From: Oceanispirochaeta sp.
GTDB lineage: Bacteria > Spirochaetota > Spirochaetia > DSM-2461
Length of the DNA stretch: 64,000 nt
Reading direction: 5' to 3'
NCBI GenBank assembly: GCA_963666275.2
Contig: CAXXOA010000001.1
Span: 640,001 to 704,000, forward strand
Below are positions 1 to 64,000 of this stretch, one piece after another; the first letter of the stretch is position 1, and the number at the start of each line of letters is the position of its first letter. Made by a program: the position numbers and the translations under genes. Below the pieces are notes generated by a model, which saw only the letters and a program-made list of their open reading frames with translations, was not told the origin of the DNA and searched no databases.

Positions 1-159
1 AAAATGAGAATAATTCCTCGTAGTCTCGATATCTTTGTGCCCGACAATCTGCTGGACAAGGTAGAGAGGCATCCCTGTAGCAAGAAGTCTGCTATTACAG
101 TAGGAAGAAAAGCTGAAATGGATTCTGTATTCAGCAGAATGAAAGAAATTTATTCTTAA
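1..159 (+). CDS. 3' end of an unknown gene (partial)
   Basis: Open frame from base 1 (KMRIIPRSLDIFVP...RMKEIYS) to TAA at 157-159; no recognisable motif. Confidence 0.45.
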   Translation, partial: KMRIIPRSLDIFVPDNLLDKVERHPCSKKSAITVGRKAEMDSVFSRMKEIYS

Positions 160-163
160 TGAT

Positions 164-203
164 GAAATCTCTCAATCTCAATTGAATGTGGCAATATTGC
201 CAG
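164..203 (+). repeat. Degenerate copy R0 of dispersed direct repeat
   Basis: GAAATC..CTCAAT..AATTGAATGTGG|CAATATTGCCAG matches R1/R3/R4 with internal deletions. Confidence 0.5.
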
Positions 204-237
204 ATTTAACCGCCTGTTCACCAGGTGAACCGATAAA

Positions 238-270
238 TATAATACTACTATATGAACCGATGGTTCATAT
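238..270 (+). promoter_or_regulatory. -10 box followed by a palindromic operator
   Basis: TATAAT at 238-243; ATATGAACC-GAT-GGTTCATAT at 250-270. Confidence 0.5.
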
Positions 271-356
271 TGCATAAGCTTCATGCATTGAGTTGAACTT
301 GTACTATCAGCGGTACTAATCATGAAATCTTGCATATATCACTATTACAATTAAAT

Positions 357-1244
357 TTATACCGTAGCTGTAACATCAAGTTTATCTCTTGCAGGAGTTA
401 TTCCAAAGAGCCGTTTATATTCCCGGCTGAATTGAGAAGAGCTTTCATACCCAACTCTGGAGGCTGCTGAATAAGCCTTTTCTCCTTCAATTTGAATGAG
501 CTCTTTTGCTCTATGCAGTCTGATATTCTTTATATACTGCAAAGGTGATGTACTGGTAACTGCCCGAAAATTATTATTAAAAGCAGATACGCTCATTCCT
601 GCTTCTTTTGCCAGTGTTTGCATCTCAAGTGGATCAGAAAAGTTCTCATTGATGATATTAATGACCCTTGAAATCTGGTATAGATTTCTATTGTTGTATG
701 CCAATTCCTTTAGAAATTCACCATGTTCACCCCGAAGAACCTTAAATATGATTTCTTTAACATAGAGAGGACCGAGTATCTCTGTATCATCCTTTGTTTT
801 TATGGCTTTCAGGAGACGAACGGCTGCATCAATTATCTCCTCAGACATTTCGGCCCGAAACAGGCTATTGCTGATTTGATCCCTGTTGAGAGGAGCCGTA
901 TTCATATCTGTAATGATTTCACCAATAATCTTTGGATCAATTTCTATAACAATTCCTAAAAGTGGTTCACCTGGTTTAATGATGGCTTCACATATTACAG
1001 GCAGAGGTACTGTTACAACAAAATAATTATTTTTGTCGTAAGTATAGATCTTATCTCCAAGATAAACATTCTTTGTCCCCTGAGCCATGAGAATGATTTC
1101 CGGTTTATATACAAGGGGAACTGCTTCATAAGGAGTTTCCCTTCTTATCAGATTAACACCGTTTACACTGGTTTGCATTTTCATGTCTGATGGCAGAAGT
1201 TCCATCAATAAATCCTTCATTGTTTCTATTGTGTAATTCATCAT
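357..1244 (-). CDS. AraC family regulator with AraC_N domain (YqhC-like)
   Basis: QGTKNVYLG and VTVPLPV N-domain; C-terminal HTH SPLQYIKNIRL...VGYESSSQFSREYKRLFG; RBS AGAAAGGA before ATG 1244. Confidence 0.9.
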   Translation of the reverse strand: MMNYTIETMKDLLMELLPSDMKMQTSVNGVNLIRRETPYEAVPLVYKPEIILMAQGTKNVYLGDKIYTYDKNNYFVVTVPLPVICEAIIKPGEPLLGIVIEIDPKIIGEIITDMNTAPLNRDQISNSLFRAEMSEEIIDAAVRLLKAIKTKDDTEILGPLYVKEIIFKVLRGEHGEFLKELAYNNRNLYQISRVINIINENFSDPLEMQTLAKEAGMSVSAFNNNFRAVTSTSPLQYIKNIRLHRAKELIQIEGEKAYSAASRVGYESSSQFSREYKRLFGITPARDKLDVTATV

Positions 1245-1432
1245 AATGTCCTTTCTAATAAAGATTATCTCATATGAGCAATAAATGTAATGAAAATCAC
1301 TCAATAACAAGATTGAATTAGCGGAATAGGCAATTCTAATATCCGAATTGGCATTTTATTGAATCCTCTTTGGCAATACATTTAAGCCAGAAGTTGAATC
1401 CATTCTGTGGTTTCAATGGAGAGGAGAGTTTA

Positions 1433-2827
1433 GTGGCTGAGAGTCTAAGTATAGAACCACAAATCACGAATAGTAAAATAGATATAGAACAGAAGGAGTT
1501 TTTGTTTACCAACAAGAATCTCATTTTTCTGTTTATACCAATTCTCATAGAGTTATTTTTGGAATACGCCGTAGGTTTTGCTGATTCAATTATGGTTTCC
1601 CATGTAGGTGAAGCCGCTGTATCTGGAGTATCCCTGGTAAATTTTATTATGCAGCTTCTTATAAGTCTGTTTGCAGCAATTTGTACCGGTGGTGCAGTGA
1701 TTGCCGGACAATATCTGGGAAAGAAGGATAAAAAGAATTCTATCCAGGCCGCAGATCAGTTGGTCTGGTTTGTCGGAATACTCTCTGCTGTTATTATGAT
1801 TATTACTTTAATGTTGAAATCTTTCATCATAGGAACCTTATTCGGACATATTTCAGAAGAAGTACGGGCAAATTCGGAAATCTATTACAATATAGTCATT
1901 CCATCGATTCCATTTCTTGCCTTGATCAATGCAGGAGCTGCCGTATATCGAACATCCGGTAATTCCAAACTTCCCATGAAAATAATGCTGGGGGTCAATT
2001 CCATCAATGTATTGGGAAATGCCTTCTTAATCTATGGTATGAAAATGGGAACAGCAGGGATTGCCATACCAACACTTATATCACGAATAGCTGGTGCAGT
2101 AATCCTCATTTCCCTTCTTTTGAATAACAGGCTTCCCTTGCATATCAAAAGTGAAATCAGGCATCACTTCGACTTTCCAATGATTGCGAGAATCTTGCGG
2201 GTAGGTGTCCCTTTCGGACTGGAAAACAGCTTGTTTTTTCTGGGAAGACTCCTGGTTCTAAGCTTGGTAGCGACATTAGGAACTCCATCGATTGCTGCAA
2301 ATTCCATTGCACTTACTCTGGCTCTCTTTTCTGTTCTTCCTGGAATGGCAATAAATATTGGAATGACTCCAGTGATCTCCCAGTGTATTGGAGCAGGCGA
2401 TTTTGAGCAGGCACGATTTTACCATAAGAGGATACTGCTTTTTATCTATGTTTCCTTAATTGCAATAAATGCCGTAATCCTGACTTTATTACCGGGGATT
2501 CTCAATGTCTATCATCTGTCTGAAACAACCTACCATCTTACCTATCAACTGGTTTTCTGGCATGGAGTCGTCGCAGTATTAATCTGGCCCATGGCTTACT
2601 CTCAACCCGTGACATTCCGTTCGGCCGGTGATGCCAGATTCCCTATGCTGACAGCGACTATTTCGATGTTCATTTGCCGGATACTCATGTCTTACATCTT
2701 TGTGCAATTTTTTAGAATTGGTTTGTTTGGAACCTATTTAGCAATGTTTATGGATTGGGTCGTTAAAGCCATCATATTTACCGTCCGCTATATTTCCGGG
2801 CGATGGATGCGATTCAAATTGATTTGA
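1433..2827 (+). CDS. MATE family efflux transporter
   Basis: About 12 TM segments; GEAAVSGVSLV, GQYLG, RSAGDARFPM; GTG start at 1433 with GAGGAG RBS (ORF open from 1370). Confidence 0.88.
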   Translation: MAESLSIEPQITNSKIDIEQKEFLFTNKNLIFLFIPILIELFLEYAVGFADSIMVSHVGEAAVSGVSLVNFIMQLLISLFAAICTGGAVIAGQYLGKKDKKNSIQAADQLVWFVGILSAVIMIITLMLKSFIIGTLFGHISEEVRANSEIYYNIVIPSIPFLALINAGAAVYRTSGNSKLPMKIMLGVNSINVLGNAFLIYGMKMGTAGIAIPTLISRIAGAVILISLLLNNRLPLHIKSEIRHHFDFPMIARILRVGVPFGLENSLFFLGRLLVLSLVATLGTPSIAANSIALTLALFSVLPGMAINIGMTPVISQCIGAGDFEQARFYHKRILLFIYVSLIAINAVILTLLPGILNVYHLSETTYHLTYQLVFWHGVVAVLIWPMAYSQPVTFRSAGDARFPMLTATISMFICRILMSYIFVQFFRIGLFGTYLAMFMDWVVKAIIFTVRYISGRWMRFKLI

Positions 2828-2852
2828 AAACTATTAGTTAGAAGGAGTTTAT

Positions 2853-3707
2853 ATGGAATATGTTGAATTAAATAATGGAATCAAAATGCCTATGCTCGGT
2901 TACGGGGTTTATCAGGTGAACCCCGATGAGTGTGAAAGATGTGTTCTGGATGCCATCTCTACTGGATATCGTCTTATTGATACCGCCCAGGCTTACTTCA
3001 ACGAAGAAGGGGTTGGTAGGGCTATTGAAAAATGCGAGGTGCCCCGGAATGAACTTTTCATCACAACAAAAGTCTGGCTTGAAAATTATGGATTTGAGAA
3101 AACAAAAGAATCTGTCTACAGGTCCATGGAGAAACTCAAGCTTGATTATCTGGACCTGGTTCTACTCCATCAGCCTTTCAGTGATTATTACGGATCTTAT
3201 CGTGCACTGGAAGAACTATATCGGGAAGGGGTTCTGAAATCCATCGGGGTTAGTAATTTCTATCCCGATAGATTATCTGATATCTGTGCTTTTACAGACA
3301 TCATCCCACAGGTCAATCAGGTAGAGACAAATCCTTTGAATCAGCAGATTGAAGCCCAGATCAACATGGATAAAAATAATGTACGAATAGAATCCTGGGC
3401 TCCTTTCGGAGAGGGTAGAAGTGGTATGTTCTCCAATTCTGTATTGACGGGAATCGGCAACAAATATGGAAAATCTTCGGCTCAGGTAATCCTCCGATGG
3501 CTTGTACAGCGTGGAGTTATTGCTTTGGCAAAGTCTGTTCGCATAGCGCGGCTGAAAGAGAATTTTGAAATATTCGACTTTGAATTATCAGTGGAGGATA
3601 TGGAAATGATCAAAGCTTTGGATACCCAGACCAGTCTGTTTTTCTCCCATCAGGATCCTGCCACAGTGGATTTTTTTGTTGAACTGATAAAGAAACGGAG
3701 ACAGTAA
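2853..3707 (+). CDS. Aldo/keto reductase (2,5-DKG reductase-like)
   Basis: LNNGIKMPMLGYG, DTAQAY, FITTKVW, DLVLLHQP, IGVSNF. Confidence 0.92.
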   Translation: MEYVELNNGIKMPMLGYGVYQVNPDECERCVLDAISTGYRLIDTAQAYFNEEGVGRAIEKCEVPRNELFITTKVWLENYGFEKTKESVYRSMEKLKLDYLDLVLLHQPFSDYYGSYRALEELYREGVLKSIGVSNFYPDRLSDICAFTDIIPQVNQVETNPLNQQIEAQINMDKNNVRIESWAPFGEGRSGMFSNSVLTGIGNKYGKSSAQVILRWLVQRGVIALAKSVRIARLKENFEIFDFELSVEDMEMIKALDTQTSLFFSHQDPATVDFFVELIKKRRQ

Positions 3708-3717
3708 CGGTAAGAAT

Positions 3718-4386
3718 ATGAAAAAGATCTTATTTACATTTATAGCACTGACCCTATTTCTTTCGTTTGCCGGATGTGAAGAACGTTCCACTAATGAAGT
3801 CCGGAATGAGGCTGAAAGTAATGAAACGGAGAGTTCTATAAACAGTAACATACTCGTTGTCTACTTCTCTATGCCGGAGAGTAGCGGTATTGATGCATTG
3901 GCAGGTGCGAGCAGGGTTGTTGAGAACGGGATTGTTCTTGGAAATACCCAATGGGTTGCAGATCGAATTGTTGAATTAACAGGAGCAACTCAATTTGCTA
4001 TTAAAACAGTACAGGATTATCCCGGAAGTCATAAAGCTCTTGTCGAGCAAGGTACAACAGAGAAGAGAACTAATGCACGTCCTGATCTTAGAACGCATAT
4101 CAGCAATCTTGATGACTATGATGTGATCTTTATAGGTTATCCAATCTGGTGGGCTGAACTTCCTATGCCTCTTTACAGTTTCTTGGAAGAGTATGATTTT
4201 TCTGGAAAGAGAATTATTCCCTTCAGTACTCACGGAGGAAGCCAACTAGCTGGAACAATTGATACCCTTAAAGAAAAACTTCCCAACTCAGAGGTGGTTG
4301 AGAATGCATTCACTGTATCCCGCGATCATGTTCGGGAAAGCAAAGCAAGCATTGCAGATTGGTTGGATGAACTGGGGGTGATATGA
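3718..4386 (+). CDS. Flavodoxin-like lipoprotein
   Basis: Lipobox LSFAGC; ILVVYFS, GNT, IFIGYPIWW, PFSTHGGS. Confidence 0.85.
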   Translation: MKKILFTFIALTLFLSFAGCEERSTNEVRNEAESNETESSINSNILVVYFSMPESSGIDALAGASRVVENGIVLGNTQWVADRIVELTGATQFAIKTVQDYPGSHKALVEQGTTEKRTNARPDLRTHISNLDDYDVIFIGYPIWWAELPMPLYSFLEEYDFSGKRIIPFSTHGGSQLAGTIDTLKEKLPNSEVVENAFTVSRDHVRESKASIADWLDELGVI

Positions 4387-4904
4387 AAAAGAGAATCTTA
4401 ATTGCCTATTATTCACGAAAGGGTCAAAACTATTCTGATGGAAGTATTGTCGACTTGAAGGTTGGTAATACTGAGAAGATGGCAGGTTATATTAAAGACA
4501 TCACCGGTGGAGACCTCTTTGAAATTACAACGGTTAAGTCCTATCCCCTTGATTACACAGAAACGACGAGGGTCGCGCAGAGAGAACTTGATGATAATAC
4601 AAGACCTGAATTAAAAGAGTACCTAACGGATCTGGATGAGTACGATACTCTTATCCTGGGATATCCCAATTGGTGGGGGACAATGCCGATGGCTGTATTC
4701 TCATGTTTTGAATTGGTTGATCTATCTGGAAAAACAATTCTCCCTTTCTGTACTCATGAAGGCAGTGGCTTGGGACATAGTATACAGGATCTGAAATCTT
4801 TTGCGGGTAATGCTGAAATAAAAGAAGGACTGGCAGTACAAGGTTCCCAGGTGGATCAAGCTCAACAAACTGTTAGTCGCTGGTTAAAAAATTTGGAGTA
4901 CTGA
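4383..4904 (+). CDS. Flavodoxin (Flavodoxin_4-like)
   Basis: ILIAYYSRKGQNY, GNT, LGYPNWWGTMP, PFCTHEGSG. Confidence 0.9.
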   Translation: MKKRILIAYYSRKGQNYSDGSIVDLKVGNTEKMAGYIKDITGGDLFEITTVKSYPLDYTETTRVAQRELDDNTRPELKEYLTDLDEYDTLILGYPNWWGTMPMAVFSCFELVDLSGKTILPFCTHEGSGLGHSIQDLKSFAGNAEIKEGLAVQGSQVDQAQQTVSRWLKNLEY

Positions 4905-4937
4905 TTGCTGTCAGCTATAACTTGAAGGATTGGAAAA

Positions 4938-6044
4938 ATGAATAGTATTAAGAAGAACTTTGGATTCGGTTGTATGCGGTTGCCTATGAAAAATGGAGAC
5001 GTCGATTATGATCAGTTCTCTGAGATGATCGATACATTCCTGGGAAATGGTTTTAACTATTTCGATACGGCTCATGTCTATCTTGGCGGGAAAAGCGAAC
5101 CTGCACTGAGGGAGTGCCTGGTAAAGCGATACCCCAGAGACAGCTATATACTGACGACAAAGTTAACACAGCACTGCTTTAATAAAGAGGAAGAGATCCG
5201 TCCTCTGTTTGACCGTCAGTTGAAAGCATGCGGTGTAGATTATTTTGACTACTATCTTATGCATGCTCAGAGTGAAGAAATCTATGCAAAGTTCACGTGT
5301 TGTCGCGGATATGAAATATCAAGGGAGCTGAAGGCTGAAGGAAAGTTCAAGCATTTCGGTATTTCATTCCATGATAAAGCATCGGTACTGGATAAAATCC
5401 TAACAGAAAATCCTTATATCGAAGTGGTTCAGATTCAGCTTAATTATATGGATTTTGAAGACCCTGCCGTACAGAGCAGAGAGTGCTATGAAGTTTGCAG
5501 AAAGCATGGGAAGCCTGTCATTGTCATGGAACCCCTTAAAGGGGGGAATCTAGTCAATCTTCCGGAGCAGGCTGCTCGTTTATTCGATGAACTTCAGGGA
5601 GGCAGCTACGCAAGCTATGCTCTCCGTTTCGCGGCCGGGTTTGAAGGTGTATTAATGGTGCTTTCCGGTATGAGCAATATGGAAGATATGAAAGACAACA
5701 TCAGTGCCATGAAAGAGTTTGAGCCTTTGACAGAGAGGGAGAAACAGACAATAGATAAGGTTTGTGAGGTTTTCAGTTCCATGAGTTTAATCCCCTGTAC
5801 TGCCTGCCGCTATTGTACGGATGGATGTCCAAAGAACATTGATATTCCGAATCTATTTGCATGTATGAATGCCAAGGAACTCTACAACAACTGGAATACC
5901 GATTACTATTACAGTAATGTTTATACAGTCAGAAATGGTAAAGCATCGGACTGTATAAAGTGTGGGAAATGTGAGTTCGTTTGTCCCCAGCATCTGAAAA
6001 TTACTGAATTACTTGCAAATGTTGCCGCAGAATTTGAAAAATAG
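4938..6044 (+). CDS. Aldo/keto reductase with C-terminal 4Fe-4S domain
   Basis: FGFGCMRLP, FDTAHVY; CTACRYCTDGCP and CIKCGKCEFVCP. Confidence 0.9.
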   Translation: MNSIKKNFGFGCMRLPMKNGDVDYDQFSEMIDTFLGNGFNYFDTAHVYLGGKSEPALRECLVKRYPRDSYILTTKLTQHCFNKEEEIRPLFDRQLKACGVDYFDYYLMHAQSEEIYAKFTCCRGYEISRELKAEGKFKHFGISFHDKASVLDKILTENPYIEVVQIQLNYMDFEDPAVQSRECYEVCRKHGKPVIVMEPLKGGNLVNLPEQAARLFDELQGGSYASYALRFAAGFEGVLMVLSGMSNMEDMKDNISAMKEFEPLTEREKQTIDKVCEVFSSMSLIPCTACRYCTDGCPKNIDIPNLFACMNAKELYNNWNTDYYYSNVYTVRNGKASDCIKCGKCEFVCPQHLKITELLANVAAEFEK

Positions 6045-6126
6045 AATGAGATTTGTAATCCCCGGTTTATAAAGTACATTTCCATCATTTGTACTTTGTT
6101 TTCCAGGGGATTACAGCTAATCATGT

Positions 6127-6279
6127 AATATCGAATTCCTGCTCCATTCCAACCAATCCCATCATCGGAATTGAATGTGGAGAGATTGCTACATTCCCGG
6201 CTCGGATATCTTCAAATCCACGTTATAATGATGGTTGCTGAGAGGTTCAGAGTTTAAACCCTACATAAACAAAAGTGCC
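6127..6279 (+). repeat. Long copy R1 of dispersed direct repeat
   Basis: 6141-6279 aligns ungapped to 24205-24343 (115/139 identical by hand count). Confidence 0.9.
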
Positions 6280-6318
6280 ATACCCTGAGCGTCAGTTGGA
6301 GGTAAGGTTTAAATCGGT

Positions 6319-6380
6319 AATATAGAAATCATTCTTAATTTGAATCAATCCTGTCATCGGAACTGAATACGATGGAGAGG
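6319..6380 (+). repeat. Degenerate copy R2 of dispersed repeat
   Basis: AATATAGAAATC...CAATCCTGTCATCGGAACTGAAT..TGGAGAG. Confidence 0.7.
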
Positions 6381-6698
6381 TTATAGGATTCAATATCCTG
6401 CACATCCTTGACTCAGTATTTTCCTTTTTCACCAAACTAGGGAATTTCAACAAATATAATCAAATGTACTACTGGAGCTGTTAATCCTTGTTTCTTTCTC
6501 GAATCGAAAAGGTTTTTTAATGACAAAAAATCTTATAGTTTTAATCTAAATCAACAGGAATAGGTCTGTTCTGTACTACCGTCTTCATGACTATTGTGGA
6601 TGTAAGGCGCTGAACCGATGGAATCTTTGATAAAGATTGATCATATAATGAACCGCACCGGGTTTTCCGGAGACACAATTATGTGAGAGGATTGTGTT

Positions 6699-7927
<1,229 letters not shown>

Positions 7928-8255
7928 AACAGTCTCCGGAATTTCCGGTACGGTTCAAAGCTTATTTTTTTAATATGTATTCTCTTGAACAAAGATTTTC
8001 ATGGTCTCACAGATACGGGATATCTCATTTGTATTGCGTAGCTCTTTGATAAGTAGGATCGGTTGCTTTATTTTCTCCCTTGAGATGTACAAATTTATGA
8101 TATCCTTCACAGGGAGAAAAGGAGTTTCTAGGCTCTAGTTGTCTTTCATTTTCTGGAATGGTGTGATGAATAGTATCTTTGAAAACATCATATGTCCTCT
8201 GGTTCCGGCAAGAAGCGTATTTGTAAATAATCTGGACTAACTCTGAAAATACCGA

Positions 8256-8274
8256 AAGTTTACTTTCCTGTTAC
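8256..8274 (+). promoter_or_regulatory. Candidate response-regulator box AAGTTTAC-N5-TGTWAC
   Basis: Same motif and spacing recur at 15571-15589. Confidence 0.45.
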
Positions 8275-8339
8275 TCTTCAGACAGATATTTCCTTTAGAA
8301 AATACATCATGCGGACTGTTCCGCATCTAATAGGAGATA

Positions 8340-9380
8340 TTGAAAATGAGAAAGGCATTGTTTGCTTTATTAATAACCATAGCAGTAATTTTCACTTCCT
8401 GCTCCGGCGGAAATGACGAATCTCAGGAACAACTGCTGTCCGGACAATCAAAGGATGCTCAAGTCCCTGTCAGGGTGGAAAAAGTAGAGAGCGAATCGTT
8501 CAGACAGTACCAGTCCTATACTTCAGTTCTGAATGGCTCAAATGAAGTTGTAAAAAATTCTGCTCTCAGCGGAGTTATCGAAGACGTCCTGTTTGAGACA
8601 GGGGATTTTGTACAAAAAGATGAAATCGTCCTGACTTTTCCGAAGGAGACCTCTTCCGCTCAGTATTATCAGAGCCGGGCATCATATGAAGCTGCCGAAA
8701 AAACATTCAGCCGTATGAAAAATCTCTATAACAGCAATAGCATTTCCAGGCAGGAATATGAGCAGGCAAAAACTCAGTACGATGTTCAGCGGGCTAATTG
8801 GAAGGCAGTCTCCGATATGGTCGAAGTGAAAGCCCCGGTTTCCGGCTACATCACACTCTTGTCGGTAAATGCATCAGACAGCGTCTCTCAGGGGGACTCT
8901 CTATTTACTATATCCAACTATCAGACTCTTACGGCGACGATTTCGGTTCCGGACCGCTTCATCAAGGATCTATCTGTAGATCAGGATGCGGAAGCCATTT
9001 GGGAGGGCAATACGGTTTTCGGTAAAGTCACTCGTGTCAATCTGTCCAAAGATTCCAGACATAAAGCGTTCACCGTTCAGCTGGCATTCGGCAATCCCGA
9101 CTTCATAATACCCAGCGGCGTCACAGCAAAAATACGTATCAATACTATGATAAATGATGATGTCATTGTACTGCATAGAGATCAATTCCTGACAGATCAT
9201 TCAGGGGCCTATGCTTTTGTGCTGAATAATGGAAAGGCCGAAAAAAGGGATCTCCAACTGGGCCGCCATCATGGATTCTACTATGAAATAGAATCGGGGC
9301 TTACTGAAAATGATATTCTGATTATCGAGGGACTCCTGCTGCTTGAGAATCAATCAGATGTTACGGTCATTAACGGCTGA
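8340..9380 (+). CDS. RND efflux periplasmic adaptor (MFP) lipoprotein
   Basis: Lipobox IFTSC; SGVIEDVLFETGDFV, VKAPVSGYI; start may be ATG 8346. Confidence 0.88.
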   Translation: MKMRKALFALLITIAVIFTSCSGGNDESQEQLLSGQSKDAQVPVRVEKVESESFRQYQSYTSVLNGSNEVVKNSALSGVIEDVLFETGDFVQKDEIVLTFPKETSSAQYYQSRASYEAAEKTFSRMKNLYNSNSISRQEYEQAKTQYDVQRANWKAVSDMVEVKAPVSGYITLLSVNASDSVSQGDSLFTISNYQTLTATISVPDRFIKDLSVDQDAEAIWEGNTVFGKVTRVNLSKDSRHKAFTVQLAFGNPDFIIPSGVTAKIRINTMINDDVIVLHRDQFLTDHSGAYAFVLNNGKAEKRDLQLGRHHGFYYEIESGLTENDILIIEGLLLLENQSDVTVING

Positions 9381-9393
9381 AGGAGGTAAATAT

Positions 9394-12300
9394 ATGTTCT
9401 TATCAGATTTTTCCATAAAAAAACCCGTCATTATTATAATGGGAATCATTACACTGTTTTTATTCGGGCTACTGGCGTATTTCAAAATACCTCTGAGTCT
9501 TATGCCCGATACGAAGGTTCCGTACATCTCCATACAGACTATTTACGGAGGCGCTACGCCTGATCAGATAGAAAAACAGATTACCAGCAAAATAGAAGAG
9601 GAAGTCAGTACTCTCAGCGGTATTGAAACTATCCAGTCCTATAGTATGGACAGCGTTTCCCTCATCACCCTGGAGTTTTCTCTGGATAAAGATGCCGACA
9701 CGGCCAGTCAGGAAGTCAAAGAGAAAGTGGATGCGATCATTGATGATCTTCCGGATGATGCCAATACACCTGTGGTCTCGAAAATGGACCTGACTGCCAC
9801 TGCTGTTATGACTCTGGTTCTGCAGGGGGAGCTTGAGCCATCGGAGCTTTATAAGATAGCCGATACTGAACTCAAAGATAAACTTTCCCGTATTCCGGGT
9901 GTTGGGGATGTAGACGTAGAAGGCGGACAGGAAGAGGAAATCCGCATTGTTTTCAGGAACAATACAGTTTATGAATACAACCTGAACCTTCTTCAGCTCG
10001 GTAGGCTCCTGGATGAAGAGAATAATGCTCTGCCTGGAGGGAATTTTGAAAACGAAGAACAGGAATACTCTGTCAATTTCAAGGGGGCATTCAGGGATCT
10101 GAATGAAATCGCCAACCAGGAAATTCCCACAGAATACGGTTATTTCCCGCTGAACCAGCTGGCATCAATAGAAAAGGGACCGGCAGACATTAAAAAGAGA
10201 ATTACCTACTACAGCGGGATAGAGGGATCAGAAGATAAAAACAGTGTCCTTCTGAGTATTGTCAAATCATCAGATGGAAACTCCGTTGATATCGCCGAGA
10301 AAGTCACCGGAGAACTGGCTGCCATCAACAGCACTCTCCCTGCAGGAGCATCCCTCTCAATTGTCAGCGATGATTCTGTGCTTGTTAAAAATACGGTTAA
10401 AGACACGCAGTCAAGTATTCTTCTCGGTATTCTCTTTACATCACTGGTTCTGCTTTTTTTCCTGCATGACCTAAGGTCCACAATTATCGCAGCCCTTTCG
10501 ATGCCCCTTTCCATCATCCCTACCTTCATCATTCTGAATGCTCTGAACATATCCATGAATGAGATGTCCCTTATGGGGATTTCCACTTCCGTCGGTGTTC
10601 TTGTCATGAACTCCGTGGTGGTTCTGGAAAATATATTCCGCCATAAATCCATGGGAAATTCACCATCCCGGGCTGCGTCCCTGGGGGCAAAGGAAGTAGC
10701 AACAACCGTCTTTGCTTCTACATTGACGAATATCTGTGTTTTCCTCCCTCTGGGAACTATGGGCGGAATTGCCGGTATGTATATGAAAGACTTTGCTCTC
10801 ACAGTCGTTGTATCTACTGTCTTCTCTCTATTGATTTCATTCACACTGACTCCTATGATGGCATCCCGGCTTCTTCCCGCTGAAATACGCAAAAAATCCG
10901 GTTTCGCCTTTAAAGTGGAATCGTTCTTTCATGGCCTGGAAAAGGGATATGAAAAAATCCTCTCATCCATTCTCTTTAGTAAAAAACGGAGTCTCCTTCT
11001 CATTACTGCTACCTTTATTGCCTTTGTGATTGCCCTTGCTGGATTCTCCAAAGTCCCTATAGAATTCACTCCGGTTTCGGACAGCGGTAAAGTCCTTGTG
11101 GAAGTGGAGCTCCCTCAGGATGCGTCTCTCAGTCAGACTTCTGATAAAATCAAAGAGATAGAATCTATCGTGAAAACCTTTGATGAAGTCGACAGGTTTG
11201 TTACAACACTGGGGGGGCTGTCCTCTCTTGATACAGGAACCCATCTGGCAAAGCTGCAGATAGAACTCAAGAACTCAAGGGAAGTTACAACTCAGGAAAT
11301 CACTGAAGATATAGATCTGGCGTTGAAAAATGTAACGAACGCCCGTATCAGGGTAAAAGTTTCGGGGGATAAAGAAATTGATTCTTCAGCAGTCAGCTTT
11401 TACCTTCAGGCGGAAGATATGGAAACCCTGGAAGAGTATGTTCCCCGTTATCTTGAAAAACTGGACGCACTGGAAGAAACAAGAAGTGTCGAATCCAGTA
11501 TAAAATCCGGTAAGCCTGAAATTAATATTTATCCCCACAGGGATAAATTGAGAGATATGGGGATATCCGCGCAGGCTCTTTCTTCCTACATAAGAGCTTC
11601 AATCGACGGAATCGTCATGACAGAACTGGAATCGGGTGGAGACGAATATGATGTGAGAATTATGCTGGACCGGTCTGACATCTCCAGTTATGAAGGCATT
11701 GAAAATATTCCTGTTAAGACCTCTTCAGGTATTTATCCATTGTCTTTCTTTGCTGATATAGAAATTGAAAACGGTATAAGTAAGCTCATGCGTACAAACA
11801 AGCTGCCTACTGTCGAGTTAGTCGGATCCCTGAAAGCCGGGGTGGCCCAGAGTGAGGTTACAACCCAGATAACAGCCATTCATAATGAGATGAACGGCGG
11901 CGAAGTTACTCTGAAATGGAGCTCTGTTTCTGATCTTATGAACGAGTCCACCACTAGTATGGGAATTGCTTTCCTTATGGCTATCCTTCTGACTTATATG
12001 CTCCTGACAGCGGTACTGGGAAAGTTCGGTCAGCCTCTTCTGATCCTCTCCACTGTTCCCTTCTCCCTTATCGGAGTCGTCTCCATCTTTCTGATTACCG
12101 GTCTGGCTATGAATATTATATCCATGCTGGCTATCATTATGCTGGTCGGGATGGTTGTGAACAATGCTATCCTGATTCTCGAGTATACCAATCAGCTCAA
12201 GGCCGGAGGGATGAGTACCAGAGAAGCTCTGCTGAAAGCCTGTCCCACCAAACTTCAGCCTATTCTTATGGCCAATATCGCTACAATTCTGGGAATGCTT

Positions 12301-12483
12301 CCCATGGCACTGGGACTGGGAGATACAGGTGTCGAGATGCGGCAGCCCATGGGGCTTGTCAGTACAGGCGGTTTGATTGCCGCGACATTCCTCTCTCTCT
12401 TTCTGATTCCGTCTCTGGAATATGTATTAACGAAAAAGAACAATACTGCCGGTGAAGCCGCATTGATGAAAAAGGATGCATAA
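9394..12483 (+). CDS. RND efflux permease (AcrB-like)
   Basis: MFLSDFSIKKPV start with GGAGG RBS; about 1030 aa; VVLENI, PILM..GMLPMALG. Confidence 0.93.
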   Translation: MFLSDFSIKKPVIIIMGIITLFLFGLLAYFKIPLSLMPDTKVPYISIQTIYGGATPDQIEKQITSKIEEEVSTLSGIETIQSYSMDSVSLITLEFSLDKDADTASQEVKEKVDAIIDDLPDDANTPVVSKMDLTATAVMTLVLQGELEPSELYKIADTELKDKLSRIPGVGDVDVEGGQEEEIRIVFRNNTVYEYNLNLLQLGRLLDEENNALPGGNFENEEQEYSVNFKGAFRDLNEIANQEIPTEYGYFPLNQLASIEKGPADIKKRITYYSGIEGSEDKNSVLLSIVKSSDGNSVDIAEKVTGELAAINSTLPAGASLSIVSDDSVLVKNTVKDTQSSILLGILFTSLVLLFFLHDLRSTIIAALSMPLSIIPTFIILNALNISMNEMSLMGISTSVGVLVMNSVVVLENIFRHKSMGNSPSRAASLGAKEVATTVFASTLTNICVFLPLGTMGGIAGMYMKDFALTVVVSTVFSLLISFTLTPMMASRLLPAEIRKKSGFAFKVESFFHGLEKGYEKILSSILFSKKRSLLLITATFIAFVIALAGFSKVPIEFTPVSDSGKVLVEVELPQDASLSQTSDKIKEIESIVKTFDEVDRFVTTLGGLSSLDTGTHLAKLQIELKNSREVTTQEITEDIDLALKNVTNARIRVKVSGDKEIDSSAVSFYLQAEDMETLEEYVPRYLEKLDALEETRSVESSIKSGKPEINIYPHRDKLRDMGISAQALSSYIRASIDGIVMTELESGGDEYDVRIMLDRSDISSYEGIENIPVKTSSGIYPLSFFADIEIENGISKLMRTNKLPTVELVGSLKAGVAQSEVTTQITAIHNEMNGGEVTLKWSSVSDLMNESTTSMGIAFLMAILLTYMLLTAVLGKFGQPLLILSTVPFSLIGVVSIFLITGLAMNIISMLAIIMLVGMVVNNAILILEYTNQLKAGGMSTREALLKACPTKLQPILMANIATILGMLPMALGLGDTGVEMRQPMGLVSTGGLIAATFLSLFLIPSLEYVLTKKNNTAGEAALMKKDA

Positions 12484-13834
12484 AATGATGAAAAATAAGA
12501 AAACTGCTTTGTTACTATTACAGCTGTTTACAGCTGTGTTGTTTCAGAATCTATCTGCCGGGGATTTAAGCCTCAACGAATATATGAGCCTGGTGGAGTC
12601 GAATAACAGGGGCCTGCAGAAATCAGCCCTCAATAATACTCTGGCTGAGATTCAGAAGAACCTGGCCAGGGCGGCTTTCCTGCCGAAAGTCTCGGGGAGC
12701 GTGGGGTATACAAGAAACGTTATAGAACTGTCTCAGTCCCATGCTATCGGTGCCGAGCCCGCAGTGAATCCCGACACAGGGCTCTATGATCTCTACTATA
12801 CGGATGTTCCTTCCAATTTCGACAATGAAATGTCCTTTCAGCTGAGTCTTCAGCAGACCCTTTTTGATGTGAATGCCCAGAGTGCTTTAAAAGCCGGGAA
12901 AGTAAACAAGGCTATGACTGATACCTCGACGGCAAAAGTCAGGACAGCTATTCTGACAGGAGCGAAAAAGCTCTATTATCAGGTCGTGCTATTACAAGAG
13001 GTGTATGAAATACGGAAAGCCACAGAGTCTAATGCACTGGAAAATTTCCGGAATGTTCAGGAGAAATATGAAAACCAGCTGGTTGCGGAGATTGATGTTA
13101 AGATGGCCCAGGTTAACTGGCAGATCTCTGTTCCCGATACATCCGTTGCCTTGAGGGATCTGCAGTTGGGAATGTCAAATCTAAAGCAGCTGGCCGGTAT
13201 TGATGCGTCCGAGGAGCTGAAACTGACTGATTCCCTGGGAGCCGTACCCTCTCTGCCGGAAGAGATGACTCAGGAACAGACATTGGAAAGAAGTCTCGAT
13301 TACAGGATCCAGACTCAGGCTCTCGCTTTGAAAGAGATCAATGTGGATTCTCAGAAATCCTCTTTTTATCCTACTGTAAATCTGACTGCAGGCTATGCTC
13401 ATAACTTTCTGACTGATGATGTTCTGGACAATAACAATGTGGATGTCTTTAAAGTCGGTCTGAATGTAAATATACCCTTATTCTACGGTGGGAGCCGGAT
13501 TCAGAAAGTCAGGCAGGCCGAAATCGAAAGGGAAATAGCTTCTATTGATCTTTTATTGAAACAGGATGAAATTCTGAATGAGTCGAATAATATTTACTTG
13601 AAACTCAGGGAAGCGGATAAAAGGATGGACATTGCCCAGTCAGCATGGGAAACTACTCGTAAAGCTTATGAAGTTGTAAAGATTTCAGTGGAGAACGGAC
13701 TTTCCACTCAGCTTGATATGAAAGAGGCGCGTTTGAATATGGATAATGCCAGGCTGGGATATTATTCTGCTGTATACGATTATTTATCTTTTACATTCGA
13801 CTGGCAGCAGACTATGGGAATAACTTATAATTAG
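12476..13834 (+). CDS. TolC family outer membrane channel
   Basis: Signal peptide; AAFLPKVS and SSFYPTVNL repeats; NIPLFYGG. Confidence 0.88.
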   Translation: MHKMMKNKKTALLLLQLFTAVLFQNLSAGDLSLNEYMSLVESNNRGLQKSALNNTLAEIQKNLARAAFLPKVSGSVGYTRNVIELSQSHAIGAEPAVNPDTGLYDLYYTDVPSNFDNEMSFQLSLQQTLFDVNAQSALKAGKVNKAMTDTSTAKVRTAILTGAKKLYYQVVLLQEVYEIRKATESNALENFRNVQEKYENQLVAEIDVKMAQVNWQISVPDTSVALRDLQLGMSNLKQLAGIDASEELKLTDSLGAVPSLPEEMTQEQTLERSLDYRIQTQALALKEINVDSQKSSFYPTVNLTAGYAHNFLTDDVLDNNNVDVFKVGLNVNIPLFYGGSRIQKVRQAEIEREIASIDLLLKQDEILNESNNIYLKLREADKRMDIAQSAWETTRKAYEVVKISVENGLSTQLDMKEARLNMDNARLGYYSAVYDYLSFTFDWQQTMGITYN

Positions 13835-13846
13835 GCAGGCTAGCAT

Positions 13847-14533
13847 ATGGCAACCATTTTAATAGCAGAAGACGATGATAATATTAGACTCCTGATGGAG
13901 AAACAGCTTGAAAAGCAGCATCTCACAATCAGTACCGCAAACGGTGTCGAAGCATGGAATGAATTTTCCGATAAGGATGTTGATCTACTGGTCGTCGATA
14001 TCATGATGCCCGGAATGGACGGTTTCTCCCTTATTGAAAAAATTCGGGAGGCAGGGTCTTCGATTCCCATTCTAATCATTACGGCAAACCAGACTTTTGA
14101 CAGTAAAAAGAAAGGATTCTCTCTGGGGACGGACGACTATCTGACAAAACCTTTTGAGCTTGAAGAGTTGACCTGGAGAGTACAGGCCTTGCTGAAAAGA
14201 ACCAAGATTGTCGATGATCAGCAGGTGAAAGAGGGCGGTTTCATCCTGGATACCCTGAGCCAGACCCTATCAAAAGAAGAGCGCACAGTGGCTCTTCCCA
14301 AAAAAGAGTTTGATCTGCTTCATAAACTGCTTTCCTATCCCGGCAGAATCTATACCAAAGATCAGCTGCTTGATTCTATCTGGGGATATTCGACCGAAAG
14401 CAGTGATGACACCATTAAAACTCATATGAGCAGATTAAGGGGGAAATTATCTGATTTTCCGGAACTCACCCTTAAAGCTGTGAAGGGAATCGGGTACAAA
14501 CTGATCATTCAGAAAGAGCAAGATGAAACATAA
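13847..14533 (+). CDS. OmpR family response regulator (HssR-like)
   Basis: AEDD, DIMMPGMDG, GTDDYLTKPF, LPKKEFDLLHKLLSYP winged helix. Confidence 0.92.
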   Translation: MATILIAEDDDNIRLLMEKQLEKQHLTISTANGVEAWNEFSDKDVDLLVVDIMMPGMDGFSLIEKIREAGSSIPILIITANQTFDSKKKGFSLGTDDYLTKPFELEELTWRVQALLKRTKIVDDQQVKEGGFILDTLSQTLSKEERTVALPKKEFDLLHKLLSYPGRIYTKDQLLDSIWGYSTESSDDTIKTHMSRLRGKLSDFPELTLKAVKGIGYKLIIQKEQDET

Positions 14534-15569
14534 AATCAACTTACTGAAAGATCTGAAAATCAGCCTGGTTATTCTCTCGTTTATTATCACCAATACTTCT
14601 GTTATGGTGTTTGCCTTTCTTGATTACTGGATATCCGCACATTTCGGCCGGTCTGTGAATTATAATCCCTCCGACGCTTTAGGAATGATTATCCCCATGG
14701 GGGCTGTTATGGGAATAATCTCCTGGATTCTGATAAATATCAGTTATAAATATGTTTCAACCCTGTTAAAGGGGATTAACAGAGTTTCCAGGGGAGAGTT
14801 CTCTACCAGGCTGGATGTGGGGAAAGGGGGGCCCTTAAAAGAGATCTACCGGAATTTCAATAAAATGGCGGATGAGCTTGAAAACACCCAGACCCTGAGA
14901 GAAGATTTTATTAATCACTTTTCCCATGAGTTTAAAACACCTATCATGTCTATCAACGGCTTTGCAACCTTGCTTATGGATCAGGAAATCAGCGATGAAG
15001 AGAGAAGGAAATATCTGGGGATAATCTCCAAAGAATCCAGAAGATTAACCGAATTATCGAACAACTCTCTTCTGCTTTCCCGGCTTGAATCAACACAGAT
15101 ACAGGCCAACCTGGAAGCCTATCAACTGGATGAACAGATTCGGGAATGCGTTATTCTTCTTTCTCCTCTCTGGAACGGCAAGAATCTAGATGTCTCTGCA
15201 GACCTGTCCCCGGTGATACTGGAAGCTGATAAGGGATTGATGAAACATGTCTGGATTAATCTTCTTTCCAATGCTGTGAAATTCACTCCCTCCGAGGGAA
15301 CTATCAGTATTGAACTGTCTGTCAAAGGCGATGTCTGTATCATCTCCATTAAAGATTCCGGTATCGGTATGGAAGAGGATGATCTGGAAAAGATTTTCCG
15401 GAAATTCCAGAAAGGGAAAAATATGTATATGTCCAACGGTCTGGGGCTAGGACTGTCTATTGTCAGGAAAATTGTTGATCTTTCACAAGGAACCATTCAT
15501 GTGGATAGTTCTCCCGGGAAAGGGAGCTGTTTTTCTGTTACTCTGCCAATAAAAAAAATCAAAAAATAA
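14523..15569 (+). CDS. HAMP sensor histidine kinase (HssS-like)
   Basis: FSHEFKTPI; WINLLSNAVKFT; DSGIGM; GLGLGLSIV. Confidence 0.92.
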   Translation: MKHKINLLKDLKISLVILSFIITNTSVMVFAFLDYWISAHFGRSVNYNPSDALGMIIPMGAVMGIISWILINISYKYVSTLLKGINRVSRGEFSTRLDVGKGGPLKEIYRNFNKMADELENTQTLREDFINHFSHEFKTPIMSINGFATLLMDQEISDEERRKYLGIISKESRRLTELSNNSLLLSRLESTQIQANLEAYQLDEQIRECVILLSPLWNGKNLDVSADLSPVILEADKGLMKHVWINLLSNAVKFTPSEGTISIELSVKGDVCIISIKDSGIGMEEDDLEKIFRKFQKGKNMYMSNGLGLGLSIVRKIVDLSQGTIHVDSSPGKGSCFSVTLPIKKIKK

Positions 15570-15570
15570 T

Positions 15571-15589
15571 AAGTTTACATATATGTAAC
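15571..15589 (+). promoter_or_regulatory. Second AAGTTTAC-N5-TGTWAC box
   Basis: AAGTTTACATATATGTAAC upstream of the 15654 operon. Confidence 0.45.
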
Positions 15590-15653
15590 CTGACGCTTTT
15601 AAATTACCAGTAGAAAGAAAATCTATTTTAGAAAGGAAATTTGGTAGTTTAAA

Positions 15654-16841
15654 ATGAAGAATTTAGTTTTTATAGCATTAGTTTTGATCCCTGTTTTTTA
15701 CGGTGGTGAATCCCTGCATGCTCTGGTCCTGAAGGATATTGAGATCGGGGGAGACATTAAAAAAACAAAAGATGAGACTGTTCTGAATATCATACAGTAT
15801 GAAATCGGCAATGAAATCGGGTCTTCGGATCTGCCTCTGATTGAACAGCGTCTGATTAAATCGGGAATCTTTATTAATGAAGAAACCCGTATCGATTTAA
15901 TTGAAGAGGAAGACCAGGCTGTTCTGGTGCTGACATTGGCCGATAAATTCAGTTTCGTACCCATCCCTATTGTCAAAGGGGGGGAAGAAACAAAAGCCGG
16001 GCTGTTCCTGATGGATAATAACCTCTTCGGTACGGCTGACACACTCTTTCTGGGCGGTATTTTCGGAAAAGATGATATCCTTTTTATGTCCAATTATACA
16101 AACACCCTTGTCAATGGAAGCAACATGGACCTGGGGGCCGGTTTCTTCTATATAAAAGAAGAGAGTGAAATTTCCGATGCCAGCGGGGATCGTCTTGCCG
16201 AGAGGGATCAGGAGTCCATAAGCGCTCAGGTTTTCAGTACCTGGCATCTGGGACAGTGGAATCTGACTCCGACGTTTTCTTTGGGATCCGTTGAATATGA
16301 CAGTTATGACCACCTGACTACTTATAGCTCTAAATTTGCCTTCAATTACAATAATTTATTCTGGGGATCCTTCTTTCCTGAAGGTTTGAACTGGGACGGT
16401 GAATATTCAGCCACTCTGTATTCAGACGAATTCGGTCTGAAACAGGAATCGAAAGCAAAACTGAGCTGGGATAAGAATCTCACTGATCGGTTGCACATGA
16501 CCCTTGGCGGTAGAGGAATGTGGTTTGATGGGGATGAGATTCTCAGTTCTCAAGTGGTGTCGTCAATTCTCCCCGCAAGTGTCTACGCAGATGTGAATAT
16601 GGAAGCCAGCGCCACTCTTAATATAGCACTTATGGATTTTTCCTGGGGATTTATCTCTCTTCCTCTGGCATTCCATGTCGGATACTTTGATGGTATAAGC
16701 GGAAGTAATGAGCTCTATTACGGCCCTTCGGCAGAGCTGAATCTGAATCTGAAAAAGATTGCCATGCCGGCGATCTCTTTAAAATACGGTTGGAATATGG
16801 AAACGACCACTCCTGTTATTCAGGCAAATGTGGGGTTTTAA
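15654..16841 (+). CDS. Outer membrane protein with POTRA-like domain and beta-barrel (Omp85/TamA-like)
   Basis: Signal peptide; IEIGG..KTKDETVL...EQRLIKSGIF; DNNLFG; ends in Phe. Confidence 0.65.
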   Translation: MKNLVFIALVLIPVFYGGESLHALVLKDIEIGGDIKKTKDETVLNIIQYEIGNEIGSSDLPLIEQRLIKSGIFINEETRIDLIEEEDQAVLVLTLADKFSFVPIPIVKGGEETKAGLFLMDNNLFGTADTLFLGGIFGKDDILFMSNYTNTLVNGSNMDLGAGFFYIKEESEISDASGDRLAERDQESISAQVFSTWHLGQWNLTPTFSLGSVEYDSYDHLTTYSSKFAFNYNNLFWGSFFPEGLNWDGEYSATLYSDEFGLKQESKAKLSWDKNLTDRLHMTLGGRGMWFDGDEILSSQVVSSILPASVYADVNMEASATLNIALMDFSWGFISLPLAFHVGYFDGISGSNELYYGPSAELNLNLKKIAMPAISLKYGWNMETTTPVIQANVGF

Positions 16842-16872
16842 TCACCGGAATTAATGCGCGAAGGAGATTAAT

Positions 16873-17733
16873 ATGAAAGTACAGGATAAAATCGTTGTCG
16901 TTACTGGAGCAGGAGGTGGTCTGGGTCAGCAGCTGGTGCTTCAGCTCGTCAGAGAAGGGAATCATGTGGCAGCTGTTGATATCAACAGGGATGCTCTGGA
17001 CGCAACAAAACTCAAAGCTGCTGAGTTTTCCCGGACGCTCAGTATTCACAGGGCAGACATCACAGATAAAGAACAAATTTTATCCCTTGCCAAAGAGATC
17101 GGAGAACGATTCGGAAAGATCGATATTCTGATCAATAATGCAGGAATTATACAGCCCTTCAAAACGTTCTATGATCTGGAGGACGATGCTATACAGAGGA
17201 TTTTCAATATCAATGTGTACGGGATGATCAATATGACAAAAGCATTCCTTCCCTTACTCGCAGCTGCTGATGAATCCAGTCTCTGCAATATATCCAGCAT
17301 GGGAGGTTTTCTTCCCGTGCCCGGTCAGTCCATATACGGTGCATCGAAGGCCTCTGTGAAAATTATCACGGAAGCTCTCGTCCAGGAGTTATCCAGGACA
17401 AATATTCACGTCTCAGTTGTTTTCCCAGGGGGAATCGATACGGATATAAAAAAGAATTCCGGGCTGAAAGAGGAGAGTTCAGGAAAAGAGAAAGCCTCTG
17501 CCGGTTTAAAATTAACCACTCCCGAAAAGGCTGCTGAGATCATCCTGCAGGGAATCAGACTGAATAAACAGAAAATACTGATCGGGAAAGATGCATTAAT
17601 CATGGATATCATCTATAGATTGTTTCCGTTTTCCGCTGCCAGACTTATCAGCAGAAAGATGTCAAAAAATCATGGCAGAATATTTAATGAGCCTGAGAGT
17701 TTGAAAAATAGTGTAATGAGTGAACACAGGTAG
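16873..17733 (+). CDS. Short-chain dehydrogenase/reductase
   Basis: TGAGGGLG, NNAG, SSMGG, YGASK. Confidence 0.92.
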   Translation: MKVQDKIVVVTGAGGGLGQQLVLQLVREGNHVAAVDINRDALDATKLKAAEFSRTLSIHRADITDKEQILSLAKEIGERFGKIDILINNAGIIQPFKTFYDLEDDAIQRIFNINVYGMINMTKAFLPLLAAADESSLCNISSMGGFLPVPGQSIYGASKASVKIITEALVQELSRTNIHVSVVFPGGIDTDIKKNSGLKEESSGKEKASAGLKLTTPEKAAEIILQGIRLNKQKILIGKDALIMDIIYRLFPFSAARLISRKMSKNHGRIFNEPESLKNSVMSEHR

Positions 17734-17785
17734 GGAGACTCCTATTTTAAAAAAGAATATAATTGTATAGAGGAGTTCTTTCATC

Positions 17786-20050
17786 ATGCATAGTCCGAAA
17801 TTATTTAAACAGTTCACAGGATTCGTGGCCGGTTTATTTTTACTCTCTGGATTTTTTACTTTCCCGGTTGCCGCAGAGGACGCTTCAATTGAAAAGAAAA
17901 CACCGAAAATAGCTCTTGTTCTGCAGGGGGGAGGGGCTTTGGGAATAGCTCACATAGCTGTGATTGAAGAACTGGATCGTCTGGGGATCCCTGTGGATCT
18001 GGTTGTAGGAACCAGTATGGGGGCTATTGTCGGTGGACTCTACAGCAGCGGATATAGCGCTGACGATTTGGAGTTGCTTGTAAATACAACTGACTGGATG
18101 GAGCTTTTCATCCCTCAGACCCCCTATTACAATAAGCCAATACGGGACCGTTATGATGAATCCCGGTACCTTTCTTATGATTTTTCCCGGGAAAAAGTCC
18201 CTGTAGCGAGAGGGTTCCTTTCCGACAGGAATATACTCTCCTATTTTGATCAGCTCACCCTGGATTACGGAAATAATATCCCCTTCAGTTCTCTGCCGAG
18301 GGAGTTTCGAGCAGTTGCGACGGATATTACCAACGGTGAGAGGGTAGTTATCAGTGAGGGATCCCTTTCGGAGGCTATGAGGGCCAGTATGGGAATCCCC
18401 GGTTTGTTCGCTCCCTATTATATTCAGGATCGTTTGCTTGTGGACGGCGGACTGGTGGATAATCTCCCCATTGATGTGGCCAGAGAAGCCGGGGCCGATT
18501 ACATAATTGCCATTCAGCTGACCGGTGGCATGCCCTTTTCCCCTGAAGAGCTGAAATCCTCTCCTCTGGGCTCCTTGTCGAAAACAATTGATATTATGAT
18601 TTATCAGAATGTTAAATCCAATTATTCGATGGCTGATTTTATCCTGAATATTGATCTTACCGGATATCAGGCTGTTGATTTCATGAAGAGCGAAGAAATT
18701 CTTGCCATCGGGAAAAGAACGGTAGAAGCGAACACCGAAAACTTAGCAGAACTGAAAGATCAGCTTCTCAGGATGGGAGCACATAGCAAGGTTAGCGATA
18801 TTACGCCGCAGAAAATTGATCATGTCCAGATCAACGGGGCATCAAGGCAGGACCTGCGGAAAATAAGGGAAGAGTTCTCCTCTTTCGAGGGAGCATTTGC
18901 CGACCGGGAAACAGTGAAATCCGTAATGGACGATTTATCCCGGAATGATATCTACAAAGAGATCAGGCTGGGACGCGTTGTCAATGAGTCGGGACGATCG
19001 GATCTGGTTCTGGATCTGGAAAGGAACAGGGAGATCAACAGTGTTAATATCGGGTTTTCTTCCGCTTCAACCTATTCCGATCGCATCAACAGTCTGGATG
19101 TTATATCCGGTGCTTTGATCTTAAGGGGGGTTTTTATTCCCGAATCCAAGTGGACCCTGGGATTTCAGATAAACGATACACCCGGATTGAGCCTCTCCTA
19201 CCTACAGCCTTTCGGCCCCATTTATACAAATCTGTCCTATCAGATATCTACAGATAGAGTCCTTACTTCTTCCGAGGATACGGGAGGAGGACCCTTTCAG
19301 GTAAGAAGCAGTAAATTTCAGATGGAAACAGGTATTAATCCTATGAACATTATCGATTTTTCCATCGGTTTGGACTATGACTATTCCGTTCTGGGAGATA
19401 AATATGCCCAGATAAACGACCTGGATCAGGATGAACATCTGCAGATCCTGTTCAGTGAATTTGAATTTCTCACACTGGACCATTTTCTTTTCCCTGAAAA
19501 AGGAATCCATGTTAATAATAGTTTTTTCTATAATCTCCACGGATTCAGCGGGGATGAATCCTTTCAGGTCCTGGAGACCTTCGGGACAGTCGCTATGCCT
19601 GTCACTTCGCTCATTTCCCTGGAAGCCGAGTGGATAGGTGGAACGGATTTTTCCGGAGGGGGAATGAGTAGTCAAAGTGCCCCGATATTGTATAAACCTA
19701 ATCTTGGTAATAGACGAATCTTTCCCGGTACACTGAATGAAAAAGAAGAGTTCGGGAGTTTTGTTTCCGGGGGCAGCTTGCTTTTCAAGTACAGGGTCGA
19801 TTCTCAGCATAGTAGTTCGTTGTTTCCGATGTACCTTATCTTTCAGGGGGCTGCCGGTTATGTCTCTCCCGATGCCGGTCAAATACGAAAAATCGAAGAT
19901 TCTCTCTCCTGGCACTTCAATACAGGAGTCGGATTTCGATTCTCCGATTCTTTCGGGTTGATGGTGAGAACCGGGACTTATCATGGCTTTGATAGCGGAA
20001 ATGCCGGGTTTATTGCGATTGATATCGGGTCTTTCGGGGTTCGTGACTGA
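17786..20050 (+). CDS. Patatin-like phospholipase with POTRA and beta-barrel (PlpD-like)
   Basis: Signal peptide; GGGALG, GTSMG, DGG; beta-rich C-terminus. Confidence 0.85.
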   Translation: MHSPKLFKQFTGFVAGLFLLSGFFTFPVAAEDASIEKKTPKIALVLQGGGALGIAHIAVIEELDRLGIPVDLVVGTSMGAIVGGLYSSGYSADDLELLVNTTDWMELFIPQTPYYNKPIRDRYDESRYLSYDFSREKVPVARGFLSDRNILSYFDQLTLDYGNNIPFSSLPREFRAVATDITNGERVVISEGSLSEAMRASMGIPGLFAPYYIQDRLLVDGGLVDNLPIDVAREAGADYIIAIQLTGGMPFSPEELKSSPLGSLSKTIDIMIYQNVKSNYSMADFILNIDLTGYQAVDFMKSEEILAIGKRTVEANTENLAELKDQLLRMGAHSKVSDITPQKIDHVQINGASRQDLRKIREEFSSFEGAFADRETVKSVMDDLSRNDIYKEIRLGRVVNESGRSDLVLDLERNREINSVNIGFSSASTYSDRINSLDVISGALILRGVFIPESKWTLGFQINDTPGLSLSYLQPFGPIYTNLSYQISTDRVLTSSEDTGGGPFQVRSSKFQMETGINPMNIIDFSIGLDYDYSVLGDKYAQINDLDQDEHLQILFSEFEFLTLDHFLFPEKGIHVNNSFFYNLHGFSGDESFQVLETFGTVAMPVTSLISLEAEWIGGTDFSGGGMSSQSAPILYKPNLGNRRIFPGTLNEKEEFGSFVSGGSLLFKYRVDSQHSSSLFPMYLIFQGAAGYVSPDAGQIRKIEDSLSWHFNTGVGFRFSDSFGLMVRTGTYHGFDSGNAGFIAIDIGSFGVRD

Positions 20051-20146
20051 TCATGTTGTATTCCATTTTTTCTGACTTGTCCTCCTATTTCTGGTACCTG
20101 TCATTTTCCTAGGCCCTACGAAAATCTGTAGTTACCGTGCATAAAA

Positions 20147-20333
20147 CTCAATTGGTTTACATCCCTGTCTCAAGCAAGACAGATAATTGAATGCTGGAGG
20201 CAGGAATATAATACAATCCGCCCCCATAGTTCATTAAATGATTTGTCGCCAGAGAATTCCGGCGTAAGTTTGAAGAGTCAGAAAACAAGGAAGAACCCCT
20301 AAATGCTACTGGATGAATATGGGGGTAAGGTCA
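20147..20333 (+). mobile_element. Remnant of an IS3 family (IS407-like) element: OrfB C-terminus plus IRR
   Basis: Translates LNWFTSLSQARQIIECWRQEYNTIRPHSSLNDLSP; ends GGGGGTAAGGTCA. Confidence 0.75.
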
Positions 20334-20391
20334 CTGACTAAGAGAGCATTTTGAAGTAATCTATCTGCAGAATCAGGGGATTGCCAATATC

Positions 20392-20937
20392 ATGATAGAA
20401 GAGATTATTAAGAAAAGAAAAAGCATCAGACAATTTAATGACGAAGAACTGGATATTTCACAGATTTTAGATACTATAAATATAGCCAAATTTGCTCCTT
20501 CAGGTAAGAATCGCCAACCATGGAAAGTCAAATTGCTTGAAGGAAATGATAAAGAAACTCTTTTGGAGATCTTGAAAGCAAATCCCGATGAGAAGACAGC
20601 AGCAGGATCTTTTTCTATCTCAATCAATGCGATTGAGCAGAGCAGTATCACTTTATTGATCTTTAATCCTTTTTCTTACAAAGAGGAAAATTATTCCCAG
20701 AATAGATTACTCATGGATACTCAATCTATAGGAGCATTTATCCAAAATATACTATTACTCTGTACTGAGAGAGATATTTCAACATTATGGATAAACGATG
20801 TTTATTATGAAAAATCCGCTATTGAGAGTTTTTATGTTAAAGGTGAAATGGAATTAATTGCAGCAATTGCAATGGGGTATAGTAATCAAGAAAGAAGGTT
20901 CAATATCCGCCATGAAATTGGTGACATCATTCTTTAG
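20392..20937 (+). CDS. Nitroreductase family protein
   Basis: KRKSIRQF, APSGKNRQPW, QSIGAFIQNILL. Confidence 0.9.
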   Translation: MIEEIIKKRKSIRQFNDEELDISQILDTINIAKFAPSGKNRQPWKVKLLEGNDKETLLEILKANPDEKTAAGSFSISINAIEQSSITLLIFNPFSYKEENYSQNRLLMDTQSIGAFIQNILLLCTERDISTLWINDVYYEKSAIESFYVKGEMELIAAIAMGYSNQERRFNIRHEIGDIIL

Positions 20938-20959
20938 TATGATAATTTCATAGATTCTG

Positions 20960-21033
20960 AATACAGAAATCCTGCTCAATTCCAACCAATCCCATCATCG
21001 TAATGGAATATGGAAAGATTACTATATTACTGG
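20960..21033 (+). repeat. Copy R3 of dispersed repeat
   Basis: CCTGCTCAATTCCAACCAATCCCATCATCG...GAATATGGAAAGATTACTATATTACTGG. Confidence 0.88.
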
Positions 21034-22379
21034 CGAAGCGAGGTATATTGAAGCAATGGGTTTCCAGAATCGGGAGGGGAGGACCTTTGTTTATTCGAAA
21101 CTCCTAAAAGAACTGTTGATATGATAAGCGTTAGAACTTCTGCGATTCCGACAGTATTCCATATAATTTTATTGCCAAAGATGAATGGTAATAAAGTAAT
21201 CGAGAGAGGAGTCAAAATCAAGCATCTACTGCTGGCAATAATGACTGCAAATCTGGTCTGTTTCGTTGAGTAAAAGTACGTTGTTATCAACAGATTTACA
21301 GCCATGACAATAAACGCCCAGCTAAAGGCTGGAAGAGCGTTGATTGTAGTCTTAATTAATATAGGATTTGAATTAAACAACATGGTAATTCTGTCCCTGA
21401 AGATTGTATATAACAAATAAACAGTGATGGCGCTTAAAGTATTGATGATAATTCCTGAATAAAAATAGTACATCAGATCCTTTTTGCTCTTGCGTCCAAA
21501 ACTTTGGCCTAACAAAGGCTGCATCCCTTCTGATACACCTATGAAAATCCCCAATGAAAAGGATGTTAAGTATGAGATAATCGAGAATGCTGATACTGAG
21601 ATATCTCCTATTCTCTTGATTAGGATGTAATTCATGCAAAGTGTCATGGTGGGCATCCCCAATTGGGATATCATTTCAGGAAAACCGCGCAAGACAATCT
21701 TTCTTATCAGTACAGTAGATATTGAAAAAGGACTGATCTGTAGTCTTCCTCTCCGGAGTATGAAATGACTTATTAAAATCAGGAAACTTATAACCTGTCC
21801 TAACCCGGATGCAATGGCAGCTCCCTTTATTCCCATTCTTAGAGGGAAAACAAAAAGCCAATCCAGAAATATATTCATTACAGCACCCGAAATGACAGCA
21901 ACACTCACAAGAATAGGGGCATTATCATTTCTTATGAAACCCTGTAATATAATGCTGCATAAAAGAGGGAGTGAGAAGGCGCTGAAATAGAATAGATATT
22001 CGTCCGTCATTTTCGCGAATGTCTCATTTGCACCGGTTAATACAGCAATTTTCTCGGAGAAAAGCATCCCTAGAACCATCAATGAAATTCCAGCTAAAAA
22101 AGCCATGGTACTTGAATGCATAAACGCGTCGTTAGCGCCGTCTATATCTTCTCGGCCAAAACGAATTGCTGTAATAGTCGTCCCTCCTATGGTCAGTAAG
22201 ATAGCAAGTGCATTTGCCATAAGAGTGAACGGCATCGCTAAATTGACAGCACCCAGAGCGTCCACCCCAATCCCCCGACCAACAAAGATTCCATCCACTA
22301 TTACATATAAAAATGTAGTTGCTGATCCTGCGACTGTTGGGAGAATATATTTATATAGATTTTTGGTTTGTTCTTTCAT
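21027..22379 (-). CDS. MATE family efflux transporter (MepA-like)
   Basis: YVIVDGIFVGRGIG, NIFLDWLFVF, EGMQPLLG; stop codon lies inside R3. Confidence 0.9.
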   Translation of the reverse strand: MKEQTKNLYKYILPTVAGSATTFLYVIVDGIFVGRGIGVDALGAVNLAMPFTLMANALAILLTIGGTTITAIRFGREDIDGANDAFMHSSTMAFLAGISLMVLGMLFSEKIAVLTGANETFAKMTDEYLFYFSAFSLPLLCSIILQGFIRNDNAPILVSVAVISGAVMNIFLDWLFVFPLRMGIKGAAIASGLGQVISFLILISHFILRRGRLQISPFSISTVLIRKIVLRGFPEMISQLGMPTMTLCMNYILIKRIGDISVSAFSIISYLTSFSLGIFIGVSEGMQPLLGQSFGRKSKKDLMYYFYSGIIINTLSAITVYLLYTIFRDRITMLFNSNPILIKTTINALPAFSWAFIVMAVNLLITTYFYSTKQTRFAVIIASSRCLILTPLSITLLPFIFGNKIIWNTVGIAEVLTLIISTVLLGVSNKQRSSPPDSGNPLLQYTSLRQ

Positions 22380-22395
22380 GCAATTCCTTCGTTTG

Positions 22396-22842
22396 TTAAA
22401 GAAGATGTTCAGTTTCTTTGCGGAATAGATCTAAATATTTTTGAGAGCTTAGTATTAGACTTTTTCTCTCATCCTCGGTCATTCTTTTCCATGTGCGTTC
22501 TTCAAATTGAAATACAATTGCTATGAACTCATTAGCATAATTCTGACCAGATTCGGTTAATTCAATGATTTTACTTCTTTTATCACGTTCAGATTTTTTC
22601 AGAGTAATGAATCCAGCTTTCTCGATTTCTTTGAGAGCACTATTTACGGTTTGCTTACTCATAGACCATTGATCACATATATCCTTCTGAGTAATGTGGT
22701 CGTTCATTTCATATATTGCGTAGAAAACCCAATAGCCGCTTTCTGAAAGATTACTTCTTTGGGCAAGCTTTTTGTAAACGGCATCAGTTTGTTTCCAGAT
22801 AGAAAAGTATTCCTGCAACTGACAATGCAATTCCTGAGTCAT
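22396..22842 (-). CDS. MarR family regulator
   Basis: ITQKDIC...SKQTVNSALK...DKRSKIIELTESG. Confidence 0.9.
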   Translation of the reverse strand: MTQELHCQLQEYFSIWKQTDAVYKKLAQRSNLSESGYWVFYAIYEMNDHITQKDICDQWSMSKQTVNSALKEIEKAGFITLKKSERDKRSKIIELTESGQNYANEFIAIVFQFEERTWKRMTEDERKSLILSSQKYLDLFRKETEHLL

Positions 22843-22858
22843 TTTTTACCTCACAAAA

Positions 22859-22905
22859 AGTCCGAAATCGGACTATATTAGAAAAGAAACTCAATTTCCT
22901 GTCAA
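22859..22905 (-). promoter_or_regulatory. marR promoter and operator
   Basis: TTGACA (-35) at 22900-22905 on the minus strand; palindrome AGTCCGA-AA-TCGGACT at 22859-22874. Confidence 0.7.
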
Positions 22906-23018
22906 GCGCGATGGAATGACTTTGCAATAAAAAAATATTTTTTTGTATTAGAACGATAACGATGATGAAGCACGTAAAATCTTTTTTCTCTACTGGGGAT
23001 TCCACGTATCTATGAGTT

Positions 23019-23106
23019 AATGGAGAAATCTAGCTCACTTCCAACCTGTCCCATCATCGGAACTGAATCTGGAGAGATTGCTATATTACCGGTATATGGG
23101 ATATCT
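23019..23106 (+). repeat. Copy R4 of dispersed repeat
   Basis: GCTCACTTCCAACCTGTCCCATCATCGGAACTGAATCTGGAGAGATTGCTATATTACCGG. Confidence 0.88.
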
Positions 23107-23353
23107 GTTGCAAAGACCACTCTCTCGGCTTCTCTGTAGGATGGTTATGAGAGACCAAAGTGATGGATATCACGGTTAGTTTAGGACAGTGATGCCAGCA
23201 TTGATGCTTTTTTGAAATTCTTCCGGTCCTGGAATGGTGAAGGATTTCGCTATTCTTATATGCTAATTGGATAATCCGCTTTATTTATTCTATCTGAAAT
23301 GATATCAATTGAAGAGTAGTATAAAATTCTACGATTATGGTAATGGGGACCCT

Positions 23354-24154
23354 ATGGAACTGATAAAAAAAAGAATAGTGATAAAAGTTGGAACCTCTAC
23401 ACTTACTAATGAAAGTGGTGAAAAGAAATTACGATCCTTTGATCAATTGGCACGAGTCATCTCTGATTTGAATAATGCAGGTTATGAAACAATTCTTGTT
23501 TCATCTGGTGCTATAGCTGTAGGGGTCAATAAACTTCAGATGAAAGAACGTCCTCGGGAAATGCGGTTGAAACAGGCTTCTGCAGCGGTTGGGCAAAGTC
23601 GTATAATGAACCTTTACAGTAAGTTCTTTAACGATTATGACAAGATTGTCGCACAAATACTCCTTAATGCAGATGATATAAAACATGAAGAAAAGAAAGA
23701 GAACCTTATCAATACATTCGATTCTTTGCTTGAATTGGGTGTAATTCCCATCGTCAATGAAAACGACTCTGTAAGTTACACAGAAATTGAATCAGAAGAC
23801 AAAATTTTTGGTGATAACGATATGCTTTCGGCAGTTGTAGCTGTCCTATGTAGGGCAGAGATGCTCGTTATCTTTTCCGATATAGACGGATTTTATGATA
23901 AAGATCCCCGTCTTTATGCTGATGCGAAACTGATAGAGTGCATTTCTTGCATTGATGAAGAAATCATATCATTGGCTGGAGGAGCCGGTTCCCGTAGAGG
24001 AACTGGAGGGATGAAGACAAAAATCCAAGCAGCAACTCTCGCTACTAAACAGGGCATTGATACTATCATCACAAATGGAAAAAATTCTGCATCTCTTTAC
24101 GATATTATTGATGGTAAAAAAGTGGGAACATTGTTCAGCGGACAACAAATGTAA
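23354..24154 (+). CDS. proB: Glutamate 5-kinase (no PUA domain)
   Basis: RIVIKVGTSTLT, VSSGAIAVG, QASAAVGQ, IVNENDSV, GDNDMLSA, GTGGMKTK. Confidence 0.93.
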   Translation: MELIKKRIVIKVGTSTLTNESGEKKLRSFDQLARVISDLNNAGYETILVSSGAIAVGVNKLQMKERPREMRLKQASAAVGQSRIMNLYSKFFNDYDKIVAQILLNADDIKHEEKKENLINTFDSLLELGVIPIVNENDSVSYTEIESEDKIFGDNDMLSAVVAVLCRAEMLVIFSDIDGFYDKDPRLYADAKLIECISCIDEEIISLAGGAGSRRGTGGMKTKIQAATLATKQGIDTIITNGKNSASLYDIIDGKKVGTLFSGQQM

Positions 24155-24190
24155 TTCAAGAATTAAACATCTGCATTCTGTTCGTATTTG

Positions 24191-24343
24191 AATGCGATAT
24201 CGATGTTCAACTGCAACCTGTCCCCTAATCAGAACTGAATGTGGAGAGATTACTACATTACAGGCTCAGTTCTCTTCAAAACCACACTATAATGAAAGCT
24301 GCTAAGAGGTTCAGAGTTTAAACCCTACATAAACAACAGTGCC
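24191..24343 (+). repeat. Long copy R5 of dispersed repeat, abutting the recQ breakpoint
   Basis: About 83% identical to R1; terminal 39 bp 38/39 identical. Confidence 0.9.
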
Positions 24344-24702
24344 GGGTTGGTCAGAAGGACCCGGGCTTTTCCCGAATGCACCTGATCCCAGAGTGTTTTT
24401 TTTCAACCCGGCTCATACCCCCTTTGAGCAGAACCCCCTCTATTCTGGCTTCCTTCACCCGGCACAGCTGGTCGGCCATCAGCCCTAGCAGGGGAAAGAC
24501 CACCACCGTGAGTCCCGGCAGCAGAAAGGCGGGGAGCATAAAGCAGAGGCTCTTGCCTGCTCCCGTGGGGAGGAGCACAATCTGATTGGGCGGGGCTTCG
24601 GCTGCCTCCTCTTCGGTGAAAAGCCCGGATTTGCGGAGGATATTGCTTATGACAAGGCGCTGGTAGGAGAAGAGGTAGGTTATGTGGAAATTTTCGTATG
24701 CG

Positions 24703-26274
24703 TCAAATAAACACAGGCCCTTTATCAGCCGTAATGTTATCTTTTAAATTCCATGGTAATAATTCTTCCCATTCTTGTTCATTATTGATGAACGGAGCTT
24801 TAGAGAAAACATAATGCAGATAATCAAAGGGATTCAAGTTATTTTGTTTTGCAGTCTCAATCAGAGAATACATCCCGCAGGAACTGTCTGCCCCTTTGGG
24901 ATTCCCGGAAAATAGCCAGTTTTTCCTCCCCAGAACAAAAGGACGAATAGCATTTTCACTGGCATTATTATCCGGAGTCAGATAGGGGCTTTCCAGATAT
25001 CGAATCAAATAATCCCATTGATTCAATGCATAGTGAACCGCTTTTCCCAAAGCACTTTCCGGTAGAATATTCTCAGAACGTTTATCCAGCCATCGTTTAA
25101 ATGCATCAAGAATAGGCTCAGCCTTGCTTTTCCGTTGTTCCTGGAACTCTTCAGGAGATAATTTCTTACTCCTTAGATCATTTTCCAAGGCATAGAGCTT
25201 CTTGATATGCTTGATTCCTTCCAGAGCACTTTTAGATTTTTTACTGGCTTTATCAGCCTCAAAGAACTTCCTTCTGGCATGTGCAAAGCAGCCTACCAGA
25301 TGTATATCGGGATTGCCTTCTACCGCGGTTTTGTATCCTTGATATCCATCGGTTTGCAGATACCCTTTAAAACTAGTGAGAAAATTCTTTGCATATTCCG
25401 ATGCCCGTGTTGGATGGTACTCATAATAAACAGCTTGTTGTCCCGGAGGACCGCCTCTGGACAGCCACATATAGGATTTCTGTTTGTTATCCCGACCTGG
25501 TTCATTCAGAACCTGTACGGTTGTTTCATCCATTTGGATCACCGAACCGGATTTTATGTGGGTTTTCAGCAGTTCAAAGAGAGGGAGAAGAGCTTCATAA
25601 GCCTTTTTCTGCCAATTACTCATATTCTGACGGCTGATTCGGGCTCCCATACGCTCAAACCGCTTTTCCTGTCGGTAAAAAGGAAGATGGTCTACGTACT
25701 TGTTTACCATCAGAAATGCCAACAGACCGGGAGTGACAATCCCTTTGGGGATAATGGTAGGCTCCGGAGGGGCAATCTTTACAGCAGGAACATCTTCATC
25801 GGCGGTTCCTTCGCAATTACCACAGGCATATTTTAACCGGACAATCCGTTCTACCCAGATACGGGGAGGGATCACATGCAGTTTCTCAGAGATTTCTTCT
25901 CCGATTTTTTTCAGTTCTGTTCCGCAGGCACAGTTTTTTTCATCTTCAGGAATATCAATAATCCGTTCTTTGCGGGGAAGGTTCTCATCCAGAGGCTTTC
26001 TGCCTGTTTTCTTACGCTTGTAAGAATCTATTTGCTGTTCTTCCGAACAGTCTTCCTCAGGAGTCACAGCTTCATCTGTATCAAATAATTCAATCTGATC
26101 AGGAATATTTTCTGCTCTTCGACCGAATTGACGATGCAAAGCCAAAGCCAACTTCTCTTCAAGAAGCTGATATTTCTTTTCCCAGTTCTGATTCTGGGCT
26201 TCTGATTCAGCAAGTTGCTTTTTCAGAGATAAAAATTCTCTTTGTGCTTCCAACGGAAGAGAAGAAATATCCAT
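24703..26274 (-). CDS. tnpC: IS66 transposase TnpC
   Basis: CACG zinc finger; [44 protein letters not shown]. Confidence 0.95.
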
Positions 26275-26315
26275 AAGAGAATTTTAGCAAAGACAGGAAT
26301 TTGAGTAAATTCCTT

Positions 26316-26663
26316 TCAGGCAATTTCTGAATATTTTAATGTTTCGTGGGCTTTCCAGAAATCTATGCCCTTCAGAAGCATAGAGAGTTCTTCAAAGCTG
26401 ATGGCTTTAGCAGCTTCTTCCGTATCTGGCCAGGGGAAGCGGTGCTTCTCCAGACGCTTCTGCCAGAGGCAGAAGCCTGTCTGATCCCAGTAAAGGGCTT
26501 TCAGAATCCGTCTCTGTTTATTACAGAACATAAAAAGAGAGCCGCAAAAAGGATCAAGAGACATTTCATCCTGAACTTCTACCGCCAAACCATTAATAGC
26601 TTTCCGCATATCGGTAACACCGGGTCGGATAAATATCGTGATTTGAGAGAAATCCTTAATCAT
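26316..26663 (-). CDS. tnpB: IS66 accessory protein TnpB
   Basis: TDMRKAINGL, LYWDQTGFCLWQKRLE. Confidence 0.93.
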   Translation of the reverse strand: MIKDFSQITIFIRPGVTDMRKAINGLAVEVQDEMSLDPFCGSLFMFCNKQRRILKALYWDQTGFCLWQKRLEKHRFPWPDTEEAAKAISFEELSMLLKGIDFWKAHETLKYSEIA

Positions 26664-26958
26664 TGCACTGTTCCAAGGTCTGAAGCAGTTTTTTCAATGT
26701 GATTGTATCAAAGTTCCGATCCAGTTTTATCCGGTAGCCATTCCATTGTAACTCAATGGATGAGCCTTTGACTGTTTCCTTGGGCAATTTAACAGGAACT
26801 TCAACCAAGGATGGAGTTTTACGGTCATACCGCTTTTGCCATCCGTGGAAAGTCGTTGTTTTCAGTTTTTTATCCCGGCAGAACTGACTTACAGATTTTC
26901 CGGACTGTTTCCACTCTGCCAAAAGAGCGTAGCGCTGATCCATTGTGTATTGTTTCAT
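26656..26958 (-). CDS. tnpA: IS66 accessory protein TnpA (HTH)
   Basis: WKQSGKSVSQFCR...TFHGWQKR; position within IS66. Confidence 0.85.
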   Translation of the reverse strand: MKQYTMDQRYALLAEWKQSGKSVSQFCRDKKLKTTTFHGWQKRYDRKTPSLVEVPVKLPKETVKGSSIELQWNGYRIKLDRNFDTITLKKLLQTLEQCND

Positions 26959-27341
26959 AGTAATTCTCCTGATGGAGATTGTACCGGGATGACTGGGAGA
27001 TTTTTAGATGCGGTTTATTTGACGCTTACAAATTTTCCCGGGTGGTTTTGGTTATCATGTCCATATGGGACATTACGGTCGGGATGTATGTATTGCTTCA
27101 AATCTCAGGAATCCAAAAAGCTGTATTCAGAGTGCCGCTGCAGCATTTCTGAAGCTAGAATCTCCGATTTCGCCAGAAGAAATATCAGGGTTTTTTATTA
27201 ATTAACCATCTTATTCCTGCAGAATAACATAAGCCGCCCCCATTTAATCCCTATTTGACAGAGCTACTCTCAGGGAACTAAAATTCAGAATGATTTAAAA
27301 AAAATATTTAACACATAAGATTTTATTAAAGGATAGGGTTT

Positions 27342-29441
27342 ATGAAGTTTTCCTCTTTGAAGATCGGTCAGAAAATCAATCTGATCATGTCCCTTACGGT
27401 GATTCTCTCTCTTTCAATTTTTTACATGTATATCCGTACCACTACCTTGAATCTGGCGAACAACGATGCCCGGGTGATCGCGGGAGAGTATGCCCGGCAT
27501 TACGGGCAGGTCGTGAAAGAGATCTTTTCCATTACTTTGAGTGAAACCTCCGCCATGGCGGATGCCATGGAATCCCTGGCCGCATCGCAGAGCCCCTCCC
27601 GGGAAACAGCCACAGCTATGCTGAAACAGTGGTATGACCGGGGAAAAAACGAAAGCCGTATCTATGATACCTGGGTTACCTTTGAACCAGGGACTTTCGA
27701 CGGGAATGATGAGGACTATGCCGGAAGCGAACGCTACGGAGAAACAGGACAGTACAGTGCCTGGATACTGGGAAACGATGTCTATGTGAATGTTCCTTCG
27801 GGGGATCCGGAAATCGATATCTGGTATACCGGCGCCCGGGACAGGAAAAGGATTACAGTTTCAGACTTTTTCGAGTTTGAATATCCCGATGGAATCCAGA
27901 CAGTTGTGGCCATATCCAAGCCCCTGTATGATTCCCGGGGCAGGCATCTAGGGGTAATAGGCTGTGACTTTGAAGTAGGGTCTATCCATGAAGAAATCGG
28001 AAATGTCCGGATTTATGATTCAGGTTTTCTGACTCTTGTATCCGATGGGGGGGGAATTGTTTCTACCAGAGATGAAAACGCTCTGGGTCAGAATTTCTCC
28101 GCCCTGCCCTGGATGACTGAAGACATTCAGGACCGCATTCAGAAGGGAGAAGCCTTTGATTTCACTTACAGTTCGGAACTTCTGAATGATAAAATTTTTG
28201 CTTCGGTCATTCCTCTTGAGTTCGGTCAAAGCGGAAATACCTGGCATATGATCGTAAATATTCCCGAATCGGAAATCAAAGCCGAGTCGATCCACATGAT
28301 GAGGAATATTCTGATTCTGGCTGTCCTGATGATCGCCCTGCTTGTTTTTATTCTCTCTCTGGTTTCCAGAAGTATTACCCTTCCTCTGGCAAAGGCTGTC
28401 TCTTTTGCCAATGATATTGCCGAGGGTTATCTCAAATCTTCCATGGAGAATACGCGTTCTGACGAGTTGGGACTCCTGGCTGATGCGCTCAATAATATGA
28501 AAGAGAATCTGGTCAGGATCATCTCAAATATAAAGAGCAGCACCGAACAGTTCCGGGCCGGCAGCGCTCAGCTGAACAGTTCGGCACTGCATATCTCCGA
28601 CGGAGCCGGTCATCAGGCTTCGGGAGTTGAAGAAATCTCTTCTAGTATGGAGCAGCTTACAGCTAATATTCAGAACAATTCCAGTAATGCCGCCCATTCC
28701 AATACCCTCGCGTCGGATGTTTCCCTGTCTGCAACTGAAGGGGGAGAAGCTGTAAATGAAACAGTACAGGCTATCAAGGATATTGCAGAAAAGATTGTGG
28801 TTATCGAAGAGATCGCCAGAAATACTAATCTTCTGGCCCTCAATGCGGCTATAGAAGCCGCCCGGGCCGGAGAGGCGGGAAAAGGATTCGCCGTTGTTGC
28901 TTCAGAGGTTAGGAAACTGGCGGAAAACAGCGCCCGGGCTGCATCGGATATCACTACCATAGCCAGAGAAAATGTGGCCAAAGCGGAAAATGCGGGACGT
29001 ATCATTAGTGATATGGTTCCGAAAATAGCAAAAACAGCTGAGCTTATAGAAGAAATATCCGCTTCCAGCCGGGAGCAGAGTAACGGAGCCGAACAGGTTA
29101 ATCAGTCCATTCTTGAAATGAACCAGGTTGTTCAGAAAAACGTGAATGTTTCGGAAGAGATGGCGGGGATGTCAGAGGAGCTGGACTCCCAGGCCCAGAT
29201 TCTGATAGATATGATTGCTTTTTTTAAGGTTGAACACCAATCTGGAGGGGCAAAAGCCCTGGAGCAGGACGGTAGAAATCAACAGGGAATTCCTGAAAAA
29301 CAGAATATGCGCGCAAAAGAAGCGAAAGAGATCCCGCAAGACTCTCCCAGGAGAATTGAAATCAAACCGGCATCCTCGTCTCAGGGGCTCAAGAAAACAG
29401 AAAAGGATAATCTGAAAGATGAGGACTTTGAGGAATTCTGA
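27342..29441 (+). CDS. Methyl-accepting chemotaxis protein (Cache-HAMP-MA)
   Basis: [39 protein letters not shown]-terminal DFEEF pentapeptide. Confidence 0.95.
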
Positions 29442-29496
29442 ATCATTCCTGCCGGGTGCATGGTCTGCGGTTTATGAAAGGTTATAAAAAAACAAA

Positions 29497-29520
29497 CAGG
29501 GGGAGCCCAGGCACCCCCTG
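29497..29520. terminator. Hairpin between convergent genes
   Basis: CAGGGGG...CCCCCTG with flanking A-tracts. Confidence 0.6.
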
Positions 29521-29533
29521 AAAATCATCTAAC

Positions 29534-30997
29534 TTATTTCAAAATATCTTCCGCCGCAGTCTCACCCGCAAGACGTCCGATAACAAAAGCTACAGTGAGT
29601 CCCTGACCCATCTGGTTGGCCGTCTCTCCGCCGATGTAGAGGCCTTCAATCGCCGAGCCGTCTTCTCTTAGAGCCCGGGCTTCCAGATCGATCATTACGC
29701 CCCCTCTTGTCTGCTGACTGGCAGGGGATATCTTGGCACCGTAGTAGGTGGGAGTATCTATCCTGCTGAACATAGAGGCTTTTCTGCCGTACTCGGAATC
29801 CACACCCGCATCAAAGGATGTGCGGTAGGTTGCAACAGATTCCACCAGTGCGGCGCTGTCTATATTCAGAGCTTCTCCAAGCTCCTCCAGGGTTTCGGCC
29901 TGGGTAAAATAGCCCGCCTCTTTGTACTCCTGCATCAACGCGGCTCTGTCCACAGACACCTGGTCGAAAATCAGGTAGGCATTGCCGTCGGTCTGTTCGG
30001 TAATGGTTTTTCCAAGAATAGAGGTAGCCGAAAGTTCGTCTACAAATCTGTTTCCCTCTTTGTTTACCAGGATAGCTCCGTTGTACCGGGCGTTGGTCAG
30101 GGAAATCGCTCCGTTACCTGTATCGTAGGCTACTGTCTGGGGACCGGCGTTGTCCATATTTCCCAGGGCGGCACCGACTTTCAGAGCCATTCTGATGCCG
30201 TCGCCGGTTGCGCCGGGGCTGGCTGTTGAGGGGTAGCCTGCCCACTGGGGTGTGTATTTGGCAACCATTTCGGGGTTGGAGGCAAAACTTCCTGTAGCCA
30301 GGACTACAGCTTCCGCATGAATCTCATACTCTTCGGTTCCGTTGTCAACGATAACACCCACCACTTTATCGCCGTCCATGATCAGGTCGGTGACATTGCT
30401 GTTTTTCCGGTAGTCGATTCCTGCATCTTCCAGGTTTTTCACAAGTACGGGAACAAGCATTTTTCCCATGGCGCTGCCGTCGGAAGTGATATGCTGGGAA
30501 CCATTAATCACTGTCCCCAGATCCGCACCCATTCCAATAAGCCAATCCACCATTTTTCCGGAAAGGATAGCCAGATTCTTGAGAGAGGGATCGTCCACAT
30601 CTTTGTTTCCTACAAGTTTTCTGTAATAGTCTCTGGCTGTGTAGGTCCCGTCAGCACTCGGCTCATCTGATTCAGAGGCTCCGGAGGTAGCATCGGTATT
30701 GGCATCGGCCGCATAGGCCTCTCCCTTCATCTGAACTGAGCTTCCTCCGGCGTTAACAGCCGTCGAGGCATACAGAGTGGTACCGCCCATTTCGGAAAGC
30801 TTTTCCAGAAGGATCACATCCACATCTTTTGAATTCGCAGCCAGAGCAGCGGCCATACCGGCTCCACCCCCACCGACCACAACAATATCTGTGGTCTCGT
30901 TGCCTTTGGCATTTGTGCTTCCCTTCTCTGATAAACAGCTTGTCAGCAGTGTGAGAACAAGAAGAAAAGGCAGAAACAGTTTCTTCATTTTCATCAT
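29534..30997 (-). CDS. FAD-dependent oxidoreductase lipoprotein (flavocytochrome c flavin-subunit family)
   Basis: Lipobox LLTSC; DIVVVGGGGAG; VVLATGSF; ATGDG; GAILVNKEGNRF; GLYIGGE. Confidence 0.85.
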   Translation of the reverse strand: MMKMKKLFLPFLLVLTLLTSCLSEKGSTNAKGNETTDIVVVGGGGAGMAAALAANSKDVDVILLEKLSEMGGTTLYASTAVNAGGSSVQMKGEAYAADANTDATSGASESDEPSADGTYTARDYYRKLVGNKDVDDPSLKNLAILSGKMVDWLIGMGADLGTVINGSQHITSDGSAMGKMLVPVLVKNLEDAGIDYRKNSNVTDLIMDGDKVVGVIVDNGTEEYEIHAEAVVLATGSFASNPEMVAKYTPQWAGYPSTASPGATGDGIRMALKVGAALGNMDNAGPQTVAYDTGNGAISLTNARYNGAILVNKEGNRFVDELSATSILGKTITEQTDGNAYLIFDQVSVDRAALMQEYKEAGYFTQAETLEELGEALNIDSAALVESVATYRTSFDAGVDSEYGRKASMFSRIDTPTYYGAKISPASQQTRGGVMIDLEARALREDGSAIEGLYIGGETANQMGQGLTVAFVIGRLAGETAAEDILK

Positions 30998-31116
30998 ATA
31001 ACGACTCCATTTGTTATTAAAAATATCGATAAGATATTACCGAATGGTGGAGGGGATGGATATTCCAAAGATCGGAATTCCTTCATCAAAACGGAACTAT
31101 AGACCCTTTTTGCGTC

Positions 31117-32411
31117 ATGTATTATCTTTTTGATGAGAAACATTTGTCAGGGGATAAGATTTTAATGGTCATAAATTCCGGAAGTTCTGATACAACGAGA
31201 CGATCGGAAACGAAAAAAAAGCTCTACAGTACCTACCGTTTACTCGACAATATTCTGTCCGGCATATCCCGGGATGTGGTGGAGTATGACAGAAAACTCC
31301 TGGAGGTGGAGTTCTCCTTTCGTTTTGATGACTGCCATATGCTGATCCTGGGGTACAAAAAAGCGTTTTTCCAGCAATTTACCCGGACCGATGCCACTAT
31401 GATGAAGTTCTCCGATGCCATGAAAGAGATCGTTGCCGAAGCGGCCCGGCGGTTAGAGATCTCCTACGATATACTGTATCTGAATCCTGACAAGTACTGG
31501 TGTCTCCTTTTCAGCTCCCCCAAGGGAAACCGGGAGGACCAGGCCCTTGTATTTTCCCGGGAACTGACAGAACGGTTTAATGATTTCTACCAGAGGAATA
31601 TGCCCGATCTGTTCGCCCGCTATCTGCACTGCAGTGCCCTGTCCGGTCCTATTCGCTCCTATAAGGATATCGCCGGAACCTGCGATTTACTGCGGCTCAG
31701 AAAGGAGCTCTCCTTCTTCTGTAATGAAACCTGTGTTCTCACAGATTCCTATATTGCTGAACAGTCGGGTCCCTACACCTATGATTCTCTGTCCAGCGAT
31801 ATTGAACAGTTCAGAACTCTTCTGCAGAAACGGGATGCCTCCCTGCCATCGCTGCTGGAGGAGCTCTGCCTGAAAAAATCAGAAGCTCCTTTGATTTTGA
31901 TCTATGCCGGGACTTTCTTTCCCTGATCAGGAATATCTTTCATGATATTCAGTTCAGTCTGCTTCCCGAGGATCGTCTCACACAGGATATCCATCTTGAG
32001 CAGTTCACATCCATAAGGGAAATGTACGAGACCCTGAATGACTGGCTTTTATCGCTTCTGGAGACACTGAGCCTGAAAAAGCCGGTTTCCCGTTTGACCT
32101 CATCGGCGGTTATGAAGATCGAAGCCGTTTATGGACAGCCTGTTTCCATCGAGGAGATCGCCGATTCCCTGGAAGTTTCCTCCCGGTATCTGCGAAAGGT
32201 CTTTAAATCTGAAATGGGCCTGGGAATCCACGATTATCTGACAAAACTCAGAATCACCAGGGCTAAGGAACTTCTTGGCGGTTCAAACCTGAAGATCCAT
32301 CAGATAGCCAGCCGGGTGGGGATGGAGAATCCCCGTTATTTCTGCCAGTTTTTTAAAAAGGAAACCGGGGTGCTGCCCTCGGAGTATGCGGGGAGTAAAA
32401 GAACTGTCTGA
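31117..32411 (+). pseudogene. AraC family regulator split by a 1-nt frameshift
   Basis: One extra A in the A6 run at 31873-31878 joins ORF 31117 to the AraC HTH ORF ending at 32411. Confidence 0.75.
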
Positions 32412-32428
32412 TCTGGAAGGACAAAAAA

Positions 32429-32459
32429 ATCCCTGTCTCTCGGATGGACAAACAGGGAT
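32429..32459. terminator. Bidirectional terminator-like hairpin
   Basis: ATCCCTGT...ACAGGGAT with A and T tracts. Confidence 0.55.
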
Positions 32460-32484
32460 CATCTTCTTTTTTACATTACGATTC

Positions 32485-32673
32485 TTAAGCAAGATGGCTT
32501 TTAAAGAACCCTTCAATTTTATCAAAGGGGATAACATCCATCCTGTCGTACAGGTCTGCTGCCAGGGTGATGCCGTAGCGGTTATAAAATGTCACTTTTC
32601 TGTGATTTACTTTGCTGCTTTTAGGGAAGACCTTGTCCCATTCCTGAGTTAAATTGAGATTATCTTTTGTCAT
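32485..32673 (-). pseudogene. Alpha/beta hydrolase (YcjY-like) with large in-frame internal deletion
   Basis: N-terminus WDKVFPKS..VTFYNRYGITLAADLY fused directly to C-terminus DVIPFDKIEGFF. Confidence 0.75.
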
Positions 32674-32887
32674 ATATATTACCTACCTCTTAAATAATTT
32701 CTTTTCTTACAGGTCCTCAAAAGGATTTTTCTTCCTGTGTTGATTATTAATATAGTAAAAGGAATGCTTTCGGGAAATGTCCATTCTTACAGTAATATTG
32801 CCTATAGTTACAAAATTATTGTTTAATTGTCATGAATAATATTTTATTATTGCACAAAATAGGTTTTAACTGATTTTATTTTGGCTT

Positions 32888-32976
32888 GCGCGGTAGAGGC
32901 GCCATGTCTGTTCCGGGCTCAGTAACCGGACCGGCAAGATCAGTTCCGACGATTGACACACCTGGCCTCCCGGTGC
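32888..32976. other. GC-rich self-complementary segment (candidate structured RNA or small ORF)
   Basis: GAGGC/GCCTC, TGTC/GACA and TCCGG/CCGGA pairings in an AT-rich intergenic region. Confidence 0.3.
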
Positions 32977-33033
32977 TATTTGATCCTTTAGAATTCTCAA
33001 AAATCGAGGGTTTAAAGGAAGTTGTCGTCCTAT

Positions 33034-34623
33034 ATGATTGACCTTGTTTTTCCGCCCGCAGCGTCGCCGACCTGCGTGCCTCTGGGGGTCTCTTTTCTGA
33101 AGGCCCATATCGACTCGGTTCTGGGAACCGATCGTCTGGCTGTACAGGATCTGAATATCCGGTACTGGAATTATCTGGTGGATCAGAATGATGATTACAG
33201 CAGCTACCAGCGGTTTGTAAAAGGTGAAACCGGGGCATTCACCCGGGACCTCTACGAACCTCTCCTGCCGGTACAGCAGGCTCTGAAAGAGGAGTCCGAC
33301 AGGATCCTCTCTGCAGTCAGAAGATGGCTGGATCGGGGGGAGCTGTCCCATGAGCTCTTGCAGCTCTTCTTCTTTCTGGCAGAGTCTCTTACGGTCCCCG
33401 GTGAAGCGGTCATGTTCTCCTGTCTTTTTCCCGATCAGCTTCTCTTTGCTCTGGGATTTTCCCGCTGGCTACATCAGGAGCGGGGGGAGCGGATTTTCCT
33501 GGGCGGTGCTTCGGTGCTGATCGTGGACCCTGCCGAACTGATGGCCCTGGCCCCCTGGATTGACGGTGTTTTTACAGGAGAAGGGGAGCGGGCAATGGAG
33601 ATTTTCCTCCGGGACGGGGAGAGCGCTTCGGTGCCCGGTTTATACCGGCGGCTGAACACAGAGATCCTCAAAGAAGAGCCTGCAAAAGTCCCGGTTATAA
33701 CTCAGATGATCCGTCCCGATTTTTCCTGGGCCACCCTTTCGTCCTATTATAACCCCGAACCGGTTCTGCCTGTGCAGTTTTCCCGGGGATGCAAGTGGCG
33801 ACGCTGCCGGTTCTGTGCCCACAACTTCTCTTTCGGCCGGTACCGCTGTATGAGCCCGGAGGCCGCGGTGGATATGCTTAGTGAATACGGCGATTCCCTG
33901 GGGGTACGGTACTTCTACATTACCGATCAGTATCTGGATGCCTCTTTTCTTGAACCCTTTGCCCTGGAGCTTCTCTCCCGGAAAATGGCTGTCCGTTATA
34001 CCTTTATGGGGCGGCCCGCAGAAGATATGACGGCGGAACTGATGACCCTGCTGGCCGATTCGGGATGCCGGTGGATCATCTGGGGCGTCGAGTCGGGGAG
34101 CCGGCGTCTGCTGGATACGGCCGATAAGGGAACCAGGCCGGAGGAAGTCTCCCGGGTTCTGAAGGATTCGGCCAGAGCGGGTATCCGCAATCAGGCTCTT
34201 ATGATTTTCGGGCTTCCCGGATCGGATGATCAGGCGGCGGAAGATACCTATACGTTCCTTCAGGAGAACCGTCCCTGGATTCACTCCCATACGGCCAGTG
34301 AGTTTCAGCTCTATAAGGGGACACCCTTCGGTAACCACCCTGAAAAGTACGGCCTCAAAGTAACAGGGACATCGGTCTTCTGCCGCATAGACGGCTCGGC
34401 CCTGGAGAGCGTGAAAAGGGAGTTTACAAATATTTCCACCCGAGAGGAGCCGGAGATTCTCAGAGGCCCTCTGGAAGCCGGTAAATGGAAACGCCGGGGT
34501 ATCTGGCTCTATCCTGACAGTTTCTGGAATGCCCTTCCTTCGGAGCACTATCTGATTCTCAGTGCCCGGGAGTGGGATCAGGACACTCCGGGGAATACTT
34601 TCCTGGATGACCGGGCCGGTTAG
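33034..34623 (+). CDS. B12-binding-domain radical SAM protein
   Basis: IDLVFPP..PLGVSFLKA; IFLGGA; GEGE; SRGCKWRRCRFC; GVESGS; IFGLPG; start uncertain (33022 or 33034). Confidence 0.85.
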   Translation: MIDLVFPPAASPTCVPLGVSFLKAHIDSVLGTDRLAVQDLNIRYWNYLVDQNDDYSSYQRFVKGETGAFTRDLYEPLLPVQQALKEESDRILSAVRRWLDRGELSHELLQLFFFLAESLTVPGEAVMFSCLFPDQLLFALGFSRWLHQERGERIFLGGASVLIVDPAELMALAPWIDGVFTGEGERAMEIFLRDGESASVPGLYRRLNTEILKEEPAKVPVITQMIRPDFSWATLSSYYNPEPVLPVQFSRGCKWRRCRFCAHNFSFGRYRCMSPEAAVDMLSEYGDSLGVRYFYITDQYLDASFLEPFALELLSRKMAVRYTFMGRPAEDMTAELMTLLADSGCRWIIWGVESGSRRLLDTADKGTRPEEVSRVLKDSARAGIRNQALMIFGLPGSDDQAAEDTYTFLQENRPWIHSHTASEFQLYKGTPFGNHPEKYGLKVTGTSVFCRIDGSALESVKREFTNISTREEPEILRGPLEAGKWKRRGIWLYPDSFWNALPSEHYLILSAREWDQDTPGNTFLDDRAG

Positions 34624-34798
34624 AACACATCTCTATATATCTGTTCCCCCCGTATGAGGAGCAGATAGGTTCTCACTTTTCAGGGAACCTATGCCTTTAT
34701 AGATGCTCCGATCATTTTCAACGGGGGTATTATATTCTATAGTAACCCGGGAATCCCCGAAGAAAGGGCAATGCTGTAATAGGGAAGAAGAGGCGGAT

Positions 34799-35377
34799 AT
34801 GGATATTCAGAGGTTTTACGATTTTTTAATGGAAATGGATCAGCTGAAAGGGGTCTATCGGAAGACCTTCCTTTCCGACGGCTCCCGGCATGAGAACTCG
34901 GCGGAGCACAGCTGGCATCTGGCCATGGCTCTGATGATGCTGCAGCAGGAGATTCCCGAAACAATCGACTTTAACCGGGCTCTGAAAATGGCTCTGGTCC
35001 ATGACGTTTGCGAAATCGGAGCAGGGGATATCTCGGTGTACGACAAGGGCCGGGATGAGATTCAGTCCTCGGAAAAAGAGTATCTTCTGGACCTGGCCGG
35101 GAGACATCCCGGGGCATTTACAGAGGATCTGTATCAGCTCTGGGAGGAGTATGAAGCCCAGGAAACTCCCGAAAGCCGCTGGGTTAAGGTTCTGGACAGG
35201 CTTCTCCCTTTCTGCCTGAATCTGGTTACCCGGGGCCGTTCCTGGAAGGAGCAGAAGGTCAGGAAACACCAGGTCCTGGCCATTCACGAACCTATCCGGC
35301 AGCAGGCTCCCCATCTGTATGAATGGCTTAAGGCAAAGGTGGACTATGCTGTTTCCGAGGGATGGCTGGATGAGTGA
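34799..35377 (+). CDS. HD domain hydrolase (YfbR/HDDC2-like)
   Basis: ENSAEHSWH, LVHDVCEIGAGD, LWEEYEAQETPES. Confidence 0.9.
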   Translation: MDIQRFYDFLMEMDQLKGVYRKTFLSDGSRHENSAEHSWHLAMALMMLQQEIPETIDFNRALKMALVHDVCEIGAGDISVYDKGRDEIQSSEKEYLLDLAGRHPGAFTEDLYQLWEEYEAQETPESRWVKVLDRLLPFCLNLVTRGRSWKEQKVRKHQVLAIHEPIRQQAPHLYEWLKAKVDYAVSEGWLDE

Positions 35378-35852
35378 AAAACCCGCTCCGGAAAATTCCC
35401 TGAGTAAAAATGAGTCTTATCACATACAGATAGGCAGGGCTGAGGAATTGATAGCCCTGTCCCGCTCCATCCGCTATCAGGTCTTTGTCCTGGAGCAGGG
35501 AATCCCCGAACATCTGGATGACGACGGACTGGATGAACTGTCCTGGCACCTTATAGTCTCTGACGGAACGACTCCTGTGGCGGCAGCAAGGCTCTACAGC
35601 CCTGAGGGAATCCATTCCGTTATGGCGAGAGTTGCGGTGCTGAAAGAGTACCGCCGAAGGGGAATCGCCGGCAGGATTGTTCAGAGCATGATTGAGTTTG
35701 CCCGGACAAGCGGCATTGCCAGGATTGAAATTCATGCCCATAAGCATCTGGAACAGTATTATAAACAGTTCGGTTTTGCCTATATCAGAGAGGCAGAGGT
35801 CGTGGGCGGACACCAGCTCATAGAAATGCTCTGTCAGATTGGTGAAACATAA
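35370..35852 (+). CDS. GNAT acetyltransferase (ElaA/YjcF-like)
   Basis: IRYQVFVLEQG, RVAVLKEYRRRGIA, YYKQFGF. Confidence 0.88.
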   Translation: MSEKPAPENSLSKNESYHIQIGRAEELIALSRSIRYQVFVLEQGIPEHLDDDGLDELSWHLIVSDGTTPVAAARLYSPEGIHSVMARVAVLKEYRRRGIAGRIVQSMIEFARTSGIARIEIHAHKHLEQYYKQFGFAYIREAEVVGGHQLIEMLCQIGET

Positions 35853-35879
35853 CTCCCCCGGAGATTCCCCCGGGAAGGA

Positions 35880-37025
35880 CTACGCTTTCCTCTTCAGGCT
35901 GACCCACCCCCAGGCCGCTGCGATGGCGGACAGAAGGATCACCTGAAAAAGGAAGGCACTCCCTACGGATCTGTCGGCGAATTCCCCTGTTATCAGATTG
36001 ATTCCCGCCCCTGTCACCCCTTCAATCACGGCATAAACCGATAGAGCCGTCGCTCTGTTACGGCTGTTGAGCTCCCCGTTTTTTATGCTGTAGGACAGGG
36101 GCCGGAAAAGGGCCGCTCCCAGAAGGATAAAAGCAATACTGCCAATGCTCAGGCCTATGGACGTGGTAAAACTCAGGATCGTTTCCGCCGTCAGGATAAT
36201 GGTGAATACAAGAACCGCCGTGCCTGCGTTTCCGATGCGGCCCATGAGTCTGTAGGTCATGGTTGCTCCCAGGGGGATCAGCTGCATAAACGCATAGATC
36301 ATTCCGAAATAGCGGACCGGGATACCGGCTTTTATATACTGGGCCTGATTCAGCATGACCCCGGCGGCGAATGCAATTTCGGAAATGACCGCACCGGCTA
36401 TGAGAAAGAGGATCATCCGGGGAGTCAGGACTGTGTTCCGGAAGGATTCAATCATTCCCATTGCCGGGGCTTCCGGCGGTTTGGCCGTATCTTTCAGCAG
36501 AAAGCTCAGTAGCCAGGCGGCACCATAGGGAAAAATCGTAAGGAACGCCGTGAGCTTCATGGAAACTGCCAGGATCAGGGGTGAGGTCAGAGCGGCGATT
36601 ATCAGACCGAAAGTCCCTGCCGCACTGACAAGGCCGTAGATTCTGGCTTTGCTGTCCCCACCGGAGGACTCGTAGAGCAGAGCGGAATCACAGCCCGAGA
36701 GGCCCGCAATGGATACAGCCAGGAAAATCCGTTCCAGGAGAAAGAGGGAGTAGCTGTCGGCGTAGAAAAAGACGATTTTGGAAATAAAAAAGACAAAATT
36801 GCTTATAATCAGGGTTTTTCTGTATCCGAATCTGTCGGCAAAATATCCCCAGGGTATTTCAAGAAGAAAAGTGAGGATCCAGCAGATCGATTCAATCTGA
36901 AGGATATCCGAGAGAGTCAATCCGTACTGCTGCCGGTACAGCGCGGGGATGGAGCAGTAGAAGACCATTCCCTGAAGGAATGAAAGGAGAGAGAGTACGG
37001 GTATATTCCGGTTTTTTACCATCAT
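35880..37025 (-). CDS. MFS transporter
   Basis: LEIPWGYFADRFGYRKTL; SGCDSALLYES; about 12 TM. Confidence 0.88.
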   Translation of the reverse strand: MMVKNRNIPVLSLLSFLQGMVFYCSIPALYRQQYGLTLSDILQIESICWILTFLLEIPWGYFADRFGYRKTLIISNFVFFISKIVFFYADSYSLFLLERIFLAVSIAGLSGCDSALLYESSGGDSKARIYGLVSAAGTFGLIIAALTSPLILAVSMKLTAFLTIFPYGAAWLLSFLLKDTAKPPEAPAMGMIESFRNTVLTPRMILFLIAGAVISEIAFAAGVMLNQAQYIKAGIPVRYFGMIYAFMQLIPLGATMTYRLMGRIGNAGTAVLVFTIILTAETILSFTTSIGLSIGSIAFILLGAALFRPLSYSIKNGELNSRNRATALSVYAVIEGVTGAGINLITGEFADRSVGSAFLFQVILLSAIAAAWGWVSLKRKA

Positions 37026-37237
37026 GAGTTCCTTTGGGGCAGAACTCTTTCATACAAGGCTTATTTTTTAACGTGAGAGATAGAGTTCTGCTCTGGTGTT
37101 TTTAAGTGAGATATTCCAGTGGGAACACTGGATTGGAACATATGACGGGTCTAAATCGGACTCATAGGGATATTGTCCTGCCAATTTCCCTGTGAGTCAA
37201 TATCTGTTCGTTCCTTTCCGGGCAAACTTCTGTCTTC

Positions 37238-37642
37238 TCAGGCTATCTCTGTGAGTCCCAGAAGGCTTTCATCCTTAATGGCCTCCAGAAACTCACGCAT
37301 TCCTTTAAAGGCACTGTCTCTGTCTTTCCCTTCCACAGCCAGGAAGAGGATGGAATCGTTCCGTCCGATCATCCCCATATTGTGCACCCCCAGGAGTCTG
37401 TTGAGGCTGTATCTCTCCGCAATCTCCCGGGCTTTGGCCAGAAGAATCTGCTCTGCGTCGGGCTTCTCTGCAAAAAGGCGGATACTGGTGAAATCGGCCA
37501 CTTTCTTTCCCGGATATTTGGCCTTGCCGTGGTGAACCAGGATGGTCCCCGTCGAGTCTGCCGGGGATTGATGAAACTCTTTATAAAGAGCCATATGATC
37601 GAGTCCTTCCGAGAGGGTAAATGATACGTCGTATTGGTTCAT
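37238..37642 (-). CDS. moaE: Molybdopterin synthase catalytic subunit-like protein
   Basis: GTILVHHG; GVHNMGMI...ILFLAVEGKDRDSAF...LEAIK. Confidence 0.6.
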   Translation of the reverse strand: MNQYDVSFTLSEGLDHMALYKEFHQSPADSTGTILVHHGKAKYPGKKVADFTSIRLFAEKPDAEQILLAKAREIAERYSLNRLLGVHNMGMIGRNDSILFLAVEGKDRDSAFKGMREFLEAIKDESLLGLTEIA

Positions 37643-37721
37643 GGGCAGCCTTCCTTAAAAGCATAAGATTTATTAATTCCTGACTATTATATTCAGAATA
37701 ACGAGAGGACTCAATAAATTC

Positions 37722-37807
37722 CTCCCTCTCCCCCTGAGAGAGGGTCGGGGAGAGGCCGGTTACCTGCCTGAGCAACAAACGAAGTTTGTGACCAGGGGTA
37801 CGGGAGC
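37722..37807. repeat. REP-like intergenic element
   Basis: CCCTCTCCCCCTGAGAGAGGGTCGGGGAGAGG hairpin plus a 26-mer that matches 62715-62740 exactly in inverted orientation. Confidence 0.75.
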
Positions 37808-37905
37808 TTGCATAGATCCTCTGCAAACTGTATTTTTATAAAAAAATAATTGTCTGATAATACTTGTCTCATAAAGTCGCGTCAGGATTTCCCCGAGGAA
37901 CTACA

Positions 37906-38769
37906 ATGATAGATTTACACGCTCATACCAACATTTCGGATGGTACCTACTCTCCGAAAGAACTCATAGAGACTGCTGTAAAGGCAGGACTCTCGGCTAT
38001 TGCTGTTACCGATCATGACAGCATCGACGGCCTGGCGGAAGCCCGCCGGGAAGCGGAAAAGCAGGAGATAACCCTGGTTCAGGGCATTGAGTTCAGCGCC
38101 GCCTACGGAGAGAACCGTTTGATCCATATCCTGGGGTTGGGGATCGATCCGGAAGATCCGGCCTTTCTGGAAATCTATACTGCCTACAGAAAAACCCGCT
38201 CTGAATCCCTGGACCATGTTTTTCAGAAACTGCCGGAACTGGGCATCTCCCTGACGCCCGCAGATGCGGCGCCCTATATGACAGGTCAGTATCCGGACCG
38301 TCAGGCTATTGCCAAAACCATCGTTGCCAAAGGGTATGTTCCTCTGATTAAAAATGCCTGGATGGGGTATCTGGATCATATCCCCTACAGGCAGGAGGAA
38401 CTGATTCAACCCAAAAAGGCTATTCAGGCGATTCATGCCGCCGGAGGAAAGGCTTTTCTGGCCCATTTCCATATGCCCATCGGTTTAAAAGGCTATTCGG
38501 ATCTGGAAGCCCGCCGGCGCCTGGGAGAACTGAAAGACTGGGGGCTCGACGGAATGGAGTACTATTACCCCTCCTATACAGAAGAAGATTCCCGGCTCTG
38601 CGACAGGTATATCCGGGATTTCGGTTTCCTCCGTTCGGGAGGAACAGACTTTCATGGCGCCAACAGAGCCCATATCCAGCTGGGAACCGGGGAAGGGGAC
38701 TTTGCTGTTCCCGATGAACTGCTGAACACGATCATCCCGGCAGCAGGCAGAGCTCTCAAAGTCTCCTAG
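37906..38769 (+). CDS. PHP domain phosphoesterase (TrpH/YciV-like)
   Basis: IDLHAHTNISDG, AVTDHD, IHILG, GGTDFHG. Confidence 0.9.
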   Translation: MIDLHAHTNISDGTYSPKELIETAVKAGLSAIAVTDHDSIDGLAEARREAEKQEITLVQGIEFSAAYGENRLIHILGLGIDPEDPAFLEIYTAYRKTRSESLDHVFQKLPELGISLTPADAAPYMTGQYPDRQAIAKTIVAKGYVPLIKNAWMGYLDHIPYRQEELIQPKKAIQAIHAAGGKAFLAHFHMPIGLKGYSDLEARRRLGELKDWGLDGMEYYYPSYTEEDSRLCDRYIRDFGFLRSGGTDFHGANRAHIQLGTGEGDFAVPDELLNTIIPAAGRALKVS

Positions 38770-38836
38770 AACACCCTGGCGGATGAAGAATCCGGCAGAA
38801 TGGAATACCCCCCTATAAAGGCAGGTCAGAAAAGCT

Positions 38837-39331
38837 ATGAAAAGGAATATCATCCTCATTGGAATGCCCTCCAGCGGAAAGAGCACTCTGGGAGTGCTTC
38901 TGGCCAAAAGGCTTTCCATGACTTTCCTGGATACGGATCTGCTGATTCAGAGCGAAGAGGGCCGCAGGCTCCAGGAGATTCAGAATGCCGTTGGAATGGA
39001 AGCGTTCCGGCTTCTGGAGGGCCGTATCATTGAAAATGTAGCCTGTGAAAATACTGTCATAGCCACCGGGGGAAGCGCCGTGTACTGTACTCAGGCAATG
39101 GCGTCTTTAAAACAAACCGGAACTACCGTCTTTCTCGATCTGCCTCTGGATGAGATCGAGACAAGGATCGGAGACCCTGCGGTTCGGGGCGTGGTCATGC
39201 AGCCTGGAATGACACTGGCAGACCTGTACAGGCAGCGAAGACCTCTTTACAGGCAATACGCGGATCTGACTCTCTCCTGCGGCGGTAAAAGCCATGATGC
39301 CCTGTTGGATGAACTGGCCGGACTGCTGTAA
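38837..39331 (+). CDS. aroK: Shikimate kinase
   Basis: GMPSSGKST, DTD, VIATGGSAV, RRPLY. Confidence 0.9.
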   Translation: MKRNIILIGMPSSGKSTLGVLLAKRLSMTFLDTDLLIQSEEGRRLQEIQNAVGMEAFRLLEGRIIENVACENTVIATGGSAVYCTQAMASLKQTGTTVFLDLPLDEIETRIGDPAVRGVVMQPGMTLADLYRQRRPLYRQYADLTLSCGGKSHDALLDELAGLL

Positions 39332-39353
39332 TATACTGAAAGAGGACAGGAAC

Positions 39354-40283
39354 ATGAACAGCGTAACAATTTTCGGTATCGGCGGCATTGGCGGTTATCT
39401 GGGAGCTGTCATCGGCTCCCGGCTTCCCGCTCTGGATCTGACTTTTATCGCCAGAGGAAAACACCTGGAAGCTATCAGAAATCAGGGGCTTACCTTCCGT
39501 CGGGACGGTCATTCCGACACCCTTGCCAGACCGGCCAGGGCCGTAGATTCCTCAGGGAATCTGGGGGTACAGGATCTCATATTCATCTGCGTCAAAGCCT
39601 ATGACCTGGAACAGGCCTGCCGGGAAATTGAAGAGCTTGTGGATGATCATACCGTAATCATTCCGGTTCTGAACGGCATGGATATCCATACGCGGATCCG
39701 CAAATTCCTCAAAAAAGGGATCCTCCTTTCCGGGGCAACCTATGTCTCCTCCTATATCGAAAAACCGGGAGTTATACGCTTTCAGACCGGCCGTGAGGTC
39801 TTTGTCCTGGGAAAGAGCCCGGACTGTCAGGATTTTAATCCCTCGGGTCTTCTGGCCTTTCTTGAAAATGCAGGAGTCCCCTTTCAGTGGTTTGACGATC
39901 CCCGGCCGGCCATCTGGCGAAAATACCTGTTTATCTCGCCCTACAGCCTTATGGGAGCCTGGAGCGGAAAAACCATGGGAGCTGTCCTGGCCGATCCACA
40001 GCTCAACAGTATGGTTCAGACTCTCCAGCAGGAAGTCTATGCGGTGGGACTGGCTTCGGGAGTCAATCTGACAGAAGATGATGTCCTGGATGCCCAGGCA
40101 TTTGCCCGGGGGCTGAACTATGAATGCACCACATCCTTCCAGCGGGACTTTATTGATCCATCGCGGAAAAACGAGCTGGATCTGTACGGATCAGCAGTGG
40201 TCCGTCTGGGCCATTCCCTTGATGTGCCCACTCCTCAGATGGAAAGAATCTCCCGGGATCTGGAAAAGAAAAGGGAAGGCTGA
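39354..40283 (+). CDS. panE: Ketopantoate reductase family protein
   Basis: GIGGIGG, ARGKH, CVKAYDL, LNG, WRKY, SFQRD, NELD. Confidence 0.85.
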   Translation: MNSVTIFGIGGIGGYLGAVIGSRLPALDLTFIARGKHLEAIRNQGLTFRRDGHSDTLARPARAVDSSGNLGVQDLIFICVKAYDLEQACREIEELVDDHTVIIPVLNGMDIHTRIRKFLKKGILLSGATYVSSYIEKPGVIRFQTGREVFVLGKSPDCQDFNPSGLLAFLENAGVPFQWFDDPRPAIWRKYLFISPYSLMGAWSGKTMGAVLADPQLNSMVQTLQQEVYAVGLASGVNLTEDDVLDAQAFARGLNYECTTSFQRDFIDPSRKNELDLYGSAVVRLGHSLDVPTPQMERISRDLEKKREG

Positions 40284-40469
40284 AACAGCGTAAAAACCGG
40301 ACAGGATCCAGCTTAGAATCAGGCCGCAATATTATATCCCGGAAAAAGCAATTTTACTTCCCGACTGAAGAGTCAGGAATCCCCGGGGATATGGTTGAAT
40401 TTCCCCCGGATACAACGTATAAATATACAATCTTTACTATACCTAAATTCGAAATTTTTGGAGTAACTC

Positions 40470-41498
40470 ATGAAAAAGTTTATAAGTCTTCTGATGTTCA
40501 TGACTATTGCGTTCTCTCTCGCTGCGGCGGGAGGACAGGAAGGTTCTTCTGCTGAATACCCGAAGGGAGCCATTACCATGGTTGTCCCCTACGGAGCGGG
40601 CGGTACCACTGATACCACAGGACGGAAGTTCGCCGTTGCACTGCAGAAGCAGCTGGGAGTTCCCGTCACGGTTCAGAATGTCTCCGGAGCTTCCGGTTCC
40701 GTAGGCGCCAAAGCTGTTCTTGATGCCAGACCCGATGGTTACACCATCCATTACACAGCCGACTCTCTGGGTACACAGCAGGTTATGGGAATCAGCGACA
40801 TGAGTTACGATAATTTTACTCCCATTATGGCTGTTGTGAATGATCCCAAAGTCATTGTTGTTAAAGGCGACTCCAAGTATCAGACTCTGGAAGACCTTCT
40901 GAATGACATGAAAGCCAATCCCGGAAAAGTGAAAATGTCCTACACGGGACCCGGCGGATCCGGTCATGTTCAGGCTCTGATTTTTGAAGAACAGGGTTAT
41001 GATATGGCCCTGACAGCCTATTCGGGAGGCGGAGACTGTATCATTGCTGTACTGGGTGACCAGGTGGATTTCACCAACTCCAACTTCTCTACAATCGGAA
41101 AGTACCTGGAAAGCGGTGACCTGAGGCTCCTGGGGATTTCCGCAATGGACAGACTCCCCGGCTATCCCGATGTACCCACCCTTGCGGATGTGGATCCCTC
41201 TTTTGCCGACTATCTATCCATTCCTTTTACCCCCCTGTCTCTGGTTGTTTCCAATGAGGTGGACCCCGCTGTGGTGGATGTCCTGCGCAAAGCCTCTCTG
41301 GAAGCTGTGAAAGATCCGGAATGGCTTGCTTTTGTCAAAGAGAAAAACCTGGACGAACTGTACAAAAAATATCCTGAAACTGATGATATCCTCAATTTCT
41401 ATGATGAATGGCAGTCCATCGTAACCTACCTTCTGTTTGATGCGGGCGCTACCAAACACGATCCCGCTGAATTCGGAATCGAAAGACTCAGTAAATAA
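40470..41498 (+). CDS. tctC: Tripartite tricarboxylate transporter substrate-binding protein
   Basis: YPKGAITMVVPYGAGGTTD, NVSGASGSVG, PDGYT. Confidence 0.9.
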   Translation: MKKFISLLMFMTIAFSLAAAGGQEGSSAEYPKGAITMVVPYGAGGTTDTTGRKFAVALQKQLGVPVTVQNVSGASGSVGAKAVLDARPDGYTIHYTADSLGTQQVMGISDMSYDNFTPIMAVVNDPKVIVVKGDSKYQTLEDLLNDMKANPGKVKMSYTGPGGSGHVQALIFEEQGYDMALTAYSGGGDCIIAVLGDQVDFTNSNFSTIGKYLESGDLRLLGISAMDRLPGYPDVPTLADVDPSFADYLSIPFTPLSLVVSNEVDPAVVDVLRKASLEAVKDPEWLAFVKEKNLDELYKKYPETDDILNFYDEWQSIVTYLLFDAGATKHDPAEFGIERLSK

Positions 41499-41500
41499 TC

Positions 41501-41974
41501 GTGGCAAAGCTGTTTCTCTCTATTCGCAGAAACAGACACGGGTATGAATCTGTAGTATTCGGTACACTGGGAGTTCTTCTCCTGGTGTACTCGCTGTACT
41601 CTCACAGCCAGGTGGATACTCCCTGGAAGCTTTCTCCCTATCTGTTTCCCGTTTTTATAGCAGTCCTTCTTGTTCTGGTCGCCATCTCTCTATTCCTTCA
41701 GGGCAGAGCTCCTTCAGAGAAGAAGAGGGAACCTCAGGACAGAAAACTCCCTCACCGGGTGGCAGGCTTTATGGGACTGGTTCTTGTTTATTACGTTCTG
41801 CTACCGCTGCTGGGGTTTCTCATCACAGATACGCTGATGCTGACACTTTTTATGCTCTATCTGGGAGTTCGTCCCTGGTGGAAGTCACTGATCCTTTCGG
41901 CAGTACTGACCGGAATTATATACGTGGTATTTCAGGTGCTTCTTAATGTGCGCCTGCCACAGGGGTTTTTCTGA
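41501..41974 (+). CDS. tctB: Tripartite tricarboxylate transporter small permease
   Basis: SPYLFP, LGFL, FQVLLNVRLPQG. Confidence 0.85.
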   Translation: MAKLFLSIRRNRHGYESVVFGTLGVLLLVYSLYSHSQVDTPWKLSPYLFPVFIAVLLVLVAISLFLQGRAPSEKKREPQDRKLPHRVAGFMGLVLVYYVLLPLLGFLITDTLMLTLFMLYLGVRPWWKSLILSAVLTGIIYVVFQVLLNVRLPQGFF

Positions 41975-43461
41975 TGGAAATGATTCATATTCTTGCCTAT
42001 CTAACGGATATCCGGTTTATCCTCTTTGTTCTGATGGGGGCTGTGTCCGGAATGTTCGTGGGCTCCATTCCGGGACTTTCCGTCACAATGGCCACGGCAA
42101 TCCTTGTTTCCATCACCTATACCTGGGCCACAAGCGATGCCCTGGGGCTTATCATGGGGCTCTACGTGGTGGGAGTTTTCAGCGGAGCCCTTTCGGCAAT
42201 TCTTATCAACATTCCCGGAGCGCCCTCCTCTGTGGTAACTACCTTTGACGGCCATCCCATGGCCCGGAAAGGGGAGGCCCACAAGGGCTTGAGGATCGCC
42301 ACATTCTATTCCTTCGTAGGAAGCGTTTTCGGCCTTCTCATGCTTTTTCTCCTGGGACGCCCCATAAGCCATCTGGCCATTAAATTCCAGCCCATGGACT
42401 ACTTCCTTCTGGCGGCCTTCGGTCTTTCAGCCGTAGGATCCCTGACAGGGGAGTCCTTCTCAAAAGGGATGATCAGCGTTCTGGCAGGGCTTTTTCTGTC
42501 TCTCATCGGTCTGGATTCGGTCATGGGCACCCCCAGGTTGACCATGGGAATCTGGAACCTCCAGGCAGGGGTCCCCATTGTGCCCGCCCTGGTGGGGCTT
42601 TTCGGTTTTTCCGAAGTGCTGATTGTAATCTCCGAAGGGAATGTACACTCCCAGATTTCGGAAGTCAAAAAAATGACCATAAAGTTCCGGGATCTGACAA
42701 AGCATTTTGTCCACTCCCTCTACTACAGTACTATAGGAACCCTCGTGGGCGCTCTTCCCGGAGCGGGAGGCCCCGTAGCCTCGTTCCTGGCCTATTCGGA
42801 AGCAAAGAGGCTTGTGAAAAATCCGCCCGTACCCTTCGGCGAAGGAGCGGAAGAGGGAATCGTTGCCTCTGAATCCTCCAATAACGCCTGTATCGGCGGG
42901 GCTCTCATTCCCATGCTGACCCTGGCTATTCCCGGCGATGCGGTGACCGCCATTATCCTGTCGGTCTTCTATGTCCACGGCCTCCAGCCGGGACCCATGT
43001 TTATTCAGACCCAGCCGGAGTTCTTCTCTGTTATCCTGGCGGGAGGATTCCTTGGATGTCTCGCCCTGCTGCTTCTGGGACTCTTTGTGGCTCCCCATAT
43101 GGCCCGGGTCCTGACGGTCCCCAAAAACATTCTGCTCCCGGCCATCACAGTGCTCTGCGTGATCGGCGCTTATGCCTACAACACCAGAATGTTCGATGTG
43201 CTTCTGATGATGCTCTTCGGAGTGCTCGGTTATTTCATGAGGAAACACGGCTATTCGGTGGCGCCGCTGACTCTGGCTCTGGTGCTGGGAAAAATGATGG
43301 ATGACAACTTCCGCCGGGCTGTTTCTCTGGCCATCTCGGAAGACAACATGATGGTTGCCCTTTTCGGCCGGCCCATTACCATGGTTCTGCTGGTTCTGAC
43401 AGTTATTACAGTTCTTATGAACTTTCCCTTCTGGAGGCTGAAGAAGAAGCGTAAAGGGTAG
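41974..43461 (+). CDS. tctA: Tripartite tricarboxylate transporter large permease
   Basis: GSIPGLSVTMA, NIPGAP, DGHPMA, ESSNNA, IPMLTLAIPGD. Confidence 0.93.
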   Translation: MEMIHILAYLTDIRFILFVLMGAVSGMFVGSIPGLSVTMATAILVSITYTWATSDALGLIMGLYVVGVFSGALSAILINIPGAPSSVVTTFDGHPMARKGEAHKGLRIATFYSFVGSVFGLLMLFLLGRPISHLAIKFQPMDYFLLAAFGLSAVGSLTGESFSKGMISVLAGLFLSLIGLDSVMGTPRLTMGIWNLQAGVPIVPALVGLFGFSEVLIVISEGNVHSQISEVKKMTIKFRDLTKHFVHSLYYSTIGTLVGALPGAGGPVASFLAYSEAKRLVKNPPVPFGEGAEEGIVASESSNNACIGGALIPMLTLAIPGDAVTAIILSVFYVHGLQPGPMFIQTQPEFFSVILAGGFLGCLALLLLGLFVAPHMARVLTVPKNILLPAITVLCVIGAYAYNTRMFDVLLMMLFGVLGYFMRKHGYSVAPLTLALVLGKMMDDNFRRAVSLAISEDNMMVALFGRPITMVLLVLTVITVLMNFPFWRLKKKRKG

Positions 43462-43487
43462 AGCCTTTTCTATCTGGAAACCATAGT

Positions 43488-43535
43488 CAGATATCCCCAC
43501 CCTCCTGTCAAAAAGGACAGGAGGGAGAGATCTGA
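43488..43535. terminator. Hairpin between convergent genes
   Basis: CCCTCCTGTC-AAAAAG-GACAGGAGGG with extended stem. Confidence 0.6.
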
Positions 43536-43549
43536 TTGCGGGGAACTCC

Positions 43550-43879
43550 CTATTTTTTCTTCCTGGATTTCTCCTGTTCTTTAATAGTCGTCTTCAGCAG
43601 ACCATTATAGGAAATTTTGGCCAGCAGGTAGCGAAGTTTTGTAAAAGGATTCCGGGATCTTTTGATAATGATTTCCACGCTGGTGATATTCATTTTCAGA
43701 ATGTTTTTCTGAACATTGGCTTTCAGCTTTTTAAAGGCTTTGCTTCCGGGGGCCTGACCGGACTGCAGGAAGTCTGTCAGATCCTTTCTGTCCTTTCCGG
43801 ACATCAGTTTCAGAATCTGTTTCAGCTGCTGTTCCTGCCGGGACATGATCTCTTTCTGTACTTCAGGTTTTAATTTCAA
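43550..43879 (-). CDS. Hypothetical Lys-rich protein
   Basis: 109-aa ORF with AGGGAG RBS and TTG start; no motif recognised. Confidence 0.6.
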   Translation of the reverse strand: MKLKPEVQKEIMSRQEQQLKQILKLMSGKDRKDLTDFLQSGQAPGSKAFKKLKANVQKNILKMNITSVEIIIKRSRNPFTKLRYLLAKISYNGLLKTTIKEQEKSRKKK

Positions 43880-44100
43880 CTTTTCTCTCCCTTAAGTTTT
43901 TACATCTTTTTCAAGCTGGGATTTTATATCATAAACCGGCGAAGGAAAAGGTTTTTATTTCCGACTTCAGCGGGAAAAAGAGGAGTTTTGAGATGCTCTA
44001 TTGGGTTTTGAAGTAATAAAACCCGGAAAGAAAAGAATTGTGAGATCCCGGTTTATCGCTTAATTTTATATATATAATGTCCTTGAAAAAGTAATTGATC

Positions 44101-45849
44101 ATGATAAAAAAAGTCAGAACGCTCCTTATATTCTTTTTATTTACTCTCTCTCTTGCGGCCGAACAGAAAAATATTTTTTTCCTTCATACCTATCCGGATA
44201 TTTTTCCCTGGACTGAAAATCTGAATGAAGGTATTGAAGAGAGTCTGAAAGAACTGGAGGACTGGGCACTTTTTACCGAGAGCCTGGATTATCCCCTTCT
44301 GGGAAGTTCCATGAATGAAGAGGCCTGGAGGGATTTTGTTTCCCAGAAGTACAAGTCTATTGAATTTGATGTGGTCATGGCCGAATCGGATCCGGCATGC
44401 CGGATTATATCAGAGTACGGTAAAGAACTTTTCGGGGACATTCCCAAAATCCTTTTTACAAGTGCCCCCATGGAACATGGCCCGGATGTGTACAACCTGA
44501 TCGATCAGCTGGATGATGCTGTCAGGGATACATTTGACATGGCCATGCAGCAGAATCCTGACAGCCGTGAGATCCTGGTTATTTCAAATAACAGTGAATA
44601 CCCGAATCAGATGAAAATCCTTTTGAATGCCATCGAAAAAACATCCCTCCCTCTGAGGATCCTTTCTGATTTTTCCCTGGAAGATTTGATATCCATTCTC
44701 GAATCGCTGGAGGGAGATGAGGTTCTGTTCTACTTTCCCGTATTTTCAGATAACAGTGGAGAATCTTTTGTTCCCCGACTTGTCCTTGCTGAGATTTCCG
44801 GCCTCAGTCCCAGCCCCATATACACATTCTGGGGGTCTCTTATGAATACCGGAAGTGCCGGAGGAGTCGTCGTTGACGGTAGAAAAATTTCCATTGAGAT
44901 GTTCCGGGCTGCAGAGGATTATCTGAGGACAGGATTATTCAGCAACGATTACAGTACCAACCAGGCCTATATGGACTGGAAAGCCATAAAAAACTTTCGC
45001 CTTGATATGCAGAAGACCTCAGGTGATATTGTATATCTCAATAAACCGCCGCCACTTTTCAAAGCCTATTTTTTACCGATTATGGCAACTTCCACCCTTC
45101 TTCTGCTTCTGTTTCTCCTGATCTCTCTTCTGGCTGTCTATAAAACCTCCCGGGCAAACAGGGCTCTCAAAGAGGTCATGCTTCTGGAACAGGAAAAAAA
45201 CTGGCTGGAGGAAGTCGGGAAAATGGCGGCTCTCATGGCCCATAAGATGAACAATCAGCTCTCCGGGGCCTACGGTTTTCTTCAACTGGCCCAGAATAAA
45301 ACTACCGGCGACAGGGATTTGCAGGACCTCTGGGACAGAATCATGTTATCCCTGGAAAATACCCGACAGACAGCCAATCAGTTCATCTCTTTCTCTCCGG
45401 GAGGAGAGCCCCGAAAGCAGGAGACTGTTCTGGATGACTTTCTGGGCTCATTTCTGACAAAGCAGAAGGATGGGGCAAATCTTAAACTGTCAATTCATAG
45501 AAGAGTGAAACATACAAAGATTACCCTGGATCCCATTCAGATCGAAAACGCCCTTCAGTATATACTGGATTATTGTTTAAAAAGGAAAAAGGAGAACACA
45601 CCTGTTTCTGTTTCTCTGGAAAAGGATCCCGGTCAGACAGTCCGGATAAATCTCTCTTTTTTATCAGAAGAAATGCTTCCTGTCGAAGATCAGGGCATTT
45701 TCGATTTGCTGGGAGATATAACCCGGGATATTTCCGATTTTTATCTGACCATAAGCCGTTCGGTTGTTTTGAAACATAAAGGGACCCTGGAGTTTCTTAA
45801 AAAAAATCCCGACCTCTATACCTTCAGGATTTCTCTCCCTTCCGGGTAA
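44101..45849 (+). CDS. Sensor-kinase-like protein with periplasmic ABC-type sensor and degenerate ATPase domain
   Basis: LHTYPDIFPW sensor; TM segment; H-box MAHKMNNQL; N, G1 and G2 boxes not recognisable. Confidence 0.7.
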   Translation: MIKKVRTLLIFFLFTLSLAAEQKNIFFLHTYPDIFPWTENLNEGIEESLKELEDWALFTESLDYPLLGSSMNEEAWRDFVSQKYKSIEFDVVMAESDPACRIISEYGKELFGDIPKILFTSAPMEHGPDVYNLIDQLDDAVRDTFDMAMQQNPDSREILVISNNSEYPNQMKILLNAIEKTSLPLRILSDFSLEDLISILESLEGDEVLFYFPVFSDNSGESFVPRLVLAEISGLSPSPIYTFWGSLMNTGSAGGVVVDGRKISIEMFRAAEDYLRTGLFSNDYSTNQAYMDWKAIKNFRLDMQKTSGDIVYLNKPPPLFKAYFLPIMATSTLLLLLFLLISLLAVYKTSRANRALKEVMLLEQEKNWLEEVGKMAALMAHKMNNQLSGAYGFLQLAQNKTTGDRDLQDLWDRIMLSLENTRQTANQFISFSPGGEPRKQETVLDDFLGSFLTKQKDGANLKLSIHRRVKHTKITLDPIQIENALQYILDYCLKRKKENTPVSVSLEKDPGQTVRINLSFLSEEMLPVEDQGIFDLLGDITRDISDFYLTISRSVVLKHKGTLEFLKKNPDLYTFRISLPSG

Positions 45850-45927
45850 AGCCCCAGGTGGAGTCCCAGGCCGGAGCAGGAGTGAACTGATTCCTCCTGT
45901 TCTTCTTCCGGCAGAGACACCCCGGTC

Positions 45928-46896
45928 TCAGTTTACCGGTGTTTTAGCCTTTCCCGTTTCCAGAATGCTTTTCAGGTTTTCAGCGGCCAGCATGGCCATC
46001 TGCGTCCTGGTCTGAATGGTCGCCGATCCGATATGGGGAGTCAGCACAACATTATTCATTTCAAGCAGCGGATTGTCCGTTCCTACAGGTTCCGTTTCAA
46101 ATACATCCAGGCCGGCACCGGCGATCTGTCCCTCTTTCAGAGCTTCGATCAGGGCCTTTTCATCTATAGTCCGGCCCCGGGAGGCATTGATCAGAAATGC
46201 CGTCTCTTTCATGAGGGAAAACTCTTTCCTGCCTATCATTCCCCGGGTTTCTTCCGTCAGAGGAGTGAGCAGAACTATAAAATCCGATTCCTTCAGCAGA
46301 GTTGCCAGATCTGCATATACCGCACCCCACCTCATTTCAGCGTCAGGTTTTCTGCTTCTGTTATGATAGAGCAGATTCATGGAAAATCCTTCCGAGGCTC
46401 TGCGGGCAACGGCATTTCCGATATTTCCCATTCCTATGATTCCCAGGGTTTTATGGTGAACATCCAGGCCGAAAAGACCATTCAGGTTGGCAGTCGACCA
46501 TTTGCCGTTACGGATATCTCTGTCCAGTTCCGCCACCCGCCGGGAAGCACTGAGCATCAGTCCCAGGACCAGATCGGCTACGGTTTCATCCAGAATCCCC
46601 GGTGTATTGGTGACTATGACATTCCGTCTGGCTGCTTCGGCTGTATCGACACGGTCATACCCCACAGAAACATTGCAGACCGCTTTCAGTGAGGGGGCTG
46701 CGTCAAAAAACTCCCTGTCAACATACGTTCCCATCACCATAACTCCGTCTTTGTCTTTCAGTTTTTCAAGTAGTTCATTCCGGGGGATCCTGGCTGCATC
46801 GCAGTATTCACAGAAGCAGAAGCTTTCCAGAAACTCTTTGACCCTATCCGCAATCTCAACCCCAACAAGTATTTTGAAATCTTTCATATCTGCCAC
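45928..46896 (-). CDS. D-2-hydroxyacid dehydrogenase (glyoxylate reductase-like)
   Basis: SVGYD, GIIGMGNIG, INASRG, GLDVFETEP, TPHIGSAT; start may be ATG 46887. Confidence 0.92.
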   Translation of the reverse strand: MADMKDFKILVGVEIADRVKEFLESFCFCEYCDAARIPRNELLEKLKDKDGVMVMGTYVDREFFDAAPSLKAVCNVSVGYDRVDTAEAARRNVIVTNTPGILDETVADLVLGLMLSASRRVAELDRDIRNGKWSTANLNGLFGLDVHHKTLGIIGMGNIGNAVARRASEGFSMNLLYHNRSRKPDAEMRWGAVYADLATLLKESDFIVLLTPLTEETRGMIGRKEFSLMKETAFLINASRGRTIDEKALIEALKEGQIAGAGLDVFETEPVGTDNPLLEMNNVVLTPHIGSATIQTRTQMAMLAAENLKSILETGKAKTPVN

Positions 46897-47086
46897 CTCT
46901 CTCAGGGGATTCTACTGTTCCCGGAAAGGGAAATCAATTCCCTTTAACCATACTTTCTCCCCCTAAATGGTAATCTCAGAAAGATCAGACAGGACCTCTT
47001 TCCATCTTTTTATGGTAATTCCGCATAATCCCATTTAATATTGAAAGTATTATTGATGAGACAATTAAGGAGCTGTCCACACCCCT

Positions 47087-49006
47087 ATGAAACTCAGTGA
47101 TTTACATATTCATCACATACGATACAAACTTCTGATTTTCTATTGGCTCCTGACTGTTGTTATCCTGATCGGTTACAGCATTTCCATCTTTTTCTCCATA
47201 AAACAGTCCATACTTGATACAGCCAATGACACACTGGCCATGCAGATGGATCTGATCAAGACAAGTATTGAAACCAGTTACGAAGCTTCGATCAAAGGCT
47301 TCTACAGAGCCACAGCCTACACGTCAATGGATGTGGTAAAGTCCTGCTATGAAAAATCCCGCACAGGAGAGCTCTCTGTTGCCCAGGCTCAGGATCTGGC
47401 CTGGAGCCTCCTGAAAGGGACCGGCCTGGGGCCTTCGGGCTACATTGCCATACTGAACAGCAAAGGGATCCTGGTATATCATCGCTATGAGGAATACCAG
47501 GGAAATGATGTGAGCGGAACACAGCTGACCCAGGCTGTCATTGCAGGAAATGAAACGTTTATTGAATATGACTGGCTCAATCCGGGAGATGAAAATCCCA
47601 GGGAAAAGCTCCTTTACAGCCTCTACTTTGAGCCCTGGGACTGGTATCTCAGTATCACAGGGTACAAAGATGAGCTGAAGCAGCTTGTAACTCTATCGGA
47701 CTTCGAAGATAAGATCCTGTCCATCCAATTCGGCGAGACCGGATATCCCATTGTGGTGGATATGGAGGGAACCCTTCTGATTCACCCTGCTTACAAGGGG
47801 ATCAATATGATGGACAGGGATGACAGCATGGGGGAAATTGTCCGGAAGTCCCTTGAGTTGAGAAACGGAAAAAGTGAGTATCTCTGGAAAAATCCCGGTG
47901 AGAATTCCTATAGAAAAAAACTTACCTTTTTCTCTGAGATTCCCCAGTTCAGTATTATTGTGGCTGTTACCATTTATGAGTCGGAGATCCTGGAGCCTCT
48001 GGACAACATTAGAATCATCTTTTATCTGGTCAGCATCCTCTCTTTTCTGGCAACCGGGATTGTTACTGTTTTTATTAGCAAGTCCATAACCAAGCCTATT
48101 GTGGAACTGAAACAAAAGATGAACACCGCCGCGTCGGGAGACCTTTCCATCCGGTCACAGATCCTCTCCCGTGATGAGGTAGGCGAGATAGGACTCCATT
48201 TCAATGCTCTCATATCGGCTCTCCAGCAGAACCGGGCAGAGCTGGATATGACACAGAAAAAGCTGATCCGTGAGGAGAGATTTTCCAATGTGGGACGCCT
48301 GCTGGCACGGATCTCCCATCATCTCAATACGCCCCTGGGCAATGCGCTTATGACAGGATCCTATCTGGAAGAGGAGCTGAAAACCTGTGAGATGATCATG
48401 GAAAAGGGAAGTCCGGGGAATTCTGAACTTCAGGGGCATTTCAGCAGGATCAGCGAAGCTTCCAGTCTGATGAAGAAGTCTATCGACAAGTCTGTAGATA
48501 TTGTCAGGAATTTCAAGCTTCTCCAGTATGATGCGGCAGAAAGGGTTCCTGTCAGATCGGATATAAAAGAGTTTCTGGCAGTGCATTTCAGATCAACCTG
48601 GCTGAACCTCCTCGAAGGGGATTTTTCCATCACCATCGAATGCCCCGATAAGCTGGAGCTCTGTACGGACTATTCCCTTCTGCGTCTTGTTCTGGATAAG
48701 CTGGCTTCCAATTCTCAGGTTCATGGATTCAAAGGCCGTACTGAGGGGGAGATCTCTATTCAGATCCGTCCGGAAGGGATGGGCGTCAGAATCCTGTATT
48801 CGGACAATGGTGACGGAATCCCCGCAAAAATGGCCGACCGTGTTTTTGAACCTTTTTTCAGTCTGGATGAGAATTTCAACAACACAGGTCTCGGTCTGAA
48901 TATCCTCTATACAGTTGTTACAACAGCTCTGGAAGGGACAATCCAGTATGTGGGAGATATCTCCGGCTGCTGTTACAGTCTTTTCCTTCCGGATCTTCGG
49001 GAATAG
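47087..49006 (+). CDS. Cache-HAMP sensor histidine kinase
   Basis: Two Cache-like domains; ISHHLNTPLG; NSQVHGF; DNGDG; TGLGL. Confidence 0.88.
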   Translation: MKLSDLHIHHIRYKLLIFYWLLTVVILIGYSISIFFSIKQSILDTANDTLAMQMDLIKTSIETSYEASIKGFYRATAYTSMDVVKSCYEKSRTGELSVAQAQDLAWSLLKGTGLGPSGYIAILNSKGILVYHRYEEYQGNDVSGTQLTQAVIAGNETFIEYDWLNPGDENPREKLLYSLYFEPWDWYLSITGYKDELKQLVTLSDFEDKILSIQFGETGYPIVVDMEGTLLIHPAYKGINMMDRDDSMGEIVRKSLELRNGKSEYLWKNPGENSYRKKLTFFSEIPQFSIIVAVTIYESEILEPLDNIRIIFYLVSILSFLATGIVTVFISKSITKPIVELKQKMNTAASGDLSIRSQILSRDEVGEIGLHFNALISALQQNRAELDMTQKKLIREERFSNVGRLLARISHHLNTPLGNALMTGSYLEEELKTCEMIMEKGSPGNSELQGHFSRISEASSLMKKSIDKSVDIVRNFKLLQYDAAERVPVRSDIKEFLAVHFRSTWLNLLEGDFSITIECPDKLELCTDYSLLRLVLDKLASNSQVHGFKGRTEGEISIQIRPEGMGVRILYSDNGDGIPAKMADRVFEPFFSLDENFNNTGLGLNILYTVVTTALEGTIQYVGDISGCCYSLFLPDLRE

Positions 49007-49042
49007 TACCTTATAGACACAACATATAACCGGGAGGACGGG

Positions 49043-50314
49043 ATGATAACAAAAGATCAGAAAGCCAGTTACCGGGGGTTCTTATGGCACGGGGTGTTCC
49101 TTGCCCTGACTGTCACTTTTACCGAAGTGAACACAGTACTCCCCGCTATGGTCATCCAGGTGGGTGGCTCGGAAATCCATATCGGGATAATCACAGCCAT
49201 TATGATGGGATTCCCTCTGATTTCCCAGCTGCTTTTTGCCCCTTTCGTTCAGTCCGCCAACAGGAAAAAGCCCTTTCTGATAGGCGGGCTCTATGCCAGG
49301 ATGATCTCTCTCTTCGGGATAGGCCTGCTTCTCGGTTATACAGGATCCCTGTCAGCTGTTACCGTTCTGGCTTTCATCTATCTCGGTTTGACAGTATTTA
49401 CCCTGTCGGGAGCATTTGCCGGAATCAGCTATGTTTCATTGATCGGTCTATCCATTCCGGACAGCCTCAGAAAGCAGTTCTTTCTGAGGAAACAGGTTTT
49501 CTGGAGCCTGGGTGTGTTCTGTTCGGGGCTCCTGACCCGCTATGTCCTAACCGGCCTGGAGGGGGCTTTACGGTACCGGGTCCTCTTTTTTCTGGCCTCC
49601 CTGATGCTGGCCGCCGGATCCATAGGTTTCTGGATGATCCGGGAACCCCGGGTGATCGGAACAGACCGCCCGCAGGAATCTCTTGCTGTGATTCTCAAAT
49701 CCATAGGAGGTATTCTCAGAGAGGACAGGACCTTCAGACACTACTGCGTCGCCGTCAACCTCCTGACCCTTTCCATTGCGGTCATTCCCTTTTACGTTCC
49801 TGCTCTGATCAGGCATTTTTCTCTGAATTCGGATTTTATAGGGACCATCGTACTGCTGCAGATGGGAGGAATGGTCCTCTCGAATCTTCTCTGGCCCGGA
49901 ATCATAGAACCCCTGGGCTTCAAAGGACTATTGAAAATCCAGGCTGCCGGAAGTTTTCTCATCCCCCTTTTTCTGGCTGTTTCTCTGTTCCTTTCCCAGG
50001 GAAGGTGGATTCTCTACTGTGTTTTTCCGATGGAGGGAGCCCTGGCGGGAGCGCATAAAATGTCGGGAGAAGCGGTTCTTGTACAGATCAGTCACAAAGA
50101 GAAAAGGCCTCTTTATTCGGGCATCTACGGGGCCCTGAATCTGGCCAGTGCCCTGGCGCCTCTCCTTCTGGGAGTTCTGCTTAAAAAGATCTCCTTCCCG
50201 GTACTTTTTCCGGCGGTGGGATTGCTCTCTCTGCTCTCTTTTCCTTTTATCTCCTCCATGGTCTGTCCGGTGGATACGGAAAGGGCCAGACGTGATATGA
50301 TAGGAAACCGCTGA
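49043..50314 (+). CDS. MFS transporter
   Basis: About 12 hydrophobic segments; NTVLP; KRPLYSG. Confidence 0.8.
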   Translation: MITKDQKASYRGFLWHGVFLALTVTFTEVNTVLPAMVIQVGGSEIHIGIITAIMMGFPLISQLLFAPFVQSANRKKPFLIGGLYARMISLFGIGLLLGYTGSLSAVTVLAFIYLGLTVFTLSGAFAGISYVSLIGLSIPDSLRKQFFLRKQVFWSLGVFCSGLLTRYVLTGLEGALRYRVLFFLASLMLAAGSIGFWMIREPRVIGTDRPQESLAVILKSIGGILREDRTFRHYCVAVNLLTLSIAVIPFYVPALIRHFSLNSDFIGTIVLLQMGGMVLSNLLWPGIIEPLGFKGLLKIQAAGSFLIPLFLAVSLFLSQGRWILYCVFPMEGALAGAHKMSGEAVLVQISHKEKRPLYSGIYGALNLASALAPLLLGVLLKKISFPVLFPAVGLLSLLSFPFISSMVCPVDTERARRDMIGNR

Positions 50315-50416
50315 GGAAAACTCTCTGAAAATACTATTTGCCATGTTTATTATTATCTATTAAACTTACTCAGCGGAACAAACTGATTTGTCTGTGTAAA
50401 ATTATCGGAAGTGTAA

Positions 50417-53356
50417 ATGAAAAAAGTATCCATGAAGGGGCTTCTTATCTTTGGAATGCCCGGCCTGATCATAGCCGTCGCATTCGGCCTTGTCCTGACC
50501 ACACATTTCTCAACAAAGAAGGTTTTTACAAGGCATGCCCGAAATATCATGCAGAATGTCACATCTTTTACGATCGATAAAGCCCGGAGCCATCTGGATC
50601 CCGCCAGGGATGCGGCCCTTCTGACCGGAGCTCTGGCTGTAAACAATATTGTCACATCCAGTGAAGTTTCAGCGATGGAGAGCTATTTTTTTGAACAGCT
50701 CCTCATAAATTCCCAGTTCTCAAATATCTATTACGGATCTGTCAACGGGGAGTTCATCATGGCTTCCCGAAACGGGGAAGAACAGTTCCTTTCCAAAATA
50801 ATCTCCCTGGACCGGGAGGGGAGGCAGGTCCATTTCAAAGAGATGGATCAGACCCTCTCTCTTCTGAGAGAATACGACAATCCCGGGGATGATTATGACC
50901 CCCGCAAACGTCCCTGGTTCCAGCAGGCTCTGGAAAAGGGGGAGCTCATCTGGACCAACCCCTATATCTTCTATACCTCCCGAAGCCCCGGGATCACCAC
51001 CGCCAGTCCGGTGTATGACGATCAGGGAAATCTGCTGGGAGTGGTCGGGGTTGATATTGAAATATCCGATCTGTCCGATTTCTTTGCCACTCTCAAAGTG
51101 GGAAACAGCGGGAAGGCTTTTATTCTGGACAATGCGGGGCAGGTCATAGCCTATCCGGATAAAAGCAAAATTACCCATACTATGGGGCAGAGCAACACTC
51201 TGGAGCTCGTCACAATCGCCGATCTGGACGACCATGTCAGTAAAGCCGCCTACAATACATTGAGCAGCCTCGAGTATGACTTCAGCAATGAAGAGGATCT
51301 GTTTTTTACATTCTCTTATGAAGGAGAGAACTATTACGCCATGTTCTCCCATTTCAATGTCTCCTACTGGCCCTGGCTGATGGGTGTCTATATCCCTCAG
51401 GATGATTTTATGGGGCAGCTGAAGGAAAACCGTAATTTCAGTATTGCCATGATCATCCTTCTGGGGGCGGTATCAGGATTCATAGGCTTTCTGATAACCC
51501 GGTCTATCCTGCAGTCTCTGGACAATCTCAGGCAGGCGGCTCATCAGGTCGGCAGGGGAAATCTCCAGAGCCAGATTGCCATCAGCACAGGCTATAGCGA
51601 ACTGGATGAAACCGCGGCGGTTTTCGAGTATATGAGGAACAGCCTGGAGGAGTACTCCTCCCATATGGAGTTTATGGTCCGCAAGAGAACCGAAGAGCTC
51701 GAGAAAAAGAACCGGGAACTGGGAGATGAGATCCTACAGAGGAAAAAAGCGGAAAAAGAACTGATTTATGCCCGGAACAGAGCTGACGAATCAAGGCAGA
51801 TCGCCGAGTCCGCCAACAAAGCGAAGAATACATTCCTGGCGAACATATCCCATGAGATCCGGACTCCCCTGTCGGGGATTATAGGATATGCCGAACTGAT
51901 GAATCAGGATAATTCTCCCGAGGTAAACAACAAGTTCCGGGAAACCATCCTTAAGGAGTCGGAGCGTCTGATTGCCCTGATAAACAGGCTCCTTGATATC
52001 TCAAAGATCGAATCCGGTCAGGTTATTGTTGAAAATAAACCCTTCGCCCTCATGAGTGTCCTGGAGGCCTCCTGGGGAGATATCTCTGCAAAACTTGTAG
52101 AGAAGGGGCTTGATAAAGTCATTGAGGTTGCTCCGGATGTACCGGACAGGCTGGTGGGGGATTCTCATCTGCTGACTCAGATCCTGACGAACCTTCTTTC
52201 CAACAGTGTGAAATTCACCCATCAGGGATCGATTGCCATGAATATCTCAGCCGCCGAGGGCTCCGAAAACACTGTGGAACTCTATTTTTCCGTCTCAGAT
52301 ACGGGGATCGGTATCCCCGAGGACAAATTGGGTGATATCTTTCAGATGTTTTTTCAGGGAGACAATTCCATAAGCCGCAATTACGGCGGATTCGGTCTGG
52401 GCCTCTCCATTGTCAAGGAGCTGTCCGAACTGATGGGCGGTTCGGTTTCTGTCAGAAGTTCCCGGTACAAGGGGACAACCTTTGTGGTCTCTCTGCCTTT
52501 CCAGCGTTTTCAGGAAGGCGGATATATAGAGTTTTCTCCCGAAGGAAAGTCCTCGCAGAATGATTCTTTCAGAGATCTGAAGGTTCTCCTGGCGGAAGAC
52601 TATAAAGTCAACCGGGATCTTATCCGGTATCATCTGGCTGAGACGGAATGCCAGCTGATTACTGCCCATAATGGTTCGGAAGCGATTGAGCTTTTTGAAA
52701 AAGAGAAACCCGATATCATCCTGATGGATATACAGATGCCCGGTATGGACGGCCTTGAAGCTACCCGAATCATCCGAAAACAGCCCGATGGACAGCGGGT
52801 CTGCATCATCGGAGTCACTGCCAATGCCTTCCCCCAGGATCTGAAAACCTACTGGAAAACAGGAATGAATGACTGCCTTGTCAAACCATTTAAAAGGAAA
52901 GACCTTTTTGACAAGTTGAAGCACTGGGAGAAATTCTCCCGGATGAGTCTCCTGGGTGATAAGACGGAAGAGTTGAATTACTCGGTTGTGTTTGATGAAC
53001 AGACCCTTCTGGAGGTCGTTGAAGACAACAGGGAAATGGCTGTTACCATCCTGGAGGGGTTCAGAATTGAATCTCAGAAGTTTTTTCTTCAGTTCAACGA
53101 ACTGGAGAAAAAGGGATATTTCGATGAAATCCACCGCCTGGCTCACGCCATGAAGTCCGGAGCTCTCAATGTCGGCGGCTTCCGCCTGGCCGAAGCCGCC
53201 AAAAAACTGGAAATGGCGGCACTGGACAGGGAAAGTCTCTTTATCCGGGAGCTTCAGGAACAGCTTCACGGTGAGTTCCTGATCTGGATGGAAGAGCAGA
53301 AAAAATGGGAAGAAAAACATTCTCAGATCGGCAGCGGCAGGGACAGGGGAAAATAA
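50417..53356 (+). CDS. Hybrid sensor kinase (dCache-HAMP-HK-REC-Hpt)
   Basis: YDPRKRPWF; FLANISHEIRTPL; DTGIG; MDIQMPGMDG; AHAMKSGA. Confidence 0.93.
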   Translation: MKKVSMKGLLIFGMPGLIIAVAFGLVLTTHFSTKKVFTRHARNIMQNVTSFTIDKARSHLDPARDAALLTGALAVNNIVTSSEVSAMESYFFEQLLINSQFSNIYYGSVNGEFIMASRNGEEQFLSKIISLDREGRQVHFKEMDQTLSLLREYDNPGDDYDPRKRPWFQQALEKGELIWTNPYIFYTSRSPGITTASPVYDDQGNLLGVVGVDIEISDLSDFFATLKVGNSGKAFILDNAGQVIAYPDKSKITHTMGQSNTLELVTIADLDDHVSKAAYNTLSSLEYDFSNEEDLFFTFSYEGENYYAMFSHFNVSYWPWLMGVYIPQDDFMGQLKENRNFSIAMIILLGAVSGFIGFLITRSILQSLDNLRQAAHQVGRGNLQSQIAISTGYSELDETAAVFEYMRNSLEEYSSHMEFMVRKRTEELEKKNRELGDEILQRKKAEKELIYARNRADESRQIAESANKAKNTFLANISHEIRTPLSGIIGYAELMNQDNSPEVNNKFRETILKESERLIALINRLLDISKIESGQVIVENKPFALMSVLEASWGDISAKLVEKGLDKVIEVAPDVPDRLVGDSHLLTQILTNLLSNSVKFTHQGSIAMNISAAEGSENTVELYFSVSDTGIGIPEDKLGDIFQMFFQGDNSISRNYGGFGLGLSIVKELSELMGGSVSVRSSRYKGTTFVVSLPFQRFQEGGYIEFSPEGKSSQNDSFRDLKVLLAEDYKVNRDLIRYHLAETECQLITAHNGSEAIELFEKEKPDIILMDIQMPGMDGLEATRIIRKQPDGQRVCIIGVTANAFPQDLKTYWKTGMNDCLVKPFKRKDLFDKLKHWEKFSRMSLLGDKTEELNYSVVFDEQTLLEVVEDNREMAVTILEGFRIESQKFFLQFNELEKKGYFDEIHRLAHAMKSGALNVGGFRLAEAAKKLEMAALDRESLFIRELQEQLHGEFLIWMEEQKKWEEKHSQIGSGRDRGK

Positions 53357-53403
53357 AAAAAGAATTTCTTTTTCAATCTTAAAAGAAACAGGTATTATAG
53401 TAT

Positions 53404-56400
53404 ATGCTCAGAACTTTGAGATCCGGGGTAGGGAAAGCCCTGTTTATTATTCTTATCATTTCAGGTTTCTCTTCTCTCTCTTCCCAGTCCAGGGATAACA
53501 TACTGGTTCTGTTCTCCTATCATCCCGGAAATGAGTGGGAAGACTCAATCTATACTTCGCTGCTGGCAGGCCTGAAAGAGAAGGTCCCCGGATCGGATCT
53601 GTATGTGGAATATATGGATACCAAGAGGTTCTCCCCGGAAGAGCGGTTTCCCCTTATTTCCTACCGGCTGGGCAATATGAACCGGGAAGATCTTTCTCTC
53701 ATTATTACAGTTGACGACAATGCTCTGAATTTTATGCTTGAGAACCGGGATGCCCTGTTTCCCGATGTTCCTGTGGTCTTCTGCGGAGTGAACAGATCCG
53801 ATGCGATCAGATCCGGTCTGCCCGCTAATTATACTGGTGTGGTCAGCAGCTTAAATCTGGAATTCACTTTACAGTTCGCAAAGGATCTTCTCCCGGAGGT
53901 CTCCACCTACTATTTTATTGCAGACAGCACCGTGACAGGCAGGGCGGAGAGGGATTTCATACAGGAGCAGATCAGCAGTCTGCCCACTGCCTTCAGTTCT
54001 CTGGATTTCGGTTTTGTTCCTTCGGATATTACTACGGAGGAACTCCTTGTCTGGACAGAGTCTCTCCCCTCCGGTTCGGCTCTGGTTCTGACCAACTGGC
54101 ACAGGGATGTCAATGGTGAGTATATAAGCAAAAGGAGCTTTGTAGAAAAGCTTCAGAAGCATACAGCCGTCCCGGTGTTCAACATCCATCAGATGCTACC
54201 GGGGGTTCTCGGGGGAAATGTCAATACAGGACGCTCTCAGGCTGAAGCGGTCATAGACATGGCTTTTCAGATTCTCGACGGCAGGGAGGCATCTCTCATC
54301 CCTGTACAGTCTCTGGAGGGGGGGCAGTACTATGTTGATCATGACAGAGTCCGTTTCTGGAAGCTCCGTACTTCTCACCTTCCCTATGAAACGGAGGTTC
54401 TTAATCCGTCCTTTCTCTACAGGTATAAAACTATTGTCCTTGTCGTTCTGGTCGTTTTTCTGTTTCTCCTCCTCTTTGTATTTCTACTGGGGGGGCTCAT
54501 ATTGAGACTGAGAAAAACAGGAAGCGATCTGGCCCTCCAGAAGAATGAACTTTTTACCACTCTGAGTTCCATAGGGGACGGGGTCATCTCTACAGACAGG
54601 ATCGGAAACATAACATTCATCAACCCTGTGGCCGAAAAGATGACAGGCTGGTCTTTGGAGGACGCCCGGGGCCGAGAACTGAAGGACGTTTTCAGAATTG
54701 TCAATATGTACAGCCGCAAAGCCGTGTCCAATCCGGTTCAGAAAGTTCTCCTTTCGGGAAAAACAGTGGAACTCGCCAATCATACAGTCCTTATCAGCCG
54801 GGATGGTGTTGAATATCATATCGCCGACAGCGCCGCTCCGATCAGAGAGAACGGAAGTGAGCAGATAATGGGGGTTGTTCTTGTTTTCAGGGATGTGTCT
54901 GAAGCCTACAGGATGAAAAAAATCCTCAGTGACGAACAGCGGAGGCTGGATGATGCCCAGGCTATGGCCATGGTTGCCAACTGGGAGTACTATCCTGATA
55001 CGAACCGCTACTGGTTCTCCAACGAAGTCTATACCCTGTTCGGTCTGAACTTCAAAGACGAGAAAGAGTACCTCAATCTGGAGTTTATGAAGGAGATCTT
55101 TCCCGGATGGAATCCGGAGGATCCTCTGCCCTTCGGGCGGGGAGGAGAGAGACACAGCGGGATGATCCGGTTTCAGAAAAATGATGAGACAAGAATGGCT
55201 TTTATTCATGTTTCGGCCAGGATGATCATACTGCCGGAGAGCCGGAAACAGATCGTCACAGGAATTGTCCAGGATGTTTCCGAACTCTTCCATGCCCGGG
55301 AGGCTTTGAAAGCCAGCCGGGAGCAGCTCAGGCAGGCCGCCAGAATGGAAGCCGTGGGGAAACTGGCAGGAGGCATTGCCCACGAGTTCAACAACCTCCT
55401 TCAGGTGATCATGGGCTATTCCCAGCTGATGAAGGAAGAGTACACCGACGACCGGGCCCGAACACTGATTAATCCCATCCTGCATACCGCAGGCAGTGCA
55501 AGAAACCTGACCAAGCAGCTTCTGCTGTTCAGCAGAAAAGAGACATCCATTAAAAGTTTCCTCTCCCTGTCGGAGCTTATGAAAAGTCTCTTTCCCATCC
55601 TGACCCGCCTTCTGGATGCGGAGATCTCTCTGGAGTCGGATCTGGAGGGAAAGGATGATACCATTTTCGGAGACAGACAGCAGATTGAGCAGATCATTAT
55701 GAATCTCAGCCTCAATGCCAGGGATGCCATGGACGGTAAAGGTGTTCTGAAAATATCCCAGGATCTTTTTCACAGCTCCTCTTTCCTCCAGAGTCTGGAG
55801 GGCGAGATACCGCCGGGAGACTATGTCCATCTCACCGTTCAGGATACGGGGCACGGGATCCCCGAGAATATACTGCCTGAAATCTTTGATCCCTTTTTCA
55901 CAACCAAAGAGATGGACAAGGGGACAGGTCTGGGGCTTTCCATTGTTTACGGTATTATCAAGCAGCATGACGGTTATATCAGGATCGAAACAGAAGCCTC
56001 CCGGGGAACTGTATTTCATATCTACTTTCCCCAGTCCCGGGAACTGCCGAAGGACACCTCTGACTCTCTCAATTATCATACGGAAGAGAAGTCCTTTGAA
56101 GGCACTGTCTACCTGGCCGAGGATGACCCCATGGTCCGGGAACTGGTGGAAACCCTGATTCAGGATATGGGATACAGGATCAGGAGTTTTGTTAACGGCA
56201 GAGAGCTGGTGGAGCATCTTGACTATTTCAACTCCTCCAAAGCCGATGTGGATCTGTTCCTTCTGGATGTGGTTATGCCTGAAATGGGAGGAGAAGAGGT
56301 CTACAGAAAAATCCGTGAGTATGGCTACGAACAGCCTATACTGTTTGCCAGCGGCTATACCAGAGAACGGCTGGGAGATCTCAGCAAACTGGAAAACTCC

Positions 56401-56469
56401 CGGTTAATCCACAAACCCTTTTCAAAAAAGGAACTGTCCCAGCATATCCGGGAAATGATTGCCGGTTAA
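53404..56469 (+). CDS. Hybrid sensor kinase (ABC-type sensor-PAS-HK-REC)
   Basis: [50 protein letters not shown]. Confidence 0.93.
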
Positions 56470-56552
56470 TCCCGCCGGTTCCGGGACCAAGGCTTGTCAT
56501 CTCTTCCGGGGTTGTTTAGAATAACCTTCAATTTTATGGAGGAGGATCCAAT

Positions 56553-56675
56553 ATGAGTAATCCTGATTGTCCCTGTACCAACAGGACATGTCCCCGTAAC
56601 CGCAACTGTGATGCCTGTCGTGAGTTTCACCACTCTCAGGGACAGAAAACAGCCTGCGAGAAGAAGAATTCCTGA
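56553..56675 (+). CDS. 40-aa Cys/His-rich small protein (not in ORF track)
   Basis: GGAGGAGG RBS; MSNPDCPCTNRTCPRNRNCDACREFHHSQGQKTACEKKNS; TGA overlaps the rlmB ATG. Confidence 0.75.
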   Translation: MSNPDCPCTNRTCPRNRNCDACREFHHSQGQKTACEKKNS

Positions 56676-57412
56676 TGGCAAGCAATATAACGTCCTTCCA
56701 TGGAATCGAAGAATCTCTGAAAAAGAAACCCGCCGGTGCTGTCCTTTATGTGGGTAAGTCCAATAAAAGGGTCGAGGCCTTAGTCAAACTGGCGGAGGAA
56801 AAGGGTGTTTGCGTCAAAAATATATCCTCACAGGAACTGGAGAGGATGTGCGGCAAAGGCCAGTCCAAGGGGGCTCTCCTGACGATCCCCCGCAAAGAGA
56901 GCGGTACCGGTATCCGCTACAAAGACATCAAAGATTATCTGGCCCTGAACAGCGACAATGATCAGCAGCTGGTTCTTATCCTTGACGGTATCACCGATCC
57001 CCATAATCTGGGAGCGATTCTCCGTTCGGCCGACCAGTTCTCTGTGGACCTTGTCGTACTGCCCGAGAAAAGGAGCGTCGGCATCAATGCTACAGTGGCG
57101 AAAATTTCAGTCGGAGCTCATGCCTGGGTTCCCACCCTTCAGGTCACCAATCTCTCCCGGGTTATCGAAGAACTCCAGAAAGCGGGGTATTGGGTCTATG
57201 GGGCTGACATGGGAGGCGCCACCGCAGCGCAGACAGATCTGAGGGGGAAAACCGCCCTGATCATGGGCAGCGAAGGAAGCGGCATTTCCCGCCTTGTCAG
57301 AGAAAAATGCGATACCATGGTGAGCATTCCCATGTCCGGTCACGTTGATTCTCTCAATGTCTCGGTGGCTGCGGGTATCCTAATGTATGAGGTTATCCGT
57401 CAGAGAGGCTGA
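56675..57412 (+). CDS. rlmB: 23S rRNA (Gm2251) methyltransferase, SPOUT family
   Basis: LDGITDPHNLGAILRSA, IMGSEGSG, SIPMSGHVDSLNVSVA. Confidence 0.93.
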   Translation: MASNITSFHGIEESLKKKPAGAVLYVGKSNKRVEALVKLAEEKGVCVKNISSQELERMCGKGQSKGALLTIPRKESGTGIRYKDIKDYLALNSDNDQQLVLILDGITDPHNLGAILRSADQFSVDLVVLPEKRSVGINATVAKISVGAHAWVPTLQVTNLSRVIEELQKAGYWVYGADMGGATAAQTDLRGKTALIMGSEGSGISRLVREKCDTMVSIPMSGHVDSLNVSVAAGILMYEVIRQRG

Positions 57413-58567
57413 CAGGCGTTTCATCCCTTCTTCCAGAAGAGAGCGGGGGCATCCGTAATTGAGTCTGAAAAACGGATGTCCTCCCGTTCCGAACCACCTG
57501 CCTTCAACAAGGGCAATTTTACCGATTTTGAGAAACCGCTCTTCCAGCTCTTCTACGGAATACCCCGAATCCCTGAAGTCTATCCAGCCTATGAATCCCG
57601 CCTGGGGATGCATCATTCTGATGGCAGGATGGTTCTTCTGCAGATAGGTTTCAATGTATTTTACATTTTCCGAAAGATAGTCTGTCAGTTTTCCGAGCCA
57701 TTCCATCCCCTCTTTGTAGGCGCCTTCTCCCATGCTCAGAGCCAGGGCGGATCCTTCATTCATGTTCAGACGGGCCAGTTCATTCTTCATAAGCAGCCGT
57801 TTCTCCCTGTTCTCAATCACAGAGACAGAGAGCTTTTCTCCGGCGATATTGAAGGTTTTCGACGGGGCCATACAGGTCATGGACTGCTCCGCCGTCTCCG
57901 GGGAAAGGGAGGAGTAGGGGATATGCCGGATAGAAGAATCCAGTACCAGATCGCAGTGAATCTCATCGGAGATCACAAAAACACCGTGAGCCCGGCAGAT
58001 CCGGTCCACCTTTTCCAGTTCCGTTCTGGTCCAGACCCGGCCGCCCGGGTTATGGGGGCTGCATAAAAGGAGCAGAGTCGTTTCCTTTCGGGAGGCTTTT
58101 TCTTCCAGATCGGCAAAGTCCATGGTATAGACTGTCCCGTCGTAGACAAGCTCATTCACCAGAGGAACCCTGTTGTTCCTTTCTATGATTCTGCGGAAGG
58201 GCTGATACACAGGTTCCTGCAGAATGACGCCCTCTCCGGGACGGGAGAACAGAGAGACCCCCAGGCTCATGGAAGAGACAATACCCGGAATGAATATGGT
58301 CTGGGAAAGGGACACGTCCCAGGAGTGCTTCTCTTTTGTCCACTTTTTCCAGGCCTTGAGAAAGGGGCTGTTTGAAGCGGGATAGCCGTAGATCCGGTGG
58401 TCCGCTTTTTCGTGGAGGATTCTGCTTACCGCAGGCGGCGAGGGGAGATCCATATCGGCTACCCAGAAGGGGAGAAGGTCCGAATGGCCGAACCTGTGTT
58501 TCAGGACAGATTCGTCCCATTTGGCGGCATTGCTGTTCCGGCGTTCTATCAGTTTGTTAAAATCCAT
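57380..58567 (-). CDS. MalY/PatB family PLP-dependent C-S lyase
   Basis: KWD, WVADMD, CSPHNPGG, SDEIH, APSKTFN. Confidence 0.92.
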   Translation of the reverse strand: MDFNKLIERRNSNAAKWDESVLKHRFGHSDLLPFWVADMDLPSPPAVSRILHEKADHRIYGYPASNSPFLKAWKKWTKEKHSWDVSLSQTIFIPGIVSSMSLGVSLFSRPGEGVILQEPVYQPFRRIIERNNRVPLVNELVYDGTVYTMDFADLEEKASRKETTLLLLCSPHNPGGRVWTRTELEKVDRICRAHGVFVISDEIHCDLVLDSSIRHIPYSSLSPETAEQSMTCMAPSKTFNIAGEKLSVSVIENREKRLLMKNELARLNMNEGSALALSMGEGAYKEGMEWLGKLTDYLSENVKYIETYLQKNHPAIRMMHPQAGFIGWIDFRDSGYSVEELEERFLKIGKIALVEGRWFGTGGHPFFRLNYGCPRSLLEEGMKRLSASLTDNLIH

Positions 58568-58582
58568 AGGTCACGTCCTTTT

Positions 58583-59533
58583 TCAGAGCATTTTTTCTAT
58601 AAGGCTGATTCCCAGCAGTGTTGTGAAGGCTGCTCCGGCGGTTGTAAACATCACAACCAGGGCCGCCAGTTCGCCGTCATTGTCCAGCGCATCGGCCATC
58701 ACATGACTTGAAACGGCGGTGGGAGCTCCCAGAAGCAGAAAGATCATTCCCAGCTCATCACCCCTGTAACCGATAAGGTAAAACACAATCACACCGGCCA
58801 CGGGCATAATCACAAGTTTAAGCACCGTCGGCAGAAGGGCCAGCCGACCTTTCTCCCTGATACCCCGGGCCGTCAGGGAACCGCCGATTGTTATAAGCGC
58901 CAGAGGGAGGGCCAGATCGGCCAGATAGGAGAGGAATCTTTCCAGTATTGGAGGAATGGGTATCCTGAGCAGTGAGAAAAACATGGCTGCGATTACAGTC
59001 AGGATCAGAGGGTTCTTTGCAATGTTCTTCAGTGAACTTGTCAGCCCCGAGGGAGTCATCCCGTGAATGGGTAGGGTCAGGGCGATCACGCCGAGAATAT
59101 TGTAGAGAGGAAGCAGAAACGCCAGTGACATTGCCGACCGGGCCATCATCTCCTCTCCATACAGATTCAGGATCAGAGCGATACCCACAATGACAATATT
59201 TCCTCTGAAACCGCCCTGGATAATAACTCCTTTCTGTCTGTTATCTCCCAGTTTCAGAACCAGAAGGAAAGTGGCCAGATAAACGGCTATGTGAATCAGG
59301 CAGATCAGGAGGATCTCTTTTATAATAAAAACCTGGCTGAAATCCAGAGAGGCTATCTTGAGAAATGCCAGTGCCGGGATAGCCAGACGGAAGCTCATTT
59401 TTGAGGAACTCTTCAGAAAGCCTTCACCGATGATCCCTTTCTGTTTCAGAAACCATCCGCAGACCACAAGGAGAAATACAGGGAAAACGCCCTGAAATAC
59501 AAAGAAAAGTATTGCCATATCTATTTGTATCAT
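58583..59533 (-). CDS. AEC (auxin efflux carrier) family transporter
   Basis: QGGFRGN, KNPLI, LPLALITIG, APTAVSS. Confidence 0.88.
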   Translation of the reverse strand: MIQIDMAILFFVFQGVFPVFLLVVCGWFLKQKGIIGEGFLKSSSKMSFRLAIPALAFLKIASLDFSQVFIIKEILLICLIHIAVYLATFLLVLKLGDNRQKGVIIQGGFRGNIVIVGIALILNLYGEEMMARSAMSLAFLLPLYNILGVIALTLPIHGMTPSGLTSSLKNIAKNPLILTVIAAMFFSLLRIPIPPILERFLSYLADLALPLALITIGGSLTARGIREKGRLALLPTVLKLVIMPVAGVIVFYLIGYRGDELGMIFLLLGAPTAVSSHVMADALDNDGELAALVVMFTTAGAAFTTLLGISLIEKML

Positions 59534-59737
59534 TCCCGTGAGAAGTGGTAAACCCGGCGGGAAAGTAGTGTAAATTAACTATTACTGACAAAAAAGGAAG
59601 AAATGTCATTATAAAAGGCCGAGTGACCCCCTTTTTGTATGGACGTGAAGGCTCTTTTTGATTAGTATTTCTACCCAAATAACCAATTTTATTTTTTTGG
59701 GGCGGTTATCAGCTGCCCACAACATAAGGAGAGCTTC

Positions 59738-61429
59738 ATGAGTTACGATTACAGGAAGTATAAACCCTTCCCGCCAATTACATTGCCTGACCGGACATGG
59801 CCCGACAAGGTCATCACTTCTGCCCCCCAGTGGTGCAGCGTTGACCTGAGAGACGGAAATCAGGCTCTACCCGTTCCGATGAACGTGGAAGAAAAATTGG
59901 AACTATTCGAGCTACTCCTGAAAATTGGTTTTAAAGAGATTGAAATCGGATTTCCCTCGGCCTCTCAGACCGAGTTTGACTTTTTGAGAACCCTGGTGGA
60001 AAGGAATCTTATTCCCGATGATGTGACCATTCAGCTGCTGACCCAGGCCAGGGAGCATCTGATCCGGCGTTCCTTTGAGGCCATTCAGGGCTGTAAGAAT
60101 GTGATCATCCACTTCTACAACTCCACCTCAACCCTCCAGAGGGATGTGGTATTCCGGAAAGGCCAGAAGGAGATCATCGATATTGCCGTGGAAGGCGCCA
60201 GACTGATCAAGGAGATTTCAAAAGAGAATCCCGATATCAATCTGAGATACGAATACTCCCCCGAGAGTTTCACAGGCACAGAAATGGAATTTGCCAAAGA
60301 GATCTGTGAAGCCGTTATGGATGTGATGGAACCCACACCCGAAAATAAACTGATTCTGAACCTTCCCGCCACTGTGGAAGGGCATACCCCCAATATCCAT
60401 GCCGACCAGATTGAATGGTTCTGCCGGAATATCAAAAACAGGGATTCCGTTATGATCTCCCTGCATGCCCACAATGACAGAGGTACAGGCATCGCCGCTA
60501 CGGAACTGGCTCTTATGGCCGGTGCCGACCGCGTGGAAGGAACTCTATTCGGCAACGGTGAGAGAACGGGTAACACGGATCTTATGAATGTGGCCATGAA
60601 TATGTACTCCCAGGGCGTGGATCCTCTGCTGGATTTCTCCCGGATGGATAAAATTGTACAGATCTACGAAAGATGCACCCGGATGGATGTTCATCCCCGC
60701 CACCCCTACGCGGGTGAGCTTGTGTTCACAGCCTTTTCCGGTTCCCATCAGGACGCTATCAAAAAAGGTCTGGACCGGTACAATACAGAGAAGCCCTACT
60801 ATTGGGAAATCCCCTATCTGCCCATCGATCCTTCCGATCTCAATCGGGAGTACGAGGCGATTATCAGAATCAACAGCCAGTCCGGAAAGGGCGGTGTGGC
60901 CTTTATTCTGGACTCCCAGTACGGTTACAAACTGCCCAAGGCCATGCATCCCGAGTTCAGCGGCGTGATCCAGAAAATCACCGACGATACGGGTAAAGAG
61001 CTGAAAGGCGAGGAGATCTATGAGGTCTTCTCACGGGAGTACCTGGATGACTCGGGTCCCTATTCGCTGGTGGACTATGAGATCCATGCCAAGCTGGACT
61101 CGAAGAAAACCGAGGGAAGCAAACACGATGTGGGGATCAAGTGCGCTCTGGACTATCATGGGGAAACTCTGGAACTCGAAGGCCATGGGAACGGACCGAT
61201 CGATGCGTTCTTCCATGCCCTTCAGGGAAGCAATGCTCCCAAAGTGAACTTCCTCTCCTACGATGAGCATGCCCTCAGTGAGGGAGCGGATTCTCAGGCG
61301 GTCTGCTACATCGGTGTTTCCGATTCCAAGGGAAGACCCTTTTTCGGAGTCGGCGTGGATTCCAGTATCAATGCGGCCTCCCTTAAAGCGCTGCTTTGTG
61401 CTATAAACAGAATAGAGAAAAGATCTTAA
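59738..61429 (+). CDS. leuA: 2-isopropylmalate synthase (yeast/actinobacterial type)
   Basis: SVDLRDGNQAL, EYSPESF, SLHAHNDRG, GNGERTGN, RINSQSGKGG. Confidence 0.96.
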   Translation: MSYDYRKYKPFPPITLPDRTWPDKVITSAPQWCSVDLRDGNQALPVPMNVEEKLELFELLLKIGFKEIEIGFPSASQTEFDFLRTLVERNLIPDDVTIQLLTQAREHLIRRSFEAIQGCKNVIIHFYNSTSTLQRDVVFRKGQKEIIDIAVEGARLIKEISKENPDINLRYEYSPESFTGTEMEFAKEICEAVMDVMEPTPENKLILNLPATVEGHTPNIHADQIEWFCRNIKNRDSVMISLHAHNDRGTGIAATELALMAGADRVEGTLFGNGERTGNTDLMNVAMNMYSQGVDPLLDFSRMDKIVQIYERCTRMDVHPRHPYAGELVFTAFSGSHQDAIKKGLDRYNTEKPYYWEIPYLPIDPSDLNREYEAIIRINSQSGKGGVAFILDSQYGYKLPKAMHPEFSGVIQKITDDTGKELKGEEIYEVFSREYLDDSGPYSLVDYEIHAKLDSKKTEGSKHDVGIKCALDYHGETLELEGHGNGPIDAFFHALQGSNAPKVNFLSYDEHALSEGADSQAVCYIGVSDSKGRPFFGVGVDSSINAASLKALLCAINRIEKRS

Positions 61430-61436
61430 AACATCC

Positions 61437-61579
61437 CCCTTCGGCTCCGCTCAGGGACCGGAGGGAACAATACAAACCTGACATTCCTTCCTTCACCCTA
61501 CGGGAGAGGGGCAGGGGGTGAGGGAAAAAAACACTCACATTTCTCCCCTCGCCCTCTGGGAGAGGGGCCGGGGATGAGG
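61437..61579. repeat. Cluster of REP-like elements in the leuA-leuB spacer
   Basis: CCCTTCGGCTCCGCTCAGGG plus two tandem CC(C/T)TC.CCC...GGGAGAGGGGC.GG..TGAGGG units. Confidence 0.75.
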
Positions 61580-61624
61580 GTTGGTGAAGGAGAGGTCTTG
61601 TACATTATACGTAAGGAGAACACT

Positions 61625-62686
61625 ATGTCATATAAAGTAGCTGTCCTTCCCGGAGACGGGATCGGACCTGAAGTGATGGATGCAGCACTGGAAGTGCTGG
61701 AAGCGGTAGAAAAAAAATTCGGCTTCAAACTGGAAATTGAAAAAGGTCTGATCGGCGGATGTGCTTATGACGCCACGGGAGATCCCCTGCCAGAAGAGAC
61801 CAGAAAAATCTGTCTGGAATCGGATGCGGTTCTTCTGGGAAGCATCGGCGGCCCCAAATGGGACGGCCTTCCTCCCGAAAAAACTCCCGAGCTGGGAGGT
61901 CTTCTGGCTCTGCGGAAAATGCTCAAACTCTACGCCAACCTGCGCCCCGCGGTAATCTACGAAGAGCTGAAGGGGATGTCACCCCTTTCTGAAAAGGTCC
62001 TTACCGATAAAGTGGACCTGCTGACCGTAAGAGAGCTGGCCCACGGCATCTATTTCGGCGAACCCAAGGAACTGACCGACGAGATCGGTCTGGATACCAT
62101 GGTTTACACAGCCGAACAGGTGGAGAGGATCGCCCGTCAGGGATTCGAAGCCGCCCAGAAACGGGGCAAAAAACTCTGTTCCGTGGACAAGGCCAATGTC
62201 CTCTCCAGTTCCAAACTCTGGAGAAAGGTTGTCAACAAAGTGGCCGCCGACTATCCCGATGTGGAATTGACCCATATGTACGTGGATAACGCAGCCATGC
62301 AGCTCATGCTGAACCCCCTGCAGTTTGACGTTATCGTCACTTCAAACCTCTTCGGAGATATTCTGTCCGATGAATCTGCAGCCATCTGCGGTTCCCTGGG
62401 AATGCTGCCCTCCGCCTCACTGGGCGAAAAAATAAGCCTTTTTGAACCCTCCGGAGGAAGCGCCCCGGATATCGCCGGCAAGGGCATTGCCAACCCCATC
62501 GCCCAGATCATGAGTCTGGCCATGCTGCTGGAGTACTCCTTTGATATGTCCGAACCTGCGGCGGCTATCAAAAAAGCCGTGGACCAGTGTGTTTCCGAAG
62601 GCATCCGGACCGGAGATATCCTGTCTCCCGGTATCAAGCCTGTGAATACCAAAGAGATGACCCAGGCGATTATTGCAAGACTGTAA
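61625..62686 (+). CDS. leuB: 3-isopropylmalate dehydrogenase
   Basis: [50 protein letters not shown] before ATG 61625. Confidence 0.96.
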
Positions 62687-62702
62687 GCGTCTGTTTCACC
62701 CC

Positions 62703-62777
62703 CGGCTCCCCGGACACAAACTTCGTTTGTTGCTCAGGCATGCAGCCGGCCTCTCTCTGAGGGATAAGGGTGAGAGG
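62703..62777. repeat. REP-like element, inverted relative of 37722-37807
   Basis: CACAAACTTCGTTTGTTGCTCAGGCA 26-bp perfect match plus CCGGCCTCTC. Confidence 0.75.
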
Positions 62778-62789
62778 TTTTAAATAGAA

Positions 62790-64000
62790 GGGGGCTGTTG
62801 CAAAAGTCTGAAAAGACTTTAGTAGCAGCCTTTTTCTTTTTTGAATGAATCGAACAAAGCATTTAGACTGCAAAAAGGGGCCGCAAAGCGACCCCAGCGT
62901 GCTACAATTTGTTTAACCACAAACAAATAAAAAGGAGCACGTGGTGAATCTTACAGCATTTTCCCAACATAGACAATTATTTCTTGATTTAAACATCTCA
63001 ATCCCCTTTGAAGTAACAGAACATGAAGCAGCACTTATGATTCTGTTGCAAAACCTAGATTACAGCCAGTTTGAACAACCAAAGCAGAAATCAGGACGTC
63101 CACGAGCTGTCAATTCATACACAATGATGCTGATTCTTCTGTATGCCAGGATTCATGGCAGGTTTAGTTCGCGAGATGTAGAACGTTTATGCAAACGAGA
63201 CCTTTTCCTTTTGCAAATCTTAGGTAATCAGAAAGTCCCAGACCATACGACGTTTGACCGTTTTGTTCATACCCATGAGAAAGCCATTGATGAACTATTT
63301 TTTCAGATAGTCGTTCGTCTGGATGCATTGGGAGAGCTTAAGAAAGATGTTGTCTATCAAGATGGCACTAAAATAGAGTCAAAAGCTGGTCGATATAGTT
63401 TTGTCTGGAAGAAAGCGACTAAAAAGAATCTGGAGAAACTCCATAACCATATCCGGAATTTGATTACTGAAGTTAATGATATTTTCTCCTGGCACTTGGA
63501 TCCAGGAGATTATCACACCTCATTGAAAATCCTCATAGAGAAGCTTGTTGCAACAGGAGAGCCTCTTTTCCCGAAGACAACAGGTCGAGGCCACCGAATC
63601 ACGAGAGTTCAGAAATTCTATCGAGATGCTCTTGTTTTCCTGGAGAAACTGGAAAAGTACAATGAATACCTGACTGCCATGAAGGGTAGGAACAGCATGA
63701 GTAAAACTGATCCTGATGCCACGTTTATGCGAATGAAAGAGGACTATATGAGGAACGGGCAGCTGAAACCAGCTTACAACCTTCAAGTACTAGTTGATAG
63801 CGGATATGTTGTCGGAGCTCACGCCAGTGACGATCGCACTGACTATGTAACCATGTGTCCTGCACTGGATCATATGCATGAACATCTGCCCTGGACATAT
63901 TCAAAATACTGTGCGGACAGCGGATACGACTGTCAACAAAACTATGAGGCTCTGGAAAAACAGAATATAGAGGCTTTCATCAAGCCCCAGTTACACGAGC
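62790..64000 (+). mobile_element. IS1182 family element (partial)
   Basis: Palindromic left end GGGGCTGTTGCAAAAGTC...GACTTTAGTAGCAGCC followed by a transposase; left boundary approximate. Confidence 0.8.
62941..64000 (+). CDS. IS1182 family transposase (runs off window)
   Basis: AAGGAG RBS and GTG start; GRP, SSRDVE, PDHTTFDRF, DGTKIE, SKTDPDATFMRMKED, LKPAYN, ADSGY. Confidence 0.92.
   Translation, partial: MVNLTAFSQHRQLFLDLNISIPFEVTEHEAALMILLQNLDYSQFEQPKQKSGRPRAVNSYTMMLILLYARIHGRFSSRDVERLCKRDLFLLQILGNQKVPDHTTFDRFVHTHEKAIDELFFQIVVRLDALGELKKDVVYQDGTKIESKAGRYSFVWKKATKKNLEKLHNHIRNLITEVNDIFSWHLDPGDYHTSLKILIEKLVATGEPLFPKTTGRGHRITRVQKFYRDALVFLEKLEKYNEYLTAMKGRNSMSKTDPDATFMRMKEDYMRNGQLKPAYNLQVLVDSGYVVGAHASDDRTDYVTMCPALDHMHEHLPWTYSKYCADSGYDCQQNYEALEKQNIEAFIKPQLHE

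What the first reader, a model, noticed from the sequence alone, without database searches (positions are those of the whole stretch)
164..24343. Cargo modules separated by six same-orientation copies of an unannotated repeat: candidate cassette-accretion system
Seen: related sequences (consensus about AATATAGAAATCCTGCTCAATTCCAACCWRTCCCATCATCGGAACTGAATGTGGAGAGATTGCTAYATTACCGG) occur at 164 (R0), 6127 (R1), 6319 (R2), 20960 (R3), 23019 (R4) and 24191 (R5), all on the + strand. They sit at module boundaries: unknown gene |R0| AraC-MATE-AKR-flavodoxins |R1,R2| IS3, RND/TCS/patatin module, nitroreductase |R3| MATE-MarR |R4| proB |R5| broken recQ. The R0-R1, R3-R4 and R4-R5 intervals are self-contained detox or stress units in either orientation. 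I saw no copy in the backbone beyond 24.4 kb. Inference: these are recombination or attachment scars left by serial capture of gene modules, integron-like in logic but without attC consensus. No recombinase is in the window.
Basis: partly seen in the sequence, partly recalled or inferred. Interest (0 to 1): 0.82.

Follow-up and report, generated by a model that had tools for sequence, protein, structure and literature searches.

The report
Repeat-bounded swappable gene modules in spirochaetes
A short palindromic DNA site, found only inside foreign-DNA islands of a few related spirochaetes, marks the points where whole gene modules have been swapped between genomes, so it most likely serves as the docking site of an undescribed cassette-shuffling system whose enzyme is still unknown.

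Summary
The repeat is real. R1, R3, R4 and R5 are strong, R2 weaker, R0 half-degenerate. It is a ~73-bp imperfect palindrome centred on AGTYCC-ATCATC-GGAACT (two inverted arms, 6-bp spacer). All 13 genome copies lie in three low-GC islands, 12 in one orientation. The site was found in 5 of 38 family genomes and in no other of 400 phylum genomes sampled.

Near-identical modules occur in different orders in three genomes, with breaks at the site. The window's own MATE-MarR module occurs in another organism's contig followed by a different 555-bp insert and another site.

It is not attC, dif, an Rfam RNA or a MITE with target duplications. It sits inside islands that enter by other routes (tRNA ends; a recQ-family gene), and some copies bracket a phage-type replication origin.

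Best reading (0.55): crossover site of a trans-acting tyrosine recombinase that shuffles non-autonomous cargo, like dif modules or CIMEs. Main rival (0.28): a passive conserved end sequence shuffled by RecA. No cognate enzyme was found; only an integrase remnant abuts R0. The scan had not noted this repeat before.

The parts
1..132 (-). C-terminal remnant of a spirochaete phage-type tyrosine integrase (open frame continues 48 bases left of the window); cut off at the left edge of R0
   Evidence: PF00589 E=3.9e-6; translation; 60% identity over 53 aa to P0001, whose family has matches in 112 of 401 class genomes
139..211 (+). R0: degenerate site (spacer position 175); right arm of the origin-bearing 'B' type
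   Evidence: nhmmer E=0.0097; BLAST to C2 copies; alignment
212..320 (+). Shortened B segment: one GTTCA-N5-TGAAC repeat, AT-rich tract, then variant core (spacer ATCAGC at 306)
357..6044 (.). Module M1: AraC (-), MATE, aldo-keto reductase, two flavodoxins, AKR-4Fe4S (+)
   Evidence: ORFs, Pfam
6125..6197 (+). R1 (spacer ATCATC at 6161)
6198..6316 (.). Junction of the recQ-targeting island family: arm at 6254-6277 with an inverted partner arm, lying between R1 and R2
   Evidence: same arm directly follows the truncated recQ in G003 and lies in a two-arm junction in G008
6317..6389 (+). R2 (spacer GTCATC at 6353), divergent
   Evidence: E=1.9e-4
6649..7957 (+). IS3-family element (not part of the repeat system)
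   Evidence: terminal inverted repeats, Pfam, ALIL pseudoknot
8340..20937 (+). Module M2: RND efflux trio, two-component pair, unknown 395-aa ORF, SDR, patatin, nitroreductase (ends 21 bases before R3)
20958..21030 (+). R3 (spacer at 20994); the MATE stop codon lies inside its right end
21027..22842 (-). Module M3: MarR-MATE; found in another organism between copies of the site
   Evidence: run X4 contig 12: window 21006-23065 (142 differences), then 555 other letters, then 23014-23088 again
23017..23089 (+). R4 (spacer at 23053)
23190..23254 (+). Piece of the inner arm of the tRNA-Met island elements of contig C2, carrying an inverted copy of the repeat's outer box
   Evidence: 88-92% to C2:640954, 653409, 673701
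23309..24154 (+). Module M4: glutamate 5-kinase (proB)
   Evidence: TIGR01027 310 bits, over cut-off
24189..24261 (+). R5 (spacer CTAATC at 24225)
24262..24341 (.). Second copy of the recQ-island attachment arm (arm motif 24318-24341); right end of the island
   Evidence: 85% to 6150-6279 over 130 nt with R5
24342..27064 (-). Displaced 5' part of the recQ-family gene (about codons 1-138), interrupted by IS66 at 24696-27029 with an 8-bp duplication; the intact copy lies 14 kb left of the window
   Evidence: 86% to C1:626336-626740

Best explanation
R is the junction and crossover site of a site-specific, most likely tyrosine-type, recombinase supplied in trans. Each cargo module carries a right arm at its left end and a left arm at its right end (31-41 bp imperfect inverted ends). 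Neighbours meet at a nearly constant 6-bp spacer (ATCATC), giving the ~73-bp palindrome. Recombination between directly repeated sites releases or inserts whole multi-gene modules with their own promoters, in either gene orientation. Occasional use of look-alike secondary sites captures new DNA. The modules ride inside larger integrative islands (tRNA-Met, tRNA-Pro, tRNA-Leu, recQ) that have mostly lost their integrases, so R works as a cargo-exchange point shared by island families with different targets. SHOWN: site anatomy, island restriction, shuffled module orders with breaks at the site, crossover bracketed between about -5 and +16 of the spacer start by co-segregating variants. INFERRED: site-specific catalysis, tyrosine chemistry, action in trans, present-day activity.
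For: Anatomy: near-invariant inverted arms around a 6-bp spacer (14 of 17 sites match 4-5 of 6 arm positions), one compensatory G-C to A-T change in R1 and R3, no stable single-strand fold in 8 of 10 folds. Location: 13 profile hits at E<0.01 (9 of them built the profile), all in three islands, all in the lowest ~20% GC of 1315 windows; reversed-genome control best E=3.5. Shuffling: G000 has X|B|Z and Y|B|W; G001 has X|Y|V (X 95% over 775 bp, Y 97.7% over 2195 bp); G002 has Y|B|Z (95.6% over 2321 bp; 88.6% over 1084 bp). Of 171 pairs among 19 sites, 4 share only the left flank, 22 only the right, 2 both (one an overlap artefact of R1/R2), 143 neither; left flanks 99% alike lose identity 11-14 bases after the spacer. 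The window's M3 module lies in run X4 followed by a site, 555 other bases and another site. Junctions with only partial likeness on one side (C2:1347385, R0) look like secondary-site use. No PF00239 serine recombinase in G000, G002, G005 or G015 (1 of 5 genomes has one).
Against: No cognate recombinase was found. No site lies near any integrase in 57 tyrosine-recombinase loci of nine relatives (best E=0.22) or 25 loci of the P0001 family (best E=0.73). The remnant beside R0 belongs to the ordinary tRNA-type integrase family. For module Y the two left junctions differ from +12 to +38 although the flank beyond is 98.7% alike, which one clean crossover in the spacer does not explain. Cargo also occurs without the site: Y's left end in G002, a DUF3124 copy in G001:C12, module Z at C2:1331759, proB in G001:C12, and a radical-SAM/two-component block shared by the recQ islands of G003/G008 and the tRNA-Met island of G000. 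None of the window's modules has a close site-bounded copy in 37 other family genomes. Spacer varies in 5 of 17 sites. The X4 evidence is one contig (depth 7.7) laid at 85% stringency.
Confidence: 0.55

Rival explanations
1. R is a passive, conserved internal end sequence (a block of binding sites for an accessory, excision or repressor protein, next to the origin and att arms) of one family of decayed satellite-like integrative elements. Copies pile up as such elements stack in tandem, and RecA-dependent recombination between the 70-300 bp repeats swaps the cargo.
For: Units of the tRNA-Met arrays in G000 and G002 share one plan: att arm, cargo, site-origin-site, cargo, truncated integrase, toxin-antitoxin pair, att. 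The repeat's outer box recurs, inverted, in the tRNA-Met att arms. The B segment carries GTTCA-N5-YGAAC repeats plus an AT-rich tract of the kind found in phage replication-initiator genes (62 of 80 viral loci inside an ORF; 8 of 8 hand-picked ORFs are initiators). The odd Y junction and site-free cargo copies fit sloppier recombination.
Against: Most flanks share no homology beyond the 73 bp (143 of 171 pairs). Genes end within or just outside the site (MATE and the 2'-5' RNA ligase-like gene stop at the same column). A 555-bp insert between two sites and junctions with a degenerate half are hard to get from homology alone. Conservation peaks on the inverted arms.
Confidence: 0.28
2. Modules are non-autonomous transposons (mobile insertion cassettes or MITE-flanked units). 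R is two terminal inverted repeats meeting at a 6-bp target, or a 73-bp MITE, moved by a DDE transposase in trans.
For: The two ends of the unit are inverted copies (GTAATATAGMAATC at both ends; up to 23 of 36 positions symmetric). The islands are full of IS3, IS66, IS21 and IS256 elements.
Against: No target duplication flanks the unit (16 of 17 none, one 4-bp match). No transposase-containing element with these ends was found in G000. No IS6 transposase over cut-off in 5 genomes. The spacer is the same at unrelated loci, which a copied target would not be. 12 of 13 copies share one orientation.
Confidence: 0.1
3. R acts as a single-stranded hairpin (an atypical attC used by the resident integron integrase, or an HUH-enzyme end) or as a small RNA.
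For: The consensus folds into one long interrupted hairpin (-7.6/-7.9 kcal/mol against mononucleotide shuffles of -4.4/-5.0, sd about 2). One copy folds at z about -2.2. A second local palindrome pairs in 72% of cells against 33-45% when slid. G000 has an intact integron integrase.
Against: 0 of 17 sites have the attC box pair. 8 of 10 single folds are no better than shuffles. Covariation in the second hairpin does not exceed shuffles (385 of 500). No Rfam match. The integron has its own GTT-type sites 400 kb away and is also present in G003 and G008, which lack the repeat. Modules are multi-gene and in both orientations.
Confidence: 0.07

Closest known systems
dif modules / pdif sites of Acinetobacter Rep_3/OrfX plasmids (PMC13141974; abstract and Introduction read)
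   Same: Accessory modules of diverse function separated by two-arm sites with a 6-bp spacer; no recombinase inside the modules; shuffling between replicons; an iteron-bearing segment is itself site-bounded.
   Different: R does not resemble dif (no XerD-type arm). R sites are almost all direct, not alternating inverted C/D. R is ~73 bp with outer boxes, not 28 bp. It is chromosomal, inside integrative islands.
CIMEs and tandem site-specific accretion of ICE/IME (PMC5704250; passages read)
   Same: Gene-less att-bounded elements stacked in tandem and mobilised by an integrase in trans. The tRNA-Met and recQ junctions of these islands fit this directly.
   Different: R is not the end of a target gene or tRNA, has no anchoring empty site in the backbone, and occurs inside islands with four different targets.
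Integron cassette arrays and CALINs (PMC4889954; passages read)
   Same: Direct-repeat palindromic sites between tightly trimmed cargo; stop codons overlap the site; integrase may be elsewhere.
   Different: No attC boxes, no reliable single-strand fold, multi-gene modules up to 14.6 kb with own regulators and mixed orientation.
Strand-biased circularizing integrative elements and Tn554 (PMC10214605; passages read)
   Same: Imperfect terminal inverted repeats with a 6-bp spacer carried at the junction; tyrosine recombinases.
   Different: SEs encode intA, CDS2, intB and CDS4; the R modules encode no recombinase and are stacked in arrays.
Tycheposons (10.1101/2020.12.28.424599; abstract read)
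   Same: Cargo-carrying, tRNA-integrating elements that remodel islands in marine bacteria; resembles the C2 arrays that hold R.
   Different: Nothing in what I read describes an internal cargo-exchange site; hallmark genes were not tested.

Membership tests
Integron attC / CALIN | RYYYAAC ... GTTRRRY box pair 40-145 nt apart (consensus recalled; not printed in the passages of PMC4889954) | tested here: not met
   0 of 17 sites on either strand
Integron attC / CALIN | Stable single-strand hairpin | tested here: inconclusive
   8 of 10 folds no better than shuffles, one copy z about -2.2 on both strands; consensus folds modestly; alignment fold weak
Integron attC / CALIN | Mostly single promoterless ORFs in one orientation | tested here: not met
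   Modules of 1-10 genes, both orientations, with AraC/MarR/two-component regulators
Integron attC / CALIN | IntI available in the genome | tested here: met
   TIGR02249 390 bits at C1:1063760, with its own array; also in G003 and G008, which lack R
dif modules (pdif/XerCD) | Site made of XerC and XerD binding arms like chromosomal dif | tested here: not met
   A recalled XerD-arm pattern hits once in G000 (C3:183678), not at any R; R arms are AGTYCC/GGRACT
dif modules (pdif/XerCD) | Two arms around a 6-bp spacer | tested here: met
dif modules (pdif/XerCD) | Alternating inverted sites (C and D modules) | tested here: not met
   12 of 13 G000 hits in one orientation; inverted copies only at C2:671200, G002:960124 and as partial boxes in att arms
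dif modules (pdif/XerCD) | Same modules in different orders across replicons | tested here: met
CIME / tandem accretion | [quoted passage not shown] | tested here: not met
   No Rfam or tRNA match to R; no backbone copy at E<0.01. The separate tRNA-Met and recQ junctions do meet it
CIME / tandem accretion | Bounded by att sites, own integrase lost | tested here: inconclusive
   Modules lack recombinases; that R is an att site is the inference under test
CIME / tandem accretion | Excised or mobilised by a cognate integrase | not testable with these tools
   Only assembled contigs were available for the laid runs
SE / Tn554-like elements | intA-CDS2-intB-CDS4 (or tnpABC) inside the element | tested here: not met
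   No intact recombinase gene between R sites in the window or C2 arrays
SE / Tn554-like elements | Imperfect terminal inverted repeats and a 6-bp junction spacer | tested here: met
MITE / IS end | Target-site duplication flanking the unit | tested here: not met
   16 of 17 none; one 4-bp match
MITE / IS end | Autonomous partner with the same terminal repeats | tested here: not met
   None in G000; no IS6 transposase over cut-off in 5 genomes. Other IS families in relatives were not screened
Serine resolvase res site | Resolvase in the genome | tested here: not met
   PF00239 absent from G000, G002, G005, G015; one copy in G001
CRISPR array | Regular short spacers | tested here: not met
   Intervals 192-14641 bp
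Known ncRNA family | Rfam match | tested here: not met
   window 1-30000 and five loci
Tycheposons | Hallmark gene profiles and vesicle/capsid transfer | not tested
   Abstract only

The most novel reading that the evidence does not exclude
An independent, undescribed cassette system: a dedicated recombinase acts on a double-stranded 73-bp site that is neither attC nor dif. It captures multi-gene modules through secondary sites, trims them to gene boundaries, and shuttles them, and a site-bounded replication origin, between integrative islands with different chromosomal targets and between species.
Probability: 0.3. Interest if true: 0.82.

Novelty: new variant of a known kind. Interest (0 to 1): 0.62.

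Why it matters
Few general cassette systems are known: integrons (attC), dif modules (XerCD) and att-bounded accretion. How islands without their own mobility genes gain and swap cargo is an open question (10.64898/2026.01.13.699239, abstract). Here a defined short site with comparative evidence of module exchange gives a direct test: put two sites on a reporter and look for the enzyme. If a dedicated recombinase is found, it would be another cassette platform, one that handles multi-gene efflux and stress modules, and a new recombinase-site pair. If RecA does the work, it is a clean example of passive module shuffling inside decayed islands. Breadth is narrow so far: 5 of 38 family genomes plus two sequencing runs from other samples.

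Tried and rejected
Wider occurrence: exact 19-mer over the species collection gave 5 stretches; 3 lie inside coding sequences of unrelated taxa with no flanking likeness and were dropped as chance. Metagenome scans 0 and 0; viral scan 0. BLAST of site plus B segment: 10 of 401 class genomes; the 5 hits outside the family cover only short AT-rich parts at E>=7e-5 and were dropped unexamined. 25-mer with 3 mismatches: only G000 of 401 phylum genomes.

Coding remnant: six-frame reading showed no consistent frame across copies. RNA or hairpin.

IS6 end: the tail after R5 begins like a recalled IS26 repeat; rejected when the same arm turned up at the recQ junction of G003 and G008 and no IS6 transposase was found.

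Cognate enzyme: remnant searched in 38 genomes (own only), in the protein database (none), in representatives, then P0001 in 401 genomes, proteins and viral contigs (none). A weak profile hit near an XerC-like gene of a G002 element (E=0.15-1.3, inside an ORF) was judged chance. The full-length relative of the truncated island integrase (G002:4409967) has no R site or iterons in 60 kb around it.

The left flank shared by G005 and G015 looked like a group II intron end from memory; no Rfam support, left unexplained.

Reads: no RNA holder listed; no site-to-site deletion joint among X1 contigs, which drop rare forms, so this says nothing on activity; X6 gave no cover.

Literature: 8 searches listed no description of this repeat; a guessed genus name plus 'genomic island' gave 0 papers and the four recQ terms gave 0. 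Subscription papers and supplements were not seen. Earlier scan notes: none by sequence or words.

Full report
OBSERVATION. The window is G000:C1:640001-704000 of a 5.27-Mb, 3-contig genome; titled hits place its kin in the Spirochaetaceae. The repeat is real. A 75-nt family lies at 6127, 20960, 23019 and 24191, 72-84% alike. The 19-nt core matches five times with at most 3 mismatches against 0.01 expected. R2 is divergent and R0 half-degenerate (profile E=1.9e-4 and 0.0097).

ANATOMY. Aligned copies centre on AGTYCC-ATCATC-GGAACT: two inverted 6-bp arms around a 6-bp spacer. Fourteen of 17 sites match 4-5 of 6 arm positions and 12 of 17 have the same spacer. R1 and R3 carry a compensatory change in both arms. 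Conservation runs from about -36 to +36. The outer parts are inverted copies of one box, so the whole unit is a ~73-bp imperfect palindrome with five extra bases in the left arm. It does not fold reliably as a single strand (8 of 10 folds no better than shuffles). A second local palindrome shows no covariation above shuffles. There is no Rfam match, no attC box pair (0 of 17) and no target duplication (16 of 17 none).

WHERE IT OCCURS. In G000 a profile gives 13 hits at E<0.01 (9 were in the training set): six in the window, six at C2:643-681 kb and one at C2:1349.5 kb. Twelve share one orientation; the reversed-genome control reaches only E=3.5. All 13 lie in the lowest ~20% GC of 1315 windows. 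The C2:643-681 kb copies sit in an array behind tRNA-Met with repeated tRNA 3' ends, three truncated integrase genes and toxin-antitoxin pairs. The C2:1349 kb copy lies 9 kb from a tRNA-Pro integrase. The core occurs in 5 of 38 family genomes: behind tRNA-Met in G001 and G002, near tRNA-Leu in G015, and beside a recQ 5' fragment in G005. It was not found in 400 other phylum genomes or in two metagenome scans and one viral scan.

MODULES ARE SHUFFLED AT THE SITE. Call X the 2'-5' RNA ligase-like gene, Y the AAA_28/YitT/DUF3124 block, Z a methyltransferase and B a ~250-bp gene-less segment. G000 has X|B|Z and Y|B|W; G001 has X|Y|V; G002 has Y|B|Z, with 89-98% identity over 0.8-2.3 kb and breaks at the site. 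Among 171 pairs of 19 sites, 4 share only the left flank, 22 only the right, 2 both (one an overlap artefact) and 143 neither. Left flanks that are 99% alike lose identity 11-14 bases after the spacer. The base at -6 follows the left module, so the crossover is bracketed between about -5 and +16. For the window itself, no close site-bounded copy of its modules was found in 37 family genomes. But a contig from run X4 (another organism and study) carries window 21006-23065, the MarR-MATE module with breaks inside R3 and R4, then 555 other bases, then another full site. Run X5, a seawater metagenome, also holds pieces of this module. Modules are tightly trimmed: the MATE stop codon and that of X fall at the same column inside the right box.

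THE B SEGMENT. R0 (shortened), C2:643857, 650446, 1349524, two G002 copies and the G015 copy are followed by up to four GTTCA-N5-YGAAC repeats and an AT-rich tract; in the G000 and G002 copies a variant core (spacer ATCAGC or similar) closes the segment, while the G015 contig ends before it. Arrays of this pattern occur at 99 viral stretches; 62 of the 80 fetched lie inside an ORF, and 8 of 8 hand-picked ORFs match phage replication-initiator families. I infer that B is a phage- or satellite-type origin cut out of its gene and bounded by two sites. This was not tested.

THE HOST ISLAND. The window's island sits in a recQ-family gene: an intact copy at C1:625164-626756 and a displaced 5' piece at window 24342-27064, 86% alike and broken by IS66. 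Similar 5' duplications around cargo occur in G003, G008, G018, G043 and G005. In G003, G008 and G018 the displaced piece ends near codon 320. In G003 the arm that follows it, also present in a junction in G008, is the tail seen after R1 and R5. So R1-R2 bracket a recQ-type junction and R5 abuts one. The G003 and G008 islands have no R. Window 23190-23254 is a piece of the tRNA-Met elements' inner arm, which itself carries an inverted outer box. R is therefore a layer inside islands that enter by other sites, and DNA has passed between the tRNA-Met and recQ islands.

THE ENZYME. Not found. A tyrosine-integrase C-terminus abuts R0 on the minus strand, 60% identical to P0001, a member of the common spirochaete phage-type integrase family. 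No R site lies near integrases in 57 plus 25 fetched loci. Serine resolvases are missing from 4 of the 5 site-bearing genomes. An intact integron integrase with its own cassettes and group II introns lies 400 kb away and is also in genomes without R.

MECHANISM AND ODDS. Two inverted arms around a fixed 6-bp spacer is the usual layout of a tyrosine-recombinase core (established knowledge: dif, lambda att). With breaks at the core, half-degenerate junctions and a constant orientation, the best reading is recombinase-driven exchange of non-autonomous modules (0.55). Against it: no enzyme; module Y's two left junctions differ from +12 to +38; and several cargo genes occur without the site. These keep alive the rival that R is a conserved internal end of decayed satellite-like elements and RecA does the swapping (0.28). 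Transposon ends (0.10) and single-strand or RNA roles (0.07) fit less well.

COMPARISON. It works like Acinetobacter dif modules (PMC13141974, abstract and Introduction) and like CIME accretion (PMC5704250, passages), but fails membership of both: no Xer arms, direct rather than alternating sites, no target-gene core. It fails attC/CALIN (PMC4889954, passages; box consensus recalled) and lacks the SE gene set (PMC10214605, passages). The tRNA arrays resemble tycheposon islands (10.1101/2020.12.28.424599, abstract). PMC3607928 on Treponema integrons was seen only as a search listing. Eight searches listed no description of this repeat; the library lacks most subscription papers and I read no supplements. 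An earlier scan note (e1-7899529) reads tRNA-linked repeats in this genome as a structured RNA; it may concern part of what I call the tRNA-Met junctions, not R, and I did not test it.

VERDICT. Observation confirmed; interpretation partly supported, with real comparative evidence for module exchange at the site but no enzyme and no sign of current activity. New variant of a known kind; interest 0.62.

Noticed in passing
G000:C1:625164-667064; L079, L080, L081, L082, L045: A recQ-family gene is a recurring island target: cargo lies between an intact copy and a directly repeated 5' piece in G000, G003, G008, G018 (two pieces) and G043, with a 5' fragment in G005. The piece ends near codon 320 in G003, G008 and G018; G003 and G008 share an arm with the window. 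No integrase was seen among the ORFs listed. Four-term paper search gave 0.
   Followed up: partly
G000:C1:626756-627087 and window 29486-29812: The 3' end of the FAD-oxidoreductase gene is also duplicated (86%) right beside the intact recQ copy, without the chemoreceptor gene in between; suggests the island arrived with chromosomal DNA from a relative.
   Followed up: partly
G000:C2:623366-701700: Tandem array behind tRNA-Met with at least five repeated tRNA 3'-end junctions, three integrase genes truncated at the same place, several IS66, a Shedu-domain gene and toxin-antitoxin pairs.
   Followed up: partly
G000:C1:1050000-1064710: Chromosomal integron with intact IntI, low-GC cassettes and at least three near-identical group II introns inserted between cassettes; IntI orthologues in all 5 genomes tested.
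   Followed up: partly
L079:6280-9577 and L080:11258-14556 against G000:C2:637055-640353: The same radical-SAM plus two-component block is cargo of the recQ island in G003 and G008 and of the tRNA-Met array in G000 (80-82%).
   Followed up: no
G000:C1:2589700-2590110: Five to six head-to-tail copies of a 77-bp non-coding unit.
   Followed up: no
G000:C3:183678: The only dif-like sequence found by a recalled pattern, near the middle of the 382-kb contig.
   Followed up: no
G000:C1:1756975-1793500: Prophage behind tRNA-Leu with two tyrosine recombinases and a structural gene block.
   Followed up: no
window 61469-61580; 37745-37804 and 62701-62760: A 56-bp tandem pair and a 60-bp inverted pair of GC-rich intergenic repeats in the backbone, unrelated to R.
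   Followed up: no
L045 and L048, 30-170 bases upstream of the site: G005 and G015 share a 132-bp non-coding left flank (75%) that has no match in G000 or Rfam.
   Followed up: partly
window 15654-16841: 395-aa ORF in module M2 with no Pfam or NCBIfam match at the thresholds used.
   Followed up: no
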